Made by a program: the position numbers and the translations under genes
Virus record (IMG/VR): IMGVR_UViG_3300042934_000426
Coordinates: 40,951 to 104,950 of that record
Length of the DNA stretch: 64,000 bases
From: a virus
Direction: 5' to 3' (one strand)
Shown here: positions 1 through 64,000 of the stretch, one piece after another
Layout of the letters: every line of letters starts with the position of its first letter
Position numbering within the stretch: position 1 is the stretch's first letter
The notes under the pieces: model-generated
Database searches by the model: none
What the model was told of the DNA's origin: nothing
Seen by the model: the letters and a program-made list of their open reading frames with translations, nothing else

Positions 1-669
1 TGACCGTTCTCTGCCGTCGCTGACTTCGTTAACAATCGTCATGCCTTTATCCGTGCGAACCATCATTTCACTAGAACCGCCACCGTCCGCATTAATCGCA
101 TTGACACAGCCTAACGCCTTCATAATTTCCGCTGATTCTTTCCCCGTCACACCTGTACTATCCCCGCTTCGACCCTCTACGACAACCAGGACGATATTGC
201 TGTTTGCTTTCTGACCAATAAGCGTTCTCGGATTACGCGTCTTAAAGTGTGCATAGCGATTCGCCCCTAAAAAGACCGCTTCCCCGTCTACTAATACCGA
301 ATAGGACAATGACCCACCCCAAAGAACTTTCTCTTTTAATTCAGGAACCTGTTTAGCATTTAGCTGGGTAACGACGAAGCGCCCTTTCTTATCCAGGTAA
401 CATTCCGCGTTATCTCCGTTCGGATTCCCTTTGGCTTCCCCGTCGAACATAACTAGCCCGTTATGCTCCGCGTTGCCTCCAAAATAGCCCAGGTTAATTT
501 TTGCAACTTCTCTGAAGCCCTTTTTCTCCATAGCGGTATGACGAAGAACGGATAGGCGTTCCAGCTTTCCTGCCGTTCCGAAGCTTATAGCTGACGGATT
601 TTTAATCGGGTTAAATTCATAGACATACACATCACTATTAAACAATCGTTTCTTATAAAATTTCGGCAT
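1..669 (-). CDS. Phosphodiester glycosidase (NAGPA/EpsL-like) family protein, 3' end outside window
   Basis: Manually translated, not in the ORF track: MPKFYKKRLFNSDVYVYEF...RNPRTLIGQK...IVLVVVEGRSGDSTGVT...ALGCVNAINADGGGSSEM. The PRT..G, VV.GR and A.N.DGGGS motifs are typical of the family. SD GGGGAG upstream. Confidence 0.8.
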   Translation of the reverse strand, partial: MPKFYKKRLFNSDVYVYEFNPIKNPSAISFGTAGKLERLSVLRHTAMEKKGFREVAKINLGYFGGNAEHNGLVMFDGEAKGNPNGDNAECYLDKKGRFVVTQLNAKQVPELKEKVLWGGSLSYSVLVDGEAVFLGANRYAHFKTRNPRTLIGQKANSNIVLVVVEGRSGDSTGVTGKESAEIMKALGCVNAINADGGGSSEMMVRTDKGMTIVNEVSDGRERS

Positions 670-709
670 TTTTTACTCCCCTTTCGTTGTGCTAATAGCG
701 GATTACGCA

Positions 710-799
710 CTACTTCTTTTTTGAGTATCTTCCGATAGTGAACGCTACCACTACAGAAACACCATAAAACCAACCTTCATAACTAATCCCTAAAAACAT
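710..799 (-). CDS. Small hydrophobic peptide (29 aa)
   Basis: Manual translation MFLGISYEGWFYGVSVVVAFTIGRYSKKK; follows directly on the upstream ORF, with GGGTGA SD. Confidence 0.4.
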   Translation of the reverse strand: MFLGISYEGWFYGVSVVVAFTIGRYSKKK

Positions 800-800
800 G

Positions 801-899
801 TTACTCACCCTTTCTTACTATTTCTGTTTTACATGTTGGACACTTGTACTCATACTGATTATTAAACTCCTGTCCGCAAAAATCACATTTGTTATCCAA
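801..899 (-). CDS. Small Zn-ribbon protein (32 aa, TTG start)
   Basis: Manual translation MDNKCDFCGQEFNNQYEYKCPTCKTEIVRKGE with two CxxC motifs; SD AGGTGAGG upstream. Confidence 0.5.
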   Translation of the reverse strand: MDNKCDFCGQEFNNQYEYKCPTCKTEIVRKGE

Positions 900-933
900 T
901 TCCCTCACCTAACTGTTGCGTCATTTGGTTCCA

Positions 934-1218
934 TTATTCAAAATGTAAGAACTTCTCTTCCCAATCTTCGACGATTAATACGATTCCGAAGTCCAGCTTA
1001 AAATAGCGGAAAATCGGTGAATGAGCGGACACTTCCGTCCCTAGTTCGGGTCGTTGATAGAAACCTTCAATTCGGCTCATATGGGCAATAATATCAGGGT
1101 TGATGTGAAGTTCTTTCGGGTAGTTAAGAACGTAATGGTCATACATACGACCTAGCGTGTTTAGGTGCTGGAAAAATTCAGTTAACTGTTGTTTGTATTC
1201 AGCGTCTTTAATTGCCAT
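934..1218 (-). CDS. Hypothetical protein
   Basis: 94-aa ORF in the tightly packed minus-strand run. Confidence 0.65.
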   Translation of the reverse strand: MAIKDAEYKQQLTEFFQHLNTLGRMYDHYVLNYPKELHINPDIIAHMSRIEGFYQRPELGTEVSAHSPIFRYFKLDFGIVLIVEDWEEKFLHFE

Positions 1219-1369
1219 TTTTTATCACGTTCCCTCTTGCGTGTTCTTCGTTTAAGTAGTTTATTGCTTGCGAAGCGGTTAGTTCATGCTTTAACATAAA
1301 TTCCTTACCTTCGACCCATGAATATCCCCATTGTCGAAACCATTGATTTAATGTTTTCTTGTCTTCCAT
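1208..1369 (-). CDS. Hypothetical protein (53 aa)
   Basis: Manual translation MEDKKTLNQWFRQWGYSW...; SD GAGGGG; fills the gap between neighbours. Confidence 0.5.
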   Translation of the reverse strand: MEDKKTLNQWFRQWGYSWVEGKEFMLKHELTASQAINYLNEEHARGNVIKNGN

Positions 1370-1370
1370 A

Positions 1371-1577
1371 CTATTTTCCCCCTCTCCACTTATCTAATAG
1401 CATGTGGAAGGTAGCGTTAAACTTCCACATCATAACCCAATTTACTGCCGTCATAAAAACTAATTGGGGTGTTAGCTCTCCTATAAAAATACCTAATGGT
1501 ATAACATAGAAGGTACATACTACCACACCGCATATAACGGCTAGCTCTAGGTATAGCTTCCATTTCGTTAGATTCAC
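1371..1577 (-). CDS. Small membrane protein
   Basis: 68 aa with hydrophobic segments. Confidence 0.55.
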   Translation of the reverse strand: MNLTKWKLYLELAVICGVVVCTFYVIPLGIFIGELTPQLVFMTAVNWVMMWKFNATFHMLLDKWRGGK

Positions 1578-1578
1578 A

Positions 1579-1860
1579 CTAGTCTATCCCCCTATATTTT
1601 GGGTCATGAACCCAGCCATTTGTACTTCTATATAATTCTACCCCATTCTTCGGGTCTACGAAAACGTCCTTTTCCGAAATGCCGTGTAATTCCGCTAGCT
1701 CGCGCTTTCGAAGCTGGTGGGGAAGTAAGTCGGTCTTCGGAAGTTGTTTATCTAGCTCTTCGAACGTCCGCTTTTGGTATTCGTCGGATATATCCCGAAC
1801 GTAGACGGGGAATCCCGCTACGCTCGGTACACGCTTCTTTCGTTGGTGTATGGGTATCAT
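1579..1860 (-). CDS. Hypothetical protein
   Basis: 93-aa ORF whose start overlaps the upstream stop (ATGA). Confidence 0.6.
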   Translation of the reverse strand: MIPIHQRKKRVPSVAGFPVYVRDISDEYQKRTFEELDKQLPKTDLLPHQLRKRELAELHGISEKDVFVDPKNGVELYRSTNGWVHDPKYRGID

Positions 1861-2033
1861 TCAATACTCACCTTCACTTCCTCCTTCGGAAGGGCTCCGC
1901 GAACCTCTCGACTGTGCTTGAAACAGTGGATTCCCTGTACCCATTTTTTCGGGTCTTTCGGGTCAGGGTAACCTAGGTTCCATCCTGAATGGGTCAGCTC
2001 ATTACAGATAATACAACGTGTTCGTCTAGCCAT
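1857..2033 (-). CDS. Small Cys/His (putative Zn-binding) protein (58 aa)
   Basis: Manual translation MARRTRCIICNELTHSGWNLG...IHCFKH; AGGAGCTGG SD. Confidence 0.55.
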   Translation of the reverse strand: MARRTRCIICNELTHSGWNLGYPDPKDPKKWVQGIHCFKHSREVRGALPKEEVKVSIE

Positions 2034-2046
2034 TTTTACCAGCTCC

Positions 2047-2565
2047 TTAATTTTCTGTGTGGGTCATTAATTTCTTCCTAGTTTCCTTCGCTATTCTTCC
2101 AGCTTCTTCAGGGTCTTCGAAGTAACCTAGGTAGTGGCTAACGCCTTTAACTGTTACATTTGCTTTCCACTTTCGAAGCCTTTCGTTCCAGCTAACCCCA
2201 CGAATACCGCTCTTCGTACCTGTAACAGCACCTTTACGGTTCTGTGCATTTTGACCCCTAGTAACCACTCGAAGGTTGCTCCGTTCATTATTGAATGGAT
2301 TATGGTCTACATGGTCAACTACTACGTCTTTCCTTCCGTAAGTACCCATTATCCATTGGTGAAGACCGTAAACAACCCGTGATTTTCCTGAATAAATCGC
2401 ACCCCGTATATAGGGCTTACCGTCCGAATACACTATACGCCAGCTATTAGGCAATTCTTGAACCTTTGGAAGGTCTTCGGTGCTAATGAAGACCTTCTCT
2501 TGTTTATCTTTGTACGTTACGTAAATTACTGTGGTATCGCCTAAGACTTCGAATTCGTTTTTCAT
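2047..2565 (-). CDS. HNH endonuclease with C-terminal AP2 domain (free-standing homing endonuclease type)
   Basis: VVDHVDHNPFNNERSNLR HNH motif, then SGIRGVSW...KWKA...YLGYF AP2 motif; adjacent to the DNA polymerase gene. Confidence 0.9.
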   Translation of the reverse strand: MKNEFEVLGDTTVIYVTYKDKQEKVFISTEDLPKVQELPNSWRIVYSDGKPYIRGAIYSGKSRVVYGLHQWIMGTYGRKDVVVDHVDHNPFNNERSNLRVVTRGQNAQNRKGAVTGTKSGIRGVSWNERLRKWKANVTVKGVSHYLGYFEDPEEAGRIAKETRKKLMTHTEN

Positions 2566-2569
2566 AGGG

Positions 2570-5170
2570 CTACCTCACTTCTATATTGGCTTTCTTAAAG
2601 AGCGGAATCATATAAGCTATGTCGTCATATGTGACGTCGGTTGCTTCTTTCTTCTCTTTCTTCGGCTTCACCCATGCTGTACCGTCAGCGTCCCAGCTTA
2701 CATCTAAGGCATGTTGCCATATCTTACCGACGGCTGGTTCGGCTATGATAGGTAGAATTTCCGTAAAGCCTTCGAGCGGTGCTTCCATAACCTCTTTTAT
2801 CCAGCGTGCTCCTTCCGAAGCGTATTCGATTGGACATTCAGCCTGGATTTCATCGTGGATTTGCATAACCTGTTTGATATACGGTGCTTCCTTGATGGAA
2901 CGCTTCTTAATCTCCACCATGGCTCTTCGGATGATATCACTTGCTGACCCCTGAATAGGTGTGTTCATGGCTTTGTTTTCTGCGGACTTCCGAATAAACT
3001 CTTTCGGGTGATTAATGTCAGGAATCGGTCTTCGGTTTCCGAAGAGGGTTTCCACATATCCGTATTCTCTAGCGAAGCTGATTTGACTGTCCGCATACCC
3101 TCTAATACCTGGGTAGGTCGCCATGTAGTTGTTGATGAATACTTTCGCTTCGTCTTTGGTCATACCCATTTGTCGGTCTTTGGATAAGCCGAATTCGGTC
3201 ATCCCATAGACGATTCCGAAGTTAACTTTTTTGGCACGATATCGATACGGCTTAAACTTACTCTTTACTTCGTCGATGGTGCATTGTAGCTTGAATACTT
3301 CTCTTGCCACTAGGCTATGAAGGTCAATGTTATCGATAAAGGCTTGAATCATGTTCTTTTCCTGGGCGAACCAGGCGAGAACCTTTAGCTCAATTTGAGA
3401 ATAGTCACATCCGATAAAAATGGTTTCTCCGCTCAATTTATGCGTGATAATCATAATGTTCGGACGGGTAAAAATGTTCTGCTGGGTATAGTCAGCGGTT
3501 AGGTCATAGCTTGGTGCTTCGAAGACCCCTCGAATTCCCATCGGGTCGTTATCGGGTCGTGGGATATTCTGCAAATTCGGCTTCTTCGAAGATAGTCGCC
3601 ACGTACTAACAAGATTGAGCTGGGTGTGCAATTTATTGGTGTCTTTTCGGCAAAACGGAAGCATACCATTCACATAGGTACTAAGAATTTTGGTGTACTT
3701 CGAACGCTCCTTCAGTACTTTCATAAAGGCGCTGTCGCCTTCGTAGCTGTCGATTATGAGCTCCATATTGTCTTTCCCTGTTCCAGGTATTCCTGTCGTC
3801 TTCGAGCGCTCTACGCCCCTTGTATCGACTTGTAGGACGTGGAAGAATAGCCATGACTTATGCTGAGGACTTCCCCAGGAAAACGGCTTCGGTGTCTTGA
3901 TTTCTAAGGCTACAGGGTCACCACGCCATTGACCCATTCCGTAAACCCCAGCGGGTACAATGACGTTACCGTGGTCGTCGACGCCCGCATGGTCTTTCGT
4001 AACCTCTCGTAAGGCTTCGTAGAGTTTTTGTTCGATACAGTCGTCTTCCCAATCTCCCGCTTCGATTTGCTCTTCGGTCATGGTTTCTCTTCCGTATAGC
4101 GCACGAAACGCTACCCGCTCCATATCCCGAAGCTTATCGGGATTCACCCGCCAACCCGCTAACTCAATTTCTCCCAGGGTCATCATAAACGGGACATTCA
4201 GCTCGAAGTACACGTCGTCTAAGCCTTCAGCCACTAGAAGCGGGTAACACTTTAGATACACACCCAGCCCCCAATCACTGTCGGAACAGGCATAGTCAAC
4301 GCTATGCTTATCGACGGGCAATTCGTTAAACGTGCGGTAGCGGGATTGTTTCTTCGTCTTCGGAAGTCCCTTTTTTGCCCCCGACTTGTAGTATTCGCCA
4401 GGGATAGGTTCTTCCCATTCGTGCTTTCCAACCGTTTGCTTAAAGGTTTTAATATTATCTACATGAATCAATCCATGCACCCATCCATCTTTGTCTGCTA
4501 ATAGAGCTTTTGTGGCGGGCTTTAATCCGACTTCGGTTTCTCCTTCTGCTCCGACGGTTTCGGGTAAGGCTAGTTGCTTCACCATCACCAACGTACAAAT
4601 GATTTTTCGGGTCAACGTCTTCGGGAACATATCAATGCCGTGTAATAAGCTCCATTGGTGCTCGGCTTTGATGTTATGGGCAATGACTAGGATTTCAGGG
4701 TCTTCGAGAAGAGGTTTTAAGAACTCTTGCATGATGAAGTCTGTTTCCCAATTCGCTCCGTAGCTAGTATGGTTCATAGGGAAGTAAAACGCCTGACCGA
4801 TTTCCCAGGCTACCGATACCCCTACGATTTCGTGGTCTTGCGGGTCTTGGGTGTCGTCTTCAGGGTCACCGTTTGTTTCATAGTCGAAGCTAATGATTTT
4901 CTTCTTTCGAATTTCCTGAGCTATGGTTCGAAGCTTCGGAAGGTCATTTTTTCCGACCGCATGATAGCCTCTTCCTGGTAGCTCTACATTTAGTATTTGC
5001 TGGACTTCAGCGGTGCTTTCTGCCTGAGCGATTCGTGCCTTCGCTTGCGGACTTAACTTCGTTGGGGTCGTGGTTCTACTTGGTGCGATTACTCGCTTCG
5101 GCTCTTCCCTCTTCGGAAGTGCCTTTTTCTTTTGGCTTGCTACCTTCTCTTTGAGCTTCGCTAGGCTCAT
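2570..5170 (-). CDS. Family A DNA polymerase with 3'-5' exonuclease
   Basis: Exonuclease motifs SFDYET, AHNIKAE, YACSD; polymerase motifs RLSSKKPNLQNIP, DYSQIELKVLA, RAKKVNFGIVYG, QIHDEI. Confidence 0.95.
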   Translation of the reverse strand: MSLAKLKEKVASQKKKALPKREEPKRVIAPSRTTTPTKLSPQAKARIAQAESTAEVQQILNVELPGRGYHAVGKNDLPKLRTIAQEIRKKKIISFDYETNGDPEDDTQDPQDHEIVGVSVAWEIGQAFYFPMNHTSYGANWETDFIMQEFLKPLLEDPEILVIAHNIKAEHQWSLLHGIDMFPKTLTRKIICTLVMVKQLALPETVGAEGETEVGLKPATKALLADKDGWVHGLIHVDNIKTFKQTVGKHEWEEPIPGEYYKSGAKKGLPKTKKQSRYRTFNELPVDKHSVDYACSDSDWGLGVYLKCYPLLVAEGLDDVYFELNVPFMMTLGEIELAGWRVNPDKLRDMERVAFRALYGRETMTEEQIEAGDWEDDCIEQKLYEALREVTKDHAGVDDHGNVIVPAGVYGMGQWRGDPVALEIKTPKPFSWGSPQHKSWLFFHVLQVDTRGVERSKTTGIPGTGKDNMELIIDSYEGDSAFMKVLKERSKYTKILSTYVNGMLPFCRKDTNKLHTQLNLVSTWRLSSKKPNLQNIPRPDNDPMGIRGVFEAPSYDLTADYTQQNIFTRPNIMIITHKLSGETIFIGCDYSQIELKVLAWFAQEKNMIQAFIDNIDLHSLVAREVFKLQCTIDEVKSKFKPYRYRAKKVNFGIVYGMTEFGLSKDRQMGMTKDEAKVFINNYMATYPGIRGYADSQISFAREYGYVETLFGNRRPIPDINHPKEFIRKSAENKAMNTPIQGSASDIIRRAMVEIKKRSIKEAPYIKQVMQIHDEIQAECPIEYASEGARWIKEVMEAPLEGFTEILPIIAEPAVGKIWQHALDVSWDADGTAWVKPKKEKKEATDVTYDDIAYMIPLFKKANIEVR

Positions 5171-5182
5171 AGTTACCAGCTC

Positions 5183-5359
5183 CTATCTAAAATACCGTGG
5201 GTGAATGTCCTTTGACTGAAGAGTGTGCAAATTGCCTTCGTCGTCTTCCCCTATGAATTCTTGCGGTTTATCAGGACTATACCCACTTGGATTTTGTTGC
5301 TTAACGGTTACCCATAGACCACTTGCTAATTCCAATCTTACACCGATTTTTGGTAGCAT
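5183..5359 (-). CDS. Hypothetical protein (58 aa)
   Basis: Manual translation MLPKIGVRLELASGLWVTVKQ...; AGGAGCTGG SD. Confidence 0.55.
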   Translation of the reverse strand: MLPKIGVRLELASGLWVTVKQQNPSGYSPDKPQEFIGEDDEGNLHTLQSKDIHPRYFR

Positions 5360-5371
5360 ACTTACCAGCTC

Positions 5372-5749
5372 CTATTCACAAATTCTTTTTAGATACTTTT
5401 GGCGTATCTCTTGCATACGTGGCGTCGGAAGGTAGTATTTCTTGGATTCCCTTCGAATCAGTCCTAGTTGCTGAAATAACTTTAATCGCTTTAAGACGGG
5501 CTTATCACTGTAGCCTAGCTCGCCATAAACTTCCTGAGCGGTGACCACACCCCTATCGACGATGAAGGTAATGAGCGCCTTCGTCAGGTCTTTGCTTCCC
5601 TGTTTATTCGTCGGGTGAAGCACGGTGCGAATGAATAACAGGTCTTGAATGGAAAGGGGTTGAATGTCCTTATAGTGACCGCCCCGCTCTTTCCAGCGCT
5701 CGACGTCTTTTTGGTAATTCGATAGCACTTCTAACGCTTTTGCGTCCAA
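5372..5749 (-). CDS. Winged-helix DNA-binding protein
   Basis: VTAQEVYGELGYSDKPVLKRLKLFQQLGLIRRE wHTH pattern; AGGAGCTGG SD. Confidence 0.7.
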   Translation of the reverse strand: MDAKALEVLSNYQKDVERWKERGGHYKDIQPLSIQDLLFIRTVLHPTNKQGSKDLTKALITFIVDRGVVTAQEVYGELGYSDKPVLKRLKLFQQLGLIRRESKKYYLPTPRMQEIRQKYLKRICE

Positions 5750-5803
5750 TGTTGACCAGCTCCTTTGTCAGAATTCAGTACGACTTCGTACGTTATATGA
5801 TTA

Positions 5804-5831
5804 AGTATAACCAACTTTGAACAAATGTCAA
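5804..5831 (-). promoter_or_regulatory. sigmaA-type promoter TTGACA-N16-TATACT with TTGTTCAAAGTTG in the spacer
   Basis: Direct reading of the minus strand upstream of the wHTH/DNA polymerase run. Confidence 0.65.
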
Positions 5832-5866
5832 CAAGAAAAGAAGCCCATTTTCAGGGCTTCCCTTGT

Positions 5867-6085
5867 CTAATTTTGACAGTCCTCACAATTTTCCCATATA
5901 CCCACAATTTCTAAGGTTTCAGCGTCTACGTACAAGTAGACGTTGCTATCACGCCAGCGCCATAGCCCTAAAACCTCATGGTCAGGATGACCTACTTCGT
6001 GCCCGCTCCAATCGCTTTCCCAAAAAAGGTCTTGGTGGTCGACCCACGTTTGACCGCACCCTGGGTGTATTTGTTTTTCTCCCAT
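5867..6085 (-). CDS. Hypothetical Cys/Trp-rich protein
   Basis: 72 aa; AGGAGCTGG SD. Confidence 0.6.
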   Translation of the reverse strand: MGEKQIHPGCGQTWVDHQDLFWESDWSGHEVGHPDHEVLGLWRWRDSNVYLYVDAETLEIVGIWENCEDCQN

Positions 6086-6098
6086 ACTTACCAGCTCC

Positions 6099-9000
6099 TT
6101 ATGTGTTCAAGTATTCAATGAACTTCGGTAACTTCCGAAGCCCATCACGGGTACGTTTAATCATGCTATGCTTCGTGAGGATTGCCAGTCGGTCATTCAC
6201 CTGTTTTCGCTCGAATCCTAACATATCGATAATCTCGGCTGGCTTCAGAATATCGTTCTTTCGGAAGAGCTCTAGGATTTCTTCCGATACGGCTACGTTC
6301 TCCCCGAAGTCCATGTTTTCAAGGGTTTGGCGAATCTCTTCCGCTTCTTCTTCGGTCAGCTCGGATTCTTCTTTGCTCTTGGCACTATAAATGTCTAGGC
6401 GGGCGTTTTGGTTGTCGTAAATCACTTGGATAAAGTCAGCTACATACTCCACATGGTCAGGATTCACAATCACCTTCTCATGCGCTTCGTCGGTTGAATG
6501 AAGCAAGCTTGCTAGACTAATAGCCATACGTGCAATCTTCTTCCGAAGGTCAGACGGCTCTAAAAGCGGAATGTCCTGAGCGTAGCCGTACTTCTCGCCT
6601 AACTCGTCAGCCTTCGCTAGAATCTTACGCATAGCGGGCTTCGTAATCTCAATGTGTTCAGGTTTGCGTGACCACGCCCATAGAATCGAATCCCGAAGAG
6701 CTTCGGAAGTGATTAGTTGAACTTCGGGCTTGTCGTATTCCTGATTGAGTACCGCCTTCGTGACGTCACCTGACTGAAGGAATATCGCCATATCCAAACG
6801 TCTGATATCTGCTGGTGAAGCGAACAACGGTTTTAAGGCTTCTACCCCATGCGTGAAGCTCGATAGCGTTCTTGCCTTCGCTGGGTTCGTTAAAAGGATT
6901 AATCGGACACGGGCGTTGGTTTCGGTGTTGACCGTACGGTCTACTCGAAGTACCCCTGTGGTTCTCGCTTCGGTAATCTTACCAAAGTCTTCAGGGTGTA
7001 ATTCAGAAAATTCGTCGATTGCGATTAGCTTGCGGTCACTAAGCGGGTATTTCCCCCAGGTGATGAACCATCGTTCACCCATTTGCTCTAGGCGGTAGAC
7101 TAATCCTGTACGGGACGTTCCTTCCCCTGACGTCATATTTCCTAGCCCCGCGAATTCCATAATGTTGCTAACAAGCTGGGTCTTCGCTTGCCCTGAATCT
7201 CCGACGAATACCGTTTCCAGCCAGCCACGCTTTTCGAGCTGACCCTGGAAATAATAGTTTAAAGCGGAATGGTAGGTTAATAGTACCGCCAGGTGTGGCT
7301 CGAAGCGTTCTCGTACCAGGGTCACGTTGTCTACCAGGTCGCCTACTAACAGGCTCACTCTATCGTCAATCGTTTCCCCTTCTTGCACCTTGAATACATC
7401 TAATCGTTGTCTAGCCTCTTCGGTCATTTCAAACTTTGATATGCTATCCTCTAACGGCTCTTGCTTTTGGCTCAGAATGGTCGCCATAGCGTTTTTCGGG
7501 TGACTATAGACATAACCCTCTAGGTCATAGTGTGTATTCGCCTGTACGTCATTTCCGACGGCATACACCTTACGGGTCACGTACTCATTTCCTTCTCCGT
7601 CTACTTCCTTCGAAGACCCGTCTTCCCCTTTGACCGTCTTTACACGGTCAGCCATGGGCACCACTAGGAGCTCGGTGATATTTTCGTGTTCCAGCACTTC
7701 GGATTTAACCTTCTTACAGGAAGCTCCTGAATGGTGGAAGAGTATTCCTTTTAGCTGGGTATCATTTTGGTTGGTGGCTTCGATTAGGAATCGTTCATTT
7801 TCATGGAATTCCCGCTCGTATAGCCCACCGAAGTCGTGCATAATACAATCTTTGTCACAGAACGGTTCATGGCTACATACATAGCGAACCTTCTTTGGCA
7901 CAATGTAAGGCGTATCCATTTTCCCTGATACCAGGGCGCTAAACGCTACTTTCTTTCCTGTGAATTCGGCATTAGCTGTCTTCGCTAGGTGCATGTGCTC
8001 GGCTGGCTCTTGGTCAATGGCGAAGTCTTCGTGGGCTGGGCATGCACGCCCCGCACATGGAACGGTTTCATAGTCACGTCCCTTACGCTCTCCTGATAGG
8101 CTTCGAATGAAGGCACAACCGAAGTGGTACTTTTGGTCTTCGTACACCGTTTTAATACACCCAATCGTAGACGCTTGCACTTCCGAAGGAGAAGAGCTAG
8201 TGAACGACTTCGGAATCTTTTTGACCCAATCGCACAAAATCTTGACCGTTTCGCTCATAGGGTAACCAGCGTCTTTATAGTACGAAGCTAGCGCCATTGT
8301 CGCTTTGTTACGGTCGCCTGATTTGAGGATTCCACGCTCGATGATAAATTGAACACATACAGGTACACCTTCCATTTGCTTTAGTACGGTGTCCTTTAGG
8401 GTTACACGGTCTGTATAGAGCTTATCAACTTCTTCCCATGCTTCGACTTTACTCGCATACCATTCGTGAATGTCTTCGTTCAAATTGTACTCACATTGGT
8501 CAGGCGGGTAGAGGTCAGGACGTGGTGACTTTGCCAATCCATTAATGATGTTCCGAAGGTCGCTTTTCACTTCGTCATGGGTCAGTTCTACTTTGAATAG
8601 CCCGCTCTTATAGTGGATGGAATTCACCAGGCGAAGCATGCGACGGGTTCCGTAAATGGAAGAGGAATCTAAGCTTTTTAGTCCTAGCTGGGTTTCTAAG
8701 GTAACCGCGATAAACTTGATAATTCGGTTTAGCTTTTTATGTGGCTGGATTCCCATAATCGTCGGATTCGCAATCACATGGAAGCCCTTCGAACCGCTGA
8801 AGTACACCCTGATTTCGTCTTCAGTTACCTGAAATCGCTCCGTGAAGTAATGAAGAATCTTTACGACGTCACTTCGGCTCATTTCCAGGTTTTTAATCCA
8901 TACAAAATCAGTACACGCCTGGTCACTGTCCACATAGTCATTAATCGATTGATTCGTGTCTTTTGATAACGGAATACCCATTTCGTAATTGCGAAGGTGT

Positions 9001-9368
9001 AATAATAGGTTTTCAGGTAATAGTCCGATTAATTCGTCCGCCTTTACCGCTCCCATTTCGACCAGTCCTGGGGCTTCCTGAATAACACCTTCTTTTACTT
9101 CCGAAGTAAGACTTCGTGAGCTATCAATATCGAAGAATAACGGCATATAAAGGAGCTCGGCTTCCCCATCAGGTCTTACCTTGTTACGAAAAGTTTGAAT
9201 GGTGGAAAATACGTTGTAATTGCCGTATTGTTGCCTGAAGTCTTCCAGCTTATCCGCTTCGGTGCGGTTCCATTTCGTGTTCACGCCCGTTTGCGGGTTC
9301 TTGTGGTAGACGTCCACATAGAGGAAGTCCTCTAGTTTGATTTCGCTTTTCTTTTTCCCTTTTGCCAT
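6099..9368 (-). CDS. Fused AEP primase / MCM-like replicative helicase
   Basis: AEP motifs FFDIDS, YFSGSKGFHV and RMLRL; PriCT/PriL-like PVCVQ...GDRN region; Walker A GDSGQAKT, Walker B IAIDEF, MCM-like TSRTGL, ILLTNP and RRLD; C-terminal wHTH. Confidence 0.85.
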   Translation of the reverse strand: MAKGKKKSEIKLEDFLYVDVYHKNPQTGVNTKWNRTEADKLEDFRQQYGNYNVFSTIQTFRNKVRPDGEAELLYMPLFFDIDSSRSLTSEVKEGVIQEAPGLVEMGAVKADELIGLLPENLLLHLRNYEMGIPLSKDTNQSINDYVDSDQACTDFVWIKNLEMSRSDVVKILHYFTERFQVTEDEIRVYFSGSKGFHVIANPTIMGIQPHKKLNRIIKFIAVTLETQLGLKSLDSSSIYGTRRMLRLVNSIHYKSGLFKVELTHDEVKSDLRNIINGLAKSPRPDLYPPDQCEYNLNEDIHEWYASKVEAWEEVDKLYTDRVTLKDTVLKQMEGVPVCVQFIIERGILKSGDRNKATMALASYYKDAGYPMSETVKILCDWVKKIPKSFTSSSPSEVQASTIGCIKTVYEDQKYHFGCAFIRSLSGERKGRDYETVPCAGRACPAHEDFAIDQEPAEHMHLAKTANAEFTGKKVAFSALVSGKMDTPYIVPKKVRYVCSHEPFCDKDCIMHDFGGLYEREFHENERFLIEATNQNDTQLKGILFHHSGASCKKVKSEVLEHENITELLVVPMADRVKTVKGEDGSSKEVDGEGNEYVTRKVYAVGNDVQANTHYDLEGYVYSHPKNAMATILSQKQEPLEDSISKFEMTEEARQRLDVFKVQEGETIDDRVSLLVGDLVDNVTLVRERFEPHLAVLLTYHSALNYYFQGQLEKRGWLETVFVGDSGQAKTQLVSNIMEFAGLGNMTSGEGTSRTGLVYRLEQMGERWFITWGKYPLSDRKLIAIDEFSELHPEDFGKITEARTTGVLRVDRTVNTETNARVRLILLTNPAKARTLSSFTHGVEALKPLFASPADIRRLDMAIFLQSGDVTKAVLNQEYDKPEVQLITSEALRDSILWAWSRKPEHIEITKPAMRKILAKADELGEKYGYAQDIPLLEPSDLRKKIARMAISLASLLHSTDEAHEKVIVNPDHVEYVADFIQVIYDNQNARLDIYSAKSKEESELTEEEAEEIRQTLENMDFGENVAVSEEILELFRKNDILKPAEIIDMLGFERKQVNDRLAILTKHSMIKRTRDGLRKLPKFIEYLNT

Positions 9369-9483
9369 TTCCGTTTCCCCCTGTGAGCCTACTTCCGAAG
9401 TAAAGCCTGGGTCGGGTCGCTCCTTATGAGCTTACCTTGCCTTCTTTATCGCTTCGAAGGGCTCGATTAATAATGAAAAGAAT

Positions 9484-9516
9484 AGACCCCTGAAGAGCGA
9501 ATCATTCAGGGGTCTT
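9484..9516 (-). terminator. Intrinsic terminator
   Basis: AGACCCCTGAA...TTCAGGGGTCT inverted repeat followed by a T-rich run on the minus strand. Confidence 0.7.
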
Positions 9517-9534
9517 CATTTTGGTTTCGAAGAA

Positions 9535-10185
9535 CTATTCAGCTTCTACTACGCCTACGTTTTCAAATTCTACACGGCTATAACGAATTTTCTTGTCGTT
9601 ACGGTTTTCCTGACGGCTGATTGTCATTTTCGTATAGATTTGGTTGATGGCGAAGCCCGCTTTGGCTTGTGCTTTTACGTAGTCGATAAAGTTCATAGCG
9701 GAAGCGGTCGGAAGCGTCATGATGTACTCAGTCGGCTCACCTTCTTCGCCTTCTTCGAACCAGCGAATTTCGAATTTCAATTTATATCGGTCGTCTAATT
9801 TCGTGTCGCTATTGTTGTACTTATTGTTGTCTTCGTCAAACCATTGATAGAAGCGTTTTCCGAAGCTTACAACCATTATAATCTCCGTAGCTGTTTCATT
9901 GCTTGCTTTGTAAAGGAAGTTTGTTCCGTCGATGGATACGTAATTACCGCCACCTGTGATATCGTCGATATTATCCAGGATTCCAGCGTTCATAACCGCC
10001 ATTTGATTCGGGTTGTTGTTTACGGCTGGTGTTGCAGATTGGTTACGTGGTGCTGGTGTTTGGTTTGTCATGTGATTACCCCCGTTTTGAACTGTTTGCT
10101 GATTTGCATGTTGGTCTACGTTACCCGCTGGTACTGAGGTTGTTTGGGCTTTTGGTGCTCCCCCACGATTTGCTCTTAATGCCAT
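9535..10185 (-). CDS. Hypothetical replication protein, possibly ssDNA-binding
   Basis: Start reassigned to MALRANRGG (SD AAGGTGGA). Disordered N-terminus followed by a beta-rich domain; lies upstream of the primase-helicase. Function is inferred only. Confidence 0.55.
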   Translation of the reverse strand: MALRANRGGAPKAQTTSVPAGNVDQHANQQTVQNGGNHMTNQTPAPRNQSATPAVNNNPNQMAVMNAGILDNIDDITGGGNYVSIDGTNFLYKASNETATEIIMVVSFGKRFYQWFDEDNNKYNNSDTKLDDRYKLKFEIRWFEEGEEGEPTEYIMTLPTASAMNFIDYVKAQAKAGFAINQIYTKMTISRQENRNDKKIRYSRVEFENVGVVEAE

Positions 10186-10248
10186 AATGTTTTCCACCTT
10201 TCTGTCAGCTATCGGCTGAACACTGTAATATGATTTGCGGTAGCCTTC

Positions 10249-10450
10249 GATTTGGTCTACCAAAAGTGATTCGAAGACGCTCGGCACAGTTCCACGTTTA
10301 GCTCACTCATTTCGTCAATCCCGCTTAGTGTCTATGCAAGTATCTATTGCGGGAGAAAGTGAGCGTGTACTGTCTTGCCTTTACGAATTTCCTACCCCTA
10401 GGTCGTTCGTTTGCGTGGGGTACTTCGAATCAGCTTTTGCTAGACCGAAG
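10249..10450 (-). ncRNA. Candidate structured RNA, unit 2
   Basis: Ends pair over ~26 bp (CUUCGGUCUAGCAAAAGCUGAUUCGAAG with CUUCGAAUCACUUUUGGUAGACCAAA). Internal long hairpin (GCUCACU/AGUGAGC, UCCCGC/GCGGGA) and a UACCCC/GGGGUA hairpin. Confidence 0.6.
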
Positions 10451-10499
10451 GGAGCGTCGGTGTAAATCCACCGATACTTTGTTGGTTTGACCCCGCCTA

Positions 10500-10663
10500 T
10501 TTCGGTCTACCGAAAAGGGTTCATTACCTGGACTGATTACCAGCTTTGGTGGGATTTACGGTGTTTACCGTTCAGCCGTACTTTCGCCCGCTTAAAAGGG
10601 GTACTATTCAGCCATACTAAGAATTGACCTAACCCGTTATGAACGCCTTTCGCTAGACCGAAG
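10500..10663 (-). ncRNA. Candidate structured RNA, unit 1
   Basis: Ends pair (CUUCGGUCUAGCGAAAGGCGUUCAU with AUGAACCCUUUUCGGUAGACCGAA); the closing helix matches that of unit 2. Confidence 0.6.
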
Positions 10664-10667
10664 CGTG

Positions 10668-10946
10668 TTAAGCTTCAAGTCCCTGGCTCTTTAAGAAGTT
10701 AGCCAGCCCGCTTTGCGGGAAACGACGTACTTTATGTTTTCCTTCAGGATTAATCACCGTATAGGGAATGTTGAAGTCTTCTAGCACCCGATAAAAGGTG
10801 TTTCGGCTTTGGCAAGGGAAGCCCTTGCTACTAAGGTAATCCATGGCTTGTTGCATTGTCAACATTTTATCGTCTACTAGGATTGCTTTTGCTTGCTTTG
10901 CTTTCGCCACTTGCCTTCCGCTCCTTTCTTGTTTGAAGTTGTTCAC
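10668..10946 (-). CDS. Excisionase/MerR-like HTH DNA-binding protein (likely true start GTG at 10910)
   Basis: MLTMQQAMDYL...SRNTFYR...RRF...L..FL HTH_17-like pattern; AGGAG SD precedes the internal GTG. Confidence 0.7.
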   Translation of the reverse strand: MNNFKQERSGRQVAKAKQAKAILVDDKMLTMQQAMDYLSSKGFPCQSRNTFYRVLEDFNIPYTVINPEGKHKVRRFPQSGLANFLKSQGLEA

Positions 10947-10969
10947 CGTTGTTTAACTTTATATTTCTC

Positions 10970-10998
10970 ATTATAGAGGTGTCCTATACGTTTGTCAA
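10970..10998 (-). promoter_or_regulatory. Perfect-consensus sigmaA promoter
   Basis: TTGACA-aacgtataggacacctc (17 nt)-TATAAT; TTGTTCAAAGTTG lies immediately upstream of the -35. Confidence 0.9.
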
Positions 10999-11144
10999 CA
11001 ACTTTGAACAAAATTATTTTATCGGTTTAGAGAATGTTTTATGACACGAATAGCAAACGTAATCTATTTCTGTATCACCTGGAAAAATAACCAAAAAGTC
11101 TGTGTCTGTACTTCCACAGTTAGGGCAACCTACTTTATTAGCTG

Positions 11145-11441
11145 TCACCATTGACCCCTTCCTTCGACGTATGTTTTATGCTTCAGGTCTTCGACTTGTG
11201 TAGCTGTATGAATCGTCTTCGAGCGGGCGTAGAAGGGATAGAAGCCCTTCCCCTCTCGTATACGCTCATTTAACGAATCCTTCGCTTGCTCGGTCATATC
11301 GTTCCAATCGTCGGATTCCCACACTTCCACCATGACTTCGACTTGCATAATCACCACAGCTTTTTTACCCGTACGGGCTGGGGCGACGACTTCCGAAGTG
11401 GGAAGGTCGCCCATATCCTTACGTTCGTTCATACTACCCAC
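11145..11441 (-). CDS. Hypothetical protein
   Basis: 98-aa ORF; the start may be the internal MNERK. Confidence 0.6.
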   Translation of the reverse strand: MGSMNERKDMGDLPTSEVVAPARTGKKAVVIMQVEVMVEVWESDDWNDMTEQAKDSLNERIREGKGFYPFYARSKTIHTATQVEDLKHKTYVEGRGQW

Positions 11442-11469
11442 CCCTTCAGGTTTTTCTCGATTGACGGCA

Positions 11470-11670
11470 CTAACTCAATGCTAAAATTACATCATCATAT
11501 ATCAGTTTTAATTCCTCAATTGTTATTCCATCTTTTTCATACTCCTTGAATGATTGAACTAATTCAATAGCAATATCGTCTGTTATTTCTCCACTTTTAA
11601 TTCTCATATCAAGAATTCCCACTTTTGTTTCAAGGTCGTTTTTTAATTGTTCAATTTCTATTTTGTTCAA
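11470..11670 (-). CDS. Hypothetical protein in an AT-rich patch
   Basis: 66 aa, TTG start with AAGGAAG SD. Confidence 0.5.
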   Translation of the reverse strand: MNKIEIEQLKNDLETKVGILDMRIKSGEITDDIAIELVQSFKEYEKDGITIEELKLIYDDVILALS

Positions 11671-11726
11671 ATTAATCTTCCTTTCTGTTTTTTAGTGCGT
11701 AATTTGGTTTCATTACCTACTAGACC

Positions 11727-13520
11727 CTATATCAGGTCTAGTAAGTCTTGTGGTGAGCTGAAGAGCTTCTTCATCACTACCTCGTCTTCGTCTACGATGG
11801 CTTTGAAGAGCTCCCGCTTGTTCTCTAGGATTTCGAGCTTCTTCTCTTCGTAGCTTCCTTCGGTAATCATGTTAATAGCGGTGACGGCTGACTTCACCCC
11901 GTTACGGTGGGCACGGGCATAAATTTGTTCCATCTTTTGCGGGTTGAATAGCTGGTCATAGCATATCACATATGACCCCATAGAAAGGTCTAGCCCGTAG
12001 TTACCAGCGGTGGTCATCAGCACACATTGAATGTCCCCGTTTTGGAATTCATTCTGAATCCGTCCTGTTTCGGTCGCTTTCAGTCCACCTTTGATGTAGC
12101 CAATTTGCTCCTTCCGAAGTCCTAACTTTTCATTGCTGGTTAGCCATGTGTAAAGTATGTCTGTCATTTCCTTGTATTGGCTGAACAGGATAAACTTGTG
12201 GCGGTGTGGGTCAAGGTCAACAATAATATCGCCTAGGGCGTTCATTTTTCCGCTTTCTTCAGGTAAGTTCGAATTTTCCATCACCTTCCGAAGTAGGGCT
12301 GGTGAATCGCATACTTGCTGAAGGCGGGTAATTTGCGCTAGTGCTTCCAGGTAGGAAAACTCGCTTCCTTGCTCTTTCGCGATTTCTAGGATTCCGTCTT
12401 TTACTTGCTTATACAGTCGTTGTTGTTCCTTCGTCATTTTAACCGAATAGTTAACCACGGATAGTGGTGGTAGGTCAGGTAGTGCGTCCGCTTTCGACTT
12501 CCGAAGCATGATAGGTTCTAGGCGCTTCGTCAGCTCACTAATCATTTGGGGCTTTGGTGCAACAGGTTTTCCAAAGAAGTCCATTTCTACATAGCGGTCT
12601 AGGAACTTGTAGTAAGTACCTAAGATACCAGGTCGGCAAAAATCGGTTAGTGTCCATAGTTCTTGAATGTTATTTTCAAGCGGTGTTCCTGTTCCCAGGA
12701 TTTTACGACCCGCTGGTTTCAGCTTCTTAATCAAGTTCTTCGTCGTTTGTGCCTTCGGGTTCTTAATACGATGGGCTTCGTCTAGGATAACCAACCAGCG
12801 TCCATCTACAGGTGGGATAATGTCCATATCCCGAAGGAAGAGCTCATAGTTCATAATCGTCACATCAGCCCCATATTCGTATTGCTGATATTGCACTTCA
12901 CGAAGCTTTGCACCTGTCAGCTTCTCCTTCGTACCGTCTTCCCATTCGACCGTTTCCCGCTTGTCACCGTCAATCACGACATATTCCAGCGACGTCCATT
13001 TTTTGACTTCCTTTTCCCAGGTGGAATACTTCAAAGGTGACGGGCATACCACCAATAGATAATCGACTAATCCTTTGTTCTTCCAATCGACGAAGCTCGC
13101 TAGCCCCGTGAGTGATTTTCCTAATCCCATATCGAAGGCTAGGATAGCACCCTCTCCGTCTTCGAGCGTATCCAGGAACGCCTTCCCTACCGCCTGGTAC
13201 GGGTAAAGCTCTCCTTTTAATCCTTTGATTTTTCCGCTTACTTTCTTTTCGTCAATGCTTTTCACGGCTACCGCTTTTTGCTGACGGTCTTTTAAGTCCT
13301 TGAATACTTGCTTGACAGCTGGTGCAATTTCTAACGAAGGCATAATACGCAAAGCGTCTTCGGTTGATTCTAATGGGATTTCCCAGCGTTTCGCTGAACG
13401 CTCCCAGGCTGACCCAGGGATTGCACGAATCAAGTCTTTATAGCTGAATGTCTTTCCAGCGAAATAAAGTGTTTTGCTACTGCCTTCTGATAACTGTAAA
13501 CTGATTGTCATATGTGACAC
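11727..13520 (-). CDS. SNF2-family helicase/translocase
   Basis: LYPYQ, DMGLGKS, LDEAHRIKN, TGTPLENN, ILFSQY, GLDL and QIYARAHRNG motifs; HARP-like N-terminus. Confidence 0.92.
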   Translation of the reverse strand: MSHMTISLQLSEGSSKTLYFAGKTFSYKDLIRAIPGSAWERSAKRWEIPLESTEDALRIMPSLEIAPAVKQVFKDLKDRQQKAVAVKSIDEKKVSGKIKGLKGELYPYQAVGKAFLDTLEDGEGAILAFDMGLGKSLTGLASFVDWKNKGLVDYLLVVCPSPLKYSTWEKEVKKWTSLEYVVIDGDKRETVEWEDGTKEKLTGAKLREVQYQQYEYGADVTIMNYELFLRDMDIIPPVDGRWLVILDEAHRIKNPKAQTTKNLIKKLKPAGRKILGTGTPLENNIQELWTLTDFCRPGILGTYYKFLDRYVEMDFFGKPVAPKPQMISELTKRLEPIMLRKSKADALPDLPPLSVVNYSVKMTKEQQRLYKQVKDGILEIAKEQGSEFSYLEALAQITRLQQVCDSPALLRKVMENSNLPEESGKMNALGDIIVDLDPHRHKFILFSQYKEMTDILYTWLTSNEKLGLRKEQIGYIKGGLKATETGRIQNEFQNGDIQCVLMTTAGNYGLDLSMGSYVICYDQLFNPQKMEQIYARAHRNGVKSAVTAINMITEGSYEEKKLEILENKRELFKAIVDEDEVVMKKLFSSPQDLLDLI

Positions 13521-13534
13521 GCTCCTTTTGTTTT

Positions 13535-13588
13535 GGGGGTTCTATCCCCTCATGATTAACATACATACGCTTTTATTCTTTCTCTACG
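13535..13588 (-). promoter_or_regulatory. Phage-type promoter plus 5' hairpin (copy 1)
   Basis: CGTAGAGAAAGAATAAAAGCGTATGTATGTTAATCATGAGGGG...CCCC; conserved at four loci. Confidence 0.7.
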
Positions 13589-13809
13589 CTGGAATAATCC
13601 TTCTCTACGATACCCTTCAGGTATTGGTAATAGAAGTTTTTCCAGCCACCACGCTTCGGATAAGTAAGCACCGTTATATTGCCCTTCCGAACCACGACTT
13701 CCTTTAGTACGGGTTCGGTTCGTATATCGAAGCCAGCGGTTATTAATACCCGAACACATTCCATTTTGTAGTCGTACCACGTCCAACTAGGCTTCGGCTC
13801 CTTAATCAT
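13573..13809 (-). CDS. Hypothetical protein
   Basis: 78 aa, overlapping the upstream stop. Confidence 0.55.
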   Translation of the reverse strand: MIKEPKPSWTWYDYKMECVRVLITAGFDIRTEPVLKEVVVRKGNITVLTYPKRGGWKNFYYQYLKGIVEKDYSSVEKE

Positions 13810-14323
13810 ACTGATTCACCAGGCTTCGGAAGACTACTAGGTGCTTTTTATACCGTTCTAATCGCTCTTCTAGGTCTACTTTCTTTTTATTCAATCGATT
13901 GTAATATCCTGGTGGTACAGGTGATGGTCTAAAGGTAGTCAAGTTACGTTCTGTATATTGAATGGATTCTTTACACGCTTCAATTTTGCTTTCTAGGTTA
14001 CGAATTGCCCATTGTATTGCTTCCTTTTGTTCCCCGTCCAGTCCATAGTTTATCATGCTTCCCAGCTCCTTTTTGCCTTCTTCCGAAGGTTCTTCAATGG
14101 TAATGACTAAAGCATAATCGAAGTCAGGCTTCAATTCGATTTTCTTACCTGTGTCGATAACGTGTAAAAACTTCTTGCCGTCTTCTTTGACGATTTCACC
14201 GTCCCATACGCCATTATCCACACTAAACTTCGTTCCGACGGAAAGCATATACATATCAGTGGTTGTGCCAAAATAACGCCCGTTACTATCGGGTAATTTA
14301 TATATAAATTTGCTTCTGTCCAT
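13802..14323 (-). CDS. Hypothetical protein with coiled-coil C-terminus
   Basis: 173 aa; AGGAGCTGG SD. Confidence 0.7.
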   Translation of the reverse strand: MDRSKFIYKLPDSNGRYFGTTTDMYMLSVGTKFSVDNGVWDGEIVKEDGKKFLHVIDTGKKIELKPDFDYALVITIEEPSEEGKKELGSMINYGLDGEQKEAIQWAIRNLESKIEACKESIQYTERNLTTFRPSPVPPGYYNRLNKKKVDLEERLERYKKHLVVFRSLVNQYD

Positions 14324-14344
14324 TTCGCCAGCTCCTTTTCACTT

Positions 14345-14373
14345 AGTATACCACAACTTTGACTAAATATGAA
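14345..14373 (-). promoter_or_regulatory. sigmaA-like promoter TTCATA-N17-TATACT with extended TG
   Basis: Spacer contains TTAGTCAAAGTTG, a variant of the shared 13-mer. Confidence 0.55.
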
Positions 14374-14401
14374 CAACTTCGTTCAAGTAAAAAGCTGGGT
14401 A

Positions 14402-14674
14402 TTAACCCAGCCCGCCTTCGCCATTATAAGGGTTTTCGTCTGTACTTAATGGATTATAGGGCAAGACCTCACACCGCCATACATACGTACGGCTGATAAA
14501 GCTCATTCCTTGTGACGGTACGACTTCGAAGTCATCATTCTCTTCTAGTACGTGGGTCAGTACAAAGCTCGTTGCCGTTTCCTGGGTCAATACCCCTACA
14601 ATATGTGTCGGCATAAGCGACCCTTCGGTCTGTGGTACTAAGTGCAATCGCACCCATGTTTCAGGTTGGTTCAT
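14402..14674 (-). CDS. Hypothetical protein
   Basis: 90 aa; AGGAGCTG SD. Confidence 0.65.
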   Translation of the reverse strand: MNQPETWVRLHLVPQTEGSLMPTHIVGVLTQETATSFVLTHVLEENDDFEVVPSQGMSFISRTYVWRCEVLPYNPLSTDENPYNGEGGLG

Positions 14675-14915
14675 TATTTTCAGCTCCTTCGATTATTTTC
14701 GGTGACCGTCCTGTTAAGGTCAGCACCCATTCCAGGAAGTCAGGGTCACCAGGAACTAGGTCAAACCGTTCCTGTACCTTTTTCATTTCCTTTGTGTAGG
14801 TTTCACGGTCGATTTCACATAGCTCTAGTTGGCTCGGTATTTCTCCGAATAACTCCATCATAAAGACTTCGAAGGCAACTGTCACTCTACTTTTTTCCTC
14901 TGTCATAGTCTTCAT
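14661..14915 (-). CDS. Hypothetical protein
   Basis: 84 aa, coupled to both neighbours. Confidence 0.6.
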   Translation of the reverse strand: MKTMTEEKSRVTVAFEVFMMELFGEIPSQLELCEIDRETYTKEMKKVQERFDLVPGDPDFLEWVLTLTGRSPKIIEGAENNEPT

Positions 14916-15628
14916 TCCTTCCCGAATATACCGTTATCAACGGCAATGTAAAAATCCTTCGTACTCATAGAACATCCACAGCATTTACGATAACCCGTCC
15001 AGGCATGGTAGTGAAAAGGTTGCCAGTCTACGCAATACCCACAATAAAGGGCTTCTTTATTGCTTGGTTTTGCTTCCACTAGGTTCCGAAGTTTAGCTTC
15101 GTCTAGGCGCATTTGAAGCTTCTTCGGTAGAACGCTAGGCTTTAGTAAGGTGATGAATCGGTCTTCGGAAGCCCCTTTATTCAGGCGCTTGAAAAGGTCT
15201 TGCTTCGCCTTGTATGACAGCTCCCTCATTTGGAATACGCTTACTTGCTCTTCATGCTTCACAGGTTCGTCGGGCGACGTCGTTCTTGTATGAGCTGGTC
15301 TAGGTTCGGCTGGTGGATTTGGGCGTTCGCTGGTAACAATAGGCTTCGAAGCTTCTGTGCTCTTTCTTGCTTCAGGCTTTTGCTTTGGTTCTTGTTTGAT
15401 AGCTTGCTTGACTTCTTCCTTCTTGCCATTTGCTTTCTTCCCTTCAGTGGTCTTCGGAAGCTTAACTGGCGGTGCTGGGCGTGCTGGTGTCTTTTTAGTT
15501 GCCACGGTAGCGGGTGTTGCGGTCTTCTTTGATTGCACTTCGGAAGTCTTCGTAGTAGTCGGTTGAGCTGGTGTAGCCGTAGTCCCAGGTACTCTTTTCT
15601 TCTTTGCGTTTTTCGTTGCGATTGTCAT
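14912..15628 (-). CDS. Lys/Pro/Thr-rich protein with C-terminal Zn finger
   Basis: Start reassigned to MTIATK (GGGGG SD); low-complexity N-terminus; YCGYC...CCGC motif. Confidence 0.65.
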   Translation of the reverse strand: MTIATKNAKKKRVPGTTATPAQPTTTKTSEVQSKKTATPATVATKKTPARPAPPVKLPKTTEGKKANGKKEEVKQAIKQEPKQKPEARKSTEASKPIVTSERPNPPAEPRPAHTRTTSPDEPVKHEEQVSVFQMRELSYKAKQDLFKRLNKGASEDRFITLLKPSVLPKKLQMRLDEAKLRNLVEAKPSNKEALYCGYCVDWQPFHYHAWTGYRKCCGCSMSTKDFYIAVDNGIFGKE

Positions 15629-15794
15629 TGTCATTTCCCCCATTACATGTAATCTGATAACTGTTATATGAATCTCGTATGTGTATAGCTGTGTGCTGGT
15701 TATGTGAAGGGCTTCGCTCGACAAAAGGAGCGAAGACCCATGACACACATTTCAAAAATATCCATCCTACGACTATCCAGAATAGGACTATCAT
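15495..15794 (-). CDS. Possible membrane protein overlapping the downstream gene
   Basis: N-terminal hydrophobic helix; start overlaps the upstream stop; ~130 nt overlap with the next gene. Confidence 0.4.
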   Translation of the reverse strand: MIVLFWIVVGWIFLKCVSWVFAPFVERSPSHNQHTAIHIRDSYNSYQITCNGGNDNDNRNEKRKEEKSTWDYGYTSSTDYYEDFRSAIKEDRNTRYRGN

Positions 15795-16237
15795 AGTTTC
15801 AGCACGGCTTCCTTGAATTCCTTGATAGCCGTCTTAATTTCCCTTCGTTGGTTCTTCGTCGAAGCGGTATGGTCGTACTCGCTAACGATTTCTTGCTCTA
15901 CGTCTTCGTACATTTGCCACAGGTAAATAGCGGTACCTCGATAAAGAAAGACGAATACGTGGTCTTTGTAGACGATTCGGTGGTTACCTTTCGCATACTC
16001 TCCGTGTATCATAGCTTCGTGCATGTTTCTACTTTTCAGCTTCCGAAGACCGTCAATATAGACGCTCTTCGGAAATTGGTGGATAAAGCTGACCGCAAGT
16101 TTTCGAGCGGTATCAGGTTCTAACAGCTTCAAGAGGTCTTCCCTTTTTGCTCCATATATTTGAGATAAGTAAACCTGGTAACCACCAGGTTTACTTCGAT
16201 AACTATTCAACGGTAATAAGCTCCCCATCACGTACAT
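15791..16237 (-). CDS. Hypothetical protein
   Basis: 148-aa ORF. Confidence 0.65.
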   Translation of the reverse strand: MYVMGSLLPLNSYRSKPGGYQVYLSQIYGAKREDLLKLLEPDTARKLAVSFIHQFPKSVYIDGLRKLKSRNMHEAMIHGEYAKGNHRIVYKDHVFVFLYRGTAIYLWQMYEDVEQEIVSEYDHTASTKNQRREIKTAIKEFKEAVLKL

Positions 16238-17528
16238 ACACCCCTTTGTTAAAGTCGATTTGGTGACGCTTCGCCTGATAGGTAATCGTCGCTGGTGTCT
16301 TTCCGAAGTGCTCCGCTACCGCCTTCATGGAACCTAATTCCCGATAAAGCGTGATAATGTCTTCAGGGTTATCGTGGCTTCGAAGTCTTTGGTTCTTCAC
16401 TTCTACCGCTACGATTTTTGCCTTCGGCTTCTTTGGTGTTTTTGGTTCTTCCGTTTTCACTTTTTTCGTCCCCTTCGGCTTCTTTGGTGCTTTAGGCTTT
16501 TCTTCCGAAGCTTGCTTTTCTTGCTCTTGTTCGATTTCCTTTACTTCTTCATTGTTCACTTCGTCAGGCACGACTTCAGCGGTGTTATAGGCTATCCAAT
16601 GAGTATACCCCTCTTTGTAAGCGTTATGACCTTTTTGGTACGTCCCTTCTTGTGCTTCGGTGATAGGCTCAGTCGATGTCCCTTTATGCTCTTCGATAAA
16701 GAATTCCTTTTCGTCCTTGGACTTGAATTTTTCGAAGTAGCGATAAGAGGCGCGCATATTCTTTTCAATCGCGTCTTCTCCTGGCTTCTCGACGTGTGAC
16801 TGTGTTACCTGAATGACTTTCCCACCCTTCGGTACTTCAATATAAGGGGTATCACAAACCATACACACCGCATGAATCTGACGTGTGCACCATACCGTAA
16901 TACGGTGACCATTCGAAGCCACACAACGACAAATGAACTTACGGTTATAGCTTTGTGGTTCAGGCATTTTGGCTATATTCCCATAGCATTGAGCGCCTTT
17001 TGCGGGAATTCCTACAATTTGCGCGTAATCTTTGAAATCTTTGTTATGCCAATCTTTCGGGCGCTTCTTTTGGTTCTCTGTCGGTTCTTCACCAGGCTTC
17101 GCATATAACACTTCGTCTTGCCATTGGTGAATCATTTCGTGTCGAAGCGTTTCTAGGATTCGCTCTTCCGTATTTAATACGATGAAGTTTCGGTTAAAGC
17201 GAATATGACGCTCAATCCCCATATTATCGGTGCCTGGCGTGTAGTTGCCTAATGTCTTATTAGAAAGCTTATCAATGGTAATCAGAGGGTAAGATAATTG
17301 ACCCTTGAAGTATTCTCTATTGTAGTCTTCCCACTTCTTATAAAGAAGCCCTAAGAATTCATTTTCCTTCGTTAGAAGCCCCATTAGCGCCTTCTTTAGC
17401 GTTTCTTGGTCTACTTCGATAATCTCCTGTTCGTCAGGCTTTTGTAGGATGGTACCATCCCCTAAGTCCACTTCCACCATATCGACTACTTGTTCGACTT
17501 CTTTCTTTTTCCCTTTCGTTTTAGCCAT
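16203..17528 (-). CDS. SprT-like zinc metalloprotease with Zn ribbon and C-terminal HTH
   Basis: YNREYF.GQL, ETLRHEMIHQW, H..DF, CRC...CMVC motifs; C-terminal SMKAVAEHFGKTPATI HTH. Confidence 0.85.
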   Translation of the reverse strand: MAKTKGKKKEVEQVVDMVEVDLGDGTILQKPDEQEIIEVDQETLKKALMGLLTKENEFLGLLYKKWEDYNREYFKGQLSYPLITIDKLSNKTLGNYTPGTDNMGIERHIRFNRNFIVLNTEERILETLRHEMIHQWQDEVLYAKPGEEPTENQKKRPKDWHNKDFKDYAQIVGIPAKGAQCYGNIAKMPEPQSYNRKFICRCVASNGHRITVWCTRQIHAVCMVCDTPYIEVPKGGKVIQVTQSHVEKPGEDAIEKNMRASYRYFEKFKSKDEKEFFIEEHKGTSTEPITEAQEGTYQKGHNAYKEGYTHWIAYNTAEVVPDEVNNEEVKEIEQEQEKQASEEKPKAPKKPKGTKKVKTEEPKTPKKPKAKIVAVEVKNQRLRSHDNPEDIITLYRELGSMKAVAEHFGKTPATITYQAKRHQIDFNKGVYVRDGELITVE

Positions 17529-17605
17529 GTTCAGCCAGCTCCTTGTATTTTATTTTAGGGGGCTTTCGCCCCTTCTAAGTGTAGTATACGCTTCCGAAGT
17601 ATTTT

Positions 17606-17755
17606 TTATTCCTTCGTTGCATTTGCTTTAATGAAAGACATAGAACCTTGTACAACCAATAACGTAGGTAAATGTGACGTGCTACCCTTCGGTTCACGAA
17701 TAGCCGTTTCAAGTTCTTTTTCTAATTGTTTCCATGCCTTTTCGTAATCGACCAT
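17606..17755 (-). CDS. Hypothetical protein (49 aa)
   Basis: Manual translation MVDYEKAWKQLEKELE...; GGGGG SD; downstream of TTGTAA-N17-TATACT. Confidence 0.5.
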   Translation of the reverse strand: MVDYEKAWKQLEKELETAIREPKGSTSHLPTLLVVQGSMSFIKANATKE

Positions 17756-17854
17756 ATACCCCCACCCCCTCAACTCCGTTTTTGGTTCTAAAATTAGTAT
17801 ACAACAATGAACAACAATTTACAAGCGTAAACATTTACCACCTCCTTTTCAGGC

Positions 17855-18048
17855 AAAAAATTTTGGGAAATCGCCTATTACGTATCAACTCGTACGTAAT
17901 ACTCAATGACACACGCTATAGTGTCTATCTGAAAAATTTTTTATTTTTCTCTCCGCTGATAAAAAATAAAAAAATAAATTTTTGAAAATCAAAACCCTTG
18001 TGACACCACTACTACGTACCAACTCGTACGTAATAGAAGGTTTCCCAT
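17855..18048. repeat. ~190-bp intergenic element A: two 26-bp dyads flanking an A/T-tract core
   Basis: TATTACGTA-TCAACTCG-TACGTAATA at 17876-17901 and TACTACGTA-CCAACTCG-TACGTAATA at 18010-18035; inverted homologue at 48233-48426. Confidence 0.9.
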
Positions 18049-18164
18049 TTCATTTTTGACTTATTAGGTGTTTTTTCTCTTATTTTGTGAATGTTTTCAC
18101 TTAACAAATAAGGAAATTTTAGGCTATTATTTTCCTAAAATTCCCATCATATACCCCCTAGGGA

Positions 18165-18866
18165 TTACTGTTCGAATACTTCAGCTTGTGACTTCGGAAT
18201 CCATCTTTCGAATTTTTGATTATTCAGTTTCTTTACAAACTGTTGGCGCACCTTCTTTCGTTCTGCCTTCGACATACCTAAGACACCCGCTGGGTCATAG
18301 GGAATACCTAACCTATCCGCACACGTCGCACCGAAGCCTGTAACCATGCTAGCGGGCTCAGTGAGTTGCTTCGAACAACGAGCACAAAAGGTCATATCGG
18401 TTAGCATATCTGCATAGCCTTCGACTAACCAGGCTTTTGCGGATTCCGCTTTGACCTTCCCTGTAATGATACGGCTGTCAATTCCTAGGCTCTTCATAAG
18501 GAACGGCTTGATTTTAAGTGTGATGGTCGGGTAGTTACCAGCTTCGGAAGCCTTCTTCTTTTCTTCGTTTTGCTTCGTCCATTCTTTTTCACGTTCCATA
18601 CACTTGCGAACCGCATTAGCCATGTTATCTGTGAATACAGCGCCTTCGTCATGCTTTGCTTTCATATCCAATAGAAATTGAAACGGTTTTGTTTTCTTCG
18701 AAGCTTCTGTTAAGAATGTTCCGAATTCTTCGATTTGTTTTTGGTACGCTCCATTTAACTTCGCTTTTTCCATATCCTTCGTATAAGCGTCTGTAAGTGC
18801 CTTATCTGCCTTTGTAACCTTTTTCGCTACTTCTTCCTTATAAGTTCTTTTCGCCTTCAATACCAT
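18165..18866 (-). CDS. DUF6011-like Zn-finger protein
   Basis: CARCSKQLTEPASMVTGFGATCA motif; start reassigned to MVLKAK after the AGGAGCTGG SD. Confidence 0.7.
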   Translation of the reverse strand: MVLKAKRTYKEEVAKKVTKADKALTDAYTKDMEKAKLNGAYQKQIEEFGTFLTEASKKTKPFQFLLDMKAKHDEGAVFTDNMANAVRKCMEREKEWTKQNEEKKKASEAGNYPTITLKIKPFLMKSLGIDSRIITGKVKAESAKAWLVEGYADMLTDMTFCARCSKQLTEPASMVTGFGATCADRLGIPYDPAGVLGMSKAERKKVRQQFVKKLNNQKFERWIPKSQAEVFEQ

Positions 18867-18898
18867 GCTTCCCAGCTCCTTAAAATGGTTTTGTTTTA

Positions 18899-18957
18899 GG
18901 GGAGCTTTAAGGGCTCCCCTCATACTTAACATACATACGTCTTTTGTTTTGCTCTAC
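18899..18957 (-). promoter_or_regulatory. Phage-type promoter plus 5' hairpin (copy 2)
   Basis: GTAGAGCAAAACAAAAGACGTATGTATGTTAAGTATGAGGGGAGC...GCTCCCCT. Confidence 0.7.
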
Positions 18958-18960
18958 AGC

Positions 18961-19509
18961 TTAGAAGAAGAAGATTCCCAGGTCTTCTCTCCAATACGTG
19001 TCGTCCTGGTATGGTGTGAACATTCCTACGGCACGCTCTTTCGCTTCGATACCGCCATTCCACCATAGAATCGTTTGGAAGCCTTTGTACGTTCCCGAAG
19101 CGTGTAACATATCCTCTGCCGTGCGACTTAGTGTGCGGACATTCGCTTCAGCGTCTTCAGTCTTCGTGATTCCGAAGAATGGTTTGTAGTCCATATTGAC
19201 CAGGTATAAGAAGTAGTCCATAGCGATAGCGTTGTACTGTGCTTTGTGCATAAGAGCGATTCGTTGAATATCCATAGTCTTATTCTTTTTACGCTTGTTG
19301 TGACCCAGCTCGCTCATTTCACTTCTGATTTCTTGATACAGGTTGTGATTCTCTTCGATTTGACGCTTGATACGTGTTTCGAATGTTACGACGTTTCCAA
19401 AAGCTTCGGTTGTTTCTTGGCGAATCATATCCAGCACTTCGAATGAATGAATCCCGTGATTGTTGTTTTGTGTGTCCAGGTTTTTGTAACGTAATGATGT
19501 TCTTGTCAT
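18961..19509 (-). CDS. Hypothetical early protein
   Basis: 182 aa; has its own promoter and an AGGAGCTGG SD. Confidence 0.7.
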   Translation of the reverse strand: MTRTSLRYKNLDTQNNNHGIHSFEVLDMIRQETTEAFGNVVTFETRIKRQIEENHNLYQEIRSEMSELGHNKRKKNKTMDIQRIALMHKAQYNAIAMDYFLYLVNMDYKPFFGITKTEDAEANVRTLSRTAEDMLHASGTYKGFQTILWWNGGIEAKERAVGMFTPYQDDTYWREDLGIFFF

Positions 19510-19535
19510 TTTATCCAGCTCCTAGTTTTTATTTT

Positions 19536-19594
19536 GGGGAGCTTCGGAAGCTCCCTCATACTTACCATACATACGGCTTTTATTTTCCTCTACG
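19536..19594 (-). promoter_or_regulatory. Phage-type promoter plus 5' hairpin (copy 3)
   Basis: CGTAGAGGAAAATAAAAGCCGTATGTATGGTAAGTATGAGGGAGCTTCCGAAGCTCCCC. Confidence 0.7.
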
Positions 19595-19607
19595 GTGCTT
19601 CGGAAGC

Positions 19608-19940
19608 CTATAAAGTCTTCACGTAGTCTAATCCATAATTGTATACAGTTATAAGTCCATTTGTGCGTTTTTGTACCTTCACCATGATACGTTCATTGGT
19701 TACATGGATATTGAATAGGTAGCAATGGCTCTTTACGTAAGTTGTAGCATAAGCAACGGAAATAATAAGCGTATCGTCTTTCTTTTCCTTTGTAGCCGTA
19801 CCGTCAACTAAGAAATCGAGTACCGATTGAATCATTTGTTTTACTTCTTCCTTCGACTGAATCATTTTCCCTACAAATACCTTAATGAATAAGTCGTTTG
19901 CCATTTTCATAAAGTGTTTTTCTGTTATTGCTTTCATCAT
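19608..19940 (-). CDS. Hypothetical early protein
   Basis: Start reassigned to MMKAITE after the AGGAGCTGG SD. Confidence 0.65.
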   Translation of the reverse strand: MMKAITEKHFMKMANDLFIKVFVGKMIQSKEEVKQMIQSVLDFLVDGTATKEKKDDTLIISVAYATTYVKSHCYLFNIHVTNERIMVKVQKRTNGLITVYNYGLDYVKTL

Positions 19941-19961
19941 AACCAGCTCCTTTTTTGTTTT

Positions 19962-20014
19962 AGGGGCTTTCCCCCTCATTATTACCATACATACGTCTTT
20001 TATTTTATTCTACG
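19962..20014 (-). promoter_or_regulatory. Phage-type promoter plus 5' hairpin (copy 4)
   Basis: CGTAGAATAAAATAAAAGACGTATGTATGGTAATAATGAGGGGG-AAAG-CCCCT. Confidence 0.7.
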
Positions 20015-20049
20015 CCCTTCGGAAGTGTATTATCCACGTCAATAAATAG

Positions 20050-20085
20050 AAAAAGACCCATGCCTTCAGGGGTGGCATGGGTCTT
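20050..20085 (-). terminator. Intrinsic terminator after the HU gene
   Basis: AAGACCCATGCC...GGCATGGGTCTT plus T run. Confidence 0.8.
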
Positions 20086-20116
20086 ACAGGGGTATTCGGG
20101 TTAGGTTAAGTATAGC

Positions 20117-20470
20117 TTACTTTAACGCGTCTTTCAATGCCTTACCAGGTTTGAACGCTGGATATTTACCACCAGCAATTTCAAGTTCTTCGCCTGTTTG
20201 TGGATTGCGTCCCTTTCTTGCTTGACGCTCACGCACTTCGTACACGCCATGACCTATGTAGCGTACTTTATCACCATTTTGAAGAGCACCTAAGATAAGG
20301 GACTTCTCAGCGTCTAAGATTTTACCGATAACGCCCTGAGATACTTCGACAGGGTGGTCACCCGCTTTTAGTTCTTCCTGAATGGCTTTGACCATATCCT
20401 CTTTACCGAAAATCGTTCCTTTTGTTTCGACTACTTCTACAGGTGCTTCTACAGCTTTTTTCTTTGCCAT
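20117..20470 (-). CDS. HU/IHF (TF1-like) DNA-binding protein
   Basis: [17 protein letters not shown]...[11 protein letters not shown] signature. Confidence 0.92.
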
Positions 20471-20569
20471 GATTCTTTATCTCCTTTGGGTCTATGCCCA
20501 TATTGAATTCGGTAGCTCACCAGCTCCGTTAAGGCGACTATATCACTCTCGGATAAGCTTCGTCAATAG

Positions 20570-20613
20570 AAAAAGCTCCCGAAGCGTATTGGTGGGCTCT
20601 TCGGGAGCTTTTT
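20570..20613 (-). terminator. Intrinsic terminator after the lysis cassette
   Basis: AAAAAGCTCCCGAAG...CTTCGGGAGCTTTTT. Confidence 0.8.
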
Positions 20614-20793
20614 CTATTTCTTTTCCTTTTTCGGTTTCATGAAAATACCCGCAATCGCTATACCCGCTAATGTAAGGTCAGCTATAGCGTTGGTTAATTC
20701 CCCAGGTACTTCGTAGCCTGTAGCATGCTTTACTACGACGGCAAGTGCGGATATCACAGGAATGAGTAACGCTTTATTGAATGTATGCTTCAT
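20614..20793 (-). CDS. Putative holin (59 aa, two TM segments)
   Basis: Manual translation MKHTFNKALLIPVISALAVVVKHATGYEVPGELTNAIADLTLAGIAIAGIFMKPKKEKK; basic C-terminus; overlaps the endolysin stop. Confidence 0.7.
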   Translation of the reverse strand: MKHTFNKALLIPVISALAVVVKHATGYEVPGELTNAIADLTLAGIAIAGIFMKPKKEKK

Positions 20794-21548
20794 AGGTTTC
20801 GACGCTCCTTTATGACAATAGGTTTATAGCCTTTCGCCTTCAATTCGTCCTGAAGTCTTTTTGCGTTGTCTTCGTTTTCGTATGCCCCTACTTGAACAAG
20901 GAAAACGTACCCTTCCGAAGTGGGCTTTGTAGGTGAAGGTGTCGGCTTCGGAACGTAGGTCTTCCCAAAAATCTCACATATTGCCTTCGCCAGCTCCACC
21001 GCGCACTCACGACGGTACTCGTCCGATAGAAGCCTCTTCACGTCGTCTTGGTTGTCCATAAAGCCCAGCTCGACAAGAATCGAAACAGGCTTGACGTTCT
21101 TTATCATGTAAAGCCATGCCCCAGGTTTTAAACCTCTATCCTTCATTTTAGTTCCTTGCATAACGTGATGATGAACCACTTGCGCTACCTTTTTCGATAG
21201 AGCGGAAGTTTCATAGTAAAGCGTTTCGATACCGCCCGCCTTATCGTTTAAGATTCCGTCGAAGGCGTTGGCATGGATTTCTACGTGAAGGTGTGCCCCT
21301 GATTCATTCACACGCTTCGCACGGGTTTCTAGTGGTACATCTATCTTGTCGTGGTCAACATCTACATGCTTAATCCCACAACGCTTCAGTTCTTCAGCTA
21401 AGTAGTCTTGGACGGCTTCGTTGAACTCTTTTTCTTTCATACGCTGACCATTTCGCTGTGGTAGTGGTGGCGTTTCTTTTCCGTTGGTATCGTATCCATG
21501 CCCCGCTGAAGACGATACGATTGGTTCAGACACCTGAATAAGTGCCAT
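20790..21548 (-). CDS. Endolysin: N-acetylmuramoyl-L-alanine amidase (Amidase_3) with SPOR domain
   Basis: AGHG, EKEFN, EIHANA and ILVELGFMDN motifs; C-terminal VQVGAYENEDNA SPOR motif; start reassigned to MALIQV. Confidence 0.92.
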   Translation of the reverse strand: MALIQVSEPIVSSSAGHGYDTNGKETPPLPQRNGQRMKEKEFNEAVQDYLAEELKRCGIKHVDVDHDKIDVPLETRAKRVNESGAHLHVEIHANAFDGILNDKAGGIETLYYETSALSKKVAQVVHHHVMQGTKMKDRGLKPGAWLYMIKNVKPVSILVELGFMDNQDDVKRLLSDEYRRECAVELAKAICEIFGKTYVPKPTPSPTKPTSEGYVFLVQVGAYENEDNAKRLQDELKAKGYKPIVIKERRNL

Positions 21549-21561
21549 ATAGGTTGTCCCC

Positions 21562-21864
21562 CTATGCGATAATTTTCTTATGGATTTCACTTACTTTATC
21601 ATTCGTATCTTTTGCCGTGTCGACACCCTTCCGAAGCGTTTCCATAATTTCCTTTTGGAATTCGATTTCCCGCTCGGCTTGCTTGGCAAAAACGTCTGAC
21701 AAACTATTAAAAGCGTCCGTGTTCTTGTTCAGCGAATCGGTGCTGTTTGCCCATTGTGTCATCACTAGCCTAAAGGCTTGGTAGCCGAAGTAGATAACCG
21801 CAATCGCGATTCCTATGCCCCCCAGGTCTTTTGCTAGCTTGAACCACTCGAAATCAATCGTCAT
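21562..21864 (-). CDS. Putative holin-like protein (one TM segment plus coiled coil)
   Basis: GGIGIAIAVIYFGY TM segment; immediately upstream of the endolysin. Confidence 0.6.
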   Translation of the reverse strand: MTIDFEWFKLAKDLGGIGIAIAVIYFGYQAFRLVMTQWANSTDSLNKNTDAFNSLSDVFAKQAEREIEFQKEIMETLRKGVDTAKDTNDKVSEIHKKIIA

Positions 21865-21910
21865 ACCCCCTGACCCCTTCCTTCCAAAATTCCAGCCCTG
21901 ATTACTTATT

Positions 21911-22420
21911 CTATTTTACCACCTGGTAACCATTTGAAATAGAGCTAACCTTCCGAAGGTTATAAACTTGGATAAGTTCATGAGGGTACACGTCCCCTAC
22001 ACCTATTTGTAGCAACCGCTTCACGCCTACTACGTAAAAAATGTAGTCGACCACTTCGGAACAATACAATTTGTTTTTCTCTTCGATAAGCGTACGATTG
22101 GACTTCCACCAGCTTCGAAGTATTAAACCGACCATTTCTAGGTAGTCGTAAGCCTTTCCTTCCTGTGTGTAGGCTAGAAGCTCGATATGAAACTGTTGCT
22201 TACGGGTTAGCTCGGTGCGGTAGACTTCGAACACTTCCGAAGGCTGTATACGTCGTATCTTCGTTTTTGTAAACCGCTGGGCTTCGAGCACAAGCGGTGT
22301 TCCGTCAATGTCTTCCCCTATGACTAAGGCTACATGGGTGTAAGATGACTTCGTGATGTAAGCAATAACCTTAGAAATAAGGGAACGTCCCTTGAAAAAA
22401 AGTACGTCCCCTGTTTTCAT
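21911..22420 (-). CDS. Permuted papain-like NlpC/P60 (YiiX/YebB-like) hydrolase
   Basis: GDVLFF, SSYTHVAL, GKAYD and LYCSEVV motifs; start reassigned to MKTGD. Confidence 0.85.
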   Translation of the reverse strand: MKTGDVLFFKGRSLISKVIAYITKSSYTHVALVIGEDIDGTPLVLEAQRFTKTKIRRIQPSEVFEVYRTELTRKQQFHIELLAYTQEGKAYDYLEMVGLILRSWWKSNRTLIEEKNKLYCSEVVDYIFYVVGVKRLLQIGVGDVYPHELIQVYNLRKVSSISNGYQVVK

Positions 22421-22433
22421 GCTCCTAGCTCCC

Positions 22434-23075
22434 TTACCAATTAATAGCGTCGACTTTGGCAAAACCGACTGAGGAAGTATCTGATATCAGTGTAACCGCC
22501 TGTTTAAGTTGGTCGTATTTGAATAGTTGAGCTTTCTTATGCGCTAATCCTTCGGAATGAATTTTTAGCCATTCTTCCCGTGTGTGCACGACATAACCAG
22601 CGTCTTCGGTTTTCCATGGAACATCGATAATCGAAGGGTCGCTAGTTAGCTCGTCTTTCTGACCAATAAAGTTAATTTGGTCATCCCGATTGGTTCGGTA
22701 GTGGTGACCATTTATCTTCGAAGTGAAGCCTTCTTCGATAGCCAGCTCACACAAGCGTTTTAAGCTGGCGATTTTGATAGCTTTTAAGTTCGCTAGACCT
22801 TCCGCTTGCACAATACCTTTATCATAGGTGAACTCAAGCACCCTTTTTTCAGCATTGATACGATACCCTGTGCATTTCGAGAACTCTTCGTCATAGGCTC
22901 CGTAGTCTAGCTCTAGCACGTCAAACGTTCCTTCTGGTTGTTTCGCTAGAATCGAATAGGCTTCGATGTCTTGTTCAACGGTTGTTTCTATGACATCACC
23001 TTGCATTTTTCCTGTATCCAGGATGATACGCCCTGTGTCTTTCTCAAAATAAATTCTACGCTTAATGTACTTCAT
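22434..23075 (-). CDS. Tail fibre assembly/chaperone-like protein
   Basis: Directly downstream of the tail fibre; DUF4376-like C-terminal half (RDDQIN...WKT...INW). Confidence 0.6.
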   Translation of the reverse strand: MKYIKRRIYFEKDTGRIILDTGKMQGDVIETTVEQDIEAYSILAKQPEGTFDVLELDYGAYDEEFSKCTGYRINAEKRVLEFTYDKGIVQAEGLANLKAIKIASLKRLCELAIEEGFTSKINGHHYRTNRDDQINFIGQKDELTSDPSIIDVPWKTEDAGYVVHTREEWLKIHSEGLAHKKAQLFKYDQLKQAVTLISDTSSVGFAKVDAINW

Positions 23076-23113
23076 TATTTTTACCCTCCTTCAATAGCCC
23101 ATTAAAATAGTGT

Positions 23114-26100
23114 CTACAAGCTTCCTTCGTAGGCGTACCATTCCCACGTAACAACCTGTCCCGCTTGATAGGAGCTAAAGGTAAAACCTGTAGATGTAGT
23201 AGAAGCTGTACCATAAGATGTGTAAACGTTACCGCCATTATGGTACCAATCATAACAGTTCATAGCGTCTTCTCTTGCTATTTGACCTGCGTCACTATTC
23301 TTGTACCATGAGCCAACGATTGTTCTTCTAAATAATAAACTGGAACCTGTAGTGAATCCCATAAGAAGAACCACAGCGGGCTCAAAAGCTAAGTTGTTTA
23401 CGGTTTGTACAGTGTCGGGATTAATAAAATAAAAGGCTCCTGACGCTTTCCGTCCAACGGTTCCTGTGACCCCGAAAATATTGACACCTTTTAGGATATT
23501 AAAAGCCTTTAAGTCAGCGTCACCCGCAATCGTAATCGCACTAGAGTAATAGCCCGCTGGTTTCGTTTGATTACTAGCCGAAGGGGTAACGGTTCCACCC
23601 GCTCCATTATTTGCTATGGTTCCTGATACGACTGCCCCATTGACGAAGGCTTTTCGCCCTGTAAGGATTTGTGAAGCGCTTGCTGGTGCTGTCGCTTCGG
23701 TTGTATCGATGACGTTCGTCGCTCCCGCTACTCCGAAGATATTGACACCCGCTTTGATGTTGGCGCTCACTAGGTCAGTGTCACCAGCCACCGAACCACC
23801 ACTGTAGTAACCCGCTGGTATAGAAATAGCGCTTGCTCCTGGTGTAAAGCTAGGACTTCCTTGGTTCGGCATGGTTCCTGTTGTTTTTGTCCCATTTACC
23901 CAGGCAATTCGACCCGTCAAAATCTGTGAATTTGTTGCTGGGGATGTACCTTCTGTCGTGTCTACTACCTGGGACTTTCCAGCTACCCCAAAGATATCCA
24001 CGCCCGCTTTAATGTTCGCACTTATGAGGTCAGGGTCACCCGCTATGGAGCCACCGCTATAGTAGCCCGCTGAAAGAGGGATAGAGCCTATTCCTGGTGT
24101 AAAGCTAGGACTTCCTTGGTTCGGCATGGTTCCTGTGACCTTCGCCCCGTTCACGAAGCCTATTTTACCTGTCAGAATTTGCCCCGCACTCGCTGGCGAA
24201 GTCGCTTCGGAAGTATCGACGACGTTCGTCGCTCCCACTACTCCGAAAATATCCACGCCCGCTTTGATGTTGGCACTCACTAAGTCGGTATCTCCGCTGA
24301 TAGTAATGGCGCTTGAATAGTAGCCCGCTGGCTTCGTTTGGTTAGCCGTTCCTGGTGTGACCGTTCCACCCGCTCCATTGTTTGCCATGGTGCCTGTGAC
24401 CTTTGCCCCTTGGACGAAGCCCACTTTTCCTGATAGGACGTCACCAGCCGTGATTCGATTCGCAACCGTCGCTTCGGCTGTGTCGACCACTTCGGTTTTC
24501 CCCGCTACCCCAAAGATATCCACACCCGCTTTGATGTTGGCGCTTATAAGGTCAGCGTCCCCTACAATAACGCTTGGGTTTCCTAATCCGTAGTAACCGT
24601 AAGGAATCGTTATGTCTGTCGCTCCAGGTGTAAAGGTCTTTTTTGTTCCTACTAAAGCATAATCAGGCATAGTCCCTACTTTTTTAACCCCATTTACAAA
24701 CCCTACGTAACCTTCTCGTAAATCTTGAACATCTATAGGTTTAGTCGCGTCGGAAGTATCGACGACGTTCGTCGCTCCCACTACTCCGAAAATATCCACG
24801 CCCGCTTTGATATTCGCGCTTATGAGGTCAGCGTCACCACTAATAGTAATAGCGCTTGAATAATAGCCCGCTGGCTTCGTTTGGTTCGCTGTGCTTGGTG
24901 TGACCGTGCCACCCGCTCCATTGTTTGCCATGGTTCCCGTGACCTTTGCCCCTTGGACGAAGCCTACTTTCCCTGTAAGCATATCACCAGCCGTTACACG
25001 GTTACCAACGGTCGCTTCGGAAGTGTCTACCACTTCTGTTTTCCCCGCCACACCGAAGATATTCACGCCCGCTTTGATGTTGGCTGAAATCAGGTCAGCG
25101 TCACCTGAAATGACGCCCGCACCACTATGGTATCCGTCAGGGATTGTAATATTAGCGGTTCCTGGTGTAGCGCCCCATGCCCCTCTATCAGGCATAGTAC
25201 CTGTGATTTTCGCACCATTTACAAACCCAACTCTTCCCGCTAATACACGCCCTACCGTAATAGGAGAAGGTACTTCGGTGGTATCCACCACTTCGGTTTT
25301 CCCCGCTACCCCAAAAATATCAGCACCCGCTTTGATGTTGGCGCTCACTAAATCAGCGTCACCCGCTATGGTGATATCCGTAGAGTAATACCCATAGCCT
25401 TTTGTTTGGTTCGCTGTACCAGGTGTGACCGTTCCACCAGCTCCACGATTCGGCATATCTCCGATTAGCTTCACACCATTTACGAAGGCTACTTTATTAT
25501 TTACGATATGACCTGTTATAGCTGGTGAGGTCGCTTCGGAAGTGTCGACCACTTCGGTTTTCCCCGCTACGCCAAAGATATCTACGCCCGCTCGAATATT
25601 ACCTGTTAGAAGGTCAGCGTCGCCCGCTACGGTACCTGTACCATCGTGGTAACCCGCTGGTATCGTTTGATTCGCTGTCCCAGGCGTTATGCTCGTTGTA
25701 GAAGTTGCCATGGTTCCTGTGACCTTAGCCCCGTTGACGAAGGCAACTTTAGGCGCTAAAATGTGGCTCGCTCCCGCTGGATTAAGCGCTTCGGAAGTGT
25801 CTGATACCGTCGACGTCCCCGCTACACCAAAGATGTTCACGCCCGCTTTGATATTGCCTGGTACTAAGTCGGGGTCACCTTCGATGGTAATCGCTCCATC
25901 ATAAACACCCGCCCCCTTTACGATATTGGCTGTACCTGGTGTGATGGTTTGAGCCGTTGTTGCTTGCACCGCTAGCGTCCCTGTTACGAGCGCACCATTG
26001 ACATAAGCTTTCTGCCCGCTTCGGATTTGACCCGCACTTGCTGGGTTTGTGCTTACGGACGTGTTTACGACGTTTGTGTCACCCGCTACTCCGAAGATAT

Positions 26101-27520
26101 TAACGCCCGCCTTAATGTTGGCTGTTACGAGGTCTGCGTCTGTTATCTGTATGTTAGGTTCACCACCAGGGTAGTAACCTTTTGGTACATGTACAGACAC
26201 CGATGTATCCGTATTCGTATTTATCCATGTAGTATCTTCATTTACAACGCCTGTTTTATTAGTCATAGACCCTGTTTGGTCACCTGTATCATTTGAGAAT
26301 GTTTTTCCGCTCAATACTTCTGCTGGTTGAGCGTTTCCTGACCCCCCTTCACCCTGTAAGATAAAATCCGTGCCGTTATAGACCAGCGTATAAACGCTTC
26401 CTGTTTTTAAGTTTCCAGCGGATAAAAGACCGCCATTCCCTTTTTTAATCGTCTTCGCGCCTAAACCGTTCACGTTAACCGTTGCGGAACCTGTATTATC
26501 CGCATGAATCTCTAATCGAAGCGATAGTCCTTTGACTAGGGTAGGGGCTGGCGTTAAAGTAGCGGTATAAGCCGTTCCTGTGCCCGCTGACACGACATAA
26601 GGCGTGTGAAGGGTAAAGGTATTCGCGTGGGCGTTTAAGGTCGTTTGAGTGACTAGTGATTCCCATGCTGTCCATGTACTGTTTGACTTCTTTCGACTAT
26701 ACGTACCTTCGGGGTTCGTACCAATCGCAATTTGTACCCCACCTGTTGCGGAAGTTTTTATATGAATAATACCGTAGTAATCAGCTAGTATACCTCTTGG
26801 ACTGTTTGTTAGGTTTGTTCCTTGATAAAAACCTGTTACGTCTAAAGTATTTAAGTCTGTGCTACCAATATCTTTCGCCACACTACCCAATCCGAAGCCC
26901 TTCGCAAAGTTAATCGCATTAGTTTCAGCGGTACTCGATAAGGCGGTCGCAATCGCTCTAGCGTCCGCTAGAATGGTTGTATCTGTAAATGTTAGTTTCT
27001 GTACCGTAGGTTGACCCCCTACCGCCACAATATCGCACAGCTTTTGGAAGGTACCTGTCCCTACGTTCGTCTTCGTCAACTGATAGGTCACTTGTAGTCT
27101 TCGGGTCGTTTCCTCTCCCATACGAGCGTCTAGCATGGTATTCGGTACGGTTGTCGAAGTCGCTAAGTCCCCATGCTTCTTAATTCCGTCTGTATGAGCT
27201 TTCACGCTCTCGATTTTATTTAAGTAAACAGCGTCCCCACTGGCTACGGCAAAATCGGTCGAAGTAAGGAGGATAATTTCCCCGTCAATCGATACGTATT
27301 CATTCGTGATATTCAGCTTCCCGTTGGCTACGGCATACGTTCCCATGTACAGAGGTCTGCTTCCGAAGACTAATTGTAGTAGTCGTGCGGTTCGGAAGTT
27401 TTGGATATCCTGAGCTTCGTTGAGCTCGGCTTCGGTTATCTTCGCGTCCGCACCGAAAATGACCTTCTTAAATTGTGCTTCTTTGTTGAAATAACTATCG
27501 ACTGTAAAAATAGCTGGCAT
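23114..27520 (-). CDS. Long tail fibre / receptor-binding protein with 11 internal repeats
   Basis: N-terminal baseplate anchor (ELNEAQ), a DLNT..TGFY fibre motif, and 11 copies of (G)DxDLxxxNI(K/R/L)xG(V/A)xIFGVxG. Confidence 0.9.
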   Translation of the reverse strand: MPAIFTVDSYFNKEAQFKKVIFGADAKITEAELNEAQDIQNFRTARLLQLVFGSRPLYMGTYAVANGKLNITNEYVSIDGEIILLTSTDFAVASGDAVYLNKIESVKAHTDGIKKHGDLATSTTVPNTMLDARMGEETTRRLQVTYQLTKTNVGTGTFQKLCDIVAVGGQPTVQKLTFTDTTILADARAIATALSSTAETNAINFAKGFGLGSVAKDIGSTDLNTLDVTGFYQGTNLTNSPRGILADYYGIIHIKTSATGGVQIAIGTNPEGTYSRKKSNSTWTAWESLVTQTTLNAHANTFTLHTPYVVSAGTGTAYTATLTPAPTLVKGLSLRLEIHADNTGSATVNVNGLGAKTIKKGNGGLLSAGNLKTGSVYTLVYNGTDFILQGEGGSGNAQPAEVLSGKTFSNDTGDQTGSMTNKTGVVNEDTTWINTNTDTSVSVHVPKGYYPGGEPNIQITDADLVTANIKAGVNIFGVAGDTNVVNTSVSTNPASAGQIRSGQKAYVNGALVTGTLAVQATTAQTITPGTANIVKGAGVYDGAITIEGDPDLVPGNIKAGVNIFGVAGTSTVSDTSEALNPAGASHILAPKVAFVNGAKVTGTMATSTTSITPGTANQTIPAGYHDGTGTVAGDADLLTGNIRAGVDIFGVAGKTEVVDTSEATSPAITGHIVNNKVAFVNGVKLIGDMPNRGAGGTVTPGTANQTKGYGYYSTDITIAGDADLVSANIKAGADIFGVAGKTEVVDTTEVPSPITVGRVLAGRVGFVNGAKITGTMPDRGAWGATPGTANITIPDGYHSGAGVISGDADLISANIKAGVNIFGVAGKTEVVDTSEATVGNRVTAGDMLTGKVGFVQGAKVTGTMANNGAGGTVTPSTANQTKPAGYYSSAITISGDADLISANIKAGVDIFGVVGATNVVDTSDATKPIDVQDLREGYVGFVNGVKKVGTMPDYALVGTKKTFTPGATDITIPYGYYGLGNPSVIVGDADLISANIKAGVDIFGVAGKTEVVDTAEATVANRITAGDVLSGKVGFVQGAKVTGTMANNGAGGTVTPGTANQTKPAGYYSSAITISGDTDLVSANIKAGVDIFGVVGATNVVDTSEATSPASAGQILTGKIGFVNGAKVTGTMPNQGSPSFTPGIGSIPLSAGYYSGGSIAGDPDLISANIKAGVDIFGVAGKSQVVDTTEGTSPATNSQILTGRIAWVNGTKTTGTMPNQGSPSFTPGASAISIPAGYYSGGSVAGDTDLVSANIKAGVNIFGVAGATNVIDTTEATAPASASQILTGRKAFVNGAVVSGTIANNGAGGTVTPSASNQTKPAGYYSSAITIAGDADLKAFNILKGVNIFGVTGTVGRKASGAFYFINPDTVQTVNNLAFEPAVVLLMGFTTGSSLLFRRTIVGSWYKNSDAGQIAREDAMNCYDWYHNGGNVYTSYGTASTTSTGFTFSSYQAGQVVTWEWYAYEGSL

Positions 27521-27538
27521 GTAGCTCGTCCCCCTTTA

Positions 27539-28123
27539 TTAAAACGTAATACGCCATGTGACGGATAATTGCATACCGTTGGCTTTATTCCACACAGGAA
27601 ACACCTTGTAGTTAAACATATAGCCTGAATTGAGCGTAACCGTGGCGTCGCCACCAAAAAGACCCATTTCGACTAGTGCACCGTTGGCTTCGGTGTCGGT
27701 AAAGCTAACCGTAAACTCAATCACGTTGGTTTCGGTACCTGTTGCATTTCCTGAACCGTCGATGTACGTCCAGGCGCTTATCGCTTTTCGGAATAAGGCG
27801 GTTCGAAGTTGGGTTTGGGTGAGCGATTCAGGTTGTGGCGCTTGTGTCGTGCCTGTTCCGACGCCTGTTCCGACTTCTAGGTGCGTGATACCCGCTCCCC
27901 AATTCGCCCCAGGACGCATACGCTTCGCAATAAATTGAGAAGCCTTCGAAACAATTAAGTTCTTTAGATGGAACTCTTTTTCTGCGTGAAGTTGGCTTCG
28001 GTCTAAGTACCCTTGCCCGTTTGCTTCGTCTATCCATATCATTTTAGGGTCTTCTTTGTGCAAGTAGGCACTAACGAAGCCCTTTGCCCCTAGTGACTGG
28101 TCTTCTTCGAAAAAATAATCCAC
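27539..28123 (-). CDS. Baseplate/tail fibre attachment protein
   Basis: NLIV...ITHLEVGTG...EANG.L.EMGLF pattern; position in the baseplate module. Confidence 0.7.
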   Translation of the reverse strand: MDYFFEEDQSLGAKGFVSAYLHKEDPKMIWIDEANGQGYLDRSQLHAEKEFHLKNLIVSKASQFIAKRMRPGANWGAGITHLEVGTGVGTGTTQAPQPESLTQTQLRTALFRKAISAWTYIDGSGNATGTETNVIEFTVSFTDTEANGALVEMGLFGGDATVTLNSGYMFNYKVFPVWNKANGMQLSVTWRITF

Positions 28124-28136
28124 TAAAACTACCCCC

Positions 28137-29153
28137 TTACATTTCTTTAATAATGGTACCGCCTTGTGTCATGACCATGCTAACTCTTTCAATAATACGT
28201 TTGTCTGATATAGATAGCTTATGTGTGCTGTTCAAACGGCTACTGTTTAATATGAATCCACTCAATGCTTGACCCGCTGGTATAACGGTGTAGTCCTCTT
28301 CGGCTTTTCCGAAGTTAACACTAACGGTTCGATACGATTGGTTAATGGATGGGAACGTATCCCCTTTAAAGCTTCGGAAGGACACAGGGTAGTCTTCTGA
28401 AAAGTCCACCGCATAGTTCAGAATGTAGTCTACGCCCGCCCCTTTTAAGGTCTTAATGAGGTCATGAATCTTTTGAGCGGAAGACATATATTCAGGTGTA
28501 ACACGGACTTCGAATTTCGCTGGTAGATAGTCTTGCACCTTTACCACCGCATTAATGTAAAAGCTTACGAGCTCTTCGATAGCGACGTCATTCGCTTTTA
28601 CACGGTTAATAGACAAAAACGCTCTTCGAAGGAGCATTTCATCGGTTTCATCACGTAATCTCTTAATCTTGAAAAATCCTACCCAATAATCCAGCCATTC
28701 GCCCCGTGCGGACGGTAAAAGGATTTGCTCGACCGCTACGTCGATGTCATTACCCGCTTCGGTTAGCTTTCGATGGAACGGGTACATCACCCGCCATAGA
28801 TTTGATGTAAAGCCATAGAGGGTTTCCCCGTCATTTAAAAGGCTTCGGTTCGCCACTTCGAGAAGAACTAAAGCGGATTCTTGGGCGATATTTGAGTTGA
28901 TAACAGTTAGGTCGTACCCCATTCCCCTAGCGGTCGTCACGACGTCGTTCACCGTCATATCATCCAGGTGGATTTCTTGTGATTGGGTCAAATACTTCGA
29001 ATAAGGTAAAGAGTGGAAGGATAAAATTCCACTCTCGATAGTCAATAAATGATGTTGACCTGTACCCTTCCGAAGTGTAAGTGTAGGGGAGATACGACTG
29101 TTTTCATACCATATTCGGTTCACTTTTTCGAGCAAATTGCGTAGCATTTGCAT
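28137..29153 (-). CDS. Baseplate wedge protein
   Basis: ARGEWLDYW...R..ETD...RR motif; follows baseplate J; start reassigned to MQMLRN. Confidence 0.75.
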   Translation of the reverse strand: MQMLRNLLEKVNRIWYENSRISPTLTLRKGTGQHHLLTIESGILSFHSLPYSKYLTQSQEIHLDDMTVNDVVTTARGMGYDLTVINSNIAQESALVLLEVANRSLLNDGETLYGFTSNLWRVMYPFHRKLTEAGNDIDVAVEQILLPSARGEWLDYWVGFFKIKRLRDETDEMLLRRAFLSINRVKANDVAIEELVSFYINAVVKVQDYLPAKFEVRVTPEYMSSAQKIHDLIKTLKGAGVDYILNYAVDFSEDYPVSFRSFKGDTFPSINQSYRTVSVNFGKAEEDYTVIPAGQALSGFILNSSRLNSTHKLSISDKRIIERVSMVMTQGGTIIKEM

Positions 29154-29169
29154 GTAGGTCACCCCTCTT

Positions 29170-30312
29170 TTACACTTCGTAAATAATCGAATTGTTAACG
29201 GCAATCGTGGTCGCTCCGACCGTTATGTTATCCATTACGTACGACGTGCCGTTGTTGACGGACAAATTCACTTTAATATCATAAACCCCGTTGACGAGCT
29301 TGATAAGAGCGGAAAGTTCGGAATGGACGATGGTTTGTCCTAAACGAAGACGATAGAAGAAGGACTGAATTTCTTTTTCGACCATTTTCTTTACGTCACT
29401 TTCGATTGCCCACTCTGCAACCGTCAATTTCAGTTTAATTTTAACATAGGTCACATTGGCTGGGTAGATGTTCACTTTCGTCCCCGCAATTTTATAGCCG
29501 TATACCCGTGACCCATTGACGTCGGTATATCCCCGAAGGATTTTCTGTATTTCGGTTTGAAGGTTAGCCGAAGGTGCTCCTACCCCATTCCATACATACA
29601 AGTCTACCTGACCTAGCTTCGTTACCAGGTCTTCGGTCGCACTTGCTTGTAAAACTTGTTCCGTTACAAGACCATTGCTGTCCACAAGCTTCGCTGTCTT
29701 CGCTCCGTATTCAATAGCGGGTAGTGTTCCCCTAGAGTTCGAATCCATGTAATCCTGAAAACGTACTTTTTGGTCTTCGGGTGTTTCTTCGTCCTTCCCG
29801 TTAATGAAGGCTCTTGGATTGGTCACCGTATCAAGACCGAAGGGCTTTTGAACGAAGGTGTTAATCGTTCCCGCTTCGACGTTGCTAACCGCTCCCGCTT
29901 CGTTGCATATCACTAACACTTCGACGGACGTATACCCGATGGGTAACACAGCGTCCACAGCGGTATGGAAAATGATAGGCGGTCGGTATTCATTCGGCTC
30001 TGCGATAACTTCGGTTCCCGCTGGGATAAAAATCTCTTCGGTCGAAGGCTCTTCACGTCCAAAGATAACGGTGTCGGAAGACGGAACCGCTTGTGCCTTA
30101 TCGAAGCCGATAACCGCATACAGGTTCGTTTCGATTAATTTCTTCGCGGAACGGAAGGCACGGTCATACAATCCTTCAATCGCTACAGCGAAGGCTTCGA
30201 AAAGGGTACGTATAACTGACCCTCTTCGGAAGTCTGTAAGTTTCGGGCTCACCGCCCGTGCCCATTTCATCATTTTGTCTAGCGTTTGTTCTTTACTCTG
30301 ACGTTCGAACAT
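29170..30312 (-). CDS. Baseplate J-like protein
   Basis: TDF..GSV.RTL.EA, IPAGT, G...NV..G.I and NG.DEET...K.RF motifs. Confidence 0.9.
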   Translation of the reverse strand: MFERQSKEQTLDKMMKWARAVSPKLTDFRRGSVIRTLFEAFAVAIEGLYDRAFRSAKKLIETNLYAVIGFDKAQAVPSSDTVIFGREEPSTEEIFIPAGTEVIAEPNEYRPPIIFHTAVDAVLPIGYTSVEVLVICNEAGAVSNVEAGTINTFVQKPFGLDTVTNPRAFINGKDEETPEDQKVRFQDYMDSNSRGTLPAIEYGAKTAKLVDSNGLVTEQVLQASATEDLVTKLGQVDLYVWNGVGAPSANLQTEIQKILRGYTDVNGSRVYGYKIAGTKVNIYPANVTYVKIKLKLTVAEWAIESDVKKMVEKEIQSFFYRLRLGQTIVHSELSALIKLVNGVYDIKVNLSVNNGTSYVMDNITVGATTIAVNNSIIYEV

Positions 30313-31259
30313 TATACCGTGCCCCCTATCTGTAGACCTATTAGCTCTATAACCTCTTCTAGGCTCACGACTTTCATTGCTACGTCTATTCTAACCGACC
30401 CTTCGGAAGGCTGTATATGAATGTTTTTTATCGTAGGTTCATGAATTCGGTCTTCGTAGGAAAGAGCCTCTAATATTTCGATTTCTAAGCGCTTCGGAAG
30501 TGCTTCTGCTGGGATACTTCCATTTCCGATAATCGTAGGAATATTGGTTCCCCAATTATAATCGCTTGGATTATCCCCTTTTTCCGCTTTTAATCGTTGG
30601 GCAACGGCTTGCTTCACATTGTCGACGAAGCTAACGGTAGCAAGGTCACCGTTTAAGGATATCACGAAGTCGTCTTGCTCTAACTTTATGTCCTCTCCAT
30701 AAAAATACTTTGCTCGGTTGTAGCCTCCATCCGTAGTCAAAAGGATATCGTTCTCTTCCGAAGGAATAAACAGGTAATCCCCCGTTGTTAAAACTTTGCC
30801 TTCGATACCGCCCCGAATCGGGCTAGGATTGGTGACGACGGAAAAGTGAACGAAGTGTCGAGCGAAGTCGTCCCCTAGCACTTGCACCGCATTATTCAGC
30901 GTATTTCCCTGTAAACCTGGAACCATGGAACGGACGTGCAAATAAGCTTCGGAAGTCCCCGCTGGTATTGTCACATCTTGTGTGGTTACGTAGGTTTTGA
31001 CGACGGCATTGAGAATACTCGGCTTCGTATGAAGCTTCCAGCCTTTTTTCACTGTTACGTCCGATTGGGCATTTTCTCGTTTCACATACATGTACCCTTG
31101 GGCATAGGTAAGGAAGCGGTCTTCGTCTTCGGTGCTGATATAGGGACTAACTAGACTATTATATTCAATAATATCCATTACCCTAGTTTCATTTCCGAAG
31201 TATCTTACGGATAACGATTCGAGCGTGTCCATATCCGTCAATTTATGTCGTACAGGCAT
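30312..31259 (-). CDS. Baseplate wedge protein (LysM-like N-terminus, gp25-like C-terminus)
   Basis: DTLESLSVRYFG N-terminus; GDLATV...NVKQAV..RL..EKG...EDRI C-terminus. Confidence 0.75.
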   Translation of the reverse strand: MPVRHKLTDMDTLESLSVRYFGNETRVMDIIEYNSLVSPYISTEDEDRFLTYAQGYMYVKRENAQSDVTVKKGWKLHTKPSILNAVVKTYVTTQDVTIPAGTSEAYLHVRSMVPGLQGNTLNNAVQVLGDDFARHFVHFSVVTNPSPIRGGIEGKVLTTGDYLFIPSEENDILLTTDGGYNRAKYFYGEDIKLEQDDFVISLNGDLATVSFVDNVKQAVAQRLKAEKGDNPSDYNWGTNIPTIIGNGSIPAEALPKRLEIEILEALSYEDRIHEPTIKNIHIQPSEGSVRIDVAMKVVSLEEVIELIGLQIGGTV

Positions 31260-31272
31260 TGGCTATCGCTCC

Positions 31273-31659
31273 TTATATGGCGTTTTTATCCACTTCGTTA
31301 GAAGGGTTGTAAGGCTCCGTGCTGACGTATTCGTTCCCGTTGGCTGTATGACTATACAAAAGGTCGTTAAACCCCTCCTGGATAGCTCTAATGTTGATTA
31401 GAATGTCATAGCATACGTTCGGGGCTCTACCTAGCACATCACATACATTATGGCTCGTTTCTAGTACGTTCCGAAGTTCGGCTATATTCAAGTACACTTT
31501 TTCTGCTCGTCTATCGTTATACGCGTTTATCGCTTCTTGAACTTTTTGTGCGTAGGTGTATATCAAGCCTATATCCGCACTAACCGTCGCTACTTCAGGG
31601 AAATTAGAATAGAGAAATTCTTCCTTTGGGCTTCGTTGGCTTTTCGGTAGTATACTCAT
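31273..31659 (-). CDS. Tail/baseplate-region hypothetical protein
   Basis: Position in the module. Confidence 0.6.
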   Translation of the reverse strand: MSILPKSQRSPKEEFLYSNFPEVATVSADIGLIYTYAQKVQEAINAYNDRRAEKVYLNIAELRNVLETSHNVCDVLGRAPNVCYDILINIRAIQEGFNDLLYSHTANGNEYVSTEPYNPSNEVDKNAI

Positions 31660-32273
31660 TCAATTATCCACCCCCCGCTTCGCTGGTACCCGCTTCGTTC
31701 GAACTGGCTACCTATCTCCCCCATGTAGCTTATCGCATTGGTTAGGTCGGTACTTACGTGGGCATTAGGGTCGTAGCCTGTTTTGCTTAGTAAATCTTGT
31801 TGCCCTAACTTTTTCGTACAAACAAAACGAAGCTCATAGCGGTAAAGCGTGGCTTCTGATTTGCTTCGCATTAAACGGAATGATAGTGGAACGACTTTGT
31901 AGAATTCGGAATCTTCCCAATTAAACCAATACATTTCGATTTGTGTCGACTTCGTTTCCACATAATAGCGGTAGACTTTATCTCGAAAAGCTTTCCATTC
32001 GGTATACCCATCGAATACGTCACCTGACGCTTTTCTCCTGGCGTGGAAGCCTGTTGTGCCTGAAATAGACACATTCGGTAACCCCTTACCGAAGTCGCTG
32101 ATATACGCACCGCCTAGCGTTTGTACGACGTTCGTTCGTGGCGGTTCATCCATGGACATATCAGAGGGATTCAGCAAAAGCGTATGGGTATACACAATTT
32201 TACCGTTGTTCCGAATCTCGAAGGTATATTTATAAAAGCTTCGAGCTAGTCGTGAGGATAGTAATTGTGGCAT
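31656..32273 (-). CDS. Tail tube initiator / baseplate protein
   Basis: LNPSDM...RTNVVQTLGG...DFG....ISGTTG motif. Confidence 0.7.
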   Translation of the reverse strand: MPQLLSSRLARSFYKYTFEIRNNGKIVYTHTLLLNPSDMSMDEPPRTNVVQTLGGAYISDFGKGLPNVSISGTTGFHARRKASGDVFDGYTEWKAFRDKVYRYYVETKSTQIEMYWFNWEDSEFYKVVPLSFRLMRSKSEATLYRYELRFVCTKKLGQQDLLSKTGYDPNAHVSTDLTNAISYMGEIGSQFERSGYQRSGGWIIE

Positions 32274-32286
32274 GTATAAACCCCCT

Positions 32287-32865
32287 TTACGTGTTATCGA
32301 TACTTAAATTTTCTCCATTAGCGGTGATACTAGAGCCCGTCATGGTGATGTTTCCTGATAAAGAAATCGCGGGTGCGACTACTTCGACTTTTGTTGTGCC
32401 TGTTAATTTAAGTGTAGGGGCAACTACTTCGACTACTCCCGAAGGTCGAAAAACGCGGGTCTTCGTGGATGTTAGTTCCACGTAAGGACGTTGCTCCTTC
32501 TTCGTATCGTCTAGTAGATTACCTTCTCTATCCTTATCCGAAGCGGGAAGCTGTACCCGTACGTAGTCTTTTCCAATCAAGATACGATTAGACGTGTAGG
32601 ACTGATTACGAACGAATCCCGCCATATACGGGGTGTCTTTTCTGCCTTCCATATAACCGACAATGACCATATCGCCTTCGATAGGCTCACGGTCGACGTC
32701 GCCTAAGACCCATACGTTTGTTGTGGCTCCATAGTCTAGGAATACGACGTCGATTTTCCCGTACTTCTTATAGTTGGCTACACTAACCACTTTGCCTATT
32801 TTTGTTTTTTCATAGGTGGGTGTTCGATGTACCTTCGGACTTCCTAGTGAGTTTTGTCTTTGCAT
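32287..32865 (-). CDS. Baseplate central spike (gpV-like)
   Basis: OB-fold-like P..GD.V.VG...G...P N-terminus and beta-repeat VEVVAP C-terminus. Confidence 0.75.
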   Translation of the reverse strand: MQRQNSLGSPKVHRTPTYEKTKIGKVVSVANYKKYGKIDVVFLDYGATTNVWVLGDVDREPIEGDMVIVGYMEGRKDTPYMAGFVRNQSYTSNRILIGKDYVRVQLPASDKDREGNLLDDTKKEQRPYVELTSTKTRVFRPSGVVEVVAPTLKLTGTTKVEVVAPAISLSGNITMTGSSITANGENLSIDNT

Positions 32866-32877
32866 GTTACCACCCCT

Positions 32878-34386
32878 TTAATTGACCAATTCGTTTAACT
32901 CCATTCCCCTTGTCACTTGGAGCGTTGTTGTCCAGCCTTCAAACACGTTAAACGAGTGTGAAACGCCTTCGACGTAGAATTCCTTCGTAAACGAAGGAGA
33001 ACGGTACACGACACGATGACCTACTCGGATATTGGCGTTCCCTCTGATTTCCAATGTTCCCGACCAATAGTTGTGATTATTCTCATACCAGGCTTTGAGT
33101 TTGGCGGTGTATGCCTTCGTCATGGTTTCGAGCGTCTTTCCGTGCTTATTCTTTTCGCTTTCTAAGATTTCAAGCCCTTCGATATCCACTTCGAGCGGGC
33201 TTAATCCGTAGCGCTTCACATGAGATTCGTTTATTAAAGGCGGGCACGCTTTTTTTAGGTCTATGCCTAATGGATTAACGGTTGTTCCCGCCCAAAATAA
33301 ATTGTAGTGCTCTCCGTCGCTTTTGGTTAGGTCTTCGTAGTGACATTCGTCTGCGTCGATTCGGTGGCTGACTAAACGGCTTCGAAGAGCAGAGCTGTAA
33401 GGCGTTTCACGAAGGCATAAAACCACCTTCGCCCCGTCTTCTCCGAATTGAAAAGACGTACCTGGGTAAAATCCTTTACCCTTCGGAAGGTTACCTTTTT
33501 CCACACTACTTGATTCTTCGACTTCATGCGGTACCGCTCTTCCTACTTCGGATGGATTCCATGCTTCATTTGGGCTTCGTACGTCTATCCATAGTTCAGT
33601 AAACGGTTTAATCGAAGCTCGTTCAAGCATATTCCATAATGAGCCTTCGTATTGGTCAGCACTAAAGAGGAAAGGAAGGAAGAAGTTAATCTTTCCTAAT
33701 TGATAACGGATAATTTGCCCCGCTTGTATCGTTTGCTTTCCTTTTCTGCCCCCGCCCATTTCATTGTAAACCGTCCACTCGGTATCATGGTATTTCATAA
33801 AGATATACCGCATGATATTGTCAATGAGTACGGCTGGTGTTCCTTTCATAATGCTGTCAGCGGTAAATACTTTCATCATTTCTATCCAGCCTACTTCGGT
33901 CAAGAAATGGCTCGCACTACTTGTTTTTCCTCCAATAGCGGGATAAAACTTCAGTAAGTCTTTTACAAATAGCTTTCCGAAGTCTCTTCCTGAAATCGTC
34001 GTTTGAACGGTAGGCTCCCCGTTTTCTCCTACGCTTCGACGGACGCTAATCGAATCGATTAAGCCCACCATGACCGTCGTGGTGACTTCGCCTATATAGC
34101 CCATTTCTATTACCACAATATCATTTGTGGTAAGGTAGGTTCGCCATTGGCTCCCCGCCAGGGAAATCGTGAAACTCCCAGCGGGGCTTTCTAGCGTTTT
34201 ATTGGTCATAATGGATAACACTTGGTTCATCGGGTTTAAGACTTCTCCGTACTGGTTCGTTTCTCCCCCGTAAGCATGGTAGCACTTTTCCTTCGTATGG
34301 AAACTCACTTTCAACTTCGGTTGATATACTCTAACGTCCAGTGGTGTTCGTAATACGTATTGCATTTCGGTGTTATTCGGATTCAT
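32878..34386 (-). CDS. Baseplate hub protein
   Basis: AGSFTI.L, VMVGLID, ISGRDFGK and C-terminal FYVEGVSH.F....WTT.L.VTRG. Confidence 0.8.
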   Translation of the reverse strand: MNPNNTEMQYVLRTPLDVRVYQPKLKVSFHTKEKCYHAYGGETNQYGEVLNPMNQVLSIMTNKTLESPAGSFTISLAGSQWRTYLTTNDIVVIEMGYIGEVTTTVMVGLIDSISVRRSVGENGEPTVQTTISGRDFGKLFVKDLLKFYPAIGGKTSSASHFLTEVGWIEMMKVFTADSIMKGTPAVLIDNIMRYIFMKYHDTEWTVYNEMGGGRKGKQTIQAGQIIRYQLGKINFFLPFLFSADQYEGSLWNMLERASIKPFTELWIDVRSPNEAWNPSEVGRAVPHEVEESSSVEKGNLPKGKGFYPGTSFQFGEDGAKVVLCLRETPYSSALRSRLVSHRIDADECHYEDLTKSDGEHYNLFWAGTTVNPLGIDLKKACPPLINESHVKRYGLSPLEVDIEGLEILESEKNKHGKTLETMTKAYTAKLKAWYENNHNYWSGTLEIRGNANIRVGHRVVYRSPSFTKEFYVEGVSHSFNVFEGWTTTLQVTRGMELNELVN

Positions 34387-34394
34387 GCTACCAC

Positions 34395-37300
34395 CTACCT
34401 TCGAGTTGGATTCACTAGTAATTTCTGTTGCTCGTAATCTTTAATCGCTTGGGAAATGAGCTTCCGAAGTGAACTTTCTGACCGCTCATTTAGGCTTGCT
34501 ACGTCACCGCCCAGCTTCACATTTACCTGAATCGTCTTCGTCGAAGCGGTGTTTTCCCATTTACCGACGTCAGAATCACCCGCGCCTTGTAAGGCTTTCA
34601 TGAGCTCCATTGGGTTTTTGTATGTCCCTTGTTTACTCAGATAACCTAAGTGTAAGTGAGAACCTGTAGTCGATTCCCCACTACCAGGCTTATTTCTATC
34701 CCCACCGATGTTTCCGATGTACTGACCTTGTGCAACTGTCGCGTTTTTGTTCTTCTTATCGAAGAACTCTTCTAAAATCTTAGGGGCTATCTTCGATAGG
34801 TGGCTGTAGAAGTAGGTTTCGCCATTTTCCATTTCGATACCAATTTCCGTACCGCCTCCGTTCGTGTTCTTCTTCTTGTCTTTGTCATACTTTCCACCGT
34901 CGTCCATCGTAATGAACTTAATCCTACCGCCCGCTAAAGCTTGGATAGAATCTCCCTGATTTCCGTCGATGTCTAAGCCCCCATGCGCTTTTCCTGTACG
35001 AAAGTTTTCCATAGCTCCGAAGCCCGATGTAATACGGTTCTGCCAGCCTTTGAAGAATCCGTCAGCGGTGACGCCTGTTGTAGGGATTCCGAAGTTGCTC
35101 ATATACTTCGTTACGCCATTTACCCAATGCTGGTTTAAGCCTGTCGGGTCGTTCTTCGCTCCTACAGGAGCATACTTCTTTTGAATCTCTTCAATCGTCG
35201 TAAGTCCTTTGTCCGTATAGAGGCGCTTCAAGTTACTTGCCATGGCTTCGATACCCTTTTCGATACTTTCGAAGCTCATTAGACCGTTTTTACCCATCAT
35301 ACCGCCTACGTTGTTTTTATTCTTTACCGCATTAGACGTCCCGTTTCCTGTTTCGTGCATAGCGACCGAAGCAAGAAAAGCGGGGTCAATACCATACTTA
35401 TTACCCGCGCGCATAAAGGCTAGCCCTTGACCTGATAGCTCCCCTTTTAGCTGGCTGTCTAGCTGTTTACCTGTGACGCCTGACATCCTAGTGACATCAT
35501 ACCCACTTCCGAAGTTCCCGTTATCAAAAGCACTTCCACCAGGTATAAGCTCCTTCACAATCTCGATGAAATCGCCCCACATGGTCTTAAAGCCGTCTGC
35601 CCATTTCATATGGGTGTCGGTTACTTTGTCGAGCTCGGTTTTCCCATTTTCCTTGAATTTAATGAGTTGGTCGTTACCATCCCTCTTAAACTCTTCGAAG
35701 GTCTTAGCGGTGTGAACTTTTTGGGATTCGGCTTTATCTTCGACTTTCTTTCCTGAATGGAAAAAGCCTTCGACGCCTTCTTTTAGTCCTAGCCAGTTTT
35801 TCGGGTTCAAGTACTTATAGACGTCCTCTTCGTCAACGAAGGGAATAACACTGGCTAGCTCTGTAAAGAATCGGTCTGTGCCTATGCCCGCTGTTTTCGG
35901 GTCTAGCCCCGCGTTTTTCGCCCACTCTTTATGTTGCTCTTCGGAACCTGGTTTCATTGCTTCACTAATCGCATAGCCCGTACCTAACGTTAGCGCGGTT
36001 GGTAACCCTAAGAATGGGATAATATTCGATAACGTATCTGCGTCCGTGTCTATGCTCTTCTTTTTCTTTTTCTTAGATTTCGACTTCTTTTTATCTTTGT
36101 CACCGATGACCGTTGAATCGTCATCATCGTCCTTGCCTCCACCGCCTAGTAGCGGTAGTCTTTCTGTTAGGATTGACCCTAGTCCCGCTATTGCGCCAAC
36201 GGTCGCTAGCTCTTTCCAATGTTCTTTCATAAAATCAAGAATTTCTTTTGCGGGGTCACCCGAACTTGTAATGGCTTCGAGAACTTCGGTCACGGTTTCT
36301 TTTAGCTCCGTTACGACCGTTAAAATCGGCTGACCGATGTTTTCAAGTTGTTTATCGAAGCGGGAATTCACGTCAAGAATTTTCTGACCTAGCTGACCCA
36401 TACGCTCCTGATACTTCGCTGTTCCGTCCCCGTTTTCCAGGTCTTTCATGACGTCTGCCATTTTATCCTTATCGAAGGCGTTTAAGCCGTCTGTAGCGCT
36501 GTATAGGTCGTCTACCTGGCGCTTCGTCGCATTATAGCCACCGTCTTGTAACCATCGTTGAAGCATACGCTTCATAAGGTCTTCGTTGCCACCTGATTTT
36601 TCCTTTAAGAAGTCAGCCATGGCGGGTAGGTTATCTTCGTTCATTAGTCCGTCTTCGAAGCTCATTTCTAGGTCGTATAGCCCCATATTTCCGTATTTCT
36701 TTGGGTTATGGCGCTGTAGGGCTTGCATGCCCATGTACTTCCAATTATTGCCTTCGCCAGGGGTATAAATGCCCCCTAGACCACCAATGATGTTCGCTCC
36801 TTGCTGACCCGTTAGTTTCATCATGCCTTGCTCCATACCTATTGTATCGAGCGTCGTTTGATAAGCGAGAATTTGTTTCGCTCCCGTGTCTTTTAACGTC
36901 GTATTCATTTGACCTAACAATCCAGCGGACGTTTGCATGACTTCGAGAATACGCGGGGTCATTCCTGACTTCGCTACCGAAGCCCCTATCATATCAGAGA
37001 ATTCGCTTGGACTTGTGGTACCGCCCAGCTCTTTTACGGCTGATAAGCTCGAAGCGGTTTCTTGTACGTCTAGCCCATAAGCTCTTCCGAATTTTAAGGC
37101 ATGTTCGGTTTCGTTCTCACTAAGGGCTCCCGCTTGTCGACTGAAGGAATCTTGAAATTGCCAGGATTCTGCGGACGTGTAGCCCATTTTGTCACGTCGA
37201 CCGATATCCCCCATCGTGTCCCACATACCTTTAGCGGAACCACTGTACTCGTCCCCTCTTATGCGCTGGGATAAGTCCATCGGGGTTACCTGGGAATCAA

Positions 37301-37880
37301 ACGCTTTTTGGTAGGCTTCCATTGCCATCGACGTAATGCCTGATATTCCAGCTAGTCCGAAGGCAAATTTACCTAGCCCCATCATTTTGCCTATACCTGT
37401 ACCGACTAGACCACGCTCGATATTACTTCCTTCGTGACCACCCGAAGAGCGACCAGCTCCCGAACCTGACGTCGGTTGCACTTCGTATCTTTCGGATTCT
37501 TGATTTCGGTTCTTATACAGGTCTTCGACCGCCATTAGTTTCTTTCGAATTAAATCAAGCTCTTTCTCCCGTGCTTTGATTTGCTTATTCAGGTCTTCTT
37601 GTTCTGACCTAGACGATTTTTCCTTCTTACGATTTAGGTCTTCGACGACGGCATTTTGACGGTCGAATTCGCGGTTTAAGTCACGCATAGTGGACTTAAA
37701 TCGCTCCCTATATAAATCAAGAGCACGAAGTTGGGTATCGTCAAACACTCCCCCTCTTCGTGCTCCTTTGTCTATCTCACCTAGGACACTATTAAGGTCT
37801 TTCTGAAGGTGTTTCAAACCCCGTTCGAGCTGACCGAATTCTCCCCTAGCACTCACTCGTATTGAATGTTCACTAGCCAT
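34395..37880 (-). CDS. Tape measure protein with lysozyme/glucosaminidase-like and M23 peptidase domains
   Basis: Helical N-terminus; YGIDPAFLASVAMHETG..NN.GG muralytic domain; HGGLDI...YSHL...HLH M23 motif. Confidence 0.88.
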   Translation of the reverse strand: MASEHSIRVSARGEFGQLERGLKHLQKDLNSVLGEIDKGARRGGVFDDTQLRALDLYRERFKSTMRDLNREFDRQNAVVEDLNRKKEKSSRSEQEDLNKQIKAREKELDLIRKKLMAVEDLYKNRNQESERYEVQPTSGSGAGRSSGGHEGSNIERGLVGTGIGKMMGLGKFAFGLAGISGITSMAMEAYQKAFDSQVTPMDLSQRIRGDEYSGSAKGMWDTMGDIGRRDKMGYTSAESWQFQDSFSRQAGALSENETEHALKFGRAYGLDVQETASSLSAVKELGGTTSPSEFSDMIGASVAKSGMTPRILEVMQTSAGLLGQMNTTLKDTGAKQILAYQTTLDTIGMEQGMMKLTGQQGANIIGGLGGIYTPGEGNNWKYMGMQALQRHNPKKYGNMGLYDLEMSFEDGLMNEDNLPAMADFLKEKSGGNEDLMKRMLQRWLQDGGYNATKRQVDDLYSATDGLNAFDKDKMADVMKDLENGDGTAKYQERMGQLGQKILDVNSRFDKQLENIGQPILTVVTELKETVTEVLEAITSSGDPAKEILDFMKEHWKELATVGAIAGLGSILTERLPLLGGGGKDDDDDSTVIGDKDKKKSKSKKKKKKSIDTDADTLSNIIPFLGLPTALTLGTGYAISEAMKPGSEEQHKEWAKNAGLDPKTAGIGTDRFFTELASVIPFVDEEDVYKYLNPKNWLGLKEGVEGFFHSGKKVEDKAESQKVHTAKTFEEFKRDGNDQLIKFKENGKTELDKVTDTHMKWADGFKTMWGDFIEIVKELIPGGSAFDNGNFGSGYDVTRMSGVTGKQLDSQLKGELSGQGLAFMRAGNKYGIDPAFLASVAMHETGNGTSNAVKNKNNVGGMMGKNGLMSFESIEKGIEAMASNLKRLYTDKGLTTIEEIQKKYAPVGAKNDPTGLNQHWVNGVTKYMSNFGIPTTGVTADGFFKGWQNRITSGFGAMENFRTGKAHGGLDIDGNQGDSIQALAGGRIKFITMDDGGKYDKDKKKNTNGGGTEIGIEMENGETYFYSHLSKIAPKILEEFFDKKNKNATVAQGQYIGNIGGDRNKPGSGESTTGSHLHLGYLSKQGTYKNPMELMKALQGAGDSDVGKWENTASTKTIQVNVKLGGDVASLNERSESSLRKLISQAIKDYEQQKLLVNPTRR

Positions 37881-37918
37881 AGATTACCCCCCTTTATGAA
37901 AACAAAGATAAAGGGAAG

Positions 37919-38293
37919 CTAGTCTATATCTTCCCAATCGTCTTCGTCTATGATTTCCTTCTTCGGAAGTTGGTTATTAGCCGTCTTGTAGATAGCTGGT
38001 GTGTCCGATAAACGACGGTCTATCTCTTCGGATTCCTTATCGTAGTCATCGTAGTCACTGTCTACATAGACTTCCTTATTCTCGTTGCTATTCGCTTTAT
38101 CTAATAAGATATGCTCGAATTCTAAGTCAATTTGTTCAGGTGTCATGGCTAGTATTCGTGGGTCAGTAGGTGGTAAGCACCCTCCGTTCCCCGCATAGAA
38201 CTTCCGAAGGTACCACATTTTACGCTCACTTGGTAGCTGGACTATCTCCTTCAGGTTCAAACTTTTTACGAAAGGAGTTTTCCCATACCTCAT
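37919..38293 (-). CDS. Tail assembly chaperone, frameshift extension (GT-like)
   Basis: In the +1 frame relative to the upstream chaperone; precedes the tape measure gene. Confidence 0.7.
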   Translation of the reverse strand: MRYGKTPFVKSLNLKEIVQLPSERKMWYLRKFYAGNGGCLPPTDPRILAMTPEQIDLEFEHILLDKANSNENKEVYVDSDYDDYDKESEEIDRRLSDTPAIYKTANNQLPKKEIIDEDDWEDID

Positions 38294-38681
38294 ATTGAGC
38301 GTAGACGTGATAAAGAACTTCAGGCTCTTTTACCTCTTCAATGTCTAACAACCATTCAGGGCACTTCGTTACGACTGTTGCTAAAACAGCCATACAATGT
38401 GCTAATGTTTTGACACTATTGTCCACTAGGTTTACGTCCTTTACACCCGCTTTTCGAAGGTACTCGGATTTCTTTCCACCCATTTGCATGTATTCGAAGG
38501 TAGTCGGTCGTTTGAATTCTACCCAGCCTTGGAACTTTGTTCCGAAGTCCGATTCGAAGTCAATATACGTACCGTTTTTTAGGTTACCGCCTAGATGGAT
38601 TTGCTCTGCTTGTTCTGCAAGTGCTTGCTGTTTCATTAGCTCTTGGATTTTCTCTAAATTGTCCTCATTACCCATGGTCAT
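38226..38681 (-). CDS. Tail assembly chaperone (G-like)
   Basis: Between tube and tape measure; TCC TTT CGT slippery site near the 3' end. Confidence 0.8.
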   Translation of the reverse strand: MTMGNEDNLEKIQELMKQQALAEQAEQIHLGGNLKNGTYIDFESDFGTKFQGWVEFKRPTTFEYMQMGGKKSEYLRKAGVKDVNLVDNSVKTLAHCMAVLATVVTKCPEWLLDIEEVKEPEVLYHVYAQYEVWENSFRKKFEPEGDSPATK

Positions 38682-38730
38682 TCTACCCAGCTCCGTTCTA
38701 CATTTTGGTAATCAATTTCTCTTTCATTAT

Positions 38731-38764
38731 AAAACAACCCCTACCAAAAGGGTAGGGGTGTTTT
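38731..38764 (-). terminator. Intrinsic terminator after the tail tube gene
   Basis: ACCCCTACC...GGTAGGGGT flanked by A/T runs. Confidence 0.7.
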
Positions 38765-38784
38765 CAGCTTCGGAACCTCTTACA

Positions 38785-39222
38785 TTAAATCGCTGTTTCC
38801 ACTGTACCTTGGTCAGCGGATAAATAGTTCCATGTTGCGTTCTCGCCTGAAATAGCGTTTACTCGGAAGTTCTCGCTATAGTCAGCTAGTGAACAACCAC
38901 GGTATACCACAACGATATCACCTGTAAAGCGGTCTGTGATTTCAATGTCGATGACATTCATTTTCAGAATCCCTTCGCCTAGAACCGCTAGACCTAAGTC
39001 TTTTAGGGACTTCTTACGGATTTTAAACTTGTCGAAGGTTACGGAACCTTCGTAACGCAACGGTACGTGTTCCTGGGGCATAATGCTCCCAATTTCGTAC
39101 TGTGCTTCTTGCCCAAAGGAACGTCTACCATCTACCGATTGAGCTCGTCCTACTTCTTGACCGCCAATTTTCAAACGAATCGTGTGACCCGCATGGGCTT
39201 GTTGGTTTGTTATGTTTGCCAT
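38785..39222 (-). CDS. Tail tube protein
   Basis: VGRAQS...YEIGSIMPQEHV.LRYEGSVT, resembling SPO1/Twort-type tubes; follows the sheath. Confidence 0.88.
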   Translation of the reverse strand: MANITNQQAHAGHTIRLKIGGQEVGRAQSVDGRRSFGQEAQYEIGSIMPQEHVPLRYEGSVTFDKFKIRKKSLKDLGLAVLGEGILKMNVIDIEITDRFTGDIVVVYRGCSLADYSENFRVNAISGENATWNYLSADQGTVETAI

Positions 39223-39251
39223 GAGTTTATCCCCCTTTTGATTCCGCTAAA

Positions 39252-40361
39252 TTATAGCGTGAAGTGTGAAGTGATTAAGAAATTATTGATAGGTAGAGTT
39301 GGTTTCCCTTCCCAATCAATAAGGAACGCTGTACCTGACTTAACAACTTTTACAGAATCTTGTACATAATCTGTAATCCAGCCGTTCTTCTTGTACTCTT
39401 CGATACGAGAAACAGCGTCGTTATAGATAGTGATTTCGATTCCTGGTACACCCGCTTTACCTACGTGTTTGTTTTCCATCGTTTCACGCATATCTTGGCT
39501 CATGACGTCTTTTAACGTAGACACGGATAATTCACGCTCTGTTAAGTCCGTAGAAGACGATGTTGTAACACCTTGAACAACTCGAATTCCTCTACCTTTT
39601 ACGATTTCAGCAACCGCGATACCAGCCACTAGTAAATCACCTAGGTCTGTCGGTTCATACTGCTTTTCTAAGCCAGCGAAGCTCACATAATCGTATGTGA
39701 TAGGGTCTTGAGGGTTTTTGCCAGCCCATAAGCCCGCATAAGCTGAAGCAAGTTCAACCGAAGTCTTTAGTACCTTCGACCCGTCTGCTCCTGTTTCATA
39801 CACGGCTGGTGAAGCTATCACAATACGTGAATCCGCAATAGCCGTCTTCAGTGTGATGATTTCTTCTTTCGTCTTCCCGCTTGCATGACCTACGAAGGCT
39901 CTGCGTTCTTTGCGGTTAGATGTACTTGAAGACGTCACCACATGTGTTTTCACCTTTGTTAAGATAGCTGTTTCGGTTGTAACCGCTACGATACCATCCA
40001 CGAATTCCATGTTAAAGGCGTCAATCGCTTTTTGCCATTCTGCGTCGGTTGCGGGTGTTTGGGCTGTAGCCGTCTTCGATACAACGGAAACCGCGATTAA
40101 GTCCGCTCCATGGCTCCATGCGATTCTCATATTGTTGAGTAAATCGCCTTCGCCTAATTCTTCTGTTGCAAGCTTCGTTGTTTGTGAATTATACCAGCGC
40201 ACTTCTGCTATACCTACATCGGTAATTGCTGTCGTCGTTACCCCTACGAAGCCTAACGCACGAAATGAACCTAATTGAGAAGGTGTCATATTGCTTGTGT
40301 CGACTGTAGAGTAAGAACCAGGACGTCTAATTTGTGCTCCACCAAACGCTATTGTTGTCAT
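39252..40361 (-). CDS. Tail sheath protein (compact, 369 aa)
   Basis: RRPGSYS.VD N-terminus; VVQGVTT, ELSV and P.LPINNFLIT C-terminus. Confidence 0.88.
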   Translation of the reverse strand: MTTIAFGGAQIRRPGSYSTVDTSNMTPSQLGSFRALGFVGVTTTAITDVGIAEVRWYNSQTTKLATEELGEGDLLNNMRIAWSHGADLIAVSVVSKTATAQTPATDAEWQKAIDAFNMEFVDGIVAVTTETAILTKVKTHVVTSSSTSNRKERRAFVGHASGKTKEEIITLKTAIADSRIVIASPAVYETGADGSKVLKTSVELASAYAGLWAGKNPQDPITYDYVSFAGLEKQYEPTDLGDLLVAGIAVAEIVKGRGIRVVQGVTTSSSTDLTERELSVSTLKDVMSQDMRETMENKHVGKAGVPGIEITIYNDAVSRIEEYKKNGWITDYVQDSVKVVKSGTAFLIDWEGKPTLPINNFLITSHFTL

Positions 40362-40379
40362 AATCGGTTTACCCCCTTA

Positions 40380-40616
40380 TTAATATGCTCGATTTGCTTG
40401 CGCTTCGAAGTCTCGTTTCCACTCGTCTTCGGAACGCTCCTGAAGACCTTTTTCAGCCTTCAACGCTTCGTATTTGAAGCTTGCTACCAGCCCAGGATTG
40501 ACCTTAGCTTTCGCAATATATTTTTCGAAGCTGACCATTTCCGCTTCCGTAGCCTTCGCTTCCGAAGCTTGTAAGTCGACTTCTGTAGCTTTTAAATTAC
40601 GCTTTTTTGTACTCAT
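40380..40616 (-). CDS. Small neck/tail-region protein
   Basis: Position upstream of the sheath. Confidence 0.6.
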   Translation of the reverse strand: MSTKKRNLKATEVDLQASEAKATEAEMVSFEKYIAKAKVNPGLVASFKYEALKAEKGLQERSEDEWKRDFEAQANRAY

Positions 40617-40628
40617 AGCGGTTTCCCC

Positions 40629-41171
40629 CTACCCTTTCATTCTAGTAGTCACTGTCACAGCACTAATCGGTTCTACGGTAGATACGAAGGTCACATCCAT
40701 CGGATTTAAGTAGCTCATTGTAATACTCGTCCAGTACAGCGCGGTATTCGCCTGTTGCATGGTGCTGTCTTGCTCGTCACGCCCGCTTCGAAGGGTGATA
40801 TTGAGAAGCCCCTTTTCTACTAAACTAGGACGAATAGCAAAGAGTATCGCCTTCGTATGAAGACCTAATCTATCCCGCTCGTCTGCGTTGGTATGCCATA
40901 CGCGGACTTCTAAGGATTCTTGAAAGAAGGTACCATAAAACGTTCGATATTCCTTCATTTCTGCGTCGTAGAAATGCCCTTGTGCGTCCGCTAAACTCTG
41001 CTCGGATTCGTTGTCGTCTACTCGATTAATCCCAATACACGGCATTTCTGCTTGAGTAAGTGGGTCGGCTTTGATGACCTTTACGTTTCCAAAGTTAAAC
41101 TTCGGAAGCTCTCTTTTTAACTGATTCACGATTTCGCTCTTTACGTCTACGTGCTGGAAGGTAAAGCTCAT
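40629..41171 (-). CDS. Tail completion/terminator-like protein
   Basis: Position; P.I.I.R motif. Confidence 0.6.
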   Translation of the reverse strand: MSFTFQHVDVKSEIVNQLKRELPKFNFGNVKVIKADPLTQAEMPCIGINRVDDNESEQSLADAQGHFYDAEMKEYRTFYGTFFQESLEVRVWHTNADERDRLGLHTKAILFAIRPSLVEKGLLNITLRSGRDEQDSTMQQANTALYWTSITMSYLNPMDVTFVSTVEPISAVTVTTRMKG

Positions 41172-42008
41172 TTAATCACCGCCTAATCCCATAAAGTATA
41201 AGTCCATTTCGAAGCCTTGCCTAATTAAGTGGAGCACTTCTTCCCTGGTGTTCTCGACGACGGCTTCCCTTATTGGGCGTGGTTTCACCCCTGGGTGTTG
41301 CCAGCTCGACGGGTCACTATTCGTCGATACTCTTCGGAAGGTTAGATATTGTGTGTGCCCAGCTTTTCCTACTCTTACCATACCCGAAAATTGTCCACTT
41401 TTCCACGTATATTTTTGTCCTGGATGTGGAGCGATATGACTTCGTTGTCCTTGCGAAGTTTCTTTCAATCGACCATTCCATACATATTTTCGTCCCGTGA
41501 AAAAGGCTTTTAATGCCCCGTTTCTTCGGCTGAAGCCTAGCTTATTAGCTTGCTGATAGACATTGACGGGCATAGCGGATAGCCCACTTGTTCCAGGTGT
41601 GCCGTGTCGGAAGGGCACCGTAATAAACTTACCTCCGTCTTTCATGGGCTTCGCCTTTGGGCTAGCGAGTAACCCAGGCTTCATATCGAAGGGTTTGATA
41701 CCGTCTTCGATGGTGTTCCCATGCGGGGAAGTTGAAATAATTTCGCCTGTTAAGTCTTCGGGAAATCGAAGACCGTTTTCAATGCTTCGGATGTACTCAC
41801 CTGTTACCACATTTATACGAAATGTGCCCCCTGAATAGGTGACGGTTGCCCCCGAAGCGTATTGAATCCAGGTTCTTTGCACGACGTCCACGGTAGCGGA
41901 ACGAACCGCCTCCTTCGTATAGGGAAGCTCCCCTTTGCCCGCTCGTTCTACCGCTTTTAAGACGTTATCAAGGCTCGGAAGGTCGGCACTAATAGTGATT
42001 AGGCTCAT
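41172..42008 (-). CDS. Neck protein
   Basis: IEDG..PFDMK..LL, VPFRHGTPG and YLTFRRVS..SDP.SW.HPG motifs. Confidence 0.7.
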   Translation of the reverse strand: MSLITISADLPSLDNVLKAVERAGKGELPYTKEAVRSATVDVVQRTWIQYASGATVTYSGGTFRINVVTGEYIRSIENGLRFPEDLTGEIISTSPHGNTIEDGIKPFDMKPGLLASPKAKPMKDGGKFITVPFRHGTPGTSGLSAMPVNVYQQANKLGFSRRNGALKAFFTGRKYVWNGRLKETSQGQRSHIAPHPGQKYTWKSGQFSGMVRVGKAGHTQYLTFRRVSTNSDPSSWQHPGVKPRPIREAVVENTREEVLHLIRQGFEMDLYFMGLGGD

Positions 42009-42783
42009 TTACGAATAACCCCCCGCCTGGTGAGTTGGGCTTATTGTTTAAGCCCCATGCTCTTTGGCGTAGGACTACTTTCTTCGGAAGGTCTTGACCA
42101 TCTTGGTATCGTTGTTCAGGTAGTTGGGTCAGCACCGTAAACGAAGGTCTATGGGTGTAGAGCACACTATATTTTTCGCCTTCGGAAGGCTGATTCCCGT
42201 CTTCCTTCCATACAATCCGATTGCGTTCGACTTCGAAGTCCACGCCTTTATCATACTCGTATACTTTGCCTTCTTCCAGGCTCGTTCTTCGAACCTTCCG
42301 CACTTCGGTAACATCTTCATTAATCAGCGTGTCTGCTAGTCTTCCGTACATAGGAATACCCTTTTGAATGATTTCTGACGTTTTATACTCGTCGTCTAAG
42401 ACGGTAATAATATCAAATTGACCCACTTCGAAGACAGGATTATCACGGGTATACCTCAGCGTTTCCACTCCACTCGTATTCGTTGGGTTTGGGATGACCT
42501 CAAAAACCCGCTTCGGAACAACGAGAACAGCGTCCCCGATTTCGAATAATCCCGCCATTTCCTCATACCCCTTCGAATGGGCAATACTCATAAGAAGGAC
42601 TTTTTCTTCTTGTGGGTCTTCATAGGTGTAGCCTAGACCGTAGCAAGCGGGGCATGAGTAGGCGGGTTGACCACTATCCAGATTCCAGCATGAACACACA
42701 ATGGCTTCCCGCCACCGCACGACACGTCCACGCCTGGCTATCATTTGTTCGTATTTATCCGCATGAAGCTTTACACTTGGCAT
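41989..42783 (-). CDS. Head completion/neck protein
   Basis: V.W.EA..CSC......CPAC.G.G motif typical of SPO1/Twort-like neck proteins. Confidence 0.75.
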   Translation of the reverse strand: MPSVKLHADKYEQMIARRGRVVRWREAIVCSCWNLDSGQPAYSCPACYGLGYTYEDPQEEKVLLMSIAHSKGYEEMAGLFEIGDAVLVVPKRVFEVIPNPTNTSGVETLRYTRDNPVFEVGQFDIITVLDDEYKTSEIIQKGIPMYGRLADTLINEDVTEVRKVRRTSLEEGKVYEYDKGVDFEVERNRIVWKEDGNQPSEGEKYSVLYTHRPSFTVLTQLPEQRYQDGQDLPKKVVLRQRAWGLNNKPNSPGGGLFVNEPNHY

Positions 42784-42806
42784 TGGTTAGTCGCTCCCTT
42801 CTCTCT

Positions 42807-43688
42807 TTATAACCCCGTCATCGTGAAGCCACGGTAGACACTTCGGGCTGACCCTTTTTTGAAGAAATTATCTACTTCGTCTTGAAGCTGTTTTTGATGT
42901 GCTCCGTACGTTGCTGACGTTGCCGAAGCTGTTGTGCTGAAGGATTCGCTTAGACCGTCTATCGAAGTCGATAGAGAAGCAACCCCCGCTAGTACTGCGT
43001 CACCCGCGATACCTAGGGTATCAATAGCGGACATTTTAGCGATTACATTTCGCACGTCATTAGGCACTTCATGGAGCGGAAAGCCCGCTTCGTAGTCCAC
43101 ATACCACATTTGCGGTAGCTGTGAGTTAATCCGTCCTGTGACGAAGGGATAACCCGACTGTGACCCGCCCAACATAGCAAAGAGCGTAGGGTCGCCCGCA
43201 TAAGGGACTAGGTGAAGCTGACCTTGTTCAGGATAGAGCTTAATCCACTGTTTAACCGTGTCCGAAGCGGTAAAATCCATAATGACCTGACCATTCGGAA
43301 GAACCAATTTTAAGCCGTTTAGCTTCTGTACAGGACGCTCCCGAAGCTGAAGGAATCCGTATTGCATGTAGTCACGGGCTGAATAGTCATAAGCTGGTTC
43401 AGCCTTATCGTAGTCTACTCCCTTCGTAAGTCCACGCTCTTCGGGATTCGTGACGATTTTCAACGGCTTTAGGAAAACCCCCAGGTGCTTTTCCATTTCG
43501 TCGATTGCCCCTAAAAGGAATTGAAGAATATCTTCGTCACTCATAGGAATTCCCCGCTCATTGGTTAAGGGTAATCCATAACACCATCGATTTCGTACTT
43601 CCGAAGGCGTTGGAAGGTTCGTTGTGGATACAATCGTCTTCGAACCGTCCGCTTCGGTGACTTCTCGGTAGTAAGGTGTCACTAGCAT
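42807..43688 (-). CDS. Head-tail adaptor protein
   Basis: VDY.AGF, G.AS.S.SIDG.SES..TT.SA...YGA motifs. Confidence 0.75.
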   Translation of the reverse strand: MLVTPYYREVTEADGSKTIVSTTNLPTPSEVRNRWCYGLPLTNERGIPMSDEDILQFLLGAIDEMEKHLGVFLKPLKIVTNPEERGLTKGVDYDKAEPAYDYSARDYMQYGFLQLRERPVQKLNGLKLVLPNGQVIMDFTASDTVKQWIKLYPEQGQLHLVPYAGDPTLFAMLGGSQSGYPFVTGRINSQLPQMWYVDYEAGFPLHEVPNDVRNVIAKMSAIDTLGIAGDAVLAGVASLSTSIDGLSESFSTTASATSATYGAHQKQLQDEVDNFFKKGSARSVYRGFTMTGL

Positions 43689-43700
43689 AGAAGCACCCCC

Positions 43701-43973
43701 CTAGTATCCGTAGGCTACTACGGTGACTACGCCTGTCGCTTTGAATTTGTAAACCGTTAAAGGTATGGGTCTAGTGGTATTTGCTTTAATCGGAATAGCT
43801 GTTCCTTGGTGTCCTTGTTCGGGATAGTCATTGACTAAGAAATCGACTGCCGAAGCGGTGTCATTCGTCACTTCGATGTAACCGAAGTTCCCATGCTCGT
43901 CGATAATTTTCTCCGTATTCGCTGGAACATTAATAAATGCTTTAACTTTACGTAAGCCTATCGGTGTCGCCAT
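43701..43973 (-). CDS. Small virion-associated protein
   Basis: 90 aa, beta-rich, downstream of the capsid gene. Confidence 0.6.
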   Translation of the reverse strand: MATPIGLRKVKAFINVPANTEKIIDEHGNFGYIEVTNDTASAVDFLVNDYPEQGHQGTAIPIKANTTRPIPLTVYKFKATGVVTVVAYGY

Positions 43974-43985
43974 TTACGTCACCCC

Positions 43986-44249
43986 TTAGTTAGCCTTCGG
44001 TTTTGCTGGTGCTTTCTTCGGAAGAGCTTTTTTAGGCGCTTCAGGTACTTCAGGCGCTTCCTCTTCCTTATCATCGTCTTCGGAAGGGTCTGTGTACACC
44101 ACTTCTTCATATCCTGGGATTTGAAGAAGGACTTCGATAACCTCTTCGTCTTCGATTTCCGCAATTCCTTCAGCATTAAATTCTACTTCTTTGGTTAATA
44201 CGACTGTTGTGATAGGGTATTCCCCATACACTTTCTTAATTTGTTTCAT
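43986..44249 (-). CDS. Small protein with acidic/basic tail
   Basis: 87 aa directly after the capsid terminator. Confidence 0.6.
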   Translation of the reverse strand: MKQIKKVYGEYPITTVVLTKEVEFNAEGIAEIEDEEVIEVLLQIPGYEEVVYTDPSEDDDKEEEAPEVPEAPKKALPKKAPAKPKAN

Positions 44250-44281
44250 CAGCTCTTTTCTCCCTTCGAATAATAAAATTT

Positions 44282-44317
44282 AAAAAGGGAGGCTAGAATC
44301 TAGCCCTAGCCCCCCTT
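44282..44317 (-). terminator. Intrinsic terminator after the capsid gene
   Basis: GGGGCTAG...CTAGCCTCCCTTTTT on the minus strand. Confidence 0.65.
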
Positions 44318-44329
44318 CATGTTCAATTA

Positions 44330-45811
44330 TTAACGGTCTACTGCTTTCACTGTTCCGAAGCTAGTTGCCCCATAAGAAGGGTTGAATAGCTCACGGTTTG
44401 AGTTGATTCCTAGTTTACCGATGTTCTTGATAACTACGCAACGACGTGGGTTGTACACTTGAACCATACCGTAAAGTAGAATCATGAAACGCTCTGAAGC
44501 GGAAATTCTAGCAAGTGGAAGCTTCATTAATGGAGCTAATTGCTTGAATGTTAATACGTTTTCAGAATCGTTATCGATTAATACGGCTGTGTCCGTTCCA
44601 GGAATATCGAAGTTACGGTCAGCGATTGTTTGCGTTGCACCCGCCTTAGCGTCAGCCACTTCGAAGGCGAATAATGCTTTCGTAGGGTCTGAAGTTACGC
44701 CACGGTACACTTTGTAAGACTTCGCTACAGGGTCGCTTGTTACGCGATTGATAAGGATGTCTACACGTTGTCCAGCCGTTACCGCTACTGAGCCTAATGC
44801 CACAGGAGCAGATTCCCCAGCACTATTCTTCGCTGATACGAAGTAGAAGTATGTGCTAGCTGTATGCTTCGCTGTAGTGTCCGCTACCGCTACTAATTGA
44901 GAAGCTGGGAATGTTGGAATTCCTGGTGCTCCTTTTTGAGATTGAGCTTTCGGTGCGCCTTGTGGCTTCAAGAAAATGTTATTCACGAAGTTAATATTCG
45001 CTGTATTAGCTGAATATCCACGAACAGGTGCCCCTAATGTCATGCCGTCTGTCGAAGGCATAGCAATACGTTGACGAGCATATAATAACTTCGAGAAGTC
45101 CTTATGTGCTTGGTTTGTAATGTGAAGGTCTAAGTTCGCATTACCATAGTTGTCCGCTACGATGGTCGCTACGTCTTCCAACGTGTTTTCATCTAACGTT
45201 TCGCCACGCATATCAATAATATGTTGGGTTTCGTAAGGCTTGCCCTTAACGAAGTCTGTGATTTGTTTGATTACACCGTCAAACGCTAATGGGTCTACGC
45301 TTGAATCAGCGAAGTAAAGCATGCGCTCTAATTGCTGAAGCAACCATAATGTACCATTTTGAGATTCACGGGCAACAATGTCACCCACTGTGTTACGCAC
45401 TAGCGTAGCTGGGTGTGTTACTACTCTCGTAGTCCCTAGGAATTTCACCATTTGGGATTGACGAATGTAGTTGCTGTCCTCTTCGTTCGGTAAACCGCCT
45501 TCCATGAAGAAAGGAGAAGAATCGCCACCGAAGCTGTCTAATACGTTGAATTCTTCAACAGTATTGAACGCTTGTTTTTTGCCGATTGTCTTCCAAAACT
45601 TAATGTGTTGCTCGCCAGCCGTTACAATCTTTAAAGTCCCCTCTAAAGATTGTGGACGAAGAGCGGACATATCATTGTATGCACCGTTGCCATAAGCTTC
45701 TCCGTCTTGCCCTGTACCTAGGGCTTTGTTTAATTCTTCAAGGTTCTGCCAGTTATCGACACCAAAGCCTTGAACGTCTTCTTGACCACCATTTGGTAAA
45801 AAGTTACTCAT
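44330..45811 (-). CDS. Major capsid protein (SPO1/Twort-like)
   Basis: ELNKALGTG propeptide junction, ALRPQSLE, FDG, IID.RG..L, L.PLMKLPLA, and an internal Ig-like insertion. Confidence 0.92.
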   Translation of the reverse strand: MSNFLPNGGQEDVQGFGVDNWQNLEELNKALGTGQDGEAYGNGAYNDMSALRPQSLEGTLKIVTAGEQHIKFWKTIGKKQAFNTVEEFNVLDSFGGDSSPFFMEGGLPNEEDSNYIRQSQMVKFLGTTRVVTHPATLVRNTVGDIVARESQNGTLWLLQQLERMLYFADSSVDPLAFDGVIKQITDFVKGKPYETQHIIDMRGETLDENTLEDVATIVADNYGNANLDLHITNQAHKDFSKLLYARQRIAMPSTDGMTLGAPVRGYSANTANINFVNNIFLKPQGAPKAQSQKGAPGIPTFPASQLVAVADTTAKHTASTYFYFVSAKNSAGESAPVALGSVAVTAGQRVDILINRVTSDPVAKSYKVYRGVTSDPTKALFAFEVADAKAGATQTIADRNFDIPGTDTAVLIDNDSENVLTFKQLAPLMKLPLARISASERFMILLYGMVQVYNPRRCVVIKNIGKLGINSNRELFNPSYGATSFGTVKAVDR

Positions 45812-45840
45812 GCGTGTATACCCCCTTCTTGGATTGTCGG

Positions 45841-47454
45841 CTATAAGCCTAATTGTTGTCTAAGCGATTCAGGTAATCCTAGGCTCTGAAGCGGTGTGCC
45901 AGCTTCGAATCTAGCAATAGCAGAACCAGGGATTTCCCCTTTATCGAAGCTCTTCATCAGAATATTCCCGATTTGATTTCGATTTAAAGGTTGACCACCT
46001 GTTTCGATAGACTTCTGAAGTGTTTGCACTTCACGCCCGCTTACGACGCTTTTGCGTCCTACGGGACGGTTTAACACTTCGTTAAGTGACTTTTCAAGCG
46101 AATCAATGCGTTCCGCTTGCGCTTCGATAACCGCTAAGGACTTTTGCATAGCTTCACCGAAGGTTGCAAGTGACTTAACAATCGTGTTTTGTTGCTTCGT
46201 TACACTTCCCATCGACTTTTCGAATCCTTCTAAATAGAATCCGATTTCGTCTGTTAAAGAAGTGAGGAAGTCAGACACTTCGAACGCTTGACCGTGTTCT
46301 TCCGCTAATGACTTCGAAAGATTCGTGCGAAGGGATTTCTCGACTTCTTCGTCGTCCTCTCCGTCGCCTTCGTCCCCTTGGTCGTCATCGTCCTGGTCAC
46401 CTTCGTCACCTTGGTCGTCGTCGTCCTGGTTACCTTCGTCATCGTCCTCATTCATGGACTTTTCAAGGTCTTCGTCTTCTTCGTTTTCGAAGTCGTTTTC
46501 GTCCTCTTCATTGTCCATTTCAAGAGATTTTTGAAGCTCTTCTAAGTCTGTGTCTAACAAACTAGAAAGAGTATTCTTCACGTTTTCAGGCATACTAGCA
46601 CCTCCTATAAATTTTTGAATGGATTTCAATATTGGTAGCTTTTCAGCTATATACGAAGCGAAGTCTTCCGCTTCATCATAATCCAGCCCTTTTGATAACG
46701 CACAATGTAAGGCTTCGATTTCTATGTCGTCAGCATAGCTGGTTACGAATGATTTCTTTAGTAGCTCCTGTTTAACGAAGCTTCGAAATAGGTTTAACCA
46801 ATCGTCTTGCGGGTCAGGTGTTTTCACACCGCCTTCGAGCGACTGTGGCGTGACGGCATGAATGGCTCCTATGTCCATAGACTTGTCCATTTCAGGCATA
46901 TCAATCGTCAACTCATGGTGTTTAGCGAAGGACTTCGCTAGTTCAGCCCATGTAGTTGTATTGACAGGATTCATCGTTAAAACAACGTTCCGAAGGACAG
47001 ATTTCACAATCTTTCCTGTTTTACGGTCACGCTCTTTGACGTTTCCTTCGATTGACCAGCCCATTGTACGCTTCGTATTCGACTTTTGAAGGTCTTCGAT
47101 AGTCTTTACCGCTTGGCGGGTTAGTTCACGCTGGGCAAACAATCTCCCTTTTACGTGGATTCCGTTCACCGACTTTTTAATGGTCGGATGTTCGAAGCGT
47201 CCTACCTTCACTTCTAAAGGTTCACCGATAAACTGATTCGGGCTATTCCCATGCTCGTATTTTATCCAGCCTTTTTCTAAGAAGTAGGAGCAATCCATCC
47301 CTTCGGGGCTTATGCTATCATCCTCTTCGTCTGTATCATCCGAAGACATCACACCTTGTACGATGTAATCACCGTTTTCATCTACCTCGATAGACTTTTC
47401 GATGGGTACATAGAGATTATAGGTATCCGATAAGACGTTAAATGGTTCGCTCAT
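45841..47454 (-). CDS. Prohead protease fused to scaffold
   Basis: G.MS...D...D, IKYEH, GWSIEG and LT.NPVN..T protease motifs; acidic coiled-coil C-terminal half with many xxKS motifs. Confidence 0.88.
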   Translation of the reverse strand: MSEPFNVLSDTYNLYVPIEKSIEVDENGDYIVQGVMSSDDTDEEDDSISPEGMDCSYFLEKGWIKYEHGNSPNQFIGEPLEVKVGRFEHPTIKKSVNGIHVKGRLFAQRELTRQAVKTIEDLQKSNTKRTMGWSIEGNVKERDRKTGKIVKSVLRNVVLTMNPVNTTTWAELAKSFAKHHELTIDMPEMDKSMDIGAIHAVTPQSLEGGVKTPDPQDDWLNLFRSFVKQELLKKSFVTSYADDIEIEALHCALSKGLDYDEAEDFASYIAEKLPILKSIQKFIGGASMPENVKNTLSSLLDTDLEELQKSLEMDNEEDENDFENEEDEDLEKSMNEDDDEGNQDDDDQGDEGDQDDDDQGDEGDGEDDEEVEKSLRTNLSKSLAEEHGQAFEVSDFLTSLTDEIGFYLEGFEKSMGSVTKQQNTIVKSLATFGEAMQKSLAVIEAQAERIDSLEKSLNEVLNRPVGRKSVVSGREVQTLQKSIETGGQPLNRNQIGNILMKSFDKGEIPGSAIARFEAGTPLQSLGLPESLRQQLGL

Positions 47455-47477
47455 AATTTCACCTCACTTTATGGCTT

Positions 47478-47577
47478 CATATGAAACAAGGACAATCCAC
47501 AATACACCCCTGGCTAGGTTAGAGCTGGTAGAAACCTTGGCTAGAGTGGTTATTGCGGACTGTCCTTGTTTGATATG
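47478..47577 (-). promoter_or_regulatory. ~100-nt RNA hairpin in the 5' leader of the protease-capsid operon
   Basis: CAUAUCAAACAAGGACAGUCCGCAAUA pairs with UAUUGUGGAUUGUCCUUGUUUCAUAUG; mismatches resolve as G-U pairs on the minus strand. Confidence 0.7.
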
Positions 47578-47657
47578 GACTTTGTTGCCCTTTTTTATTC
47601 ACTTTTGATTACTTTTGTTCAACTACTTTCGAGTTTACCATTAACTTCCGAAGAGCG

Positions 47658-47873
47658 TCAACGGTCATTTTTCATATTTAAAACGTGCTTCGTCTTCGGG
47701 GGAGCTTCAGGCATAGACCCCAACTGTAACGGGACGGCTACCTTCGTTTTGCACGTTGGGCATAGGGCGTGTGCTTCTCCATTATGGAATAATACCATTC
47801 GGCTTCGTAGCTTGACGCCCCCATCAGTGGTAGAATCCATTAGTATCCTATTACAACTTGGGCAATGTATCAT
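47658..47873 (-). CDS. Zn-ribbon protein (Mu Com-like)
   Basis: IHCPSCNRIL...CPTCKT; upstream of the head operon. Confidence 0.65.
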   Translation of the reverse strand: MIHCPSCNRILMDSTTDGGVKLRSRMVLFHNGEAHALCPTCKTKVAVPLQLGSMPEAPPKTKHVLNMKNDR

Positions 47874-47921
47874 AAAGCTCCCCCTTTCCTGATTATAACA
47901 GTAATTTTCTGACTTCGGAAG

Positions 47922-48197
47922 TTAGTTTTTACCGATAGACTTCGCGACCCTTTCCAGGTGTTCGTTCGTGTAGTTTACCCTTTGACACGATTTTATCAAG
48001 TTTTTCCATACTTGTCGAAGCTTTTCTTTTCGCTCGTCCCCGTGTAGACCAGCGTCGGAAAGCTGGTTTTGGTAGCTTTGTAAGTTGTTGACGAAGTAGG
48101 TGTAACAACTTTGAGCTTCGGAAGTGCTTTTTATCTCTTCCTGAAAGGAATGTTCGTCGAAAAGAAAGCTCGTATTATTCACTGAATTTTCTGACAT
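47922..48197 (-). CDS. Hypothetical protein
   Basis: 91 aa; GGGGG SD; contains LIKS and VAKS motifs. Confidence 0.6.
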   Translation of the reverse strand: MSENSVNNTSFLFDEHSFQEEIKSTSEAQSCYTYFVNNLQSYQNQLSDAGLHGDERKEKLRQVWKNLIKSCQRVNYTNEHLERVAKSIGKN

Positions 48198-48232
48198 AAT
48201 AAGAATAACCCCCTATATAAGAGATATTTTTC

Positions 48233-48426
48233 ATGGGAAACCTTCTATTACGTACGAGTTGGTACGTAGTAATGGTGTCACAGAGGTTTTGATTTTCAAA
48301 AATTATTTTTTTATTTTTCTTCACCTGAAGGATAAAAATAAAAAATTTTTCTCTTAGACTTCGAACGTCTGCATGCCACTATTACGTATCAACTCGTACG
48401 TAATAGAGGGTTTCCCAAAATTTTTT
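48233..48426. repeat. ~190-bp intergenic element B, inverted homologue of element A
   Basis: 26-bp dyads at 48246-48271 and 48380-48405, with the same 134-bp spacing as in A. Confidence 0.9.
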
Positions 48427-48477
48427 AAGAAAAAGAGGGCTAAAAACCCTCTTTTTCAGAATTGTTTCTTTATCTTA

Positions 48478-51400
48478 CTAAAGCATTATAACCAGTTTTA
48501 GGGACTTCGCTACCGCTTTCCCTTGGGTTGTTCCACTTCCGACTTTTAAATCACTTGTCTTCGGTGTTTTCACCTTCGGAAGTGTTTGGTTTTGCGCCCC
48601 TTTCGGCTTGGCACCCGCTTTACGCTTGGCGCTTCGTGAAAACCCTCTTCCTGTCATAGCACGGGCTGAAGCGGTATCACTCAACTTGTCTTGCTTCTCT
48701 AGTTGCTTCGTTGAATTCACCACATTCGAAATATTCTTCATTTTCGTATCCTGTGCGTCAAACATGAAGTCTTCGATGGTTCCAGGCATATGAAGCGATT
48801 CGACACGGGTTGTGTTGGCTCTGCCTACTGCCTTATGGGACTTCCAGCTATCCGAACGTCTGACACGGGCGGTAAACTGTGCCATTTTCTGTGGGTTCCA
48901 GTCTTGGTCGAAGTGTATCATCATGTGAGCGTTTCCGAAGTCAACGCCTTCTTTACCCGCTGGTGATACCGTCGTTGCCCATAGGTGACCTTGGTTGTTC
49001 ACGTAGTCCGCTCCGCTATCAGCCTTCGAACCACGGAAGCCTACCTTCGTATCTTCACGGTCTGTCGCTTCCCCTGTGAACTGTCCATGACCGAACTTGT
49101 CGCCTACCTTCGAAGCCCACTTATGCAATTCAGGATGTCCCGTTTCAGGGTGTGCCAGGTCTTTTAGTACTCCGTCCACAATGTCCGTTCCGAAAGTAGT
49201 GTAAGAAGACTTCACCACTAGCTTCGGCATGATTTCAGGCTTACCAGCCTTACGTCTTTCGTTGTTCTCATGAGCTACTTCATCCAGGTACTTCGATACA
49301 CGTTCCTTCAGGTAATCAGCCTTCGGGTTGTTGTGGTGAAGTGGAGCTAGAAGCTTTGGTGACCCGTCTTCGTTTTTCAGGTAACCGCCTTTGCCATCGC
49401 TTTCATAATAACGCTTGTGACCGTCCCCGTCTACTTCGAAAGGAATCGGCTCGCTCTTATCCTTTTTGTCCCCGCTTGTAGTCTGCTGTACTCCTGTGGC
49501 TTCGCTATCGAAGGCATTGGAACCAGGGACATACATTTTGCTCGCTAGTGGGGCGTTTAGGTACTTCTGAAGCTTCTGCATAGCGGTTAAATAGTTTTGG
49601 CTCTTCTTCCCGCTGGCATTATCGAAGCCCGTTGTAGAAGCTTGCTGAAGTTCCTGAAGCTTCGACTTCGGAAGGTACTTTTCCTGAAGCTGGCTGTACT
49701 CGTCGTACATTTTTTGCATGCTCGGCTTCATATTCGTCGGCTTGAACGTACGAACTTCGTACTCTTCCCCGCTCTTCGCTTTGGCTGTGACTGTGCCTTC
49801 GTCGAAGTCGGTGATACTATGCTTCGTTCCATAGTAGTCGTTGGTCGCATGGTCACGGCTTCGGTCTACTAAGTTACCTACGAAGTCATTTTGTGGGTTC
49901 GGATTGTCAGGCGTTCCACTCGCTCCTGATAAGTGTGGGAAGTGGATTTTCGAACCGTCGTTAAACTTTACATCTTCCCCGCCACGGAATTGAACGAAGT
50001 TGGCTAGAATGTCCCCTAGCTTACCCGCCTTCGCTGGGTTGACCCCGACGATTTTCCCGTTTCGGTCTTTAATCATATACTCATTGGTGAATTCCTGACG
50101 TGAGCCTAGCTCATGTTTCCCGCCTGAAATGGTGTCAATTAAGCTGTGAATCTCACGGGCGTCATTTTCCATTGGCGTTCCTGATAAGCCCCATACGTTT
50201 TTGAACTTGTCGGTCGCTTCGGCTAGAGACTTCCCGCGCTTCCCGCCCTGGTTCTTAAAGGCGTGTACTTCGTCAATCGTAATGTTATCGTACAATCCCG
50301 AAGCTGTTAACGCGTCTTTGTTTCTCATAAAGGTGTCATAGCTCATGATATGGAAGTCATGGTCAGAATCGTGGTGAGCGTCTAGGTTGTTTAGCAAGTC
50401 CTTCGTATGAACGACTTCGTGCTCTTTACCCGCTTGACCCCACAGTTTCTTACCGTCTTCACCCTTCGTATGACCGCTGAAAGACGAAGACCCCCCGATA
50501 AACGCACCCTTCATTGAAGTGTGGTCGGTGATTTCCTTACCCCAATCGGACATAATCCCCTTCGGAGCCACAATGAGCGTTTTCTTCGGCTTTTGTCCCT
50601 TAGATAATTGCTTCGCCTTATAATGGGCGTGAGCGACAACCCCTAGAATGGTCTTACCTGTTCCCATTCCGTGACCCGCAATACCACGCTTACGCTCGAC
50701 TAGGTGAGCTACCCCTTGTAGCTGTGTGCCGTACAATCCTTGCTTTTCATCCATAAGGAAGCTCTTCGGATTGAATTGAGCCTTGTAGTGGTCATCGAAG
50801 CTTCCGCGCTTCGTATTGACTTGTGACGGCTGGTAGTTTTCCTGGTAATATTTACGTCCTTCGGGACTGTCAATATCACGGAATACTCGGTCTTTACTTC
50901 GGAAGTAGTCGGCTAGGTGCTCCTGTGCGTCATGTGCCATCGAGATACCGCTACCTTCACGGGAAAGTATGTCCCGAAGTTCTTCGAACTTATTGGTGGA
51001 CACTTTCGCTATACCGTCCTTACTTACTGCAACCCCTTCGCTCGCTACTACGTCCCGAAGGTGTTCAGGAACGTGCAAGTCTAGGTCTTTGGTGTAACTC
51101 GACTTGAATTGCTTCAATAACCCTTTGCCCGCCTTCGAGCGTCCTAAGACCTTCTCTAAGCGTTTCATTTGGCTATCGTTTAATTCCAGGTCTTTCTTCA
51201 GGTTGCCTTCTTTATCGAAGGCGGTGGTGTTGATTTTGGCTTTCTTTAGCGCTTCGGCAAATAAGGTTTTCGCCTTTTCTGCTCTAGCTGTATCACGTTT
51301 GCCTTCCGAAGCTGGTTTGAATAGGTCATTCGTGTTCATACGGTGTGTACCCGTTTGACCCACTTTCAATACGGCATTACCGCTATTGGATAAGGTACGC

Positions 51401-54400
51401 CCTTTTTCCTTCGCTGGTTTCAGCTCATTCTTATTGAATAGCCCGACAAGCTGACCGTCGCTGTTGATAACCTGGAAAGCTCCGTTTTCCGTTTCCTGAG
51501 TAATCTTACCCTTTTTCCATGTGTTTCCGTCTTGGTACATGACCGCATTGCCTTGTTTCATTTTGACGTCATTCACATTGGTATGTTTTCGGTCGACTAA
51601 TTTCCCATTTTTGAATAAAGCTTTGATAGGTTCGCCTGTCGAAGGGTCTACTGCTCCCTTCGGAATATCGCGACTATCAATGTATCGATATCCCTTATAG
51701 GTTCCTGAAGCCACTACAGGAGCGCCTTTCCCATCGTATAGTAGCTCAATATGGTGCCCCAATGCGTCCCCAATGTGGACGTCACTTCCCGCATGAGCCG
51801 TTACCCAGGCACGATTACCGACGGCATTTTTCATGACTTCGTGAAGGTCTTCAGCCGTATTCACGTCTTTATGTTGCTTCAGAAGTCTAGCCATGATAGG
51901 GTCAGTGATTTTCCCGCTTCCATCCACTTCGATAACGTTTTGGGTGCCGTCTTCGTTTTCTTGGGCAAAGGTCTTACGTCCCGTCTTCGCGTCGTGGTCA
52001 ACTAGCTTGAAGTTCTTGTGCGTCATTTCGTCTTGCATACCTAGTCTTGTTTGGCTTCGGAAGCTCTTGGCTTCGTCTTCGGATAGCTCCTTGAACATCG
52101 GGCTTGTGCCGTCTTTGTTAGCGTCCGCTAGTAACTTTTCCGAAGAGTTGATATTCGTCCCCAGGTACTTGTTTAGCTTTGACCAGCTATGCGCGATATC
52201 GTCAGTTGCAAAGTGCTCTCCTGTTTCAGGGTCGAAGGCTTCGGAAATGTATGATGTATAGTTATTTTTCTTGTCGTCCATACGGTGAGCGACTTGAACA
52301 ACCATACTTTTCCCTGTCGTTGGGTTACCAATTTGGTAGTGCCCTTCAGGTATCATACGCTTCGTCATTTCTTCTCCCGCACGGGTCATTTCCTTTTGTC
52401 CGATTAGGCTAGCCAGCTCGTCCGTTGATAGGTCTTTCTTTGCCATTTCCTGTATGGTTGAACTCATACCATCTTGGCTTCGAAGTGCCATAGAGTTAGC
52501 GGTTTTCGAGATAGCTTCGAAGTCGGCTTTGTGCTCCTTAAAGAAGTTTTCAGCGTCCTTTTTGGCTGGCTTCGTAATGCCGTTTTCTTCTAGGTATTGC
52601 TTGTATGCTTCCACTTTGTCCTGAAGGAAATTGGCGACGTCTTCCGTTAGGATTTTATGCCCTACGAAGCGTTTTCGCTCTTCGTCACCCATTGAATCGT
52701 AGGCTTCTTTTTCTTCGTCGGATAAAGTGTGATACATGCCGATACCTTTATGGCTATGTTCCTTCGCTTTTTGCTTAATTCCGCTTACGTGGTCTTTCAG
52801 GTTCTCTAAGTCCTCTTCGAAGGCTTGAATTCCCATATCTAAGCGGTCTTTGTCTTCGTCCCCGTGGTTGAATTCCAGCTCGCCTGTTTCGTGGTTGATT
52901 TTCGCCCCGAATTTGTTCATGTGCATATCCTTCGCACGGGCGGTCTTCTTCGAATCGTCTTTAATCTTTGCCCACTCTTCATGAGCTTTGGCTTCCTTGT
53001 TCTTACGGTGCTCGGCTAGTTCTTCCTCTTCATGGTGGAATTCTAGTCCTTCTTCCTGGTCAGTGATACCATGGTTTTTCGCTTGTTCCTCTCGGTGGCT
53101 AGAGTTTTTAGAATCGTACTTGATTTCCCCATCACCTGTGATAAGGATTTTTTTACCGCCCCAGCTAATCCACGCTGACCCAGGATTCTTGACGAGAAGT
53201 TCTTCAGACCAGGTAAGTGCCCCTTGTTTCTGCTTTACCCGTTCCTGTTGCGTCTTCGCCATTCCCTGAATCTTAGCCTTGTTCTTTTTTGCGTATTCGC
53301 TTGCCTTTGCATTGGTGGAGCTATTCGAAGCCCCTTTATGGGCAAACATCGACTTTTGAAGCTCTTCGAATTCACCGAACGCCTTACGAAGCTCTTCGGA
53401 AGCTGGTAATGTGTGCTCGACGATTCGTGCACTTACCTGTCCTTCGTCATTAACGATATAGGCTCCGACGTACTCAGTAGGTGATAGAGATTTCTTAATA
53501 TCGAATAACGTTTCACCTGTTGCTACTCTTGTAAACTTCTGACGAAGGATACTCGCGTCAAGACCCCAGCTATTAAGGGACTTAATCAGGTTCAATTCGT
53601 ACCATGACTTCAAAATCATATTGAAGACGAAGCTCTTTAGCATAGCGAGCTGTTGAATGGCTGGATGATTGTTCGCATGAGCCTGAGCGATTTTCCCCAT
53701 AGCGCTTCGAACCCACTTGTCTACCCATTTTTCTCCATAGCTTGTTCCATGCACAGCATTATAGCGGTCAGCGATTTCCTGATTCGTTAAGTTCGCTTGG
53801 TTACGCTTTTCGGAAGGCTGGGAGAACTTATACGTCATCAGTTTAATTTCATCGTCACTTAATCCCATATCAGCCATAGCTTTCGGAAGTGTGCCTTCTA
53901 GTTCCTTCTGACGCTCTTTACGCTCATACACTTCTTCAGGGGAACGCCCTTCGTCCTGGATATTGCTTGTAATCGTTACGCTACCTTCTTCCGAAGCACG
54001 GTTCTTGTCGGCTGATACCGTCTTCTGCTGGCTTGCATAGGCACGAAGCTGACGAACACGTTCGGCTGGGTCGGTTTCTTGTTTGTTAGTCGCCACCCAC
54101 TCGCTTTTCTTATCATCCCAATAAGGAGCCTTGACGATTGGCGCTTCCTTGAATTCCTTCGAATTCTTCATAAGATGTGCGCCTAGTTCTTCGTCCGAAG
54201 GCGTACGTCCTAGCTCATGAGATAGCTGAGTGTGGGCGTTGTTCATATCCACATTTGCCATACGAACGGCATGCGGTAATGGGATATCGTTTAAGAAGTC
54301 ATACACGTCGTTTTTCAGCTTATCTTTGATACGTTGAGCTACATGTGCCCCCATATCGGCTGAAGGGTGCTGAGTGCCCGCCATGACGTTGTGGAGGGTT

Positions 54401-55386
54401 TCGAACATCGTCGCACGCGCTGACTGAAGCATATCACCATAGAAGCCTGTTTCCTGGTTGATGACGTTCTCGCTTCGGGTCGCTTTGTTCCCGATTCGGT
54501 TGATTTGCGAAGCTAGGTTCATACCTAGGGCACGACCACGCTTTAATACTAGGTGACGAGCAAACTTGTCATTCGCGTCTGTAATTTCTCCCGCTAACTT
54601 CTTAATGTCTTCGGCATTACGCTTTTCAGGTGGTAAGCTCATAAGCTTTTGTACCTTTGATGATTCCCACATTTCCGTAATGGAAGCATTATCCTTCGTA
54701 GCCGTTGCTTCGTTGAAATCCTGGACTTCTTGGTTCGCTTTATGGTTATCTTCGGTTTTGGTTAGGCGTTTAACAGGGTCAAGCTCTACGCGCTTAATCG
54801 CTGGTGCTTCTAAGTCACGCTTCTTTTTCGCTTGTCGAATCGCTTTGTTTTCAGCCGTCGCCTTCTTTTTCATATCCTTGACCTTTGCGGTTTGCGCTTT
54901 CTTCCGCTCTTTGGTTGTCTTGTTGACTTCCTTCATCACCTGTTTAACGGTAGGCTTTTTTGCTTCCGAAGCTGTTTTCGCCTTCTTTGCTGGTGCTTTC
55001 GTTGTCGGGTCAGCGATTACCTTTGCTTTACCTGTACCGTTTGCCTTCGTAGCGGTTTTGGTGGCTTTAGTTTTTTCTACCTTTGCCTTCGTTGCCTTCT
55101 TTTTCTTTTTGTCCGCTTTTTGGGCGTCCATGACCTTCTTATGGTCATTCGCATGAAGAACACTGTCCTTCGCTACTTTTGTGAGTTTTCCTTCGTCCGT
55201 CCGTACTTTGTAATGTCCGTCCCCGACTTCCTGGACTACCCCCGTTTTCCCTGTCTTCGTGACTACTCGGCTACCGCCTTTGACGGTGCTGAATTTACCG
55301 AACTTGTCCCGTGGGTGCATTTCTTCCCGCCAGCTTTTTTCAAGCTGAGAAGACAAGTCGATAAAAAGGAATGGTCTTGTTGCCAT
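48478..55386 (-). CDS. Giant polyvalent protein: sigma70-like domain plus SNF2 helicase
   Basis: N-terminal HPRD..GKF motif, KOW/SH3-like segment, Lys-rich linker, sigma regions 2-4-like segment; SNF2 motifs GMGTGKT, IDEVH, LSGTPMEN, EGVD, DWNP and QFTARVRR. Confidence 0.85.
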   Translation of the reverse strand: MATRPFLFIDLSSQLEKSWREEMHPRDKFGKFSTVKGGSRVVTKTGKTGVVQEVGDGHYKVRTDEGKLTKVAKDSVLHANDHKKVMDAQKADKKKKKATKAKVEKTKATKTATKANGTGKAKVIADPTTKAPAKKAKTASEAKKPTVKQVMKEVNKTTKERKKAQTAKVKDMKKKATAENKAIRQAKKKRDLEAPAIKRVELDPVKRLTKTEDNHKANQEVQDFNEATATKDNASITEMWESSKVQKLMSLPPEKRNAEDIKKLAGEITDANDKFARHLVLKRGRALGMNLASQINRIGNKATRSENVINQETGFYGDMLQSARATMFETLHNVMAGTQHPSADMGAHVAQRIKDKLKNDVYDFLNDIPLPHAVRMANVDMNNAHTQLSHELGRTPSDEELGAHLMKNSKEFKEAPIVKAPYWDDKKSEWVATNKQETDPAERVRQLRAYASQQKTVSADKNRASEEGSVTITSNIQDEGRSPEEVYERKERQKELEGTLPKAMADMGLSDDEIKLMTYKFSQPSEKRNQANLTNQEIADRYNAVHGTSYGEKWVDKWVRSAMGKIAQAHANNHPAIQQLAMLKSFVFNMILKSWYELNLIKSLNSWGLDASILRQKFTRVATGETLFDIKKSLSPTEYVGAYIVNDEGQVSARIVEHTLPASEELRKAFGEFEELQKSMFAHKGASNSSTNAKASEYAKKNKAKIQGMAKTQQERVKQKQGALTWSEELLVKNPGSAWISWGGKKILITGDGEIKYDSKNSSHREEQAKNHGITDQEEGLEFHHEEEELAEHRKNKEAKAHEEWAKIKDDSKKTARAKDMHMNKFGAKINHETGELEFNHGDEDKDRLDMGIQAFEEDLENLKDHVSGIKQKAKEHSHKGIGMYHTLSDEEKEAYDSMGDEERKRFVGHKILTEDVANFLQDKVEAYKQYLEENGITKPAKKDAENFFKEHKADFEAISKTANSMALRSQDGMSSTIQEMAKKDLSTDELASLIGQKEMTRAGEEMTKRMIPEGHYQIGNPTTGKSMVVQVAHRMDDKKNNYTSYISEAFDPETGEHFATDDIAHSWSKLNKYLGTNINSSEKLLADANKDGTSPMFKELSEDEAKSFRSQTRLGMQDEMTHKNFKLVDHDAKTGRKTFAQENEDGTQNVIEVDGSGKITDPIMARLLKQHKDVNTAEDLHEVMKNAVGNRAWVTAHAGSDVHIGDALGHHIELLYDGKGAPVVASGTYKGYRYIDSRDIPKGAVDPSTGEPIKALFKNGKLVDRKHTNVNDVKMKQGNAVMYQDGNTWKKGKITQETENGAFQVINSDGQLVGLFNKNELKPAKEKGRTLSNSGNAVLKVGQTGTHRMNTNDLFKPASEGKRDTARAEKAKTLFAEALKKAKINTTAFDKEGNLKKDLELNDSQMKRLEKVLGRSKAGKGLLKQFKSSYTKDLDLHVPEHLRDVVASEGVAVSKDGIAKVSTNKFEELRDILSREGSGISMAHDAQEHLADYFRSKDRVFRDIDSPEGRKYYQENYQPSQVNTKRGSFDDHYKAQFNPKSFLMDEKQGLYGTQLQGVAHLVERKRGIAGHGMGTGKTILGVVAHAHYKAKQLSKGQKPKKTLIVAPKGIMSDWGKEITDHTSMKGAFIGGSSSFSGHTKGEDGKKLWGQAGKEHEVVHTKDLLNNLDAHHDSDHDFHIMSYDTFMRNKDALTASGLYDNITIDEVHAFKNQGGKRGKSLAEATDKFKNVWGLSGTPMENDAREIHSLIDTISGGKHELGSRQEFTNEYMIKDRNGKIVGVNPAKAGKLGDILANFVQFRGGEDVKFNDGSKIHFPHLSGASGTPDNPNPQNDFVGNLVDRSRDHATNDYYGTKHSITDFDEGTVTAKAKSGEEYEVRTFKPTNMKPSMQKMYDEYSQLQEKYLPKSKLQELQQASTTGFDNASGKKSQNYLTAMQKLQKYLNAPLASKMYVPGSNAFDSEATGVQQTTSGDKKDKSEPIPFEVDGDGHKRYYESDGKGGYLKNEDGSPKLLAPLHHNNPKADYLKERVSKYLDEVAHENNERRKAGKPEIMPKLVVKSSYTTFGTDIVDGVLKDLAHPETGHPELHKWASKVGDKFGHGQFTGEATDREDTKVGFRGSKADSGADYVNNQGHLWATTVSPAGKEGVDFGNAHMMIHFDQDWNPQKMAQFTARVRRSDSWKSHKAVGRANTTRVESLHMPGTIEDFMFDAQDTKMKNISNVVNSTKQLEKQDKLSDTASARAMTGRGFSRSAKRKAGAKPKGAQNQTLPKVKTPKTSDLKVGSGTTQGKAVAKSLKLVIML

Positions 55387-55467
55387 TTGGTCTACCCCCT
55401 TCGTTAAATAGAAAAGGCTTCTTCCGAAGCCCCTTCGTTGTCCTTCTTATTTTAGCAAACATTGGCA

Positions 55468-58400
55468 CTACTTGGCTATCGGAATTACGAGCATACCTTC
55501 AGAAGAAGTTTTTCCCTTCACGACGATTTCACCGTCCACGGCTCTTATGTGGTCAGGCTTCGGAAGAGCGATAACATACGCCTGGCTTTCATTGTACAGG
55601 TCATAGTTACTCCTAGCGTAACCTTGTGCCTGGCTGTATAGGGTCGAGAAGCACGTATAAGAATTGTTCTTGTCTGCGTCGTTTCCTTTACCCTTCGATT
55701 CAACGAAGCCGTTCTTTCGGATAAAGTCTAGCTCCTTTTGACCAATGCCACGGTAGATATAGTTTTCGTCGTCAGCGAATACCTCTTTGCCCAGGGCTTC
55801 CCTTCCGATTCGTCGAAGTTCGTCTTCGCTGAGTAACCTTCCGTGCTTCTTTTCATGGTGCTGGTGATGGTGCGTATGGGCTGGGTAGTGAAATCCCTTC
55901 CATACCTCCTGATACGCTTCGATTGCCCGCTGGCGTTCGATTTCATTCGGTGTATTCATGACCACACACGGAACATGGGTAAAGTCACACAGGTGACTAG
56001 CTTCGTAGCGGTGTTGACCGTCGTGTATATCATAATTGAAGCCTATCACAATCGGTTCTAGATTTTCACCCGCTACCATACGTTCGACGTTCTCCTGTAC
56101 CTTATCCCAATTCGTTGCCTTTTCCGTTTGGTAAACCGTTTTTAATCGGTTGAGTGGGATATAAATGACTTCCGAAGGATTCGGTACGTTATAAGCGCTT
56201 CGGCTACCCCTGAATTGGGCGTTTAGGTTGGTACTGTGTATACTACCTAATAACTCTTCTAGGCTCACCCGACGCATGTTTCCAGGTACGTCGAAGCTCT
56301 TCAGCAATTCCATTTCCAGGGCTTTCTTCAGGGCTTTGTTCTTCGAAATGTAGCTCACTAGGGCTTCCATGTGCTTGTGCATGTGGGCGCGTTCTTTTCC
56401 TAGTGGGAAAGGTGCTCCTAGGGCTTTGACCGCCCCTTCTTCTGTTCCATGCACCAGGTAGTTGTTATAGCGTTTGTCCTTCTTCAATTTATCCTGTACG
56501 TAGCTTTCGAAGACCCTGGCGAAGACTTCGGCTGGTTGTGACCAATAGTGTGCCCCGTTCTGTTGCTTGCCTGGCTGGGTCATTTCCATACGGCTCATGT
56601 ACTCACTTTTGCCTGTTTGGATTTCAATATGACCTCTGTACGGCTCACCGCTGTACTTCCCGCCATTTTGCTTTAGTTGAAGCTCTTTTGCCAGGTAGTG
56701 CGGTAGCTCGTTTAGTTCCCGTTTCCGCTTTTGTTCATACTTCTTAATCTCTTTTTCCCTAGCTGTGTCATTGCTATAGTAGGAGCTCGTCTTCACCCGA
56801 CTAATAGCGGTGTCATACTGGTTGTTAATCTTACTCGACCAATGCTGGTACACTTCTTCAGGCTTCATGCCACTACCGACTTGTCTACGCATTTCAGGGT
56901 AGTAGCGTCCGATACTCTTCGCTTCGGAATCGAGTAGGAGTTGGACTGTCCCGCCTGGCTCTCCTGGTGTCGGCTTCTCAATCGCTTCCATGACGTTGTT
57001 AAAAAGCTCTTTTAGCTTCGGGTCATGGTTGCCCATGCTTCCTTCCGAAGCGTGACCCAGGGATTCTTGTCCCCCATTGCTGTACTGATACATAATGTTA
57101 TCTAAGGCATGACCCCATTCGTGAGCTAGTGAACCCGCTCCCCCGTACTTCGTCATATTAATAACCTTACGGTCAGGTTCATAGTGAGCTAGTGAACCAC
57201 CCTTCCCTCTCGCTCCGAAGGCAATGGCTAGTCGTCCGTTAAGAGAAATATCCTTCGGGTCGATTCCCAGCACGTCGGATAGGTCGTTAAAGGCTTCGGC
57301 ACAGCGCTGAAGGTGGTACTTCCCGCTAGAATCATTGACCCAATTTCCGAACTCGACGCCACGCACCCCGAAGTCTTTCATCAGGTCTTCAGGCTTCATG
57401 ACCTTCGTTGGTTTCCCGCCTGTACGAAGGTGCTCGGCTTCGGCTTTGCGCTCCCATACCTTATTTTCTTCGCCTTTTTTCTTCGGTGCCTTTTTAGCTT
57501 GCGGGGTCAGGTACTTGTCCCATCCTTCTTTTGTGTTCTTGTTCACGGTCTGAATCGTTCGGTCACGGCTGTCCCAATCGGTAAAGAAGTTATTGAATTT
57601 CTCCCCCAGGGCTTCGAAGTTGAACGCTTGCTTATCCTTCATACCCTGAATAAAGCGGTCTTCGTATTCCTTTTTGAGCTTTTTGGCTTGCTCGATTTCT
57701 TCGGGCTTCAGTGGGAAACGCTCATACTGTGAAATACCGTTTGCGCGCTTCGTTTGATATTCAATCGTTCGTGCCCAGCTTGAAAGGTTCTTTGTGCTGG
57801 TATTGCGTCCGTATTCGGACAGTTCCCGAATGGCGTTACGCATATTTTCCCAGGTCTTAATCCCCGCTATTTGTCGATGAAACTTCGTCATAGCCACTAA
57901 GTAGGCTTTACGGGTTTCAGGTGTGGACGGGTCAGGCTTCGGAGCCATTCTATCGAAGAGCAATTTCTTCATGATAGCTGTTGGAAGCTCCGTCCCGTTG
58001 GCATGCTCGTCTTCGAAGCTGAATCCTGGTAGTAGGTTCGCCTTCGTGACCATCTTTTCCGCAATCGCCCCGCTCATTTTTTCTAACTCGTCTAGGCTCG
58101 TTGCGGTTGGCTTCGCCTTGAATCCAGCGATAAATTCGTCCTTACGTGCTCCCCCTACCTTGTCGCCTACGTCATACGCTAGTTCTCGATTCTTTTGGGC
58201 TTCGTGACGTGTATCTTTGGCGTTCTTTTTACCAGCGGTTTTGGGTTTGGTAGCTCCACCTTCGGAAGTGGCTTTGGGTTTTCCTGAAACAGGCTTTCCA
58301 GCTCCGCTTGACTTAGTTTCGGTGGTTGCTCCTTTGCTAGTACTTTTTGGTTTAGTTGTTTTAGTAGCACGTTTACCCGCTCCTTCTGTTTTCGTAGGTT

Positions 58401-58797
58401 TCGAAGTGGTTTTCTTAGGTGCTTTTGTGGTCTTCGGTTCTTTTACTTCCGAAGCTTGCTTGCTAGTCTTTTTTGGCTCTTTTCCTTTGCTTGCTCCTGA
58501 AGCTTTTTTAGGTTCGGCTTTGCCTTTACTTTTACCAGCATTTTTCTTCTCTCCCTTTTTGGGCTTCGAAGTTTTATCGTGATTTTCTTGGTGCTCTTTT
58601 AACTGTGCCTTCGTTGCCTTTTTTGCTCCCGAAGCTCCTGGGATAGCCCCCGCTAGCACTTTCCCATCTTTAATGTAAATATGGTGACCTTTAACGGTTT
58701 TCCACTCACCGCCAGGCGGTAGCTCTTTATGAACCGCCTTGGCTTGTGTCCGTGTAATCGCTTTGATTAGGTCAAATTCTCCTGGTTTGAGTATCAT
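55468..58797 (-). CDS. Polyvalent protein: LPD5/LPD1-like zincin, ParB-like and ART-like domains
   Basis: DVGDKVGGARKD; GVEFGNW...AHEWGHALD...EVFARVFESYV; PIVI...IHDGQHRYEA; YRGIG...CFST..YA. Confidence 0.8.
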   Translation of the reverse strand: MILKPGEFDLIKAITRTQAKAVHKELPPGGEWKTVKGHHIYIKDGKVLAGAIPGASGAKKATKAQLKEHQENHDKTSKPKKGEKKNAGKSKGKAEPKKASGASKGKEPKKTSKQASEVKEPKTTKAPKKTTSKPTKTEGAGKRATKTTKPKSTSKGATTETKSSGAGKPVSGKPKATSEGGATKPKTAGKKNAKDTRHEAQKNRELAYDVGDKVGGARKDEFIAGFKAKPTATSLDELEKMSGAIAEKMVTKANLLPGFSFEDEHANGTELPTAIMKKLLFDRMAPKPDPSTPETRKAYLVAMTKFHRQIAGIKTWENMRNAIRELSEYGRNTSTKNLSSWARTIEYQTKRANGISQYERFPLKPEEIEQAKKLKKEYEDRFIQGMKDKQAFNFEALGEKFNNFFTDWDSRDRTIQTVNKNTKEGWDKYLTPQAKKAPKKKGEENKVWERKAEAEHLRTGGKPTKVMKPEDLMKDFGVRGVEFGNWVNDSSGKYHLQRCAEAFNDLSDVLGIDPKDISLNGRLAIAFGARGKGGSLAHYEPDRKVINMTKYGGAGSLAHEWGHALDNIMYQYSNGGQESLGHASEGSMGNHDPKLKELFNNVMEAIEKPTPGEPGGTVQLLLDSEAKSIGRYYPEMRRQVGSGMKPEEVYQHWSSKINNQYDTAISRVKTSSYYSNDTAREKEIKKYEQKRKRELNELPHYLAKELQLKQNGGKYSGEPYRGHIEIQTGKSEYMSRMEMTQPGKQQNGAHYWSQPAEVFARVFESYVQDKLKKDKRYNNYLVHGTEEGAVKALGAPFPLGKERAHMHKHMEALVSYISKNKALKKALEMELLKSFDVPGNMRRVSLEELLGSIHSTNLNAQFRGSRSAYNVPNPSEVIYIPLNRLKTVYQTEKATNWDKVQENVERMVAGENLEPIVIGFNYDIHDGQHRYEASHLCDFTHVPCVVMNTPNEIERQRAIEAYQEVWKGFHYPAHTHHHQHHEKKHGRLLSEDELRRIGREALGKEVFADDENYIYRGIGQKELDFIRKNGFVESKGKGNDADKNNSYTCFSTLYSQAQGYARSNYDLYNESQAYVIALPKPDHIRAVDGEIVVKGKTSSEGMLVIPIAK

Positions 58798-60215
58798 CGT
58801 GTAAACCCCCTCATGAACGCCTGAACGTCCCCTAGTGACTTTTCTAGAGCGTCCCTGTCGTCAATCGCTCCTACGTATAAGTGTAAGCCTTCGTCGTCGA
58901 TATGGTGATGGAGTAGGGTGTGACCTACATTTGACTTCCGAAGTGCTTTAATCGCTTTTAAAAGTAACGCCTTTAACAGGTCTAGCTTGCCTTGTTCGTT
59001 GTAATCAATACCCTTACCGTGGTCTTTCACCTGTATAATGCTAGGGTCATAGACACCTATTTGCCAGCCTTCTTCCTTGAATTCGTCGAGCTTATCGACG
59101 ACGGCTTTGTACCCATTCTTCTTGGCGAATATTTCGTAAGGAGATACCTTCATAGGCTTCACGTCACGTCCCCATAGCTTCTTTAGTTCTTCTGCTTGTT
59201 CGTTGAAGGTGCTATAGTTTTGCTCAGGTGACCAACTACTTGTGTCGATACCTTTCAAATGCTTTAGAACGAAGCCCATCATCTTTTCCATTGTGCCTTC
59301 GTTGTAGTGGTCATTAAAGTCCTCAAGGATATCTTGTAGTTCCTTTGGTCGCCCGTTTGTGCAATCCAAAAGGTGCTTCTTCGGTACAAGTGCCTTTACG
59401 ACCGCTGGGGCTTTCTTTTCGGTGAAGAAATCCACAATTTCCTTCGTGTCATTTCCTTTGCTCCGTCCGTCCGTGTACTTACTTGGTACAGGTAGTCCCT
59501 TTGCTTGTCGGTCAGCTATCCACTTTTGACGGTCGTCGTGGTCTTTGTGGTCGAAGGCTGGACTTTTGAAATAGGCACAGTTTCCGAAGTCATCCCATGA
59601 CCCCTGTAGTTTATGGATATAGTCGAAACCGTTCGCTAAGATATTGTCCAGTCGGGCTAGCTTCGTGCCGTGGAACATTTCGACGGTTTCTTCGGAAGTT
59701 TGCTCTTCCTTTGGCTTTGCTGGTTTGGCTTGCCTTTTTAGTTTTGTATCAATAACTAGCTTCGGTTCTTTCTTCGAAGGTGCTTTTGCTCCTGTCTCCG
59801 TTGCTTTCGGTTTGGCGGTGGTGCTAGGTTTACTTCCACTAGCGGGTTTAGGTTTTGGGCTACTTGATACCCCTGAAACAGTCTTTTTAGGCTTTTTAGA
59901 AATCTCACTCTTTTCAGCTCCTTTGGTTTTCGAAGCTGGTGTTTTCGCTTTGGTGTTTTTCTTCGCTTCTTTATCGATGTGTGCCTGGTGTGCTTTTAGG
60001 TGTTCCTTCGTCGCCTTCTTAGGCTTCGTCACCCCAGGAATACTACCCGCTAACACTTTGCCGTCCTTTATGTAGACGTGGTGACCTTTAATCGTACGCC
60101 ACTCGCCCCCGTCGGGTAGGTCTTTATGGACGCTTTTGGCTTGGCTTCGGGTAATAGATTTGAATAAATCCAGGTCGTCATTGACTACCTGGATTCCGTG
60201 TAGGTTTACTAGCAT
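58794..60215 (-). CDS. Polyvalent protein with an ADP-ribosyltransferase-like (PARP/HYx-type) domain
   Basis: MFHGT...NILANGF...FGNCAYF; N-terminal module shared with the downstream gene. Confidence 0.7.
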   Translation of the reverse strand: MLVNLHGIQVVNDDLDLFKSITRSQAKSVHKDLPDGGEWRTIKGHHVYIKDGKVLAGSIPGVTKPKKATKEHLKAHQAHIDKEAKKNTKAKTPASKTKGAEKSEISKKPKKTVSGVSSSPKPKPASGSKPSTTAKPKATETGAKAPSKKEPKLVIDTKLKRQAKPAKPKEEQTSEETVEMFHGTKLARLDNILANGFDYIHKLQGSWDDFGNCAYFKSPAFDHKDHDDRQKWIADRQAKGLPVPSKYTDGRSKGNDTKEIVDFFTEKKAPAVVKALVPKKHLLDCTNGRPKELQDILEDFNDHYNEGTMEKMMGFVLKHLKGIDTSSWSPEQNYSTFNEQAEELKKLWGRDVKPMKVSPYEIFAKKNGYKAVVDKLDEFKEEGWQIGVYDPSIIQVKDHGKGIDYNEQGKLDLLKALLLKAIKALRKSNVGHTLLHHHIDDEGLHLYVGAIDDRDALEKSLGDVQAFMRGFTR

Positions 60216-60244
60216 GGTTGAACCCCCTTATGCTTCGGAAGGCT

Positions 60245-60505
60245 CTAGCCCTTCCATCGTTCTACCTGTCTGTTAACTAATTTTCTAGGTGGCTCGGATT
60301 CGGTAAAGTAGGCGTTGTAAATGGTTCTGCCTACTCGGACTTTCATTTCCATGATGTGCCCCTTCTTTACCAGCACCTTCAGTTGTTTACGGGTCGCAAT
60401 TCCCGCTTCGGTTAGGCTTTTCGCTAATACAGGATAGCCCGTATCTCTCACTAGCACGTTGACTGAATTTCGGACATAGTTAACATAGTTTTCTTGTAAT
60501 TTCAT
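60245..60505 (-). CDS. Hypothetical protein, possibly wHTH
   Basis: 86 aa; AGGAGCTGG SD. Confidence 0.6.
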   Translation of the reverse strand: MKLQENYVNYVRNSVNVLVRDTGYPVLAKSLTEAGIATRKQLKVLVKKGHIMEMKVRVGRTIYNAYFTESEPPRKLVNRQVERWKG

Positions 60506-60750
60506 GGTCTTACCAGCTCCTTTTTATGCTTAACTACCAGGCGAAGTCGTTGCAAATGGTCAAATGCGTTCAGTTCGTTGTACATGGTCGGTATGTAGTC
60601 GAACCAATTCCCGCCCTGGGCTTTTAGTTGCTCGTTAGCTTCGTCCCTCATAGCCGTTACTTCGTTTTCCCATTGATAGTCTTTCATACCGATAATTTGC
60701 TCTTCGGTGTACTCTCGTACAATTTCAATCCTGATTTTTTTGTCTTCCAC
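60502..60750 (-). CDS. Hypothetical protein
   Basis: 82 aa, GTG start; AGGAGCTGG SD. Confidence 0.6.
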   Translation of the reverse strand: MEDKKIRIEIVREYTEEQIIGMKDYQWENEVTAMRDEANEQLKAQGGNWFDYIPTMYNELNAFDHLQRLRLVVKHKKELVRP

Positions 60751-60772
60751 GTTCCCCAGCTCCTTCGTGAAT

Positions 60773-62083
60773 CTATTGGTCTATCATTTTACGAATCTTT
60801 TCTAGTTGGGCTTCGATATTCGGGTCAGGGGCTAGCCCACGCTTTGCCCGCTCTTCCGCTATCAGCTCTGCGGTTGTTTTCCTCTTAAATGTACCATCTT
60901 TATCCACATTGTAGAAGCGGGAAATTCGATGGGGTCTGCAACTACAGTTTGGATGGATAGGAAAACAGGCTCGCCAGGCTGTCGAAGGTCTGCCCATATT
61001 GGTTTTTCCCGCCCATACGTATTTCATATCGTTGTCGTAGCTCTCTTCGGAAGGCGGTACTTTTAGGACGATGAACTCTCTCCCTATTACTAGACTTCGG
61101 CAATGCTTACACGCATTGACTGACCCGATACCTGTAACCCGTTCGCCTTCTTCTAATCCCGATAGGTAGGCGTCATTGGTCGCCATAGCTAGTTCAGTCA
61201 TGGCAACCCTTCGCCAATCTCGGTTATGGTCACCGAAGCGGTCGAAGAGCTCTTGTGCTAGTTTTTGGGCTGTCCATCGTTCTTTCTTCGCTTGTATCAC
61301 TAGCTGGCGAACCCCCGCTATATGCTTTTCACTAATTTCGGTTAGTTTATCCCCAGCGTGGAGGCTGGCGTGTCTGACGGCTTCGGTTTCTTGTGCTGTA
61401 AGCGGGAGCACTTCGACTTTACGACCTTTGCGCTCTTCTTTTTGCTTTTCCCGAAGCGTTAAGACCACGCCTTCTTTCCTTGCTGGTTCGATAGACTGAG
61501 GCACACGGTCTAGGTAGCCTGATAGCACTTCGAAGTTTTCCCGCTCTGCCTGGTTGTGTATCTTTCCGATAAATCCAGCCCGAACCATGAATTCTTCGGC
61601 TTTCTTGGCATAGTCGGGAATATCCTTCCGAAGGAATTCATCAAGCTTTTTCACTTGTGCTTGGGTCATGGCTTTTCCGTCATTGACCCATTTCATAAAG
61701 CTCTCCCGCTTCTTACGCCCCGCTTGAATGAGGGCACTCATGTTATTACGTCCCGAATCGGTTGCCTTTAGAAGGTCGAAGCCTTCGAAGCTCTTTTCGC
61801 TCGTAAATGGGCTGTCTGTTTCGGCTAGTGGTAAGCCTAGTAATGCCATTACATGAGTGAATCGATTGAGCTCTTCTTCGGCTAGGTCGGTGAAGAGCTG
61901 GTCTTCTGCCCAGGATAGAAGCGGGTCGGGATTCTTTTCCCATAGCTTGCTTTCGCTTGACTTCACAGGGAGCCTTTTGGTCTTCGGAAGCTTCTCAGCT
62001 TCGAAGAGGACATTCAGGATTTCATTTCGGTCTTTATCGTCTAGGTCTAGTAGACCTGAAGGTAGGTTTAATACTCGTCCCAT
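60773..62083 (-). CDS. MuF / SPP1 gp7-like minor head protein
   Basis: RRVAMTELAMA.N...ACKHC..L.G..F...PIHPNCSC; directly after the portal. Confidence 0.8.
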   Translation of the reverse strand: MGRVLNLPSGLLDLDDKDRNEILNVLFEAEKLPKTKRLPVKSSESKLWEKNPDPLLSWAEDQLFTDLAEEELNRFTHVMALLGLPLAETDSPFTSEKSFEGFDLLKATDSGRNNMSALIQAGRKKRESFMKWVNDGKAMTQAQVKKLDEFLRKDIPDYAKKAEEFMVRAGFIGKIHNQAERENFEVLSGYLDRVPQSIEPARKEGVVLTLREKQKEERKGRKVEVLPLTAQETEAVRHASLHAGDKLTEISEKHIAGVRQLVIQAKKERWTAQKLAQELFDRFGDHNRDWRRVAMTELAMATNDAYLSGLEEGERVTGIGSVNACKHCRSLVIGREFIVLKVPPSEESYDNDMKYVWAGKTNMGRPSTAWRACFPIHPNCSCRPHRISRFYNVDKDGTFKRKTTAELIAEERAKRGLAPDPNIEAQLEKIRKMIDQ

Positions 62084-63885
62084 GTGACCTCAATCCCCTT
62101 GCTTCGGAAGTCGTCTTCAATGGACTTCTTAATCTTGTCCTTCTTTTCCTTTTGGGCTTTCTGCTCGGCTGTCATTTTGGCTAGTTTTTCCTGGTGTCCA
62201 TGGTCGAGCTTCTTCACTTCCAGGTTTTGCTTATGGGTGTTTACAAGTTTGTTGCGGTCGTGTAGCTGGTCGACGCCTTTTTGTTGCATAGCGTGTTCAT
62301 GCTGTTTATCCATGATTTCAAGCTGGCGTTTGTGCGCGTCTTCTTCGCCTTCTTTGCCTCTTTCGTGTTCCACGTCGCCCTGGGCTTGTGCTTGCTGTTG
62401 CTGGTTTTCTTGCTGTTCTGCATTTATATCAGCCATGAATACTTGAATGAGCTGGGCGTTGGCTGGTGCATTAGCCCACTTCGGAAGTTCCCCGCCATTC
62501 TCCTTCTTGATTTCTTCGATATCCACGTCGTTTTCTTTCCACAGCATAGCCACCGTTTTCACACCCGCTTCGAGCTGGGTTTTCTGACGTTCTAGCTTTT
62601 TGTCTTCGTCCTCTTCGTCTACCCCTATCCATTCGAAGACGTATTCGTCGTCAATCAGGTCGACGACTTCGCTGTTAAATGTATCTGATAGGAAGTTCAT
62701 GAGCGGGATAAAGCCTTTATCCTTTGACCCTTCCATTTTGGCTTCGGTGTTATCTGAAGCGCTCATAGAATTACTTGACGTCCAACTCTTGAATCCGACT
62801 TCGTTCGGGTCAATTTGGTAGACCGCACAGGCTATGTTGAAGAGGAATTCTAGGAATTCGTTGAATTCCATATCTCGGTTGCTGTTTTTGAATGGGGTAA
62901 ACTTAAACCCTTGCCCCTCTTCAAGTGCCATAACGGGTACTGCCCATTTGCCAGGTGCTCCCGTGGTTAGGCTCTTCCAATGACGCTTGAACCCTTCTAG
63001 GTGCTTATCCTGGTATTTCCCTACGACTTCTAACACCCCTTGTGGTAAGTGGCTATGGCTGAAGTAGCTCGTATTATAGCGTACCCCATTCATAATGCCT
63101 GTGACGATTTCAATCAGGGTTTCCAGCTCGCTCATTCCGAAGTCCACCATATCTAGGTCGGTGCGTGGGTTTCGAATCGCATAGGCTAATTCGTCTTCGG
63201 TGAATTCCGCTACCGTACGACCGTTGACTTTTTGGACGTAGGCGATATTGTCGCCTCCCGCTTTGACCCCGCCTTTGGTTTCAGGGATATACACAGGCAC
63301 TTCGTAGTCTAGTTCTCCTGTCGGGTTGTTTAGTACTAGCTCAATCGTTGAGCCGTCTACTGCCCACAATTCAGCGACTTCGTTTTTGACGCTGGCTACC
63401 TTCTCGAAGGCTAGTACGTCTAGTGTGAGGGAATCATAAACAGTCTTCCGAAGGAAGGTGTTAAAATTGTCCTTCCGAACTTTGTTCTTGACCGCTCCTG
63501 TTTTGAGGAAAAATTCTTCGATTTCCATAGCCCGCTTCTTTTGGGCGTCGGTCATTTTGGCTTCGCGGTCTTTTAATCGAATACGGAAGCCCATATCCCC
63601 GTCGAAGCGCGGTCTTCGAGCGTAACGTGCCACCTGGTTGAGGCGGGTGTTAATGATAGCGCTCACGGCTGGTACTGTTGCCATTCTTCGAAGGGTTGTG
63701 TAAGGAATAGCCGTCGGCTTCGAACGAACGCCCAGGAAGCCTCCCATGTTATTAAATGGGTCAATAATGGCACTCTTCGGCTCTTGTGCTTTTTGCATAT
63801 CGTCTTTCATGGCTTTATAAAGCGCTTCGGATTCCCCAGGAAGCGGGGCTCTGTTGGCGTTCCATATGTGTAAGATTTCGCTCAT
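62068..63885 (-). CDS. Portal protein
   Basis: AIINTR.NQV, DG.TI, RNPR.D, G.SE.E, F.H...P.G.L, DMEF..FL and IDP.E.G motifs of SPO1/Twort-like portals. Confidence 0.92.
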   Translation of the reverse strand: MSEILHIWNANRAPLPGESEALYKAMKDDMQKAQEPKSAIIDPFNNMGGFLGVRSKPTAIPYTTLRRMATVPAVSAIINTRLNQVARYARRPRFDGDMGFRIRLKDREAKMTDAQKKRAMEIEEFFLKTGAVKNKVRKDNFNTFLRKTVYDSLTLDVLAFEKVASVKNEVAELWAVDGSTIELVLNNPTGELDYEVPVYIPETKGGVKAGGDNIAYVQKVNGRTVAEFTEDELAYAIRNPRTDLDMVDFGMSELETLIEIVTGIMNGVRYNTSYFSHSHLPQGVLEVVGKYQDKHLEGFKRHWKSLTTGAPGKWAVPVMALEEGQGFKFTPFKNSNRDMEFNEFLEFLFNIACAVYQIDPNEVGFKSWTSSNSMSASDNTEAKMEGSKDKGFIPLMNFLSDTFNSEVVDLIDDEYVFEWIGVDEEDEDKKLERQKTQLEAGVKTVAMLWKENDVDIEEIKKENGGELPKWANAPANAQLIQVFMADINAEQQENQQQQAQAQGDVEHERGKEGEEDAHKRQLEIMDKQHEHAMQQKGVDQLHDRNKLVNTHKQNLEVKKLDHGHQEKLAKMTAEQKAQKEKKDKIKKSIEDDFRSKGIEVTWDEY

Positions 63886-63889
63886 GTTC

Positions 63890-64000
63890 TCACCCCTTTA
63901 TGAATGACATAATTTCACCGAAGCCTGTTAGCTTTGTAGCTTGCTTAATCGGTTGTAATTCTTCTGTGATTACAATAGTTGGCACGCTCATAACGTCGTA
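63890..64000 (-). CDS. Thioredoxin-like protein, 3' fragment
   Basis: Manual translation YDVMSVPTIVI...LTGF; cis-Pro SVPT motif; 5' end outside the window. Confidence 0.55.
   Translation of the reverse strand, partial: YDVMSVPTIVITEELQPIKQATKLTGFGEIMSFIKG

Follow-up and report, generated by a model that had tools for sequence, protein, structure and literature searches.

An iterated palindrome in a myovirus genome

The stretch of DNA analysed here (the window) covers 64,000 nt of a 104,950-bp myovirus genome (G000). It carries a dispersed array of 83 exact copies of the palindrome CTTCSGAAG, which belongs to neither strand and runs from 1735 to 63453 (first copy at 1735-1743, last at 63445-63453), with a mean spacing of ~770 bp, in coding DNA of all frames and in intergenic DNA. 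Lying among these copies are the genes of a SprT-like metalloprotease, an HU-family protein, a zinc-ribbon protein (p71), an LPD1 polyvalent protein and a winged-helix protein (p86).

The preliminary description had estimated about 80 exact copies and given six examples (1735, 2812, 5111, 12111, 33481, and 62102), all of which are present in the site list. Its statement that base composition predicts less than one copy was upheld by dinucleotide shuffles of the window, which gave 0.68 copies with a maximum of 3. The whole genome holds 127 copies compared to 0.65-1.0 expected by composition, so that an exact short palindrome is in excess by more than one order of magnitude. A dicodon-aware null model had been named beforehand as the test that could refute the enrichment. 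The enrichment persisted under a dicodon-preserving Euler shuffle, the coding DNA of the genome containing 114 copies compared to 28.9 ± 4.9 (maximum 39). The codon-level shuffles that had also been proposed gave 8.0 ± 2.6 copies with synonymous shuffling and 1.1 with codon shuffling; the excess was 4-fold over the dicodon null and 12-fold over the synonymous null. The relatives likewise lay above the null, with 55-133 copies compared to 7-12.

Geometry and placement of the word

The true word is CTTC-N1-GAAG. The 1-bp spacer alone was enriched in all five motif-bearing genomes (G000, the genome analysed here, and G001, G002, G003, and G011), which hold 133, 161, 191, 134, and 79 copies, while spacers of 2-7 bp and the inverse arrangement GAAG-N-CTTC were at background level in the same genomes. 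The word is its own reverse complement, a 4-1-4 palindrome of strict spacing, and it is sharply bounded, the outer flanks being unconserved. Once the full sites were masked, the half-sites CTTC and GAAG were still ~2-fold enriched on both strands. The centres of the half-sites are 5 bp apart and therefore lie on opposite faces of the DNA; this arrangement is uncommon among HTH dimers and seen more often with DNA-encircling enzymes. S-centred forms are dominant in G000-G003, and each of them always holds one CpG.

The 8-mer with spacer 0, CTTCGAAG, had also been described as very common. It is indeed abundant in the window, where 33 copies (2115-63693, neither strand) compare with 1.35 expected, and in the whole genome (68 copies). 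However, the coding copies of G000 number 66 compared to 47.6 ± 5.3 under the dicodon null, and the relatives hold merely 3-12 copies, which is not an enrichment. The excess of this variant is specific to G000 and largely explained by a 4-fold excess of the pentamers CTTCG/CGAAG in that genome. One-mismatch variants, said to be very common too, proved individually rare, with at most 12 copies of each genome-wide.

As described earlier, the word occurs in coding and intergenic DNA and in several frames. The copies in G000 occupy all three frames in both gene orientations (36/46/20 on minus-strand genes and 4/4/4 on plus-strand genes), with a preference for frame 0 (LRK/LPK) and frame 1. About 90% of the copies lie inside genes, evenly along the gene length, and 13 of the 127 are non-coding. 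These fall in 5.7% of the DNA, so that the word is 2-fold denser intergenically. One intergenic copy (19542-19550, neither strand) forms the centre of a larger palindrome, GGGGAG CTTCGGAAG CTCCC, and another (60233-60241, neither strand) lies in the 29 nt that separate the winged-helix gene from the gene that follows. Across the lineages, the density is about one site per 0.5-0.8 kb. Spacing statistics, another check suggested at the outset, showed a more even distribution than random in four of the five genomes: the coefficient of variation was 0.72 in G001, 0.85 in G002, and 0.76 in G011 compared to 0.99 ± 0.08 for random placement, and short gaps were depleted in G000 (1 gap below 50 bp, 8 expected). 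The exception was G003, where even spacing was absent (CV 1.00).

Conservation of sites and capture of codons

The sites are conserved far better than the surrounding DNA. In near-identical pairs (96-99% identity), 230 of 231 sites were kept where ~14 losses were expected, the flanking control windows being kept at 93.9%. In pairs at about 80% identity, 36 of 43 sites were kept compared to 31% of the controls, and at about 70% identity the values were 35 of 49 and 8.6%. Divergence is lowered at exactly positions 0-8 and is already at the background level at -1 and +9, a footprint of 9 bp. The same conservation logic was used in the study of HIP1 to argue for selection (PMC5861425). Around 70% of the sites are not shared between G000 and G001.

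The coding sequence is rewritten around the word. Nearly all L-[RPQL]-K tripeptides of the motif-bearing genomes are spelled CTT-CNG-AAG; in G002, LRK is CTT-CGG-AAG in 32 of 35 cases and LPK has the motif spelling in 24 of 28. By contrast, none of 38 L-x-K tripeptides has the motif spelling in the motif-free relative G004, which uses other codons where the peptide is conserved at orthologous positions. The tripeptides are those reported in the preliminary description (LRK, LPK, and [TAP]SE), together with xF[RG][SR]. Its proposal that selection acts on the DNA agrees with the codon capture, the use of all frames, both orientations and intergenic DNA, the 9-bp footprint, and a centre base that switches between G and C at one orthologous position between genomes. 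These results support selection on the DNA word and not on the peptide, and indicate that the phage bends its codons, and even its protein sequence, to hold the word.

Lineages with and without the word

A survey of related phages had been called for as well. CTTC-N-GAAG ranks first among the 9-mers of five diverged lineages in a single uncultured soil-phage family, with 79-191 copies per ~100 kb, and is missing from the nested G004. It persists across genomes with a GC content of 43-57% and a CpG observed/expected ratio of 0.56-1.3, which suggests that the reader of the word travels with the phage. In pair scans of contigs, every contig with a dense dispersed motif among the matches listed encodes homologues of the proteins of this phage. 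All dense dispersed matches listed were relatives of this phage, and among the matches listed there was no bacterial genome with a dispersed excess. Five Paenibacillus genomes, which may not be hosts, showed no excess (100-139 sites per ~7 Mb compared to 119-212 for a control word). The genome analysed carries an alpha/beta SASP gene (E 7e-22) and an Amidase_3-SPOR lysin, which point to a spore-forming host, one that would be expected to have CodY-type regulators.

In the MCP tree, the motif-free G004 is sister to the motif-bearing G011 clade (support 98/94). This position within the motif-bearing group indicates that the motif was lost in the G004 lineage. The G004 genome is 83% complete and has matches to 44 of 48 universal core genes; the only core genes truly missing from its covered region are those of p86, the SprT-like protein, and p71, which lie far apart on the genome. 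The motif was lost together with three dispersed core genes, a correlation based on a single loss event in one lineage.

Candidate readers

The best candidate reader is p86, an 86-aa protein (60245-60505, minus strand) encoded in all five motif-bearing genomes. A six-frame HMM search found it in G000-G003 and G011 and not in G004, and the family comprises 19 clusters among 5.8 billion proteins. The AF2 model (pLDDT 88.8) has the H-H-H-beta-beta wing fold, and its best structural matches are all winged-helix domains, several with structures determined in complex with DNA (Foldseek; VIA Z 6-8.7, middling values for a small domain). As modelled, p86 is a generic winged helix, from which no specificity is inferred.

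The 71-aa p71 (47658-47873, minus strand) is a CxxC...CxxC zinc-ribbon protein encoded upstream of the head protease. Its occurrence follows that of the word, jackhmmer having found it in the five motif-bearing genomes and not in G004; its annotation consists of generic zinc-ribbon matches and a weak match to a translational-regulator phrog. The SprT-like protein (16203-17528, minus strand; PF10263, E 4.6e-10) is a 441-aa zinc metalloprotease (HEMIH) that also carries a Cys-rich zinc ribbon and, at its C-terminus, an HTH identified by weak matches. The family search was positive in G001, G002, G003, and G011 and negative in G004. In the alignment, the G011 protein is without the C-terminal HTH, yet G011 retains the word.

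The binders named in the preliminary description, HU, the ParB-like domain and SNF2, are not favoured as readers, since all are kept in G004, which has no motif. HU (20117-20470, minus strand; PF00216, E 3e-22) has a homologue there, and both SNF2 proteins are retained. The 1109-aa LPD1 polyvalent protein (55468-58797, minus strand) has a G004 homologue with 37-38% identity over ~1050 aa. The sole ParB-like region, a PHROG match, lies within this protein, and a ParB-family protein co-occurring with the word was thus not found.

Discussion

The earlier comparison with HIP1 (GCGATCGC) of cyanobacteria proved apt in excess, ORF-independent placement, and conserved sites. Both words are short exact palindromes with a 15- to 300-fold excess and about one copy per gene, are found within and between ORFs, and are conserved between genomes, which was read as selection; a role in chromosome structure has been proposed (Xu, Lawrence & Durand 2018, PMC5861425). 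HIP1, however, belongs to a cellular chromosome and embeds the methylated CGATCG/GATC, whereas the viral word is a 4-1-4 palindrome with a free or S centre and without a conserved cognate methylase, and a nested lineage that lost it with three specific genes provides candidate readers. The 17-bp repeat of Cluster O mycobacteriophages, TGTTCGG-NNN-CCGAACA, is likewise a lineage-specific, genome-scattered inverted repeat with invariant arms and a free centre, with ~34 copies per genome (in Corndog 34 sites, 14 between ORFs, and 10 more inside ORFs near their ends) (PMC4351075). The word described here is much shorter, reaches 79-191 copies, is ~90% intragenic, and rewrites codons and peptides. 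Arrays read by ParB/KorB (parS, OB operators) and the Noc, SlmA, and MatP sets are also distributed palindromes, tens per replicon, which organise or mark the chromosome; unlike the phage word, these sites are 12-16 bp long, with half-sites on one DNA face and ParB-HTH or similar readers.

Because the copies are conserved far better than their surroundings, some putative factor must read the word on double-stranded phage DNA, and since the word is compact and two-fold symmetric, this reader should be a symmetric protein or enzyme. We infer that CTTC-N-GAAG is a selected recognition site bound by such a reader, that the reader is probably encoded by the phage, with p86 as the best candidate, and that the sites mark or organise the chromosome; we give this reading a probability of about 0.45. 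The reader would perhaps be partnered by the zinc ribbon of p71 and by the SprT-like protease-HTH, which were lost jointly with the motif. Spread along the entire chromosome and not clustered at regulatory regions, the sites may serve to mark the phage's own DNA, to compact it, or to protect it on entry or during replication, with one site per roughly 0.5-1 kb of DNA served. A more elaborate version, which we regard as doubtful, is a phage "genome identity code": ~80-190 docking sites, a p86-type reader, a zinc-ribbon partner, and a DNA-tethered SprT-like protease would guard or mark the chromosome against host or phage-borne DNA-acting enzymes, and this module of sites and three genes would be lost as a unit, as in G004.

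The word could instead be the target of a modifying or restriction-type enzyme of phage or host (a Type IIP-like methylase, a nickase, or a base modifier), and a dense set of sites would then be maintained because their modification shields or labels the DNA. Type IIP sites typically take the form of a contiguous palindrome of 8-9 bp in which a single central base is left free, a form that the compact symmetric word fits; the opposite-face half-sites would suit an encircling enzyme, and the S-centred forms of G000-G003 always offer one CpG. The genome analysed also has a gene for a beta-class N6/N4 methyltransferase; among the relatives of solved structure is M.MboIIA (GAAGA; E ~1e-10). However, this gene is unique to G000, no PF00145, PF01555, or PF02086 gene was found in G001-G003, and among the phage genomes a cognate methyltransferase does not accompany the site wherever it is enriched. 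TGT/DpdA was not found in the phage genomes searched, and ThyA is confined to G000 and G002. Moreover, restriction targets are normally avoided in phages, whereas this word is enriched 100-fold or more. We therefore consider an enzyme target rather unlikely.

Less probable still is a reader supplied by a spore-forming Bacillota host, for instance a conserved global regulator or nucleoid protein that the phage recruits or titrates. The CodY box AATTTTCNGAAAATT of low-GC Gram-positives has an identical TTC-N-GAA core with the same odd one-base centre (PMC7349109), its reader is a winged-helix protein of the same fold class as p86, and the SASP gene and the lysin are consistent with a suitable host. 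But the word has C/G at ±4 in all copies where CodY needs T/A, its outer flanks are unconserved where the box has AT-rich arms, and its copy number is far above that of a regulon. No significant similarity linked p86 to the DNA-binding domain of CodY or LexA (E 0.18-0.4), the persistence of the word over very different GC and CpG contents suggests different hosts, and a host reader would not account for three phage genes having been lost jointly in G004.

Functionless molecular drive, in which biased mismatch repair or gene conversion (VSP-like) converts near-cognates into the word, would agree with the graded enrichment of half-sites and pentamers in G000 and with the sites unshared between G000 and G001, but we think it very unlikely. 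The methylase-driven process put forward earlier is not favoured, as the DNA methyltransferase is not conserved and no match to Vsr in the five genomes reached the family cut-off, a single one in G011 lying below it. The strong conservation at orthologous positions and the sharp footprint also argue against drive, such a pattern having been taken to favour selection over replenishment for HIP1 (PMC5861425), and blind drive does not predict the even spacing seen in four of five genomes.

A signal of the Chi or KOPS type, a comparison also made in the preliminary description, would control a host nuclease or pump that moves along the DNA (AddAB, SpoIIIE, or a Type I/III enzyme); this seems highly improbable. 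Such signals are known to appear as over-represented 8-mers dispersed at ~kilobase spacing, which the site density matches, and a linear phage genome would gain from protection at both ends. Chi, KOPS/SRS, and DUS/USS are over-represented genome-wide as 8-12-mers at ~kilobase density, but they are asymmetric and oriented on one strand, the host chromosome either shares or defines them, and their readers are translocases or uptake machinery; here only the strictly symmetric form with a 1-bp spacer is strongly enriched, half-sites reaching ~2-fold, and the Paenibacillus genomes, which may not be hosts, lack an excess. Finally, an origin of the excess in codon usage, peptide preference, or an RNA element, to which the preference for frames 0 and 1 might point, is already contradicted by the null models, the spread over frames, orientations, and denser intergenic DNA, and the codon data, while a 1-nt loop makes an RNA hairpin impossible and Rfam found no match in the window.

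Ever since the description of HIP1, highly iterated palindromes have resisted explanation; to our knowledge, none of them has a known reader or function. The present case is unusually tractable, offering a small genome, a 9-bp footprint, a natural knock-out lineage, and three candidate genes, one of them with a DNA-binding fold. A reader, such as the phage-encoded symmetric protein favoured here, would explain why a virus gives up so much of its coding freedom for a DNA word, nearly all LRK and LPK tripeptides being forced into one of 72 and 48 possible spellings, respectively. Iterated words of this kind are strong lineage signatures for the binning of phage contigs and constrain the recoding of phage genomes, and the finding of their reader could bring to light a new way of marking or compacting a chromosome or of evading defence.

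Size and Geometry of the Repeated Word

The window contained 83 copies of CTTCSGAAG (S, G or C) against 0.68 expected, which bears out the excess noted in the preliminary description, and the whole genome under study (G000) contained 127. The copies fell in several reading frames, as had been claimed (36/46/20 in minus-strand genes and 4/4/4 in plus-strand genes), and in both coding and intergenic DNA, the density in non-coding DNA (5.7% of the genome) being twice that in coding DNA. Placement was uniform along G000 and along genes. The flanking bases were unconserved and the word was sharp; one-mismatch variants had been called very common, and every such variant reached at most 12 copies in G000. 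The coding copies in G000 numbered 114, compared to 8.0 ± 2.6 after a synonymous shuffle and 1.1 after a codon shuffle. According to the preliminary description, disappearance under a dicodon-aware null model would have refuted the enrichment; it survived, since a shuffle preserving every codon-pair count gave 28.9 ± 4.9 copies (maximum 39) against the same 114. A maximal-order Markov expectation was uninformative here, because the word dominates its own sub-words.

When the spacer in CTTC-Nk-GAAG was varied from k = 0 to 7, a single peak was obtained at k = 1 in all five genomes, namely G000 and its motif-bearing relatives G001, G002, G003, and G011 (133, 161, 191, 134, and 79 copies), and the inverse GAAG-Nk-CTTC stayed at background level in all five. 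The true word is CTTC-N1-GAAG. Its centre base is lineage-dependent: G or C nearly always fills it in G000 (127 S, 6 A or T) and predominates in G001-G003, and G011 shows no preference (A30, T20, G17, C12). With the full sites masked, the half-sites CTTC/GAAG of G000-G003 still showed an enrichment of about 2-fold, and this held for both strands. A spacer-0 form, CTTCGAAG, was found in 68 copies and is peculiar to G000, where CTTCG/CGAAG is also in 4-fold excess; the dicodon null already explains most of this spacer-0 count. TTCGAA reached 187 sites in G000 versus 45 expected from dinucleotides. An apparent avoidance of TTCGAA in the motif-free relative G004 (0 versus 24 by base composition) was dropped, because G004 is strongly CpG-poor and the shortfall shrinks to 0 versus 4.2 under the dinucleotide model. 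The observed/expected CpG ratio was 0.42 in G004, 0.56 in G011, and 1.0-1.3 in the other genomes.

Selection on the DNA and Constraint on Individual Sites

The choice of codons for L-x-K tripeptides was then compared. In G002, the spelling CTT-CNG-AAG was used for 32/35 LRK, 24/28 LPK, 16/18 LQK, and 14/21 LLK, and in G000 for 18/25 LRK and 16/27 LPK, compared to 0/38 in G004, which encodes the peptides common to the relatives with other synonymous codons. Moreover, many G000 sites read LPK or xSEx where the relatives show unrelated residues. This near-total codon capture, together with peptides altered to fit the word, supports the earlier proposal of selection on the DNA word; the pressure acts on the DNA, at the expense of the protein.

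Site retention was measured with flanking windows as controls, and divergence was taken per base. Between pairs 96-99% identical, 230/231 sites were kept (control windows, 93.9%), with a divergence of 0.05% in the motif and 1.1% in the flanks; one loss was seen versus about 14 expected. Pairs about 80% identical kept 36/43 sites (control, 31%; divergence, 2.6% versus 15.6%), and pairs about 70% identical kept 35/49 (control, 8.6%; divergence, 9.2% versus 28.3%). The dip in positional divergence lay exactly over the nine bases, centre included, and background was reached again at -1 and +9. The sites are individually constrained. Among genomes at about 50% protein identity, 18/63, 12/47, and 5/37 sites were still at the same codon-aligned position versus about 0.1 expected, and the others had turned over. 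At some shared positions the centre flips between G and C, which alters the peptide in some frames. The sites were also spaced more evenly than random (coefficient of variation 0.72 in G001, 0.85 in G002, and 0.76 in G011 versus 0.99 ± 0.08 for random placement), and G000 had one gap below 50 bp versus 8 expected; the even-spacing effect was absent in G003. Such regularity is consistent with a function requiring sites along the entire chromosome and not with local regulation.

Distribution of the Word, Genome Content, and Likely Host

The word was the commonest 9-mer in 14/17 IMG/VR loci with a major capsid protein (MCP) identity of 72-80%, and complete relatives carried 107-151 S-centred copies versus 3-8 of a control word. 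A third clade (MCP 66-68% identical) has the word with a free centre, and distant SPO1-like relatives are without it. In a site-pair scan of viral and bacterial collections, every dense dispersed contig among the matches listed encoded homologues of G000 proteins, and the remaining dense matches among those listed were tandem repeats. Five Paenibacillus genomes held 100-139 sites per ~7 Mb, not above the control word. These results indicated that carrying CTTC-N-GAAG is a trait of the phage lineage.

The window corresponds to positions 40951-104950 of one viral contig, 104,950 bp long, from a soil metagenome. That metagenome, available as contigs, is the only public run found to contain this DNA, and no RNA run is listed for it. 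The first 20-mer is repeated 127 bases before the contig end (G000:1-127 and 104824-104950); this 127-bp terminal overlap is of assembly-overlap size, typical of an assembled circle, and is no physical direct terminal repeat. Almost every gene is on the minus strand. The contig encodes a portal, head protease, MCP (phrog_752), tail sheath, baseplate, and gpA-type terminase, and also PolA, an MCM-type helicase, SNF2 proteins, HU, RuvC, and a class II RNR. The closest cultured MCPs are those of SPO1-like phages (~37% identity), and a megablast of cultured phages with G000 DNA gave no match. An HNH_3 and AP2 homing-endonuclease-like gene unique to G000 adjoins PolA (window 2047-2565, minus strand). 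A 2302-aa SNF2 protein (48478-55386, minus) and its neighbour, a 1109-aa protein with an LPD1 domain, a polyvalent-protein marker (55468-58797, minus), are encoded between portal and head protease, which suggests that they are virion-packaged polyvalent proteins. Left of the window, in the sole plus-strand block, lies an alpha/beta-type SASP gene (PF00269, E 7e-22; G000:22929-23093, plus), which was not found in G001, G002, G003, or G011. Since G000 encodes this protein and an Amidase_3-SPOR lysin, we infer that the host is an endospore-forming member of the Bacillota.

Two other repeats were observed. TACCAGCTCCTT recurs directly upstream of minus-strand start codons (window 2037-2048, 6089-6100, and 60511-60522, plus nine one-mismatch copies; 12 copies versus 0.24 expected); its reverse complement AAGGAGCTGGTA is a Shine-Dalgarno sequence with a fixed spacer, and the top 12-mer of G001, AAAGGAGCTGGT (16 copies), belongs to the same family. 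The intergenic repeat CTTACCATACATACG (window 13555-13569, 18925-18939, 19561-19575, and 19981-19995; 4 copies versus 0.06 expected) adjoins motif-carrying intergenic hairpins and is a possible promoter, or some other regulatory element, of the middle region.

Probable Loss of the Word in a Relative

G004, an 80-kb contig (83% complete) accompanied by a near-identical 38-kb contig, contained 2 copies of the word, which is chance level. In an MCP tree with an SPO1-like root, the sister of G004 was the G011 clade, which bears the motif (support 98/94), and G004 fell inside the motif-bearing group, so the motif was probably lost in the G004 lineage; two independent gains are a less likely alternative. 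G004 also has its own oriented 8-mer, CAGAGGCT, with 31 sense-strand copies in genes versus 5.8 after a synonymous shuffle, mostly in frame 1, and 8 antisense copies versus 0.9 expected.

Among the 48 genes common to G000 and all four motif-bearing relatives, 44 were also found in G004. Sensitive six-frame HMM searches indicated that three are truly missing from its covered region: the 86-aa winged-helix protein p86 (window 60245-60505), a 441-aa SprT-like zinc metalloprotease (16203-17528), and the conserved 71-aa zinc ribbon p71 (CxxC...CxxC; 47658-47873, minus), which had been hidden by a longer antisense artefact ORF (47566-47892, plus). The three genes are far apart, and unrelated genes occupy their places in G004. 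The region with the RNase T-type exonuclease gene is probably outside the G004 contig. As co-occurring genes, p124 (G000:30155-30529) was dropped for a weak homologue in G004, and p278 and p100 because both are missing from G011. p86 is confidently predicted to fold as a winged helix (pLDDT 88.8); its family comprises only 19 clusters in 5.8 billion proteins, and scans of viral and metagenome contigs for p86 relatives returned the same clades only. The SprT-like protein has a HEMIH zincin motif, a Cys-rich ribbon, and a C-terminal HTH, the last missing in G011. This single evolutionary event nominates p86, the SprT-like protein, and p71 as candidates, not as proven partners of the word.

Candidate Readers of the Word

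The reading with the best support is that selection maintains the word as a docking site, distributed over the duplex phage DNA, for a reader that has two-fold symmetry and is carried by the phage itself; p86 is the leading candidate. The sites would serve self-marking, compaction, or protection. The main rival is that the word is an enzyme target, and this reading accounts better than a classic HTH dimer for the compact 4-1-4 arrangement, whose half-sites lie on opposite faces of the DNA. A methylase-driven process, which had been suggested, is argued against by the sole DNA methyltransferase (PF01555; G000:40065-40862, just left of the window and adjoining ThyA, thymidylate synthase, in the region G000:39075-40862) being in G000, with no homologue in the relatives; PF00145, PF01555, and PF02086 were absent from G001-G003. 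This enzyme is of the beta-class N6/N4 type, with the solved relatives M1.HpyAVI, M.MboIIA (GAAGA), CcrM, and M.RsrI (E ~1e-10). The methyltransferase, spacer-0 CTTCGAAG, the CTTCG/CGAAG excess, and the 187 TTCGAA sites all occur in G000 alone. A VSP-like origin is likewise argued against by the confinement of the methyltransferase to G000 and by the search for Vsr: of the five motif-bearing genomes, none gave a match above the family cut-off, and G011 gave one below it. Searches for TGT in four motif-bearing genomes and in G004 found none.

HU, the LPD1/ParB-like polyvalent protein, and the SNF2 proteins had also been put forward as readers, and their retention in motif-free G004 speaks against them. 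A Chi/KOPS-type signal is disfavoured, as such signals are asymmetric and only the symmetric form is enriched here. The CodY box has a TTCNGAA core (PMC7349109); it shares this core with the word and differs in the flanks, which speaks against CodY as the reader. Likeness of p86 to the DNA-binding domains of CodY or LexA was non-significant (E 0.18-0.4), and CodY was not within its top 50 structural matches. A one-base loop makes an RNA hairpin sterically impossible, and an Rfam search of the window found no family.

A literature search for the word returned only primers or CodY/STAT/HSF sites, and one for iterated palindromes in phages only papers on HIP1, the highly iterated palindrome of cyanobacteria, and the Cluster O repeat. 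HIP1, already named as an analogue in the preliminary description, is indeed the closest described phenomenon; it shows an excess of the same kind, the same argument from conservation applies, and, like the present word, it has no known reader (PMC5861425). The closest case among phages is the 17-bp repeat of Cluster O, which has ~34 copies; many of these fall between ORFs or near ORF ends (PMC4351075). The G000 family offers a clean example of an iterated palindrome, with a natural knock-out.

Follow-up and report, generated by a model that had tools for sequence, protein, structure and literature searches.

An undescribed structured element, most likely RNA, with a conserved closing helix and an exchangeable interior upstream of replication genes in uncultured soil phages

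Two structured units, each closed by a long helix, sit between a small regulator gene (HTH-like) and the replication genes of an uncultured soil phage. Our main result is that the closing helix is a real, locus-specific structure under selection, because its pairing has been kept through compensating changes across ten units, and that the interior it encloses is exchangeable between phages. The element is undescribed, structured and most likely RNA, and nothing comparable was found in the literature searched. The DNA analyzed, referred to below as the window, covers the final 64 kb of a complete virus record of 104,950 bp that has direct terminal repeats.

The minus strand holds nearly all genes of the window, and the features around the element are as follows:

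13520..11727, minus strand: SNF2-type helicase gene, upstream, followed by two small ORFs and then the promoter
10970..10998, minus strand: sigma-A type promoter, TTGACA-17-TATAAT, with 12/12 consensus matches
10929-10946 and 10994-11011, strandless: 18-nt inverted repeat around the promoter, a candidate operator
10668..10946, minus strand: HTH-like ORF of 92 aa, between promoter and gap, present in all relatives
10186-10667, minus strand: 482-nt gap holding both units
9535..10185, minus strand: p216, a 216-aa ORF, the first replication gene downstream of the units
9368..6099, minus strand: primase-MCM fusion of 1089 aa, downstream of p216
5170..2570, minus strand: family A DNA polymerase, downstream of the primase-MCM gene

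The gap takes these limits because the p216 ORF starts at the ATG at 10185..10183. Its sense strand has no ORF of at least 30 aa except an upstream extension of the p216 frame, and a conserved ORF is absent from the minus strand of 10186-10667, bearing out the ORF-poor stretch of about 480 nt that the initial annotation described. The perfect sigma-A promoter named there was also confirmed. Judged by its position, this promoter would drive the HTH gene, both units and the replication genes, and no terminator-like site was found on the minus strand between the promoter and 9400.

Three further repeats were observed elsewhere in the window. A 42-nt cassette, likely a phage-specific promoter or leader, occurs four times ahead of minus-strand genes (13547, 18917, 19553 and 19973). 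A 1468-aa ORF (23114-27520, minus strand) contains eight or nine repeats of ~255 nt (~85 aa), as in Ig-like domain arrays. A 27-nt inverted repeat (47478-47504 / 47551-47577) occupies an intergenic gap, and look-alike arms of the AACAAGGACAGC type are present in three other genomes (G002, G003 and G004).

Within the gap, the following parts were distinguished:

10500-10663, minus strand: unit 1, with arms at 10636-10662 and 10501-10527 and a multi-stem interior of 108 nt
~10456-10476, minus strand: small spacer hairpin between the units
10249-10450, with an outer extension to 10244-10453, minus strand: unit 2, with a closing helix of ~24 bp carrying G.G and C.A mismatches, and a junction with a long bulged hairpin
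10186..10248, minus strand: leader with the ribosome-binding site of the p216 gene, A-rich and weakly structured, with motifs that recur in relatives

Both units, their shared arm sequences and the small hairpin separating them were found where the initial annotation had placed them. The closing helices measure 22-25 bp. That of unit 1 is made up of 9 bp, a G.G mismatch, 7 bp, a C.C mismatch and 6 bp; unit 2 matches it in the outer part and the G.G mismatch and continues with 6 bp, a C.A mismatch and 10 bp, so the mismatch proposed as common to both is present in both helices. The predicted folds had energies of -55.7 kcal/mol for unit 1 (z -3.8) and -76.8 kcal/mol for unit 2 (z -6.0), and none of 200 shuffles was as stable in either case. 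The sequence AGUAYGGCUGAA does occur twice in unit 1, as reported (10618-10607 and 10582-10571). In the 104,950-bp genome, the 14-nt motif of the 5' arm was found at both unit copies and in one chance match with a single mismatch, and nowhere else.

As a DNA search of 50,697 GenBank phages gave no match, relatives were sought through the flanking proteins. A search of GenBank phages with p216 also gave no match. The SNF2 helicase search led to nine related viral contigs, alignments of p216 and the HTH protein added further metagenome and viral contigs, and nine further lineages remained after removal of duplicates (L009, L010, L012, L015, L016, L020, L025 and L050, plus near-copies). Their flanking proteins are 45-73% identical to those of the window. 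In each, the shared promoter and HTH gene are followed by a single unit whose closing helix measures 22-29 bp, and in all lineages the element lies between the HTH stop codon and the SSB-like gene (p216, see below). The units span 60-230 nt. Five complete genomes each have one such locus, with two units in the window's genome and a single unit in the four others. Searches of IMG/VR with exact arm motifs returned either contigs identified before or chance matches lacking the second arm, and helix descriptors of our own making were unspecific (108 matches vs 63-95 in shuffles). The element family is at present limited to about ten lineages, none of them cultured.

Ten units were aligned with MAFFT, both arms being in register, and 24 helix pairs were scored. 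Standard pairs made up 88.2% of cells, compared with 70.3 ± 1.6 in shuffles, and changes on both sides were seen in 19 of the 24 pairs, compared with 9.2 ± 1.9. The covariation score was 0.588 (0.243 in shuffles), and none of 500 shuffles reached any of the observed values. When the partner was slid by 1-3 columns as a control, pairing fell to 30-49%. The conservation of the closing stem that had been proposed from the window is thus upheld by covariation across ten units. The G.G mismatch, which follows CUA, was present in 8 of the 10 units when helices were drawn for each unit, and in 7 in the fixed alignment column, L015 being aligned from the helix base. It was kept in L016 although neighboring pairs had changed; L009 and L012 have a G-C pair at this position. 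Nearly all units carry a second single mismatch 4-9 bp further in, and the closing helices make at least two turns, interrupted by a single mismatch every 5-10 bp.

A helix that exists only as RNA typically favors G-U pairs. In the closing helix we counted 11 G-U cells vs 11 A.C cells, the sense strand was the more stable in 7 of the 10 units, and folding energies were alike on both strands. Because G-U and A.C cells were equal in number and the sense strand was better in only 7 of 10, the substitution pattern is silent on the strand concerned, and on RNA vs single-stranded DNA.

The interiors are mostly unrelated between lineages, and their lengths are:

L025: 6 nt
L020: 45 nt
L015: 62 nt
L010: 76 nt
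L016: 85 nt
window unit 1: 108 nt
L012: 134 nt
L009: 166 nt
window unit 2: about 200 nt

The statement that the two interiors of the window are unrelated held up, as they proved to be two different modules, unit 1 resembling the L012 unit and unit 2 the L010 unit. In unit 1, the inner stem and the first part of the interior are also found in L012. The inner stem of unit 2 recurs in the L010 unit, as do an ACCCC-N-CGCAAA stretch, a CUAGGGGU loop region and a UAAAGGC junction; a few pairs show compensatory changes between the two, and in L010 a short hairpin takes the place of the long one of unit 2. In both, ACCCC could pair with GGGGU; in L050 a local hairpin made of these two motifs lies immediately beyond the unit. 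Over the outer 10 bp the window's two units are identical to each other and differ from both L010 and L012, so that outer stems have either been homogenized within a genome or been fitted to a reader particular to that genome. No support was found for a role of the interior as such, which the initial annotation had put forward in proposing the release of two small RNAs, as L025 has only a 6-nt loop.

The slot between the HTH gene and p216 can hold more than closed units. In L050, which comes from the complete 102-kb genome G001 (L050 2709-3203 corresponds to G001:C1:12058-12549), the slot is ~800 nt long and contains, in order:

first: a 101-nt tRNA-like RNA, 37 bits on the tRNA model and above threshold, with an insert in the anticodon region
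second: a degenerate tRNA-like element
third: several hairpins
fourth: tRNA-Ile(UAU), 66.6 bits
last, immediately ahead of p216: a closed unit carrying the usual G.G mismatch

All tRNA matches of genome G001 fall in this slot, which is a place where the clade keeps genes for stable RNAs; since the G001 slot holds tRNA genes, its transcripts must be processed into stable RNAs. Neither ARAGORN nor Rfam RF00005 detected a tRNA in the window or in the whole 104,950-bp genome, and in the absence of any cloverleaf there the tRNA class was rejected for the units. The stable RNAs C and D of phage T4 are small, lie in a tRNA cluster, and are co-transcribed and processed with the tRNAs. The likeness is that of a small stable phage RNA co-transcribed with tRNAs, but the window's phage has none.

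One cultured relative lacks the element. Bacillus phage vB_BboS-125 (L253, MH884509.1 27561-28550) encodes a primase-MCM protein 38% identical to that of the window, in the order helicase, HTH protein, p216-like protein, primase-MCM and polymerase (PolA). Its p216 homolog (245 aa) matches the p216 family profile (E 2.5e-11). Only 21 nt separate the HTH gene from the p216 homolog, and no structured element is present. As the gene order exists there without it, the cassette is an addition of the soil-phage clade and not a fixed part of the replication module, which does not need the element as such.

This absence would also suit a functionless selfish or relic palindromic element (MITE-like) that had landed in an intergenic spacer, as would the terminal inverted repeats, the unrelated interiors, and the two adjacent copies lying intergenically just after a stop codon. 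Correia and MITE-type elements have inverted terminal arms of ~25 nt around 50-200 nt, and form an RNase III-sensitive hairpin when transcribed. Here, however, there is one syntenic locus per genome, the arms show compensatory changes, and no dispersed copies were seen: in the five complete genomes the arm sequence was found only at the locus, so that the unit was rejected as a member of the MITE or dispersed-repeat class. The site is the same in lineages whose flanking proteins are 45-60% identical, no transposase is linked, and the changes on both sides that keep pairing at 19 of 24 positions need selection. The MITE-like reading is largely refuted, and we regard it as very improbable.

A second alternative is a function in replication at the DNA level, in which the element would extrude as a hairpin or cruciform, or fold in single-stranded DNA, and serve for example to load or prime the adjacent primase-MCM helicase and the SSB-like protein. 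Its place within the replication module, immediately ahead of the genes for the OB-fold protein and primase-MCM, speaks for this, as do the strand-symmetric substitutions and similar fold energies described above. Long DNA palindromes need regularly spaced mismatches for stability, which also counts for this explanation. Against it, the spacing of the arms ranges from 6 to ~200 nt, one relative has tRNA genes in the slot, vB_BboS-125 has the same replication genes without the element, and GC skew gave no signal at the locus. There are also better origin-like loci in the genome, namely a 38-42-nt inverted repeat with A/T-rich cores that is present in triplicate (window 17864-18047 and 48234-48417, and, outside the window, genome 9226-9421); these copies look more like origins or partition sites than the units do. 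We therefore consider a DNA element unlikely.

The sequences were then compared with described RNA classes. At the Rfam 15 gathering threshold the window gave 0 matches, at E ≤ 10 the region gave only two chance-level matches, and across eight related loci only tRNA was found, in L050; the element itself thus matched no described family. Of the functions suggested earlier, a 6S-like RNA was not supported, there being no 6S-type match at E ≤ 10, and the predicted folds have multi-helix junctions and not the central bubble of 6S. An antisense guide fared no better: no complementarity of at least 14 nt to the phage genome was found, and because the longest (13 nt) is at chance level, antisense action on the phage's own genes is unlikely. 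Y RNA and YrlA were rejected (no TROVE (Ro) match in the genome, no Y_RNA or YrlA match at E ≤ 10), as was a retron msr-msd (no RVT_1 match in the genome). ROOL and GOLLD are large RNAs of phages and prophages that often lie close to tRNA islands (PMC12286853). The units resemble them in being phage-borne structured non-coding RNAs, with tRNA genes at the same locus in one relative, G001 only; yet ROOL and GOLLD measure ~600-800 nt compared with 60-230 nt for the units, only the closing stem is conserved here, and no covariance-model match was obtained in the window, the region or the relatives, so these two families were rejected as well.

The initial annotation had also raised the possibility of decoys, and the units might act in counter-defense as stable double-stranded or mimic RNAs that soak up a host factor, for instance a dsRNA-sensing or RNA-guided defense protein, or a tRNA-directed nuclease. 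The conserved outer stem would then act as bait, and an arms race would have produced the rapidly changing interior as a side effect. Expression early in infection from a promoter of host type, the hypervariable interior and variable copy number, the site shared with tRNA and tRNA-like genes, and an outer stem that is identical in the window's two units while their inner stems are those of different lineages would all be in keeping with this. Nonetheless, the units have no similarity to known guide, repeat or Y RNAs, there is no Ro gene, and in viral contigs the 14-nt arm motifs occur singly and never in arrays. This explanation appears quite unlikely to us.

The downstream protein, p216, had been listed as an uncharacterized candidate partner. 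An AlphaFold2 (AF2) model from 6 sequences was unusable (pLDDT 40), and a model from a 35-sequence alignment reached a pLDDT of 79, with more than 90 over the C-terminal 140 residues. Its best solved match was the phiC31 recombination directionality factor gp3 (9teh_I), with Z 8.3 and an rmsd of 3.8 over 130 aligned residues, followed by gp32 of T4 (Z 5.7) and of RB69 (Z 4.6), and dozens of SSB, RPA and PriB OB-fold chains gave Z 4-5. Foldseek returned 40 uncharacterized viral proteins at E ≤ 0.001. The family is sparse, with 39 representatives among 1.8 billion proteins, and no relatives were found in 185,579 prokaryote genomes. On the strength of this model p216 is read as a putative SSB-like replication protein with an OB fold, which adds a probable identity to a gene earlier left uncharacterized.

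The T4 gene 32 protein represses its own translation, and the fold shared by the p216 model with T4 and RB69 gp32 raises a further alternative, that of a leader acting in cis on the SSB-like gene. The helix would serve as a nucleation point or boundary, with the A-rich leader used for self-repression, or would protect the 5' end of the mRNA. The unit nearest the p216 gene always ends 60-100 nt before its start codon, even in L050 where tRNAs lie between the unit and the HTH gene, and the intervening leader is A-rich and weakly structured, with short motifs common to the lineages. As in the gene 32 mRNA leader, an SSB-type gene is preceded by an unstructured leader and, ahead of that, by a structured element. 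The T4 operator, however, is a small pseudoknot and not a helix of 25-30 bp with inserts, the tandem units and large ornate interiors are left unexplained, and the p216 homolog of vB_BboS-125 has no such leader. We consider a cis-acting leader unlikely.

The upstream HTH-like protein, the other candidate partner named in the initial annotation, more likely binds DNA than the structured units. Its promoter is bracketed by the 18-nt inverted repeat listed above, the upstream half of which recurs almost unchanged in front of the HTH gene in L009, L010 and L025; because this repeat is kept in relatives, DNA is the likely target, and the repeat is probably the operator of the HTH protein. The protein shows 45-61% identity across lineages with 21 invariant columns. 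It had no Pfam or PHROG match and a weak PDB match, and no relatives were detected in 185,579 prokaryote genomes.

The explanation that we tentatively prefer, while giving it somewhat less than an even chance, is that the closing helix is an RNase III-type double-stranded stem in an early operon transcript, carrying exchangeable structured RNA inserts. We infer sense-strand RNA action, cleavage and functional inserts. An RNA is preferred because the units lie on the coding strand, behind a strong promoter, with no terminator and in the company of tRNAs. The units would be structured parts of an early transcript that starts at the sigma-A promoter and covers the HTH gene as well as the replication genes. 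Each unit would be a cassette, made of a conserved basal helix of ~25-30 bp, interrupted by single mismatches, and an apical slot that different phages would fill with different structured RNAs, or leave empty. A helix of this length would suit a double-strand-specific endoribonuclease, most plausibly host RNase III; a cut within it would part the HTH message from the replication-gene message and might free the insert as a discrete small RNA. All 10 units have a helix of 22-29 bp on the transcribed strand, compared with the minimum of 20 bp within a transcript taken for an RNase III site. As no RNase III gene was found in the phage genome, a host enzyme must be assumed. Against this RNase III explanation stand the lack of strand bias in the substitutions of the closing helix, a sense strand that folds better in only 7 of 10 units, the lack of an RNase III gene in the phage, the same gene order without the element in vB_BboS-125, and the minimal form in L025, which is a plain hairpin, so that the interior may be neutral expansion and not cargo.

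The rRNA operons and the T7 early region are processed by RNase III at stems. The stems of the rRNA operons and of the T7/T3 early region share with the present element a long imperfect helix that flanks a stable RNA or lies between cistrons, covariation, and the possible presence of tRNA genes in the same transcript. They differ in that the RNA enclosed here is small, varies between lineages and can be absent, that the G.G mismatch is conserved, and that cleavage is only proposed here. In addition, there is a single site per genome here, and not one after each early gene as in T7/T3. No RNA sequencing run containing the stretch was found; the only run that contains it is a soil DNA metagenome, which may itself be the source.

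A more far-reaching reading, to which we assign a low probability, is that the outer stem and its G.G mismatch form a docking or excision signal for a specific factor and so define a slot for RNA cargo, the cargoes being early decoys against host defense. Phages of the clade would swap, duplicate and express small structured RNAs, with tRNAs alongside, and the identical outer stems within one genome, around inner parts that derive from different lineages, would reflect co-evolution with the reader. If true, the slot would be an RNA-level counterpart of gene cassettes.

The design of the element is unusual, combining a conserved clamp with free content, variable copy number and tRNA neighbors, and it comes from a poorly charted field, since almost all known phage non-coding RNAs are from cultured phages. 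Should the element work as DNA, its position would show where the rare primase-MCM type of phage replisome initiates or loads. If the clamp is instead a processing signal, it would offer a simple means, already present in nature, of freeing any small RNA from an mRNA in Gram-positive hosts, and would provide a handle for finding phage small RNAs without sequence conservation.

Follow-up and report, generated by a model that had tools for sequence, protein, structure and literature searches.

Three lysine-rich proteins of 473, 1109 and 2302 aa (12.1-15.2% Lys), encoded among the head-assembly genes of an uncultured phage (105-kb genome, SPO1/Twort-type capsid), bear the motif of the phage's own head protease at their N-terminal leaders and module joints, and the best explanation is that this cargo is probably packed into the head, trimmed there by the protease and injected. 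This gene block, which runs on the minus strand throughout, lies within the 64,000-nucleotide stretch analysed here (the window; Table 1), and in every relative examined the cargo genes sit between the portal/MuF-like and the protease/capsid genes. The original prediction had interpreted the locus in the same way; its core stands, in that the cutting rule of the protease family marks leaders and joints and is conserved there in homologues, while its claims for the MuF-like protein, for K-A sites, for the portal count and for sites now placed in helices fared less well.

Table 1. Features of the head-assembly block, in window coordinates; the arrow marks a predicted cut.
Feature	Residues	Coordinates	Strand	Basis or detail
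Portal protein	605 aa	62068..63885	-	Pfam Phage_portal E 3e-15; PHROG portal families
Portal, N-terminal site		63811-63822		LYK↓A
Portal, C-terminal site		62122-62133		IKK↓S
MuF-like minor head protein (probable)	436 aa	60773..62083	-	ESM Atlas feature and structure matches
Two small ORFs between MuF-like and cargo genes	82 and 86 aa	60245..60750	-	
473-aa cargo protein	473 aa	58794..60215	-	Motif sites; ART-like core
473 aa, leader	1-19	60159-60215		Ends LFK↓S
473 aa, small beta module	20-60			
473 aa, Lys-rich disordered tract	86-174			
473 aa, ART-like core	178-390	59046-59684		
473 aa, C-terminal site		58836-58847		LEK↓S
1109-aa cargo protein	1109 aa	55468..58797	-	Pfam LPD1; PHROG ParB-like nuclease; zincin HEWGH
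1109 aa, leader	1-12	58762-58797		Ends LIK↓A
1109 aa, beta module	13-75			
1109 aa, Lys-rich tract	76-190			
1109 aa, zincin		57109-57123		HEWGH
1109 aa, LPD1		56341-56565		
1109 aa, joint		56296-56331		LKK↓A...LLK↓S
1109 aa, ParB-like domain		55891-56208		
2302-aa cargo protein	2302 aa	48478..55386	-	Pfam SNF2; Foldseek sigma factor matches
2302 aa, leader	1-17	55336-55386		Ends LEK↓S; then HPRD-x2-G-K-F tag
2302 aa, beta barrel	33-78			
2302 aa, Lys-rich tract	79-235			
2302 aa, sigma70-like part	236-606	53569-54681		
2302 aa, K-S cluster	582-603	53578-53643		
2302 aa, linker sites		53350-53391		LRK↓A and LQK↓S
2302 aa, SNF2		50062-50724		
2302 aa, Helicase_C		48856-48963		
2302 aa, C-terminal site		48502-48513		VAK↓S
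ORF between cargo genes and protease	91 aa	47922..48197	-	
Prohead protease fused to scaffold	537 aa	45841..47454	-	PHROG head maturation protease and scaffolding protein; 17 hydrophobic-x-K↓S sites
Protease part	1-270	46645-47454		
Scaffold part	300-537	45844-46557		
Major capsid protein, SPO1/Twort type	493 aa	44330..45811	-	PHROG 752 E 3e-81
Capsid, predicted propeptide	1-29			
Capsid, site		45722-45733		LNK↓A

As judged from sequence, hydrophobic-x-K↓S/A is the known cutting rule of head proteases of the HK97/S78 type: the HK97 capsid protein reads TFNK103↓S104LG, its mature form beginning at Ser104; in that of phage 812 the site is DVVK24↓S25F, and the mature chain in the solved structure has 439 aa, which equals 463 - 24; and the SPO1-type site is LNK↓AL. 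For the Herelleviridae the rule was derived from sequences and PDB chain lengths, and literature searches for a stated protease specificity in that family found none. The window's capsid protein aligns to SPO1 Gp6.1 (PDB 9vel), with LNKAL conserved, and to the phage 812 capsid protein; its LNK↓A is aligned with that of SPO1 and falls within about 3 residues of K24↓S25 of phage 812, and EELNK↓AL is kept in the capsid of all relatives examined. The protease-scaffold gene matched PHROG 1028 (head maturation protease, E 8e-42) and a PHROG scaffolding protein (E 1e-11), and tblastn matched the protease to those of the Herelleviridae at E 1e-18 to 1e-10. The proteases of phage 812 and SPO1-type phages match Pfam Peptidase_S78 (PF04586; 26.7 and 25.3 bits, cut-off 21); no Pfam model was reached by the window's protease domain, and a sequence search for a PDB relative found none. 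Eight relatives all share H68, H89 and S134 (the last in GWSIEG), and the K-S columns of the scaffold are conserved in 8 relatives, even in its variable acidic linker. Within the explanation as a whole, this protein probably combines a diverged serine protease of the HK97/S78 type with its scaffold. Scaffolds are known to be degraded, and the separate scaffolds of phage 812 and SPO1-type phages hold 9 and 11 K-S sites.

Motif counts were compared with composition-preserving shuffles within each protein, for a loose form, [LIVM]-x-K-[SA], and a strict form, [LIVM]-x-K-S-[LIVMFW]. Every motif instance named in the original prediction was found in its place, and the roughly 15 repeats estimated for the protease-scaffold became 17 loose sites against 1.2 expected (z 14.8); all 17 are K-S, a hydrophobic residue follows in 16, and K-S is the sole enriched combination, with no other P1 or P1' residue in excess. 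The loose form numbered 6 against 1.8 expected in the 473-aa protein (z 3.3) and 13 against 7.8 in the 2302-aa protein (z 1.9), and was near chance in the 1109-aa protein (4 against 3.3), the portal (3 against 1.4) and the MuF-like protein (1 against 1.2). Strict sites number 36 in the 105-kb genome, 16 of them in the protease-scaffold; the three cargo proteins hold 10 against 1.24 expected (Poisson p 8e-7; 0 of 5000 shuffles gave as many), whereas the 26,367 residues beyond the head block hold 7 against 7.6, which is chance. The K-A sites, which had been read as signal, are at chance level as a class, and the LLK↓A of the MuF-like protein, its only site, is likewise at chance level. At the portal the count gives no support to the sites claimed there, but the N-terminal one is conserved, EELLK↓A about 25 residues in being kept in relatives G001-G004. 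Seven of 11 head-block proteins have a site within their first 30 residues, against 14 of 96 others (Fisher p 9e-4), and when a scoring matrix trained only on the scaffold sites of 8 relatives was run on the whole proteome, its top three non-scaffold matches lay in the three cargo proteins. The palindrome CTTCSGAAG, present 83 times in the window against 0.7 expected, was considered as a codon-bias source of the motif and ruled out, since in frame it encodes only L-R/P-K and thus explains at most 4 loose sites and no strong ones. A 255-aa protein without family assignment (18165-18932) has 6 loose motifs (z 4.9), mostly K-A, and was left out of the system.

In each cargo protein a site falls between residues 10 and 20, the leaders of 12, 17 and 19 residues ending in hydrophobic-x-K↓S/A and being predicted by AF2 as disordered (pLDDT 24-38). 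Leaders are kept in 33 of 39 homologues of the 1109-aa protein and 30 of 30 of the 2302-aa protein, ahead of two different downstream modules. In fused polyproteins of relatives the YIDLxK↓S/A joint is the point of module swapping: in G002, G004, P0006 and P0009 it lies internally, directly ahead of the module with which the 473- and 1109-aa proteins start, and in P0041 an ART-like module is joined to a ParB module at K↓SLGY. Motif lysines are conserved more strongly than other lysines (0.90 against 0.52, p 7e-5; 0.87 against 0.62, p 0.002; 0.70 against 0.47, p 0.04). A distant high-GC lineage is arranged in the same way, with cargo leaders MIFILRK↓S and ILLLK↓A, 7-8 scaffold sites against 0.8 expected and EELNK↓A in the capsid protein. 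One cargo protein of G003/G005 has no leader, so that a leader is not always needed. Splits of the big gene in relatives L001 and L004/L018 were set aside as evidence on cut sites, their extra ORFs resembling off-motif insertions in the SNF2 region. Among the minor genes of the block, the 86-aa ORF has LAK↓S at residue 29 and the 91-aa ORF has VAK↓S five residues before its C-terminus; family searches gave no match for the 82- and 86-aa ORFs, nor did Pfam, PHROG and further family searches for the 91-aa ORF. The MuF-like protein had no Pfam (E up to 1, PF04233 included) or NCBIfam match, and was placed with Phage_Mu_F clusters in the ESM Atlas by features (score 0.95) and by structure (TM about 0.5).

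The modules behind the leaders largely agree with those originally proposed. For the 1109-aa protein, the zincin and ParB-like calls are borne out by an HEWGH that is invariant, as is K825-A826, in 39 homologues, and by matches to Pfam LPD1 (E 7e-18) and a PHROG ParB-like nuclease (E 1.5e-28). A site in the joint is kept in 39 of 39 homologues; K833↓S outscores all other non-scaffold sites of the genome (matrix score 16.1), its position being conserved in only 41% of homologues, with the site shifting within the joint. The ART call for the 473-aa protein is more tentative. The protein scored E 0.009 against Pfam PARP, below the cut-off, and its AF2 model, of mean pLDDT 54 and with residues 1-21 and 86-174 below 50, gave mostly ADP-ribosyltransferases as top structural matches in VIA-align (Z up to 4.6). 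H182-G-T184, Y215 and E382, comparable with the H-Y-E triad of the ART fold, are invariant in 6 homologues, as is K459; the two sites score 9.0 and 14.3 in the matrix. Foldseek with the whole model returned meaningless rows only, because of its low confidence, and the family profile matched nothing significant among PDB sequences.

In the 2302-aa protein, the SNF2 call agrees with Pfam (E 2e-21) and the sigma-like call with Foldseek, where all 50 PDB matches listed for residues of about 236-606 are sigma factors, the best at E 8e-5 and probability 1.0, over 340-430 aligned columns. The modelled part thus has the predicted fold of sigma-70 regions 2-4; Pfam Sigma70_r3 reached 20.9 bits in the window against a cut-off of 25.3 and is on record for five homologues. 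K17, K602, K632, K668 and K678 are kept in 30 of 30 homologues and K584 in 28 of 30. In the AF2 model, residues 1-25 and 669-684 have pLDDT below 50, which agrees with disordered leaders and a disordered linker. However, K584, K593, K602 and K632 lie in confidently predicted folded helices (pLDDT about 81-86), not in a linker after the sigma-like domain as had been supposed, and their conservation may have structural reasons. A complex prediction that paired the protease domain with the leader of the 2302-aa protein scored 0.00 and is evidence for neither side.

Internal proteins and Alt of phage T4 bear targeting propeptides of 10-19 residues that are removed by gp21, Alt being trimmed at both ends, and these basic proteins lie inside the head (PMC9026906). 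The present system resembles IPI-III and Alt in short leaders closing with the protease motif ahead of otherwise unrelated, basic cargo, in a scaffold with many predicted cuts and in an ART-like cargo with sites at both ends; it differs in a protease of probable HK97/S78 type rather than gp21, in hydrophobic-x-K↓S/A rather than L/I-x-E↓, and in giant multi-domain cargo with internal joints, known here from sequence only, where that of T4 is small and single-domain. It is accordingly T4-like in its predicted working, having leaders of that type, and no member of the T4 system, having neither gp21 nor its motif. The cleavage motif of phiKZ and SPN3US ends in Glu. These are jumbo phages with a prohead protease compared with that of T4, and their cargo is encoded in numerous individual genes instead of as polyproteins. 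Many proteins of the head interior that pass into the host, transcription machinery included, are cut by the head protease at a simple motif (PMC10052503, PMC7411985), and processing of ejection proteins by that protease is on record for SPN3US (PMC10052503). The polyvalent proteins (Iyer, Burroughs, Anand, de Souza and Aravind 2017; P1 DarB/DdrB included) likewise string together LPD1, zincin, ParB-like, SNF2 and ART-like modules, shuffled among relatives, in genes beside those for portal and MuF-like proteins. By domain assignments the present cargo belongs with them, with several unrelated predicted effector domains per polypeptide, an LPD-type domain and a portal/MuF/head gene neighbourhood, but at its joints it has the motif of the prohead protease itself, and a conserved leader besides. 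Iyer et al. attribute processing to embedded metallopeptidases, and 'prohead' occurs in their reference list only (PMC5512222). HK97 (gp4 and the gp5 delta domain) and the Herelleviridae 812 and SPO1 share the probable protease lineage and the K↓S rule, and the latter two also a homologous capsid protein and motif-rich scaffolds; unlike the window, the head blocks examined in all three lack large cargo genes in the portal-protease interval, and the scaffolds of 812 and SPO1-type phages are separate from the protease.

Under the preferred reading, the prohead protease would cut after Lys in acidic-hydrophobic-x-K↓S/A/G-hydrophobic, taking about 29 residues off the capsid protein and chopping its own scaffold at about 17 sites, steps for which homology gives good grounds. 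The three cargo proteins would enter the prohead by their 12-19-residue leaders, the counterpart of the capsid-targeting sequences of T4, whereupon the protease would strip the leaders and cut exposed joints. Predicted cuts are K19 and K459 in the 473-aa protein; K12 and K825/K833 in the 1109-aa protein, releasing the ParB-like module; and K17, K668/K678 and possibly K2294 in the 2302-aa protein, so that the sigma-like N-terminal part would come away from the SNF2 part. The disordered tracts, which are basic, probably run along the packaged DNA, and the pieces probably exit with it at infection, with host transcription, DNA and defences as targets.

The leaders, the YIDLxK element and the HPRD-x2-G-K/R-F tag could instead be docking peptides onto scaffold, portal or MuF-like protein, the cargo staying uncut or the true substrates being capsid protein and scaffold only. 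Hydrophobic-x-K-[SAG] stands 6-8 residues ahead of the HPRD tag in 52 of 56 non-redundant occurrences, and through this fixed spacing could belong to one larger linear motif; several conserved sites lie inside folded helices, and phage N4 packages its virion RNA polymerase, also a polyvalent protein, without processing (PMC5512222). Docking is nevertheless rather unlikely, as the element is identical to proven capsid maturation sites of the same protease family, is hyper-abundant in scaffolds and also precedes a module without the HPRD tag (ITR/PPGG), and the ends of some genes in relatives coincide precisely with the predicted bond (those of G003/G005 begin M-AITRAQA, the predicted new N-terminus, and P0040 ends at DLQKS). 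That the cuts are made, before or after injection, by the zincin of the 1109-aa protein, with the prohead protease uninvolved, would fit its invariant HEWGH and the role that Iyer et al. credit to such domains in processing P1 DdrB-like and other polyvalent proteins (PMC5512222). This appears highly improbable given that the same motif occurs in scaffolds and capsids of HK97, phage 812 and SPO1-type phages, with no zincin in their head blocks examined, that no independent sign points to K↓S specificity and that the 473- and 2302-aa proteins would require cutting in trans.

The three proteins might also be late-expressed intracellular enzymes, left unpackaged, with a motif excess due to shuffled-module ancestry and local composition. 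A second SNF2-type helicase in the replication region (11727-13520) indicates that SNF2 activity is used in the cell as well, and conservation counts are inflated by related sequences. Against this, and making it improbable, stand the constant position of the cargo genes among head genes, leaders conserved ahead of unrelated modules, the chance level of the strict motif in the genome's other 26,000 residues and an LPD1 polyvalent architecture typical of predicted virion cargo (PMC5512222).

More speculatively, phages with head proteases of the HK97/S78 type may possess a general, evolvable loading grammar, here delivering a complete virion-borne sigma-like factor. Its parts would be a short leader, an acidic-hydrophobic-x-K↓S/A joint and often an HPRD-x2-G-K/R-F tag thereafter, and any effector module placed behind them would be taken up by the prohead and released by cutting. 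Freed at K17 and K668/K678, the sigma-like factor would retarget host RNA polymerase upon DNA entry. Members of the SPO1-type capsid family usually pack 125-170 kb; a genome of 105 kb is short for it, and there would be space for much packaged protein. Many phages encode polyvalent proteins, and for their processing the literature searched credits peptidases embedded in the proteins themselves. Should processing be the work of the head protease and loading that of the leader, sequence alone would suffice to predict module boundaries and mature effectors, the leader could be used to tag cargo for loading into phages with HK97-type proteases, in the way that the targeting sequence works for T4, and a sigma-like factor in the virion would offer one more means of immediate host takeover beside the N4 virion RNA polymerase and T4 Alt.

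The motif [LIVM]-x-K-[SA], in which the predicted cut bond follows the lysine (marked ↓), is, on comparison of sequences, the cutting rule of the HK97/S78-type protease lineage present in this phage. The HK97 capsid protein carries TFNK103↓S104LG, and its mature form starts at Ser104. The phage 812 capsid protein carries DVVK24↓S25FQTGYG, and the solved mature chain (9row) has 439 residues, exactly 24 below the gene product. The SPO1-type capsid sequence DALNK↓ALEAG aligns to EELNK↓ALGTG of the capsid protein encoded here, which is approximately 37% identical to capsid proteins of Bacillus and Bacteroides phages and aligns over its full length with both SPO1 Gp6.1 and the phage 812 capsid protein. 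Proteases of phage 812 and SPO1-type phages pass the Pfam Peptidase_S78 model, and the protease domain in the window is homologous to them while itself falling below that model. Their separate scaffold genes encode 9 and 11 K-S sites, respectively.

Every motif instance listed in the original prediction was present, and expected counts were derived from shuffles keeping the composition of each protein. The protease-scaffold fusion contains 17 loose motifs against 1.2 expected, all of them K-S and 16 with a hydrophobic P2' residue, and no other P1 or P1' residue was enriched within it. Among eight relatives (51-78% identity), the K-S columns are kept even across a poorly conserved acidic linker, with a conservation of 0.87 for motif lysines versus 0.62 for other lysines (p 0.002). 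Because of the lineage rule, the scaffold K-S sites and their conservation, it can safely be inferred that the scaffold is cut at multiple sites and that a 29-residue capsid propeptide is removed. The 64-kb window makes up the right-hand part of one phage contig of 104,950 bp, and the genes concerned are arranged as follows.

Features of the head block and other loci (window coordinates)
Feature	Coordinates	Strand	Length	Remarks
Head block	63885 to 44330	minus		order: portal, MuF-like, small ORFs, cargo, protease-scaffold, capsid
Portal		minus	605 aa	first gene of head block
436-aa protein		minus	436 aa	among MuF minor head proteins by ESM Atlas
Two small ORFs		minus		between 436-aa protein and the three Lys-rich proteins
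Lys-rich cargo protein	58794-60215	minus	473 aa	3' of small ORFs; stop overlaps 1109-aa start at 58794-58797
Lys-rich cargo protein	55468-58797	minus	1109 aa	3' of small ORFs
Lys-rich cargo protein	48478-55386	minus	2302 aa	3' of small ORFs, before 91-aa ORF
HPRD tag	55297-55335			residues 18-30 of 2302-aa protein
C-terminus VAK↓SLKLVIM	48478-48513			end of 2302-aa protein
91-aa ORF		minus	91 aa	between 2302-aa gene and protease-scaffold
Protease-scaffold fusion	45841-47454	minus	537 aa	between 91-aa ORF and capsid gene
Capsid protein	44330-45811	minus	493 aa	SPO1/Twort type
255-aa Lys-rich protein	18165-18932		255 aa	outside head block
Second SNF2-type helicase	11727-13520		597 aa	replication region; PHROG 62, E 3.5e-109

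Six lines of evidence link the three cargo proteins to the prohead protease, namely site scoring, leaders, joints, conservation, disorder and a second lineage. The strict motif [LIVM]-x-K-S-[LIVMFW] occurs 10 times in these proteins against 1.24 expected, a count reached in none of 5000 shuffles, and 7 times against 7.6 expected in the rest of the genome (26,367 aa); the whole genome holds 36 against 9.5 expected, 16 of them in the protease-scaffold. A matrix trained on the relatives' scaffold sites only (consensus: acidic, acidic/Thr, Leu, x, Lys↓Ser, hydrophobic) placed its three best non-scaffold scores across the whole proteome at K833 of the 1109-aa, K678 of the 2302-aa and K459 of the 473-aa protein. 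Not all of the predicted signal persisted: the portal count, the MuF-like instance, the total for the 1109-aa protein and K-A sites as a class were all near chance in this genome by the same shuffles, and the MuF assignment itself was not returned by Pfam for the 436-aa protein, unlike ESM Atlas. Outside the head block, the 255-aa Lys-rich protein, whose family is unassigned, has 6 loose motifs against 1.1 expected (z 4.9), mostly K-A with one strong K147↓S site.

A site lies within residues 10-20 of every cargo protein. A leader of the form M-[IL]-[IL]-D-[LI]-N-x-x-[DE]-L-[IV]-K↓[SAG] stands at the start of 33 out of 39 homologues (38-66% identity) of the 1109-aa protein, and every one of the 30 homologues of the 2302-aa protein keeps LYIDLxK↓[SAG]. 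In the cargo proteins the leaders are disordered in AF2 models (pLDDT 24-38) and begin a common front end, in which a small beta module and a long basic disordered tract precede the enzymes. In the relatives' fused proteins, the joint falls exactly at module changes, as in GLYIDLKK↓SITRSEAK and GLYIDLQK↓A within a 2488-aa protein of G002, IPIEQLQK↓SITRAEAK in G004 and EVNK↓SLGY in P0041, where an ART-like module is joined straight to a ParB module. A single 1877-aa protein (P0006) combines 473-like and 1109-like parts with TLYIDLEK↓AITRTQAK at the fusion point, and given the overlapping separate genes here, both split and fused forms are present in the clade. Further, a gene in G003 and G005 begins M-AITRAQA, the predicted new N-terminus, and the homologue P0040 terminates at DLQKS.

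Over residues 1-760 of the 2302-aa family, conservation is 0.90 for motif lysines and 0.52 for the remaining 94 lysines (p 7e-5); the 1109-aa family shows 0.70 versus 0.47 (p 0.04). The 2302-aa linker 669-684 is disordered in the AF2 model (pLDDT <50); K584, K593, K602 and K632 lie in modelled helices where the sigma-like fold ends (pLDDT ~81-86), so that the protease may not reach them, or their conservation may have another cause. The arrangement recurs in a distant high-GC lineage, in which polyvalent proteins open with MIFILRK↓S and ILLLK↓A, the capsid protein carries EELNK↓A, and protease and scaffold are separate, the scaffold holding 7-8 sites against 0.8 expected. The 2302-aa protein ends in VAK↓SLKLVIM and a distant polyvalent protein (L036:10001-14983) in TLAK↓ALELV, and a short tail after a cut site may be common to both.

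These patterns probably reflect cargo that is loaded into the prohead, cut by the S78-type protease and ejected with the DNA. Leaders would bring the cargo into the scaffold core, the protease would trim them and cut exposed joints while destroying the scaffold, and the basic tracts would hold the pieces with the DNA, with which they would exit at infection. Behind the leaders stand two unrelated kinds of element, an ITR...PPGG beta module and a tag, [FW]-x-E-x-x-H-P-R-D-x-x-G-K/R-F, found in the 2302-aa protein and many homologues (P0010-P0104). Of 56 non-redundant occurrences of this tag, 52 have hydrophobic-x-K-[SAG] ahead of them at a constant distance of 6-8 residues, and both may be parts of a single longer signal, possibly for docking rather than cutting; that leaders and joints are docking tags on uncut cargo is judged unlikely. 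The tag occurs at N-termini and also internally or near C-termini of polyvalent proteins, and no description of it was found in the polyvalent-protein paper (PMC5512222). That paper, by Iyer et al., assigns polyvalent-protein processing to the zincin type of enzyme, and the 1109-aa protein has its own zincin with an invariant HEWGH, yet processing by this domain appears very improbable here. It is similarly doubtful, if slightly less so, that the cargo proteins are enzymes that are never packaged.

Cargo packaged, cut and ejected in this way would have precedents in the T4 internal proteins and Alt (PMC9026906) and the SPN3US ejection proteins (PMC10052503), which work alike, whereas here the protease family and motif are different and the cargo consists of giant shuffled polyproteins. 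The underlying concept is already known; the papers searched do not connect polyvalent-protein joints and a conserved leader with the HK97-type protease rule. G000, the genome studied here (104,950 bp), and its relatives G001-G003 (94-102 kb, with terminal repeats) are 20-40% shorter than Herelleviridae genomes (125-170 kb; PMC7414437), although the capsid proteins of the two groups are homologues of about the same length. Speculatively, if the capsids are also alike in size, they would have space left over for a large protein load.

CTTCSGAAG, a 9-bp palindrome, has 83 copies in the window against 0.68 expected (from 1735-1743 to 63445-63453), and the 105-kb genome carries 127, the median spacing being 587 bp. 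It was ruled out as the cause of the motif: copies fall in each of the three reading frames as well as between genes, and those in frame encode only L-R/P-K. Among relatives' loci it is dense in L001, L019 and L030 (26-29 per ~20 kb) and nearly absent from L004 and L018 (1 per 21 kb), and it appears to be a signal at the DNA level.

The predicted zincin, LPD1 and ParB-like nuclease domains of the 1109-aa protein and the SNF2/Helicase_C domain of the 2302-aa protein were solid, and residues ~236-606 of the latter adopt a sigma-70 fold, with all 50 listed Foldseek matches being sigma factors; the ART call for the 473-aa protein was only weakly supported. The replication region encodes the second SNF2-type helicase, which makes the SNF2 of the head block an additional copy. 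In some relatives, the 2302-aa orthologue is split inside the SNF2 region by extra ORFs (L001:6149-6790; L004:5945-9712), one of which is 213 aa with an N-terminus LAGLIDADG-like in appearance, and these could represent homing-endonuclease or intron-type insertions.
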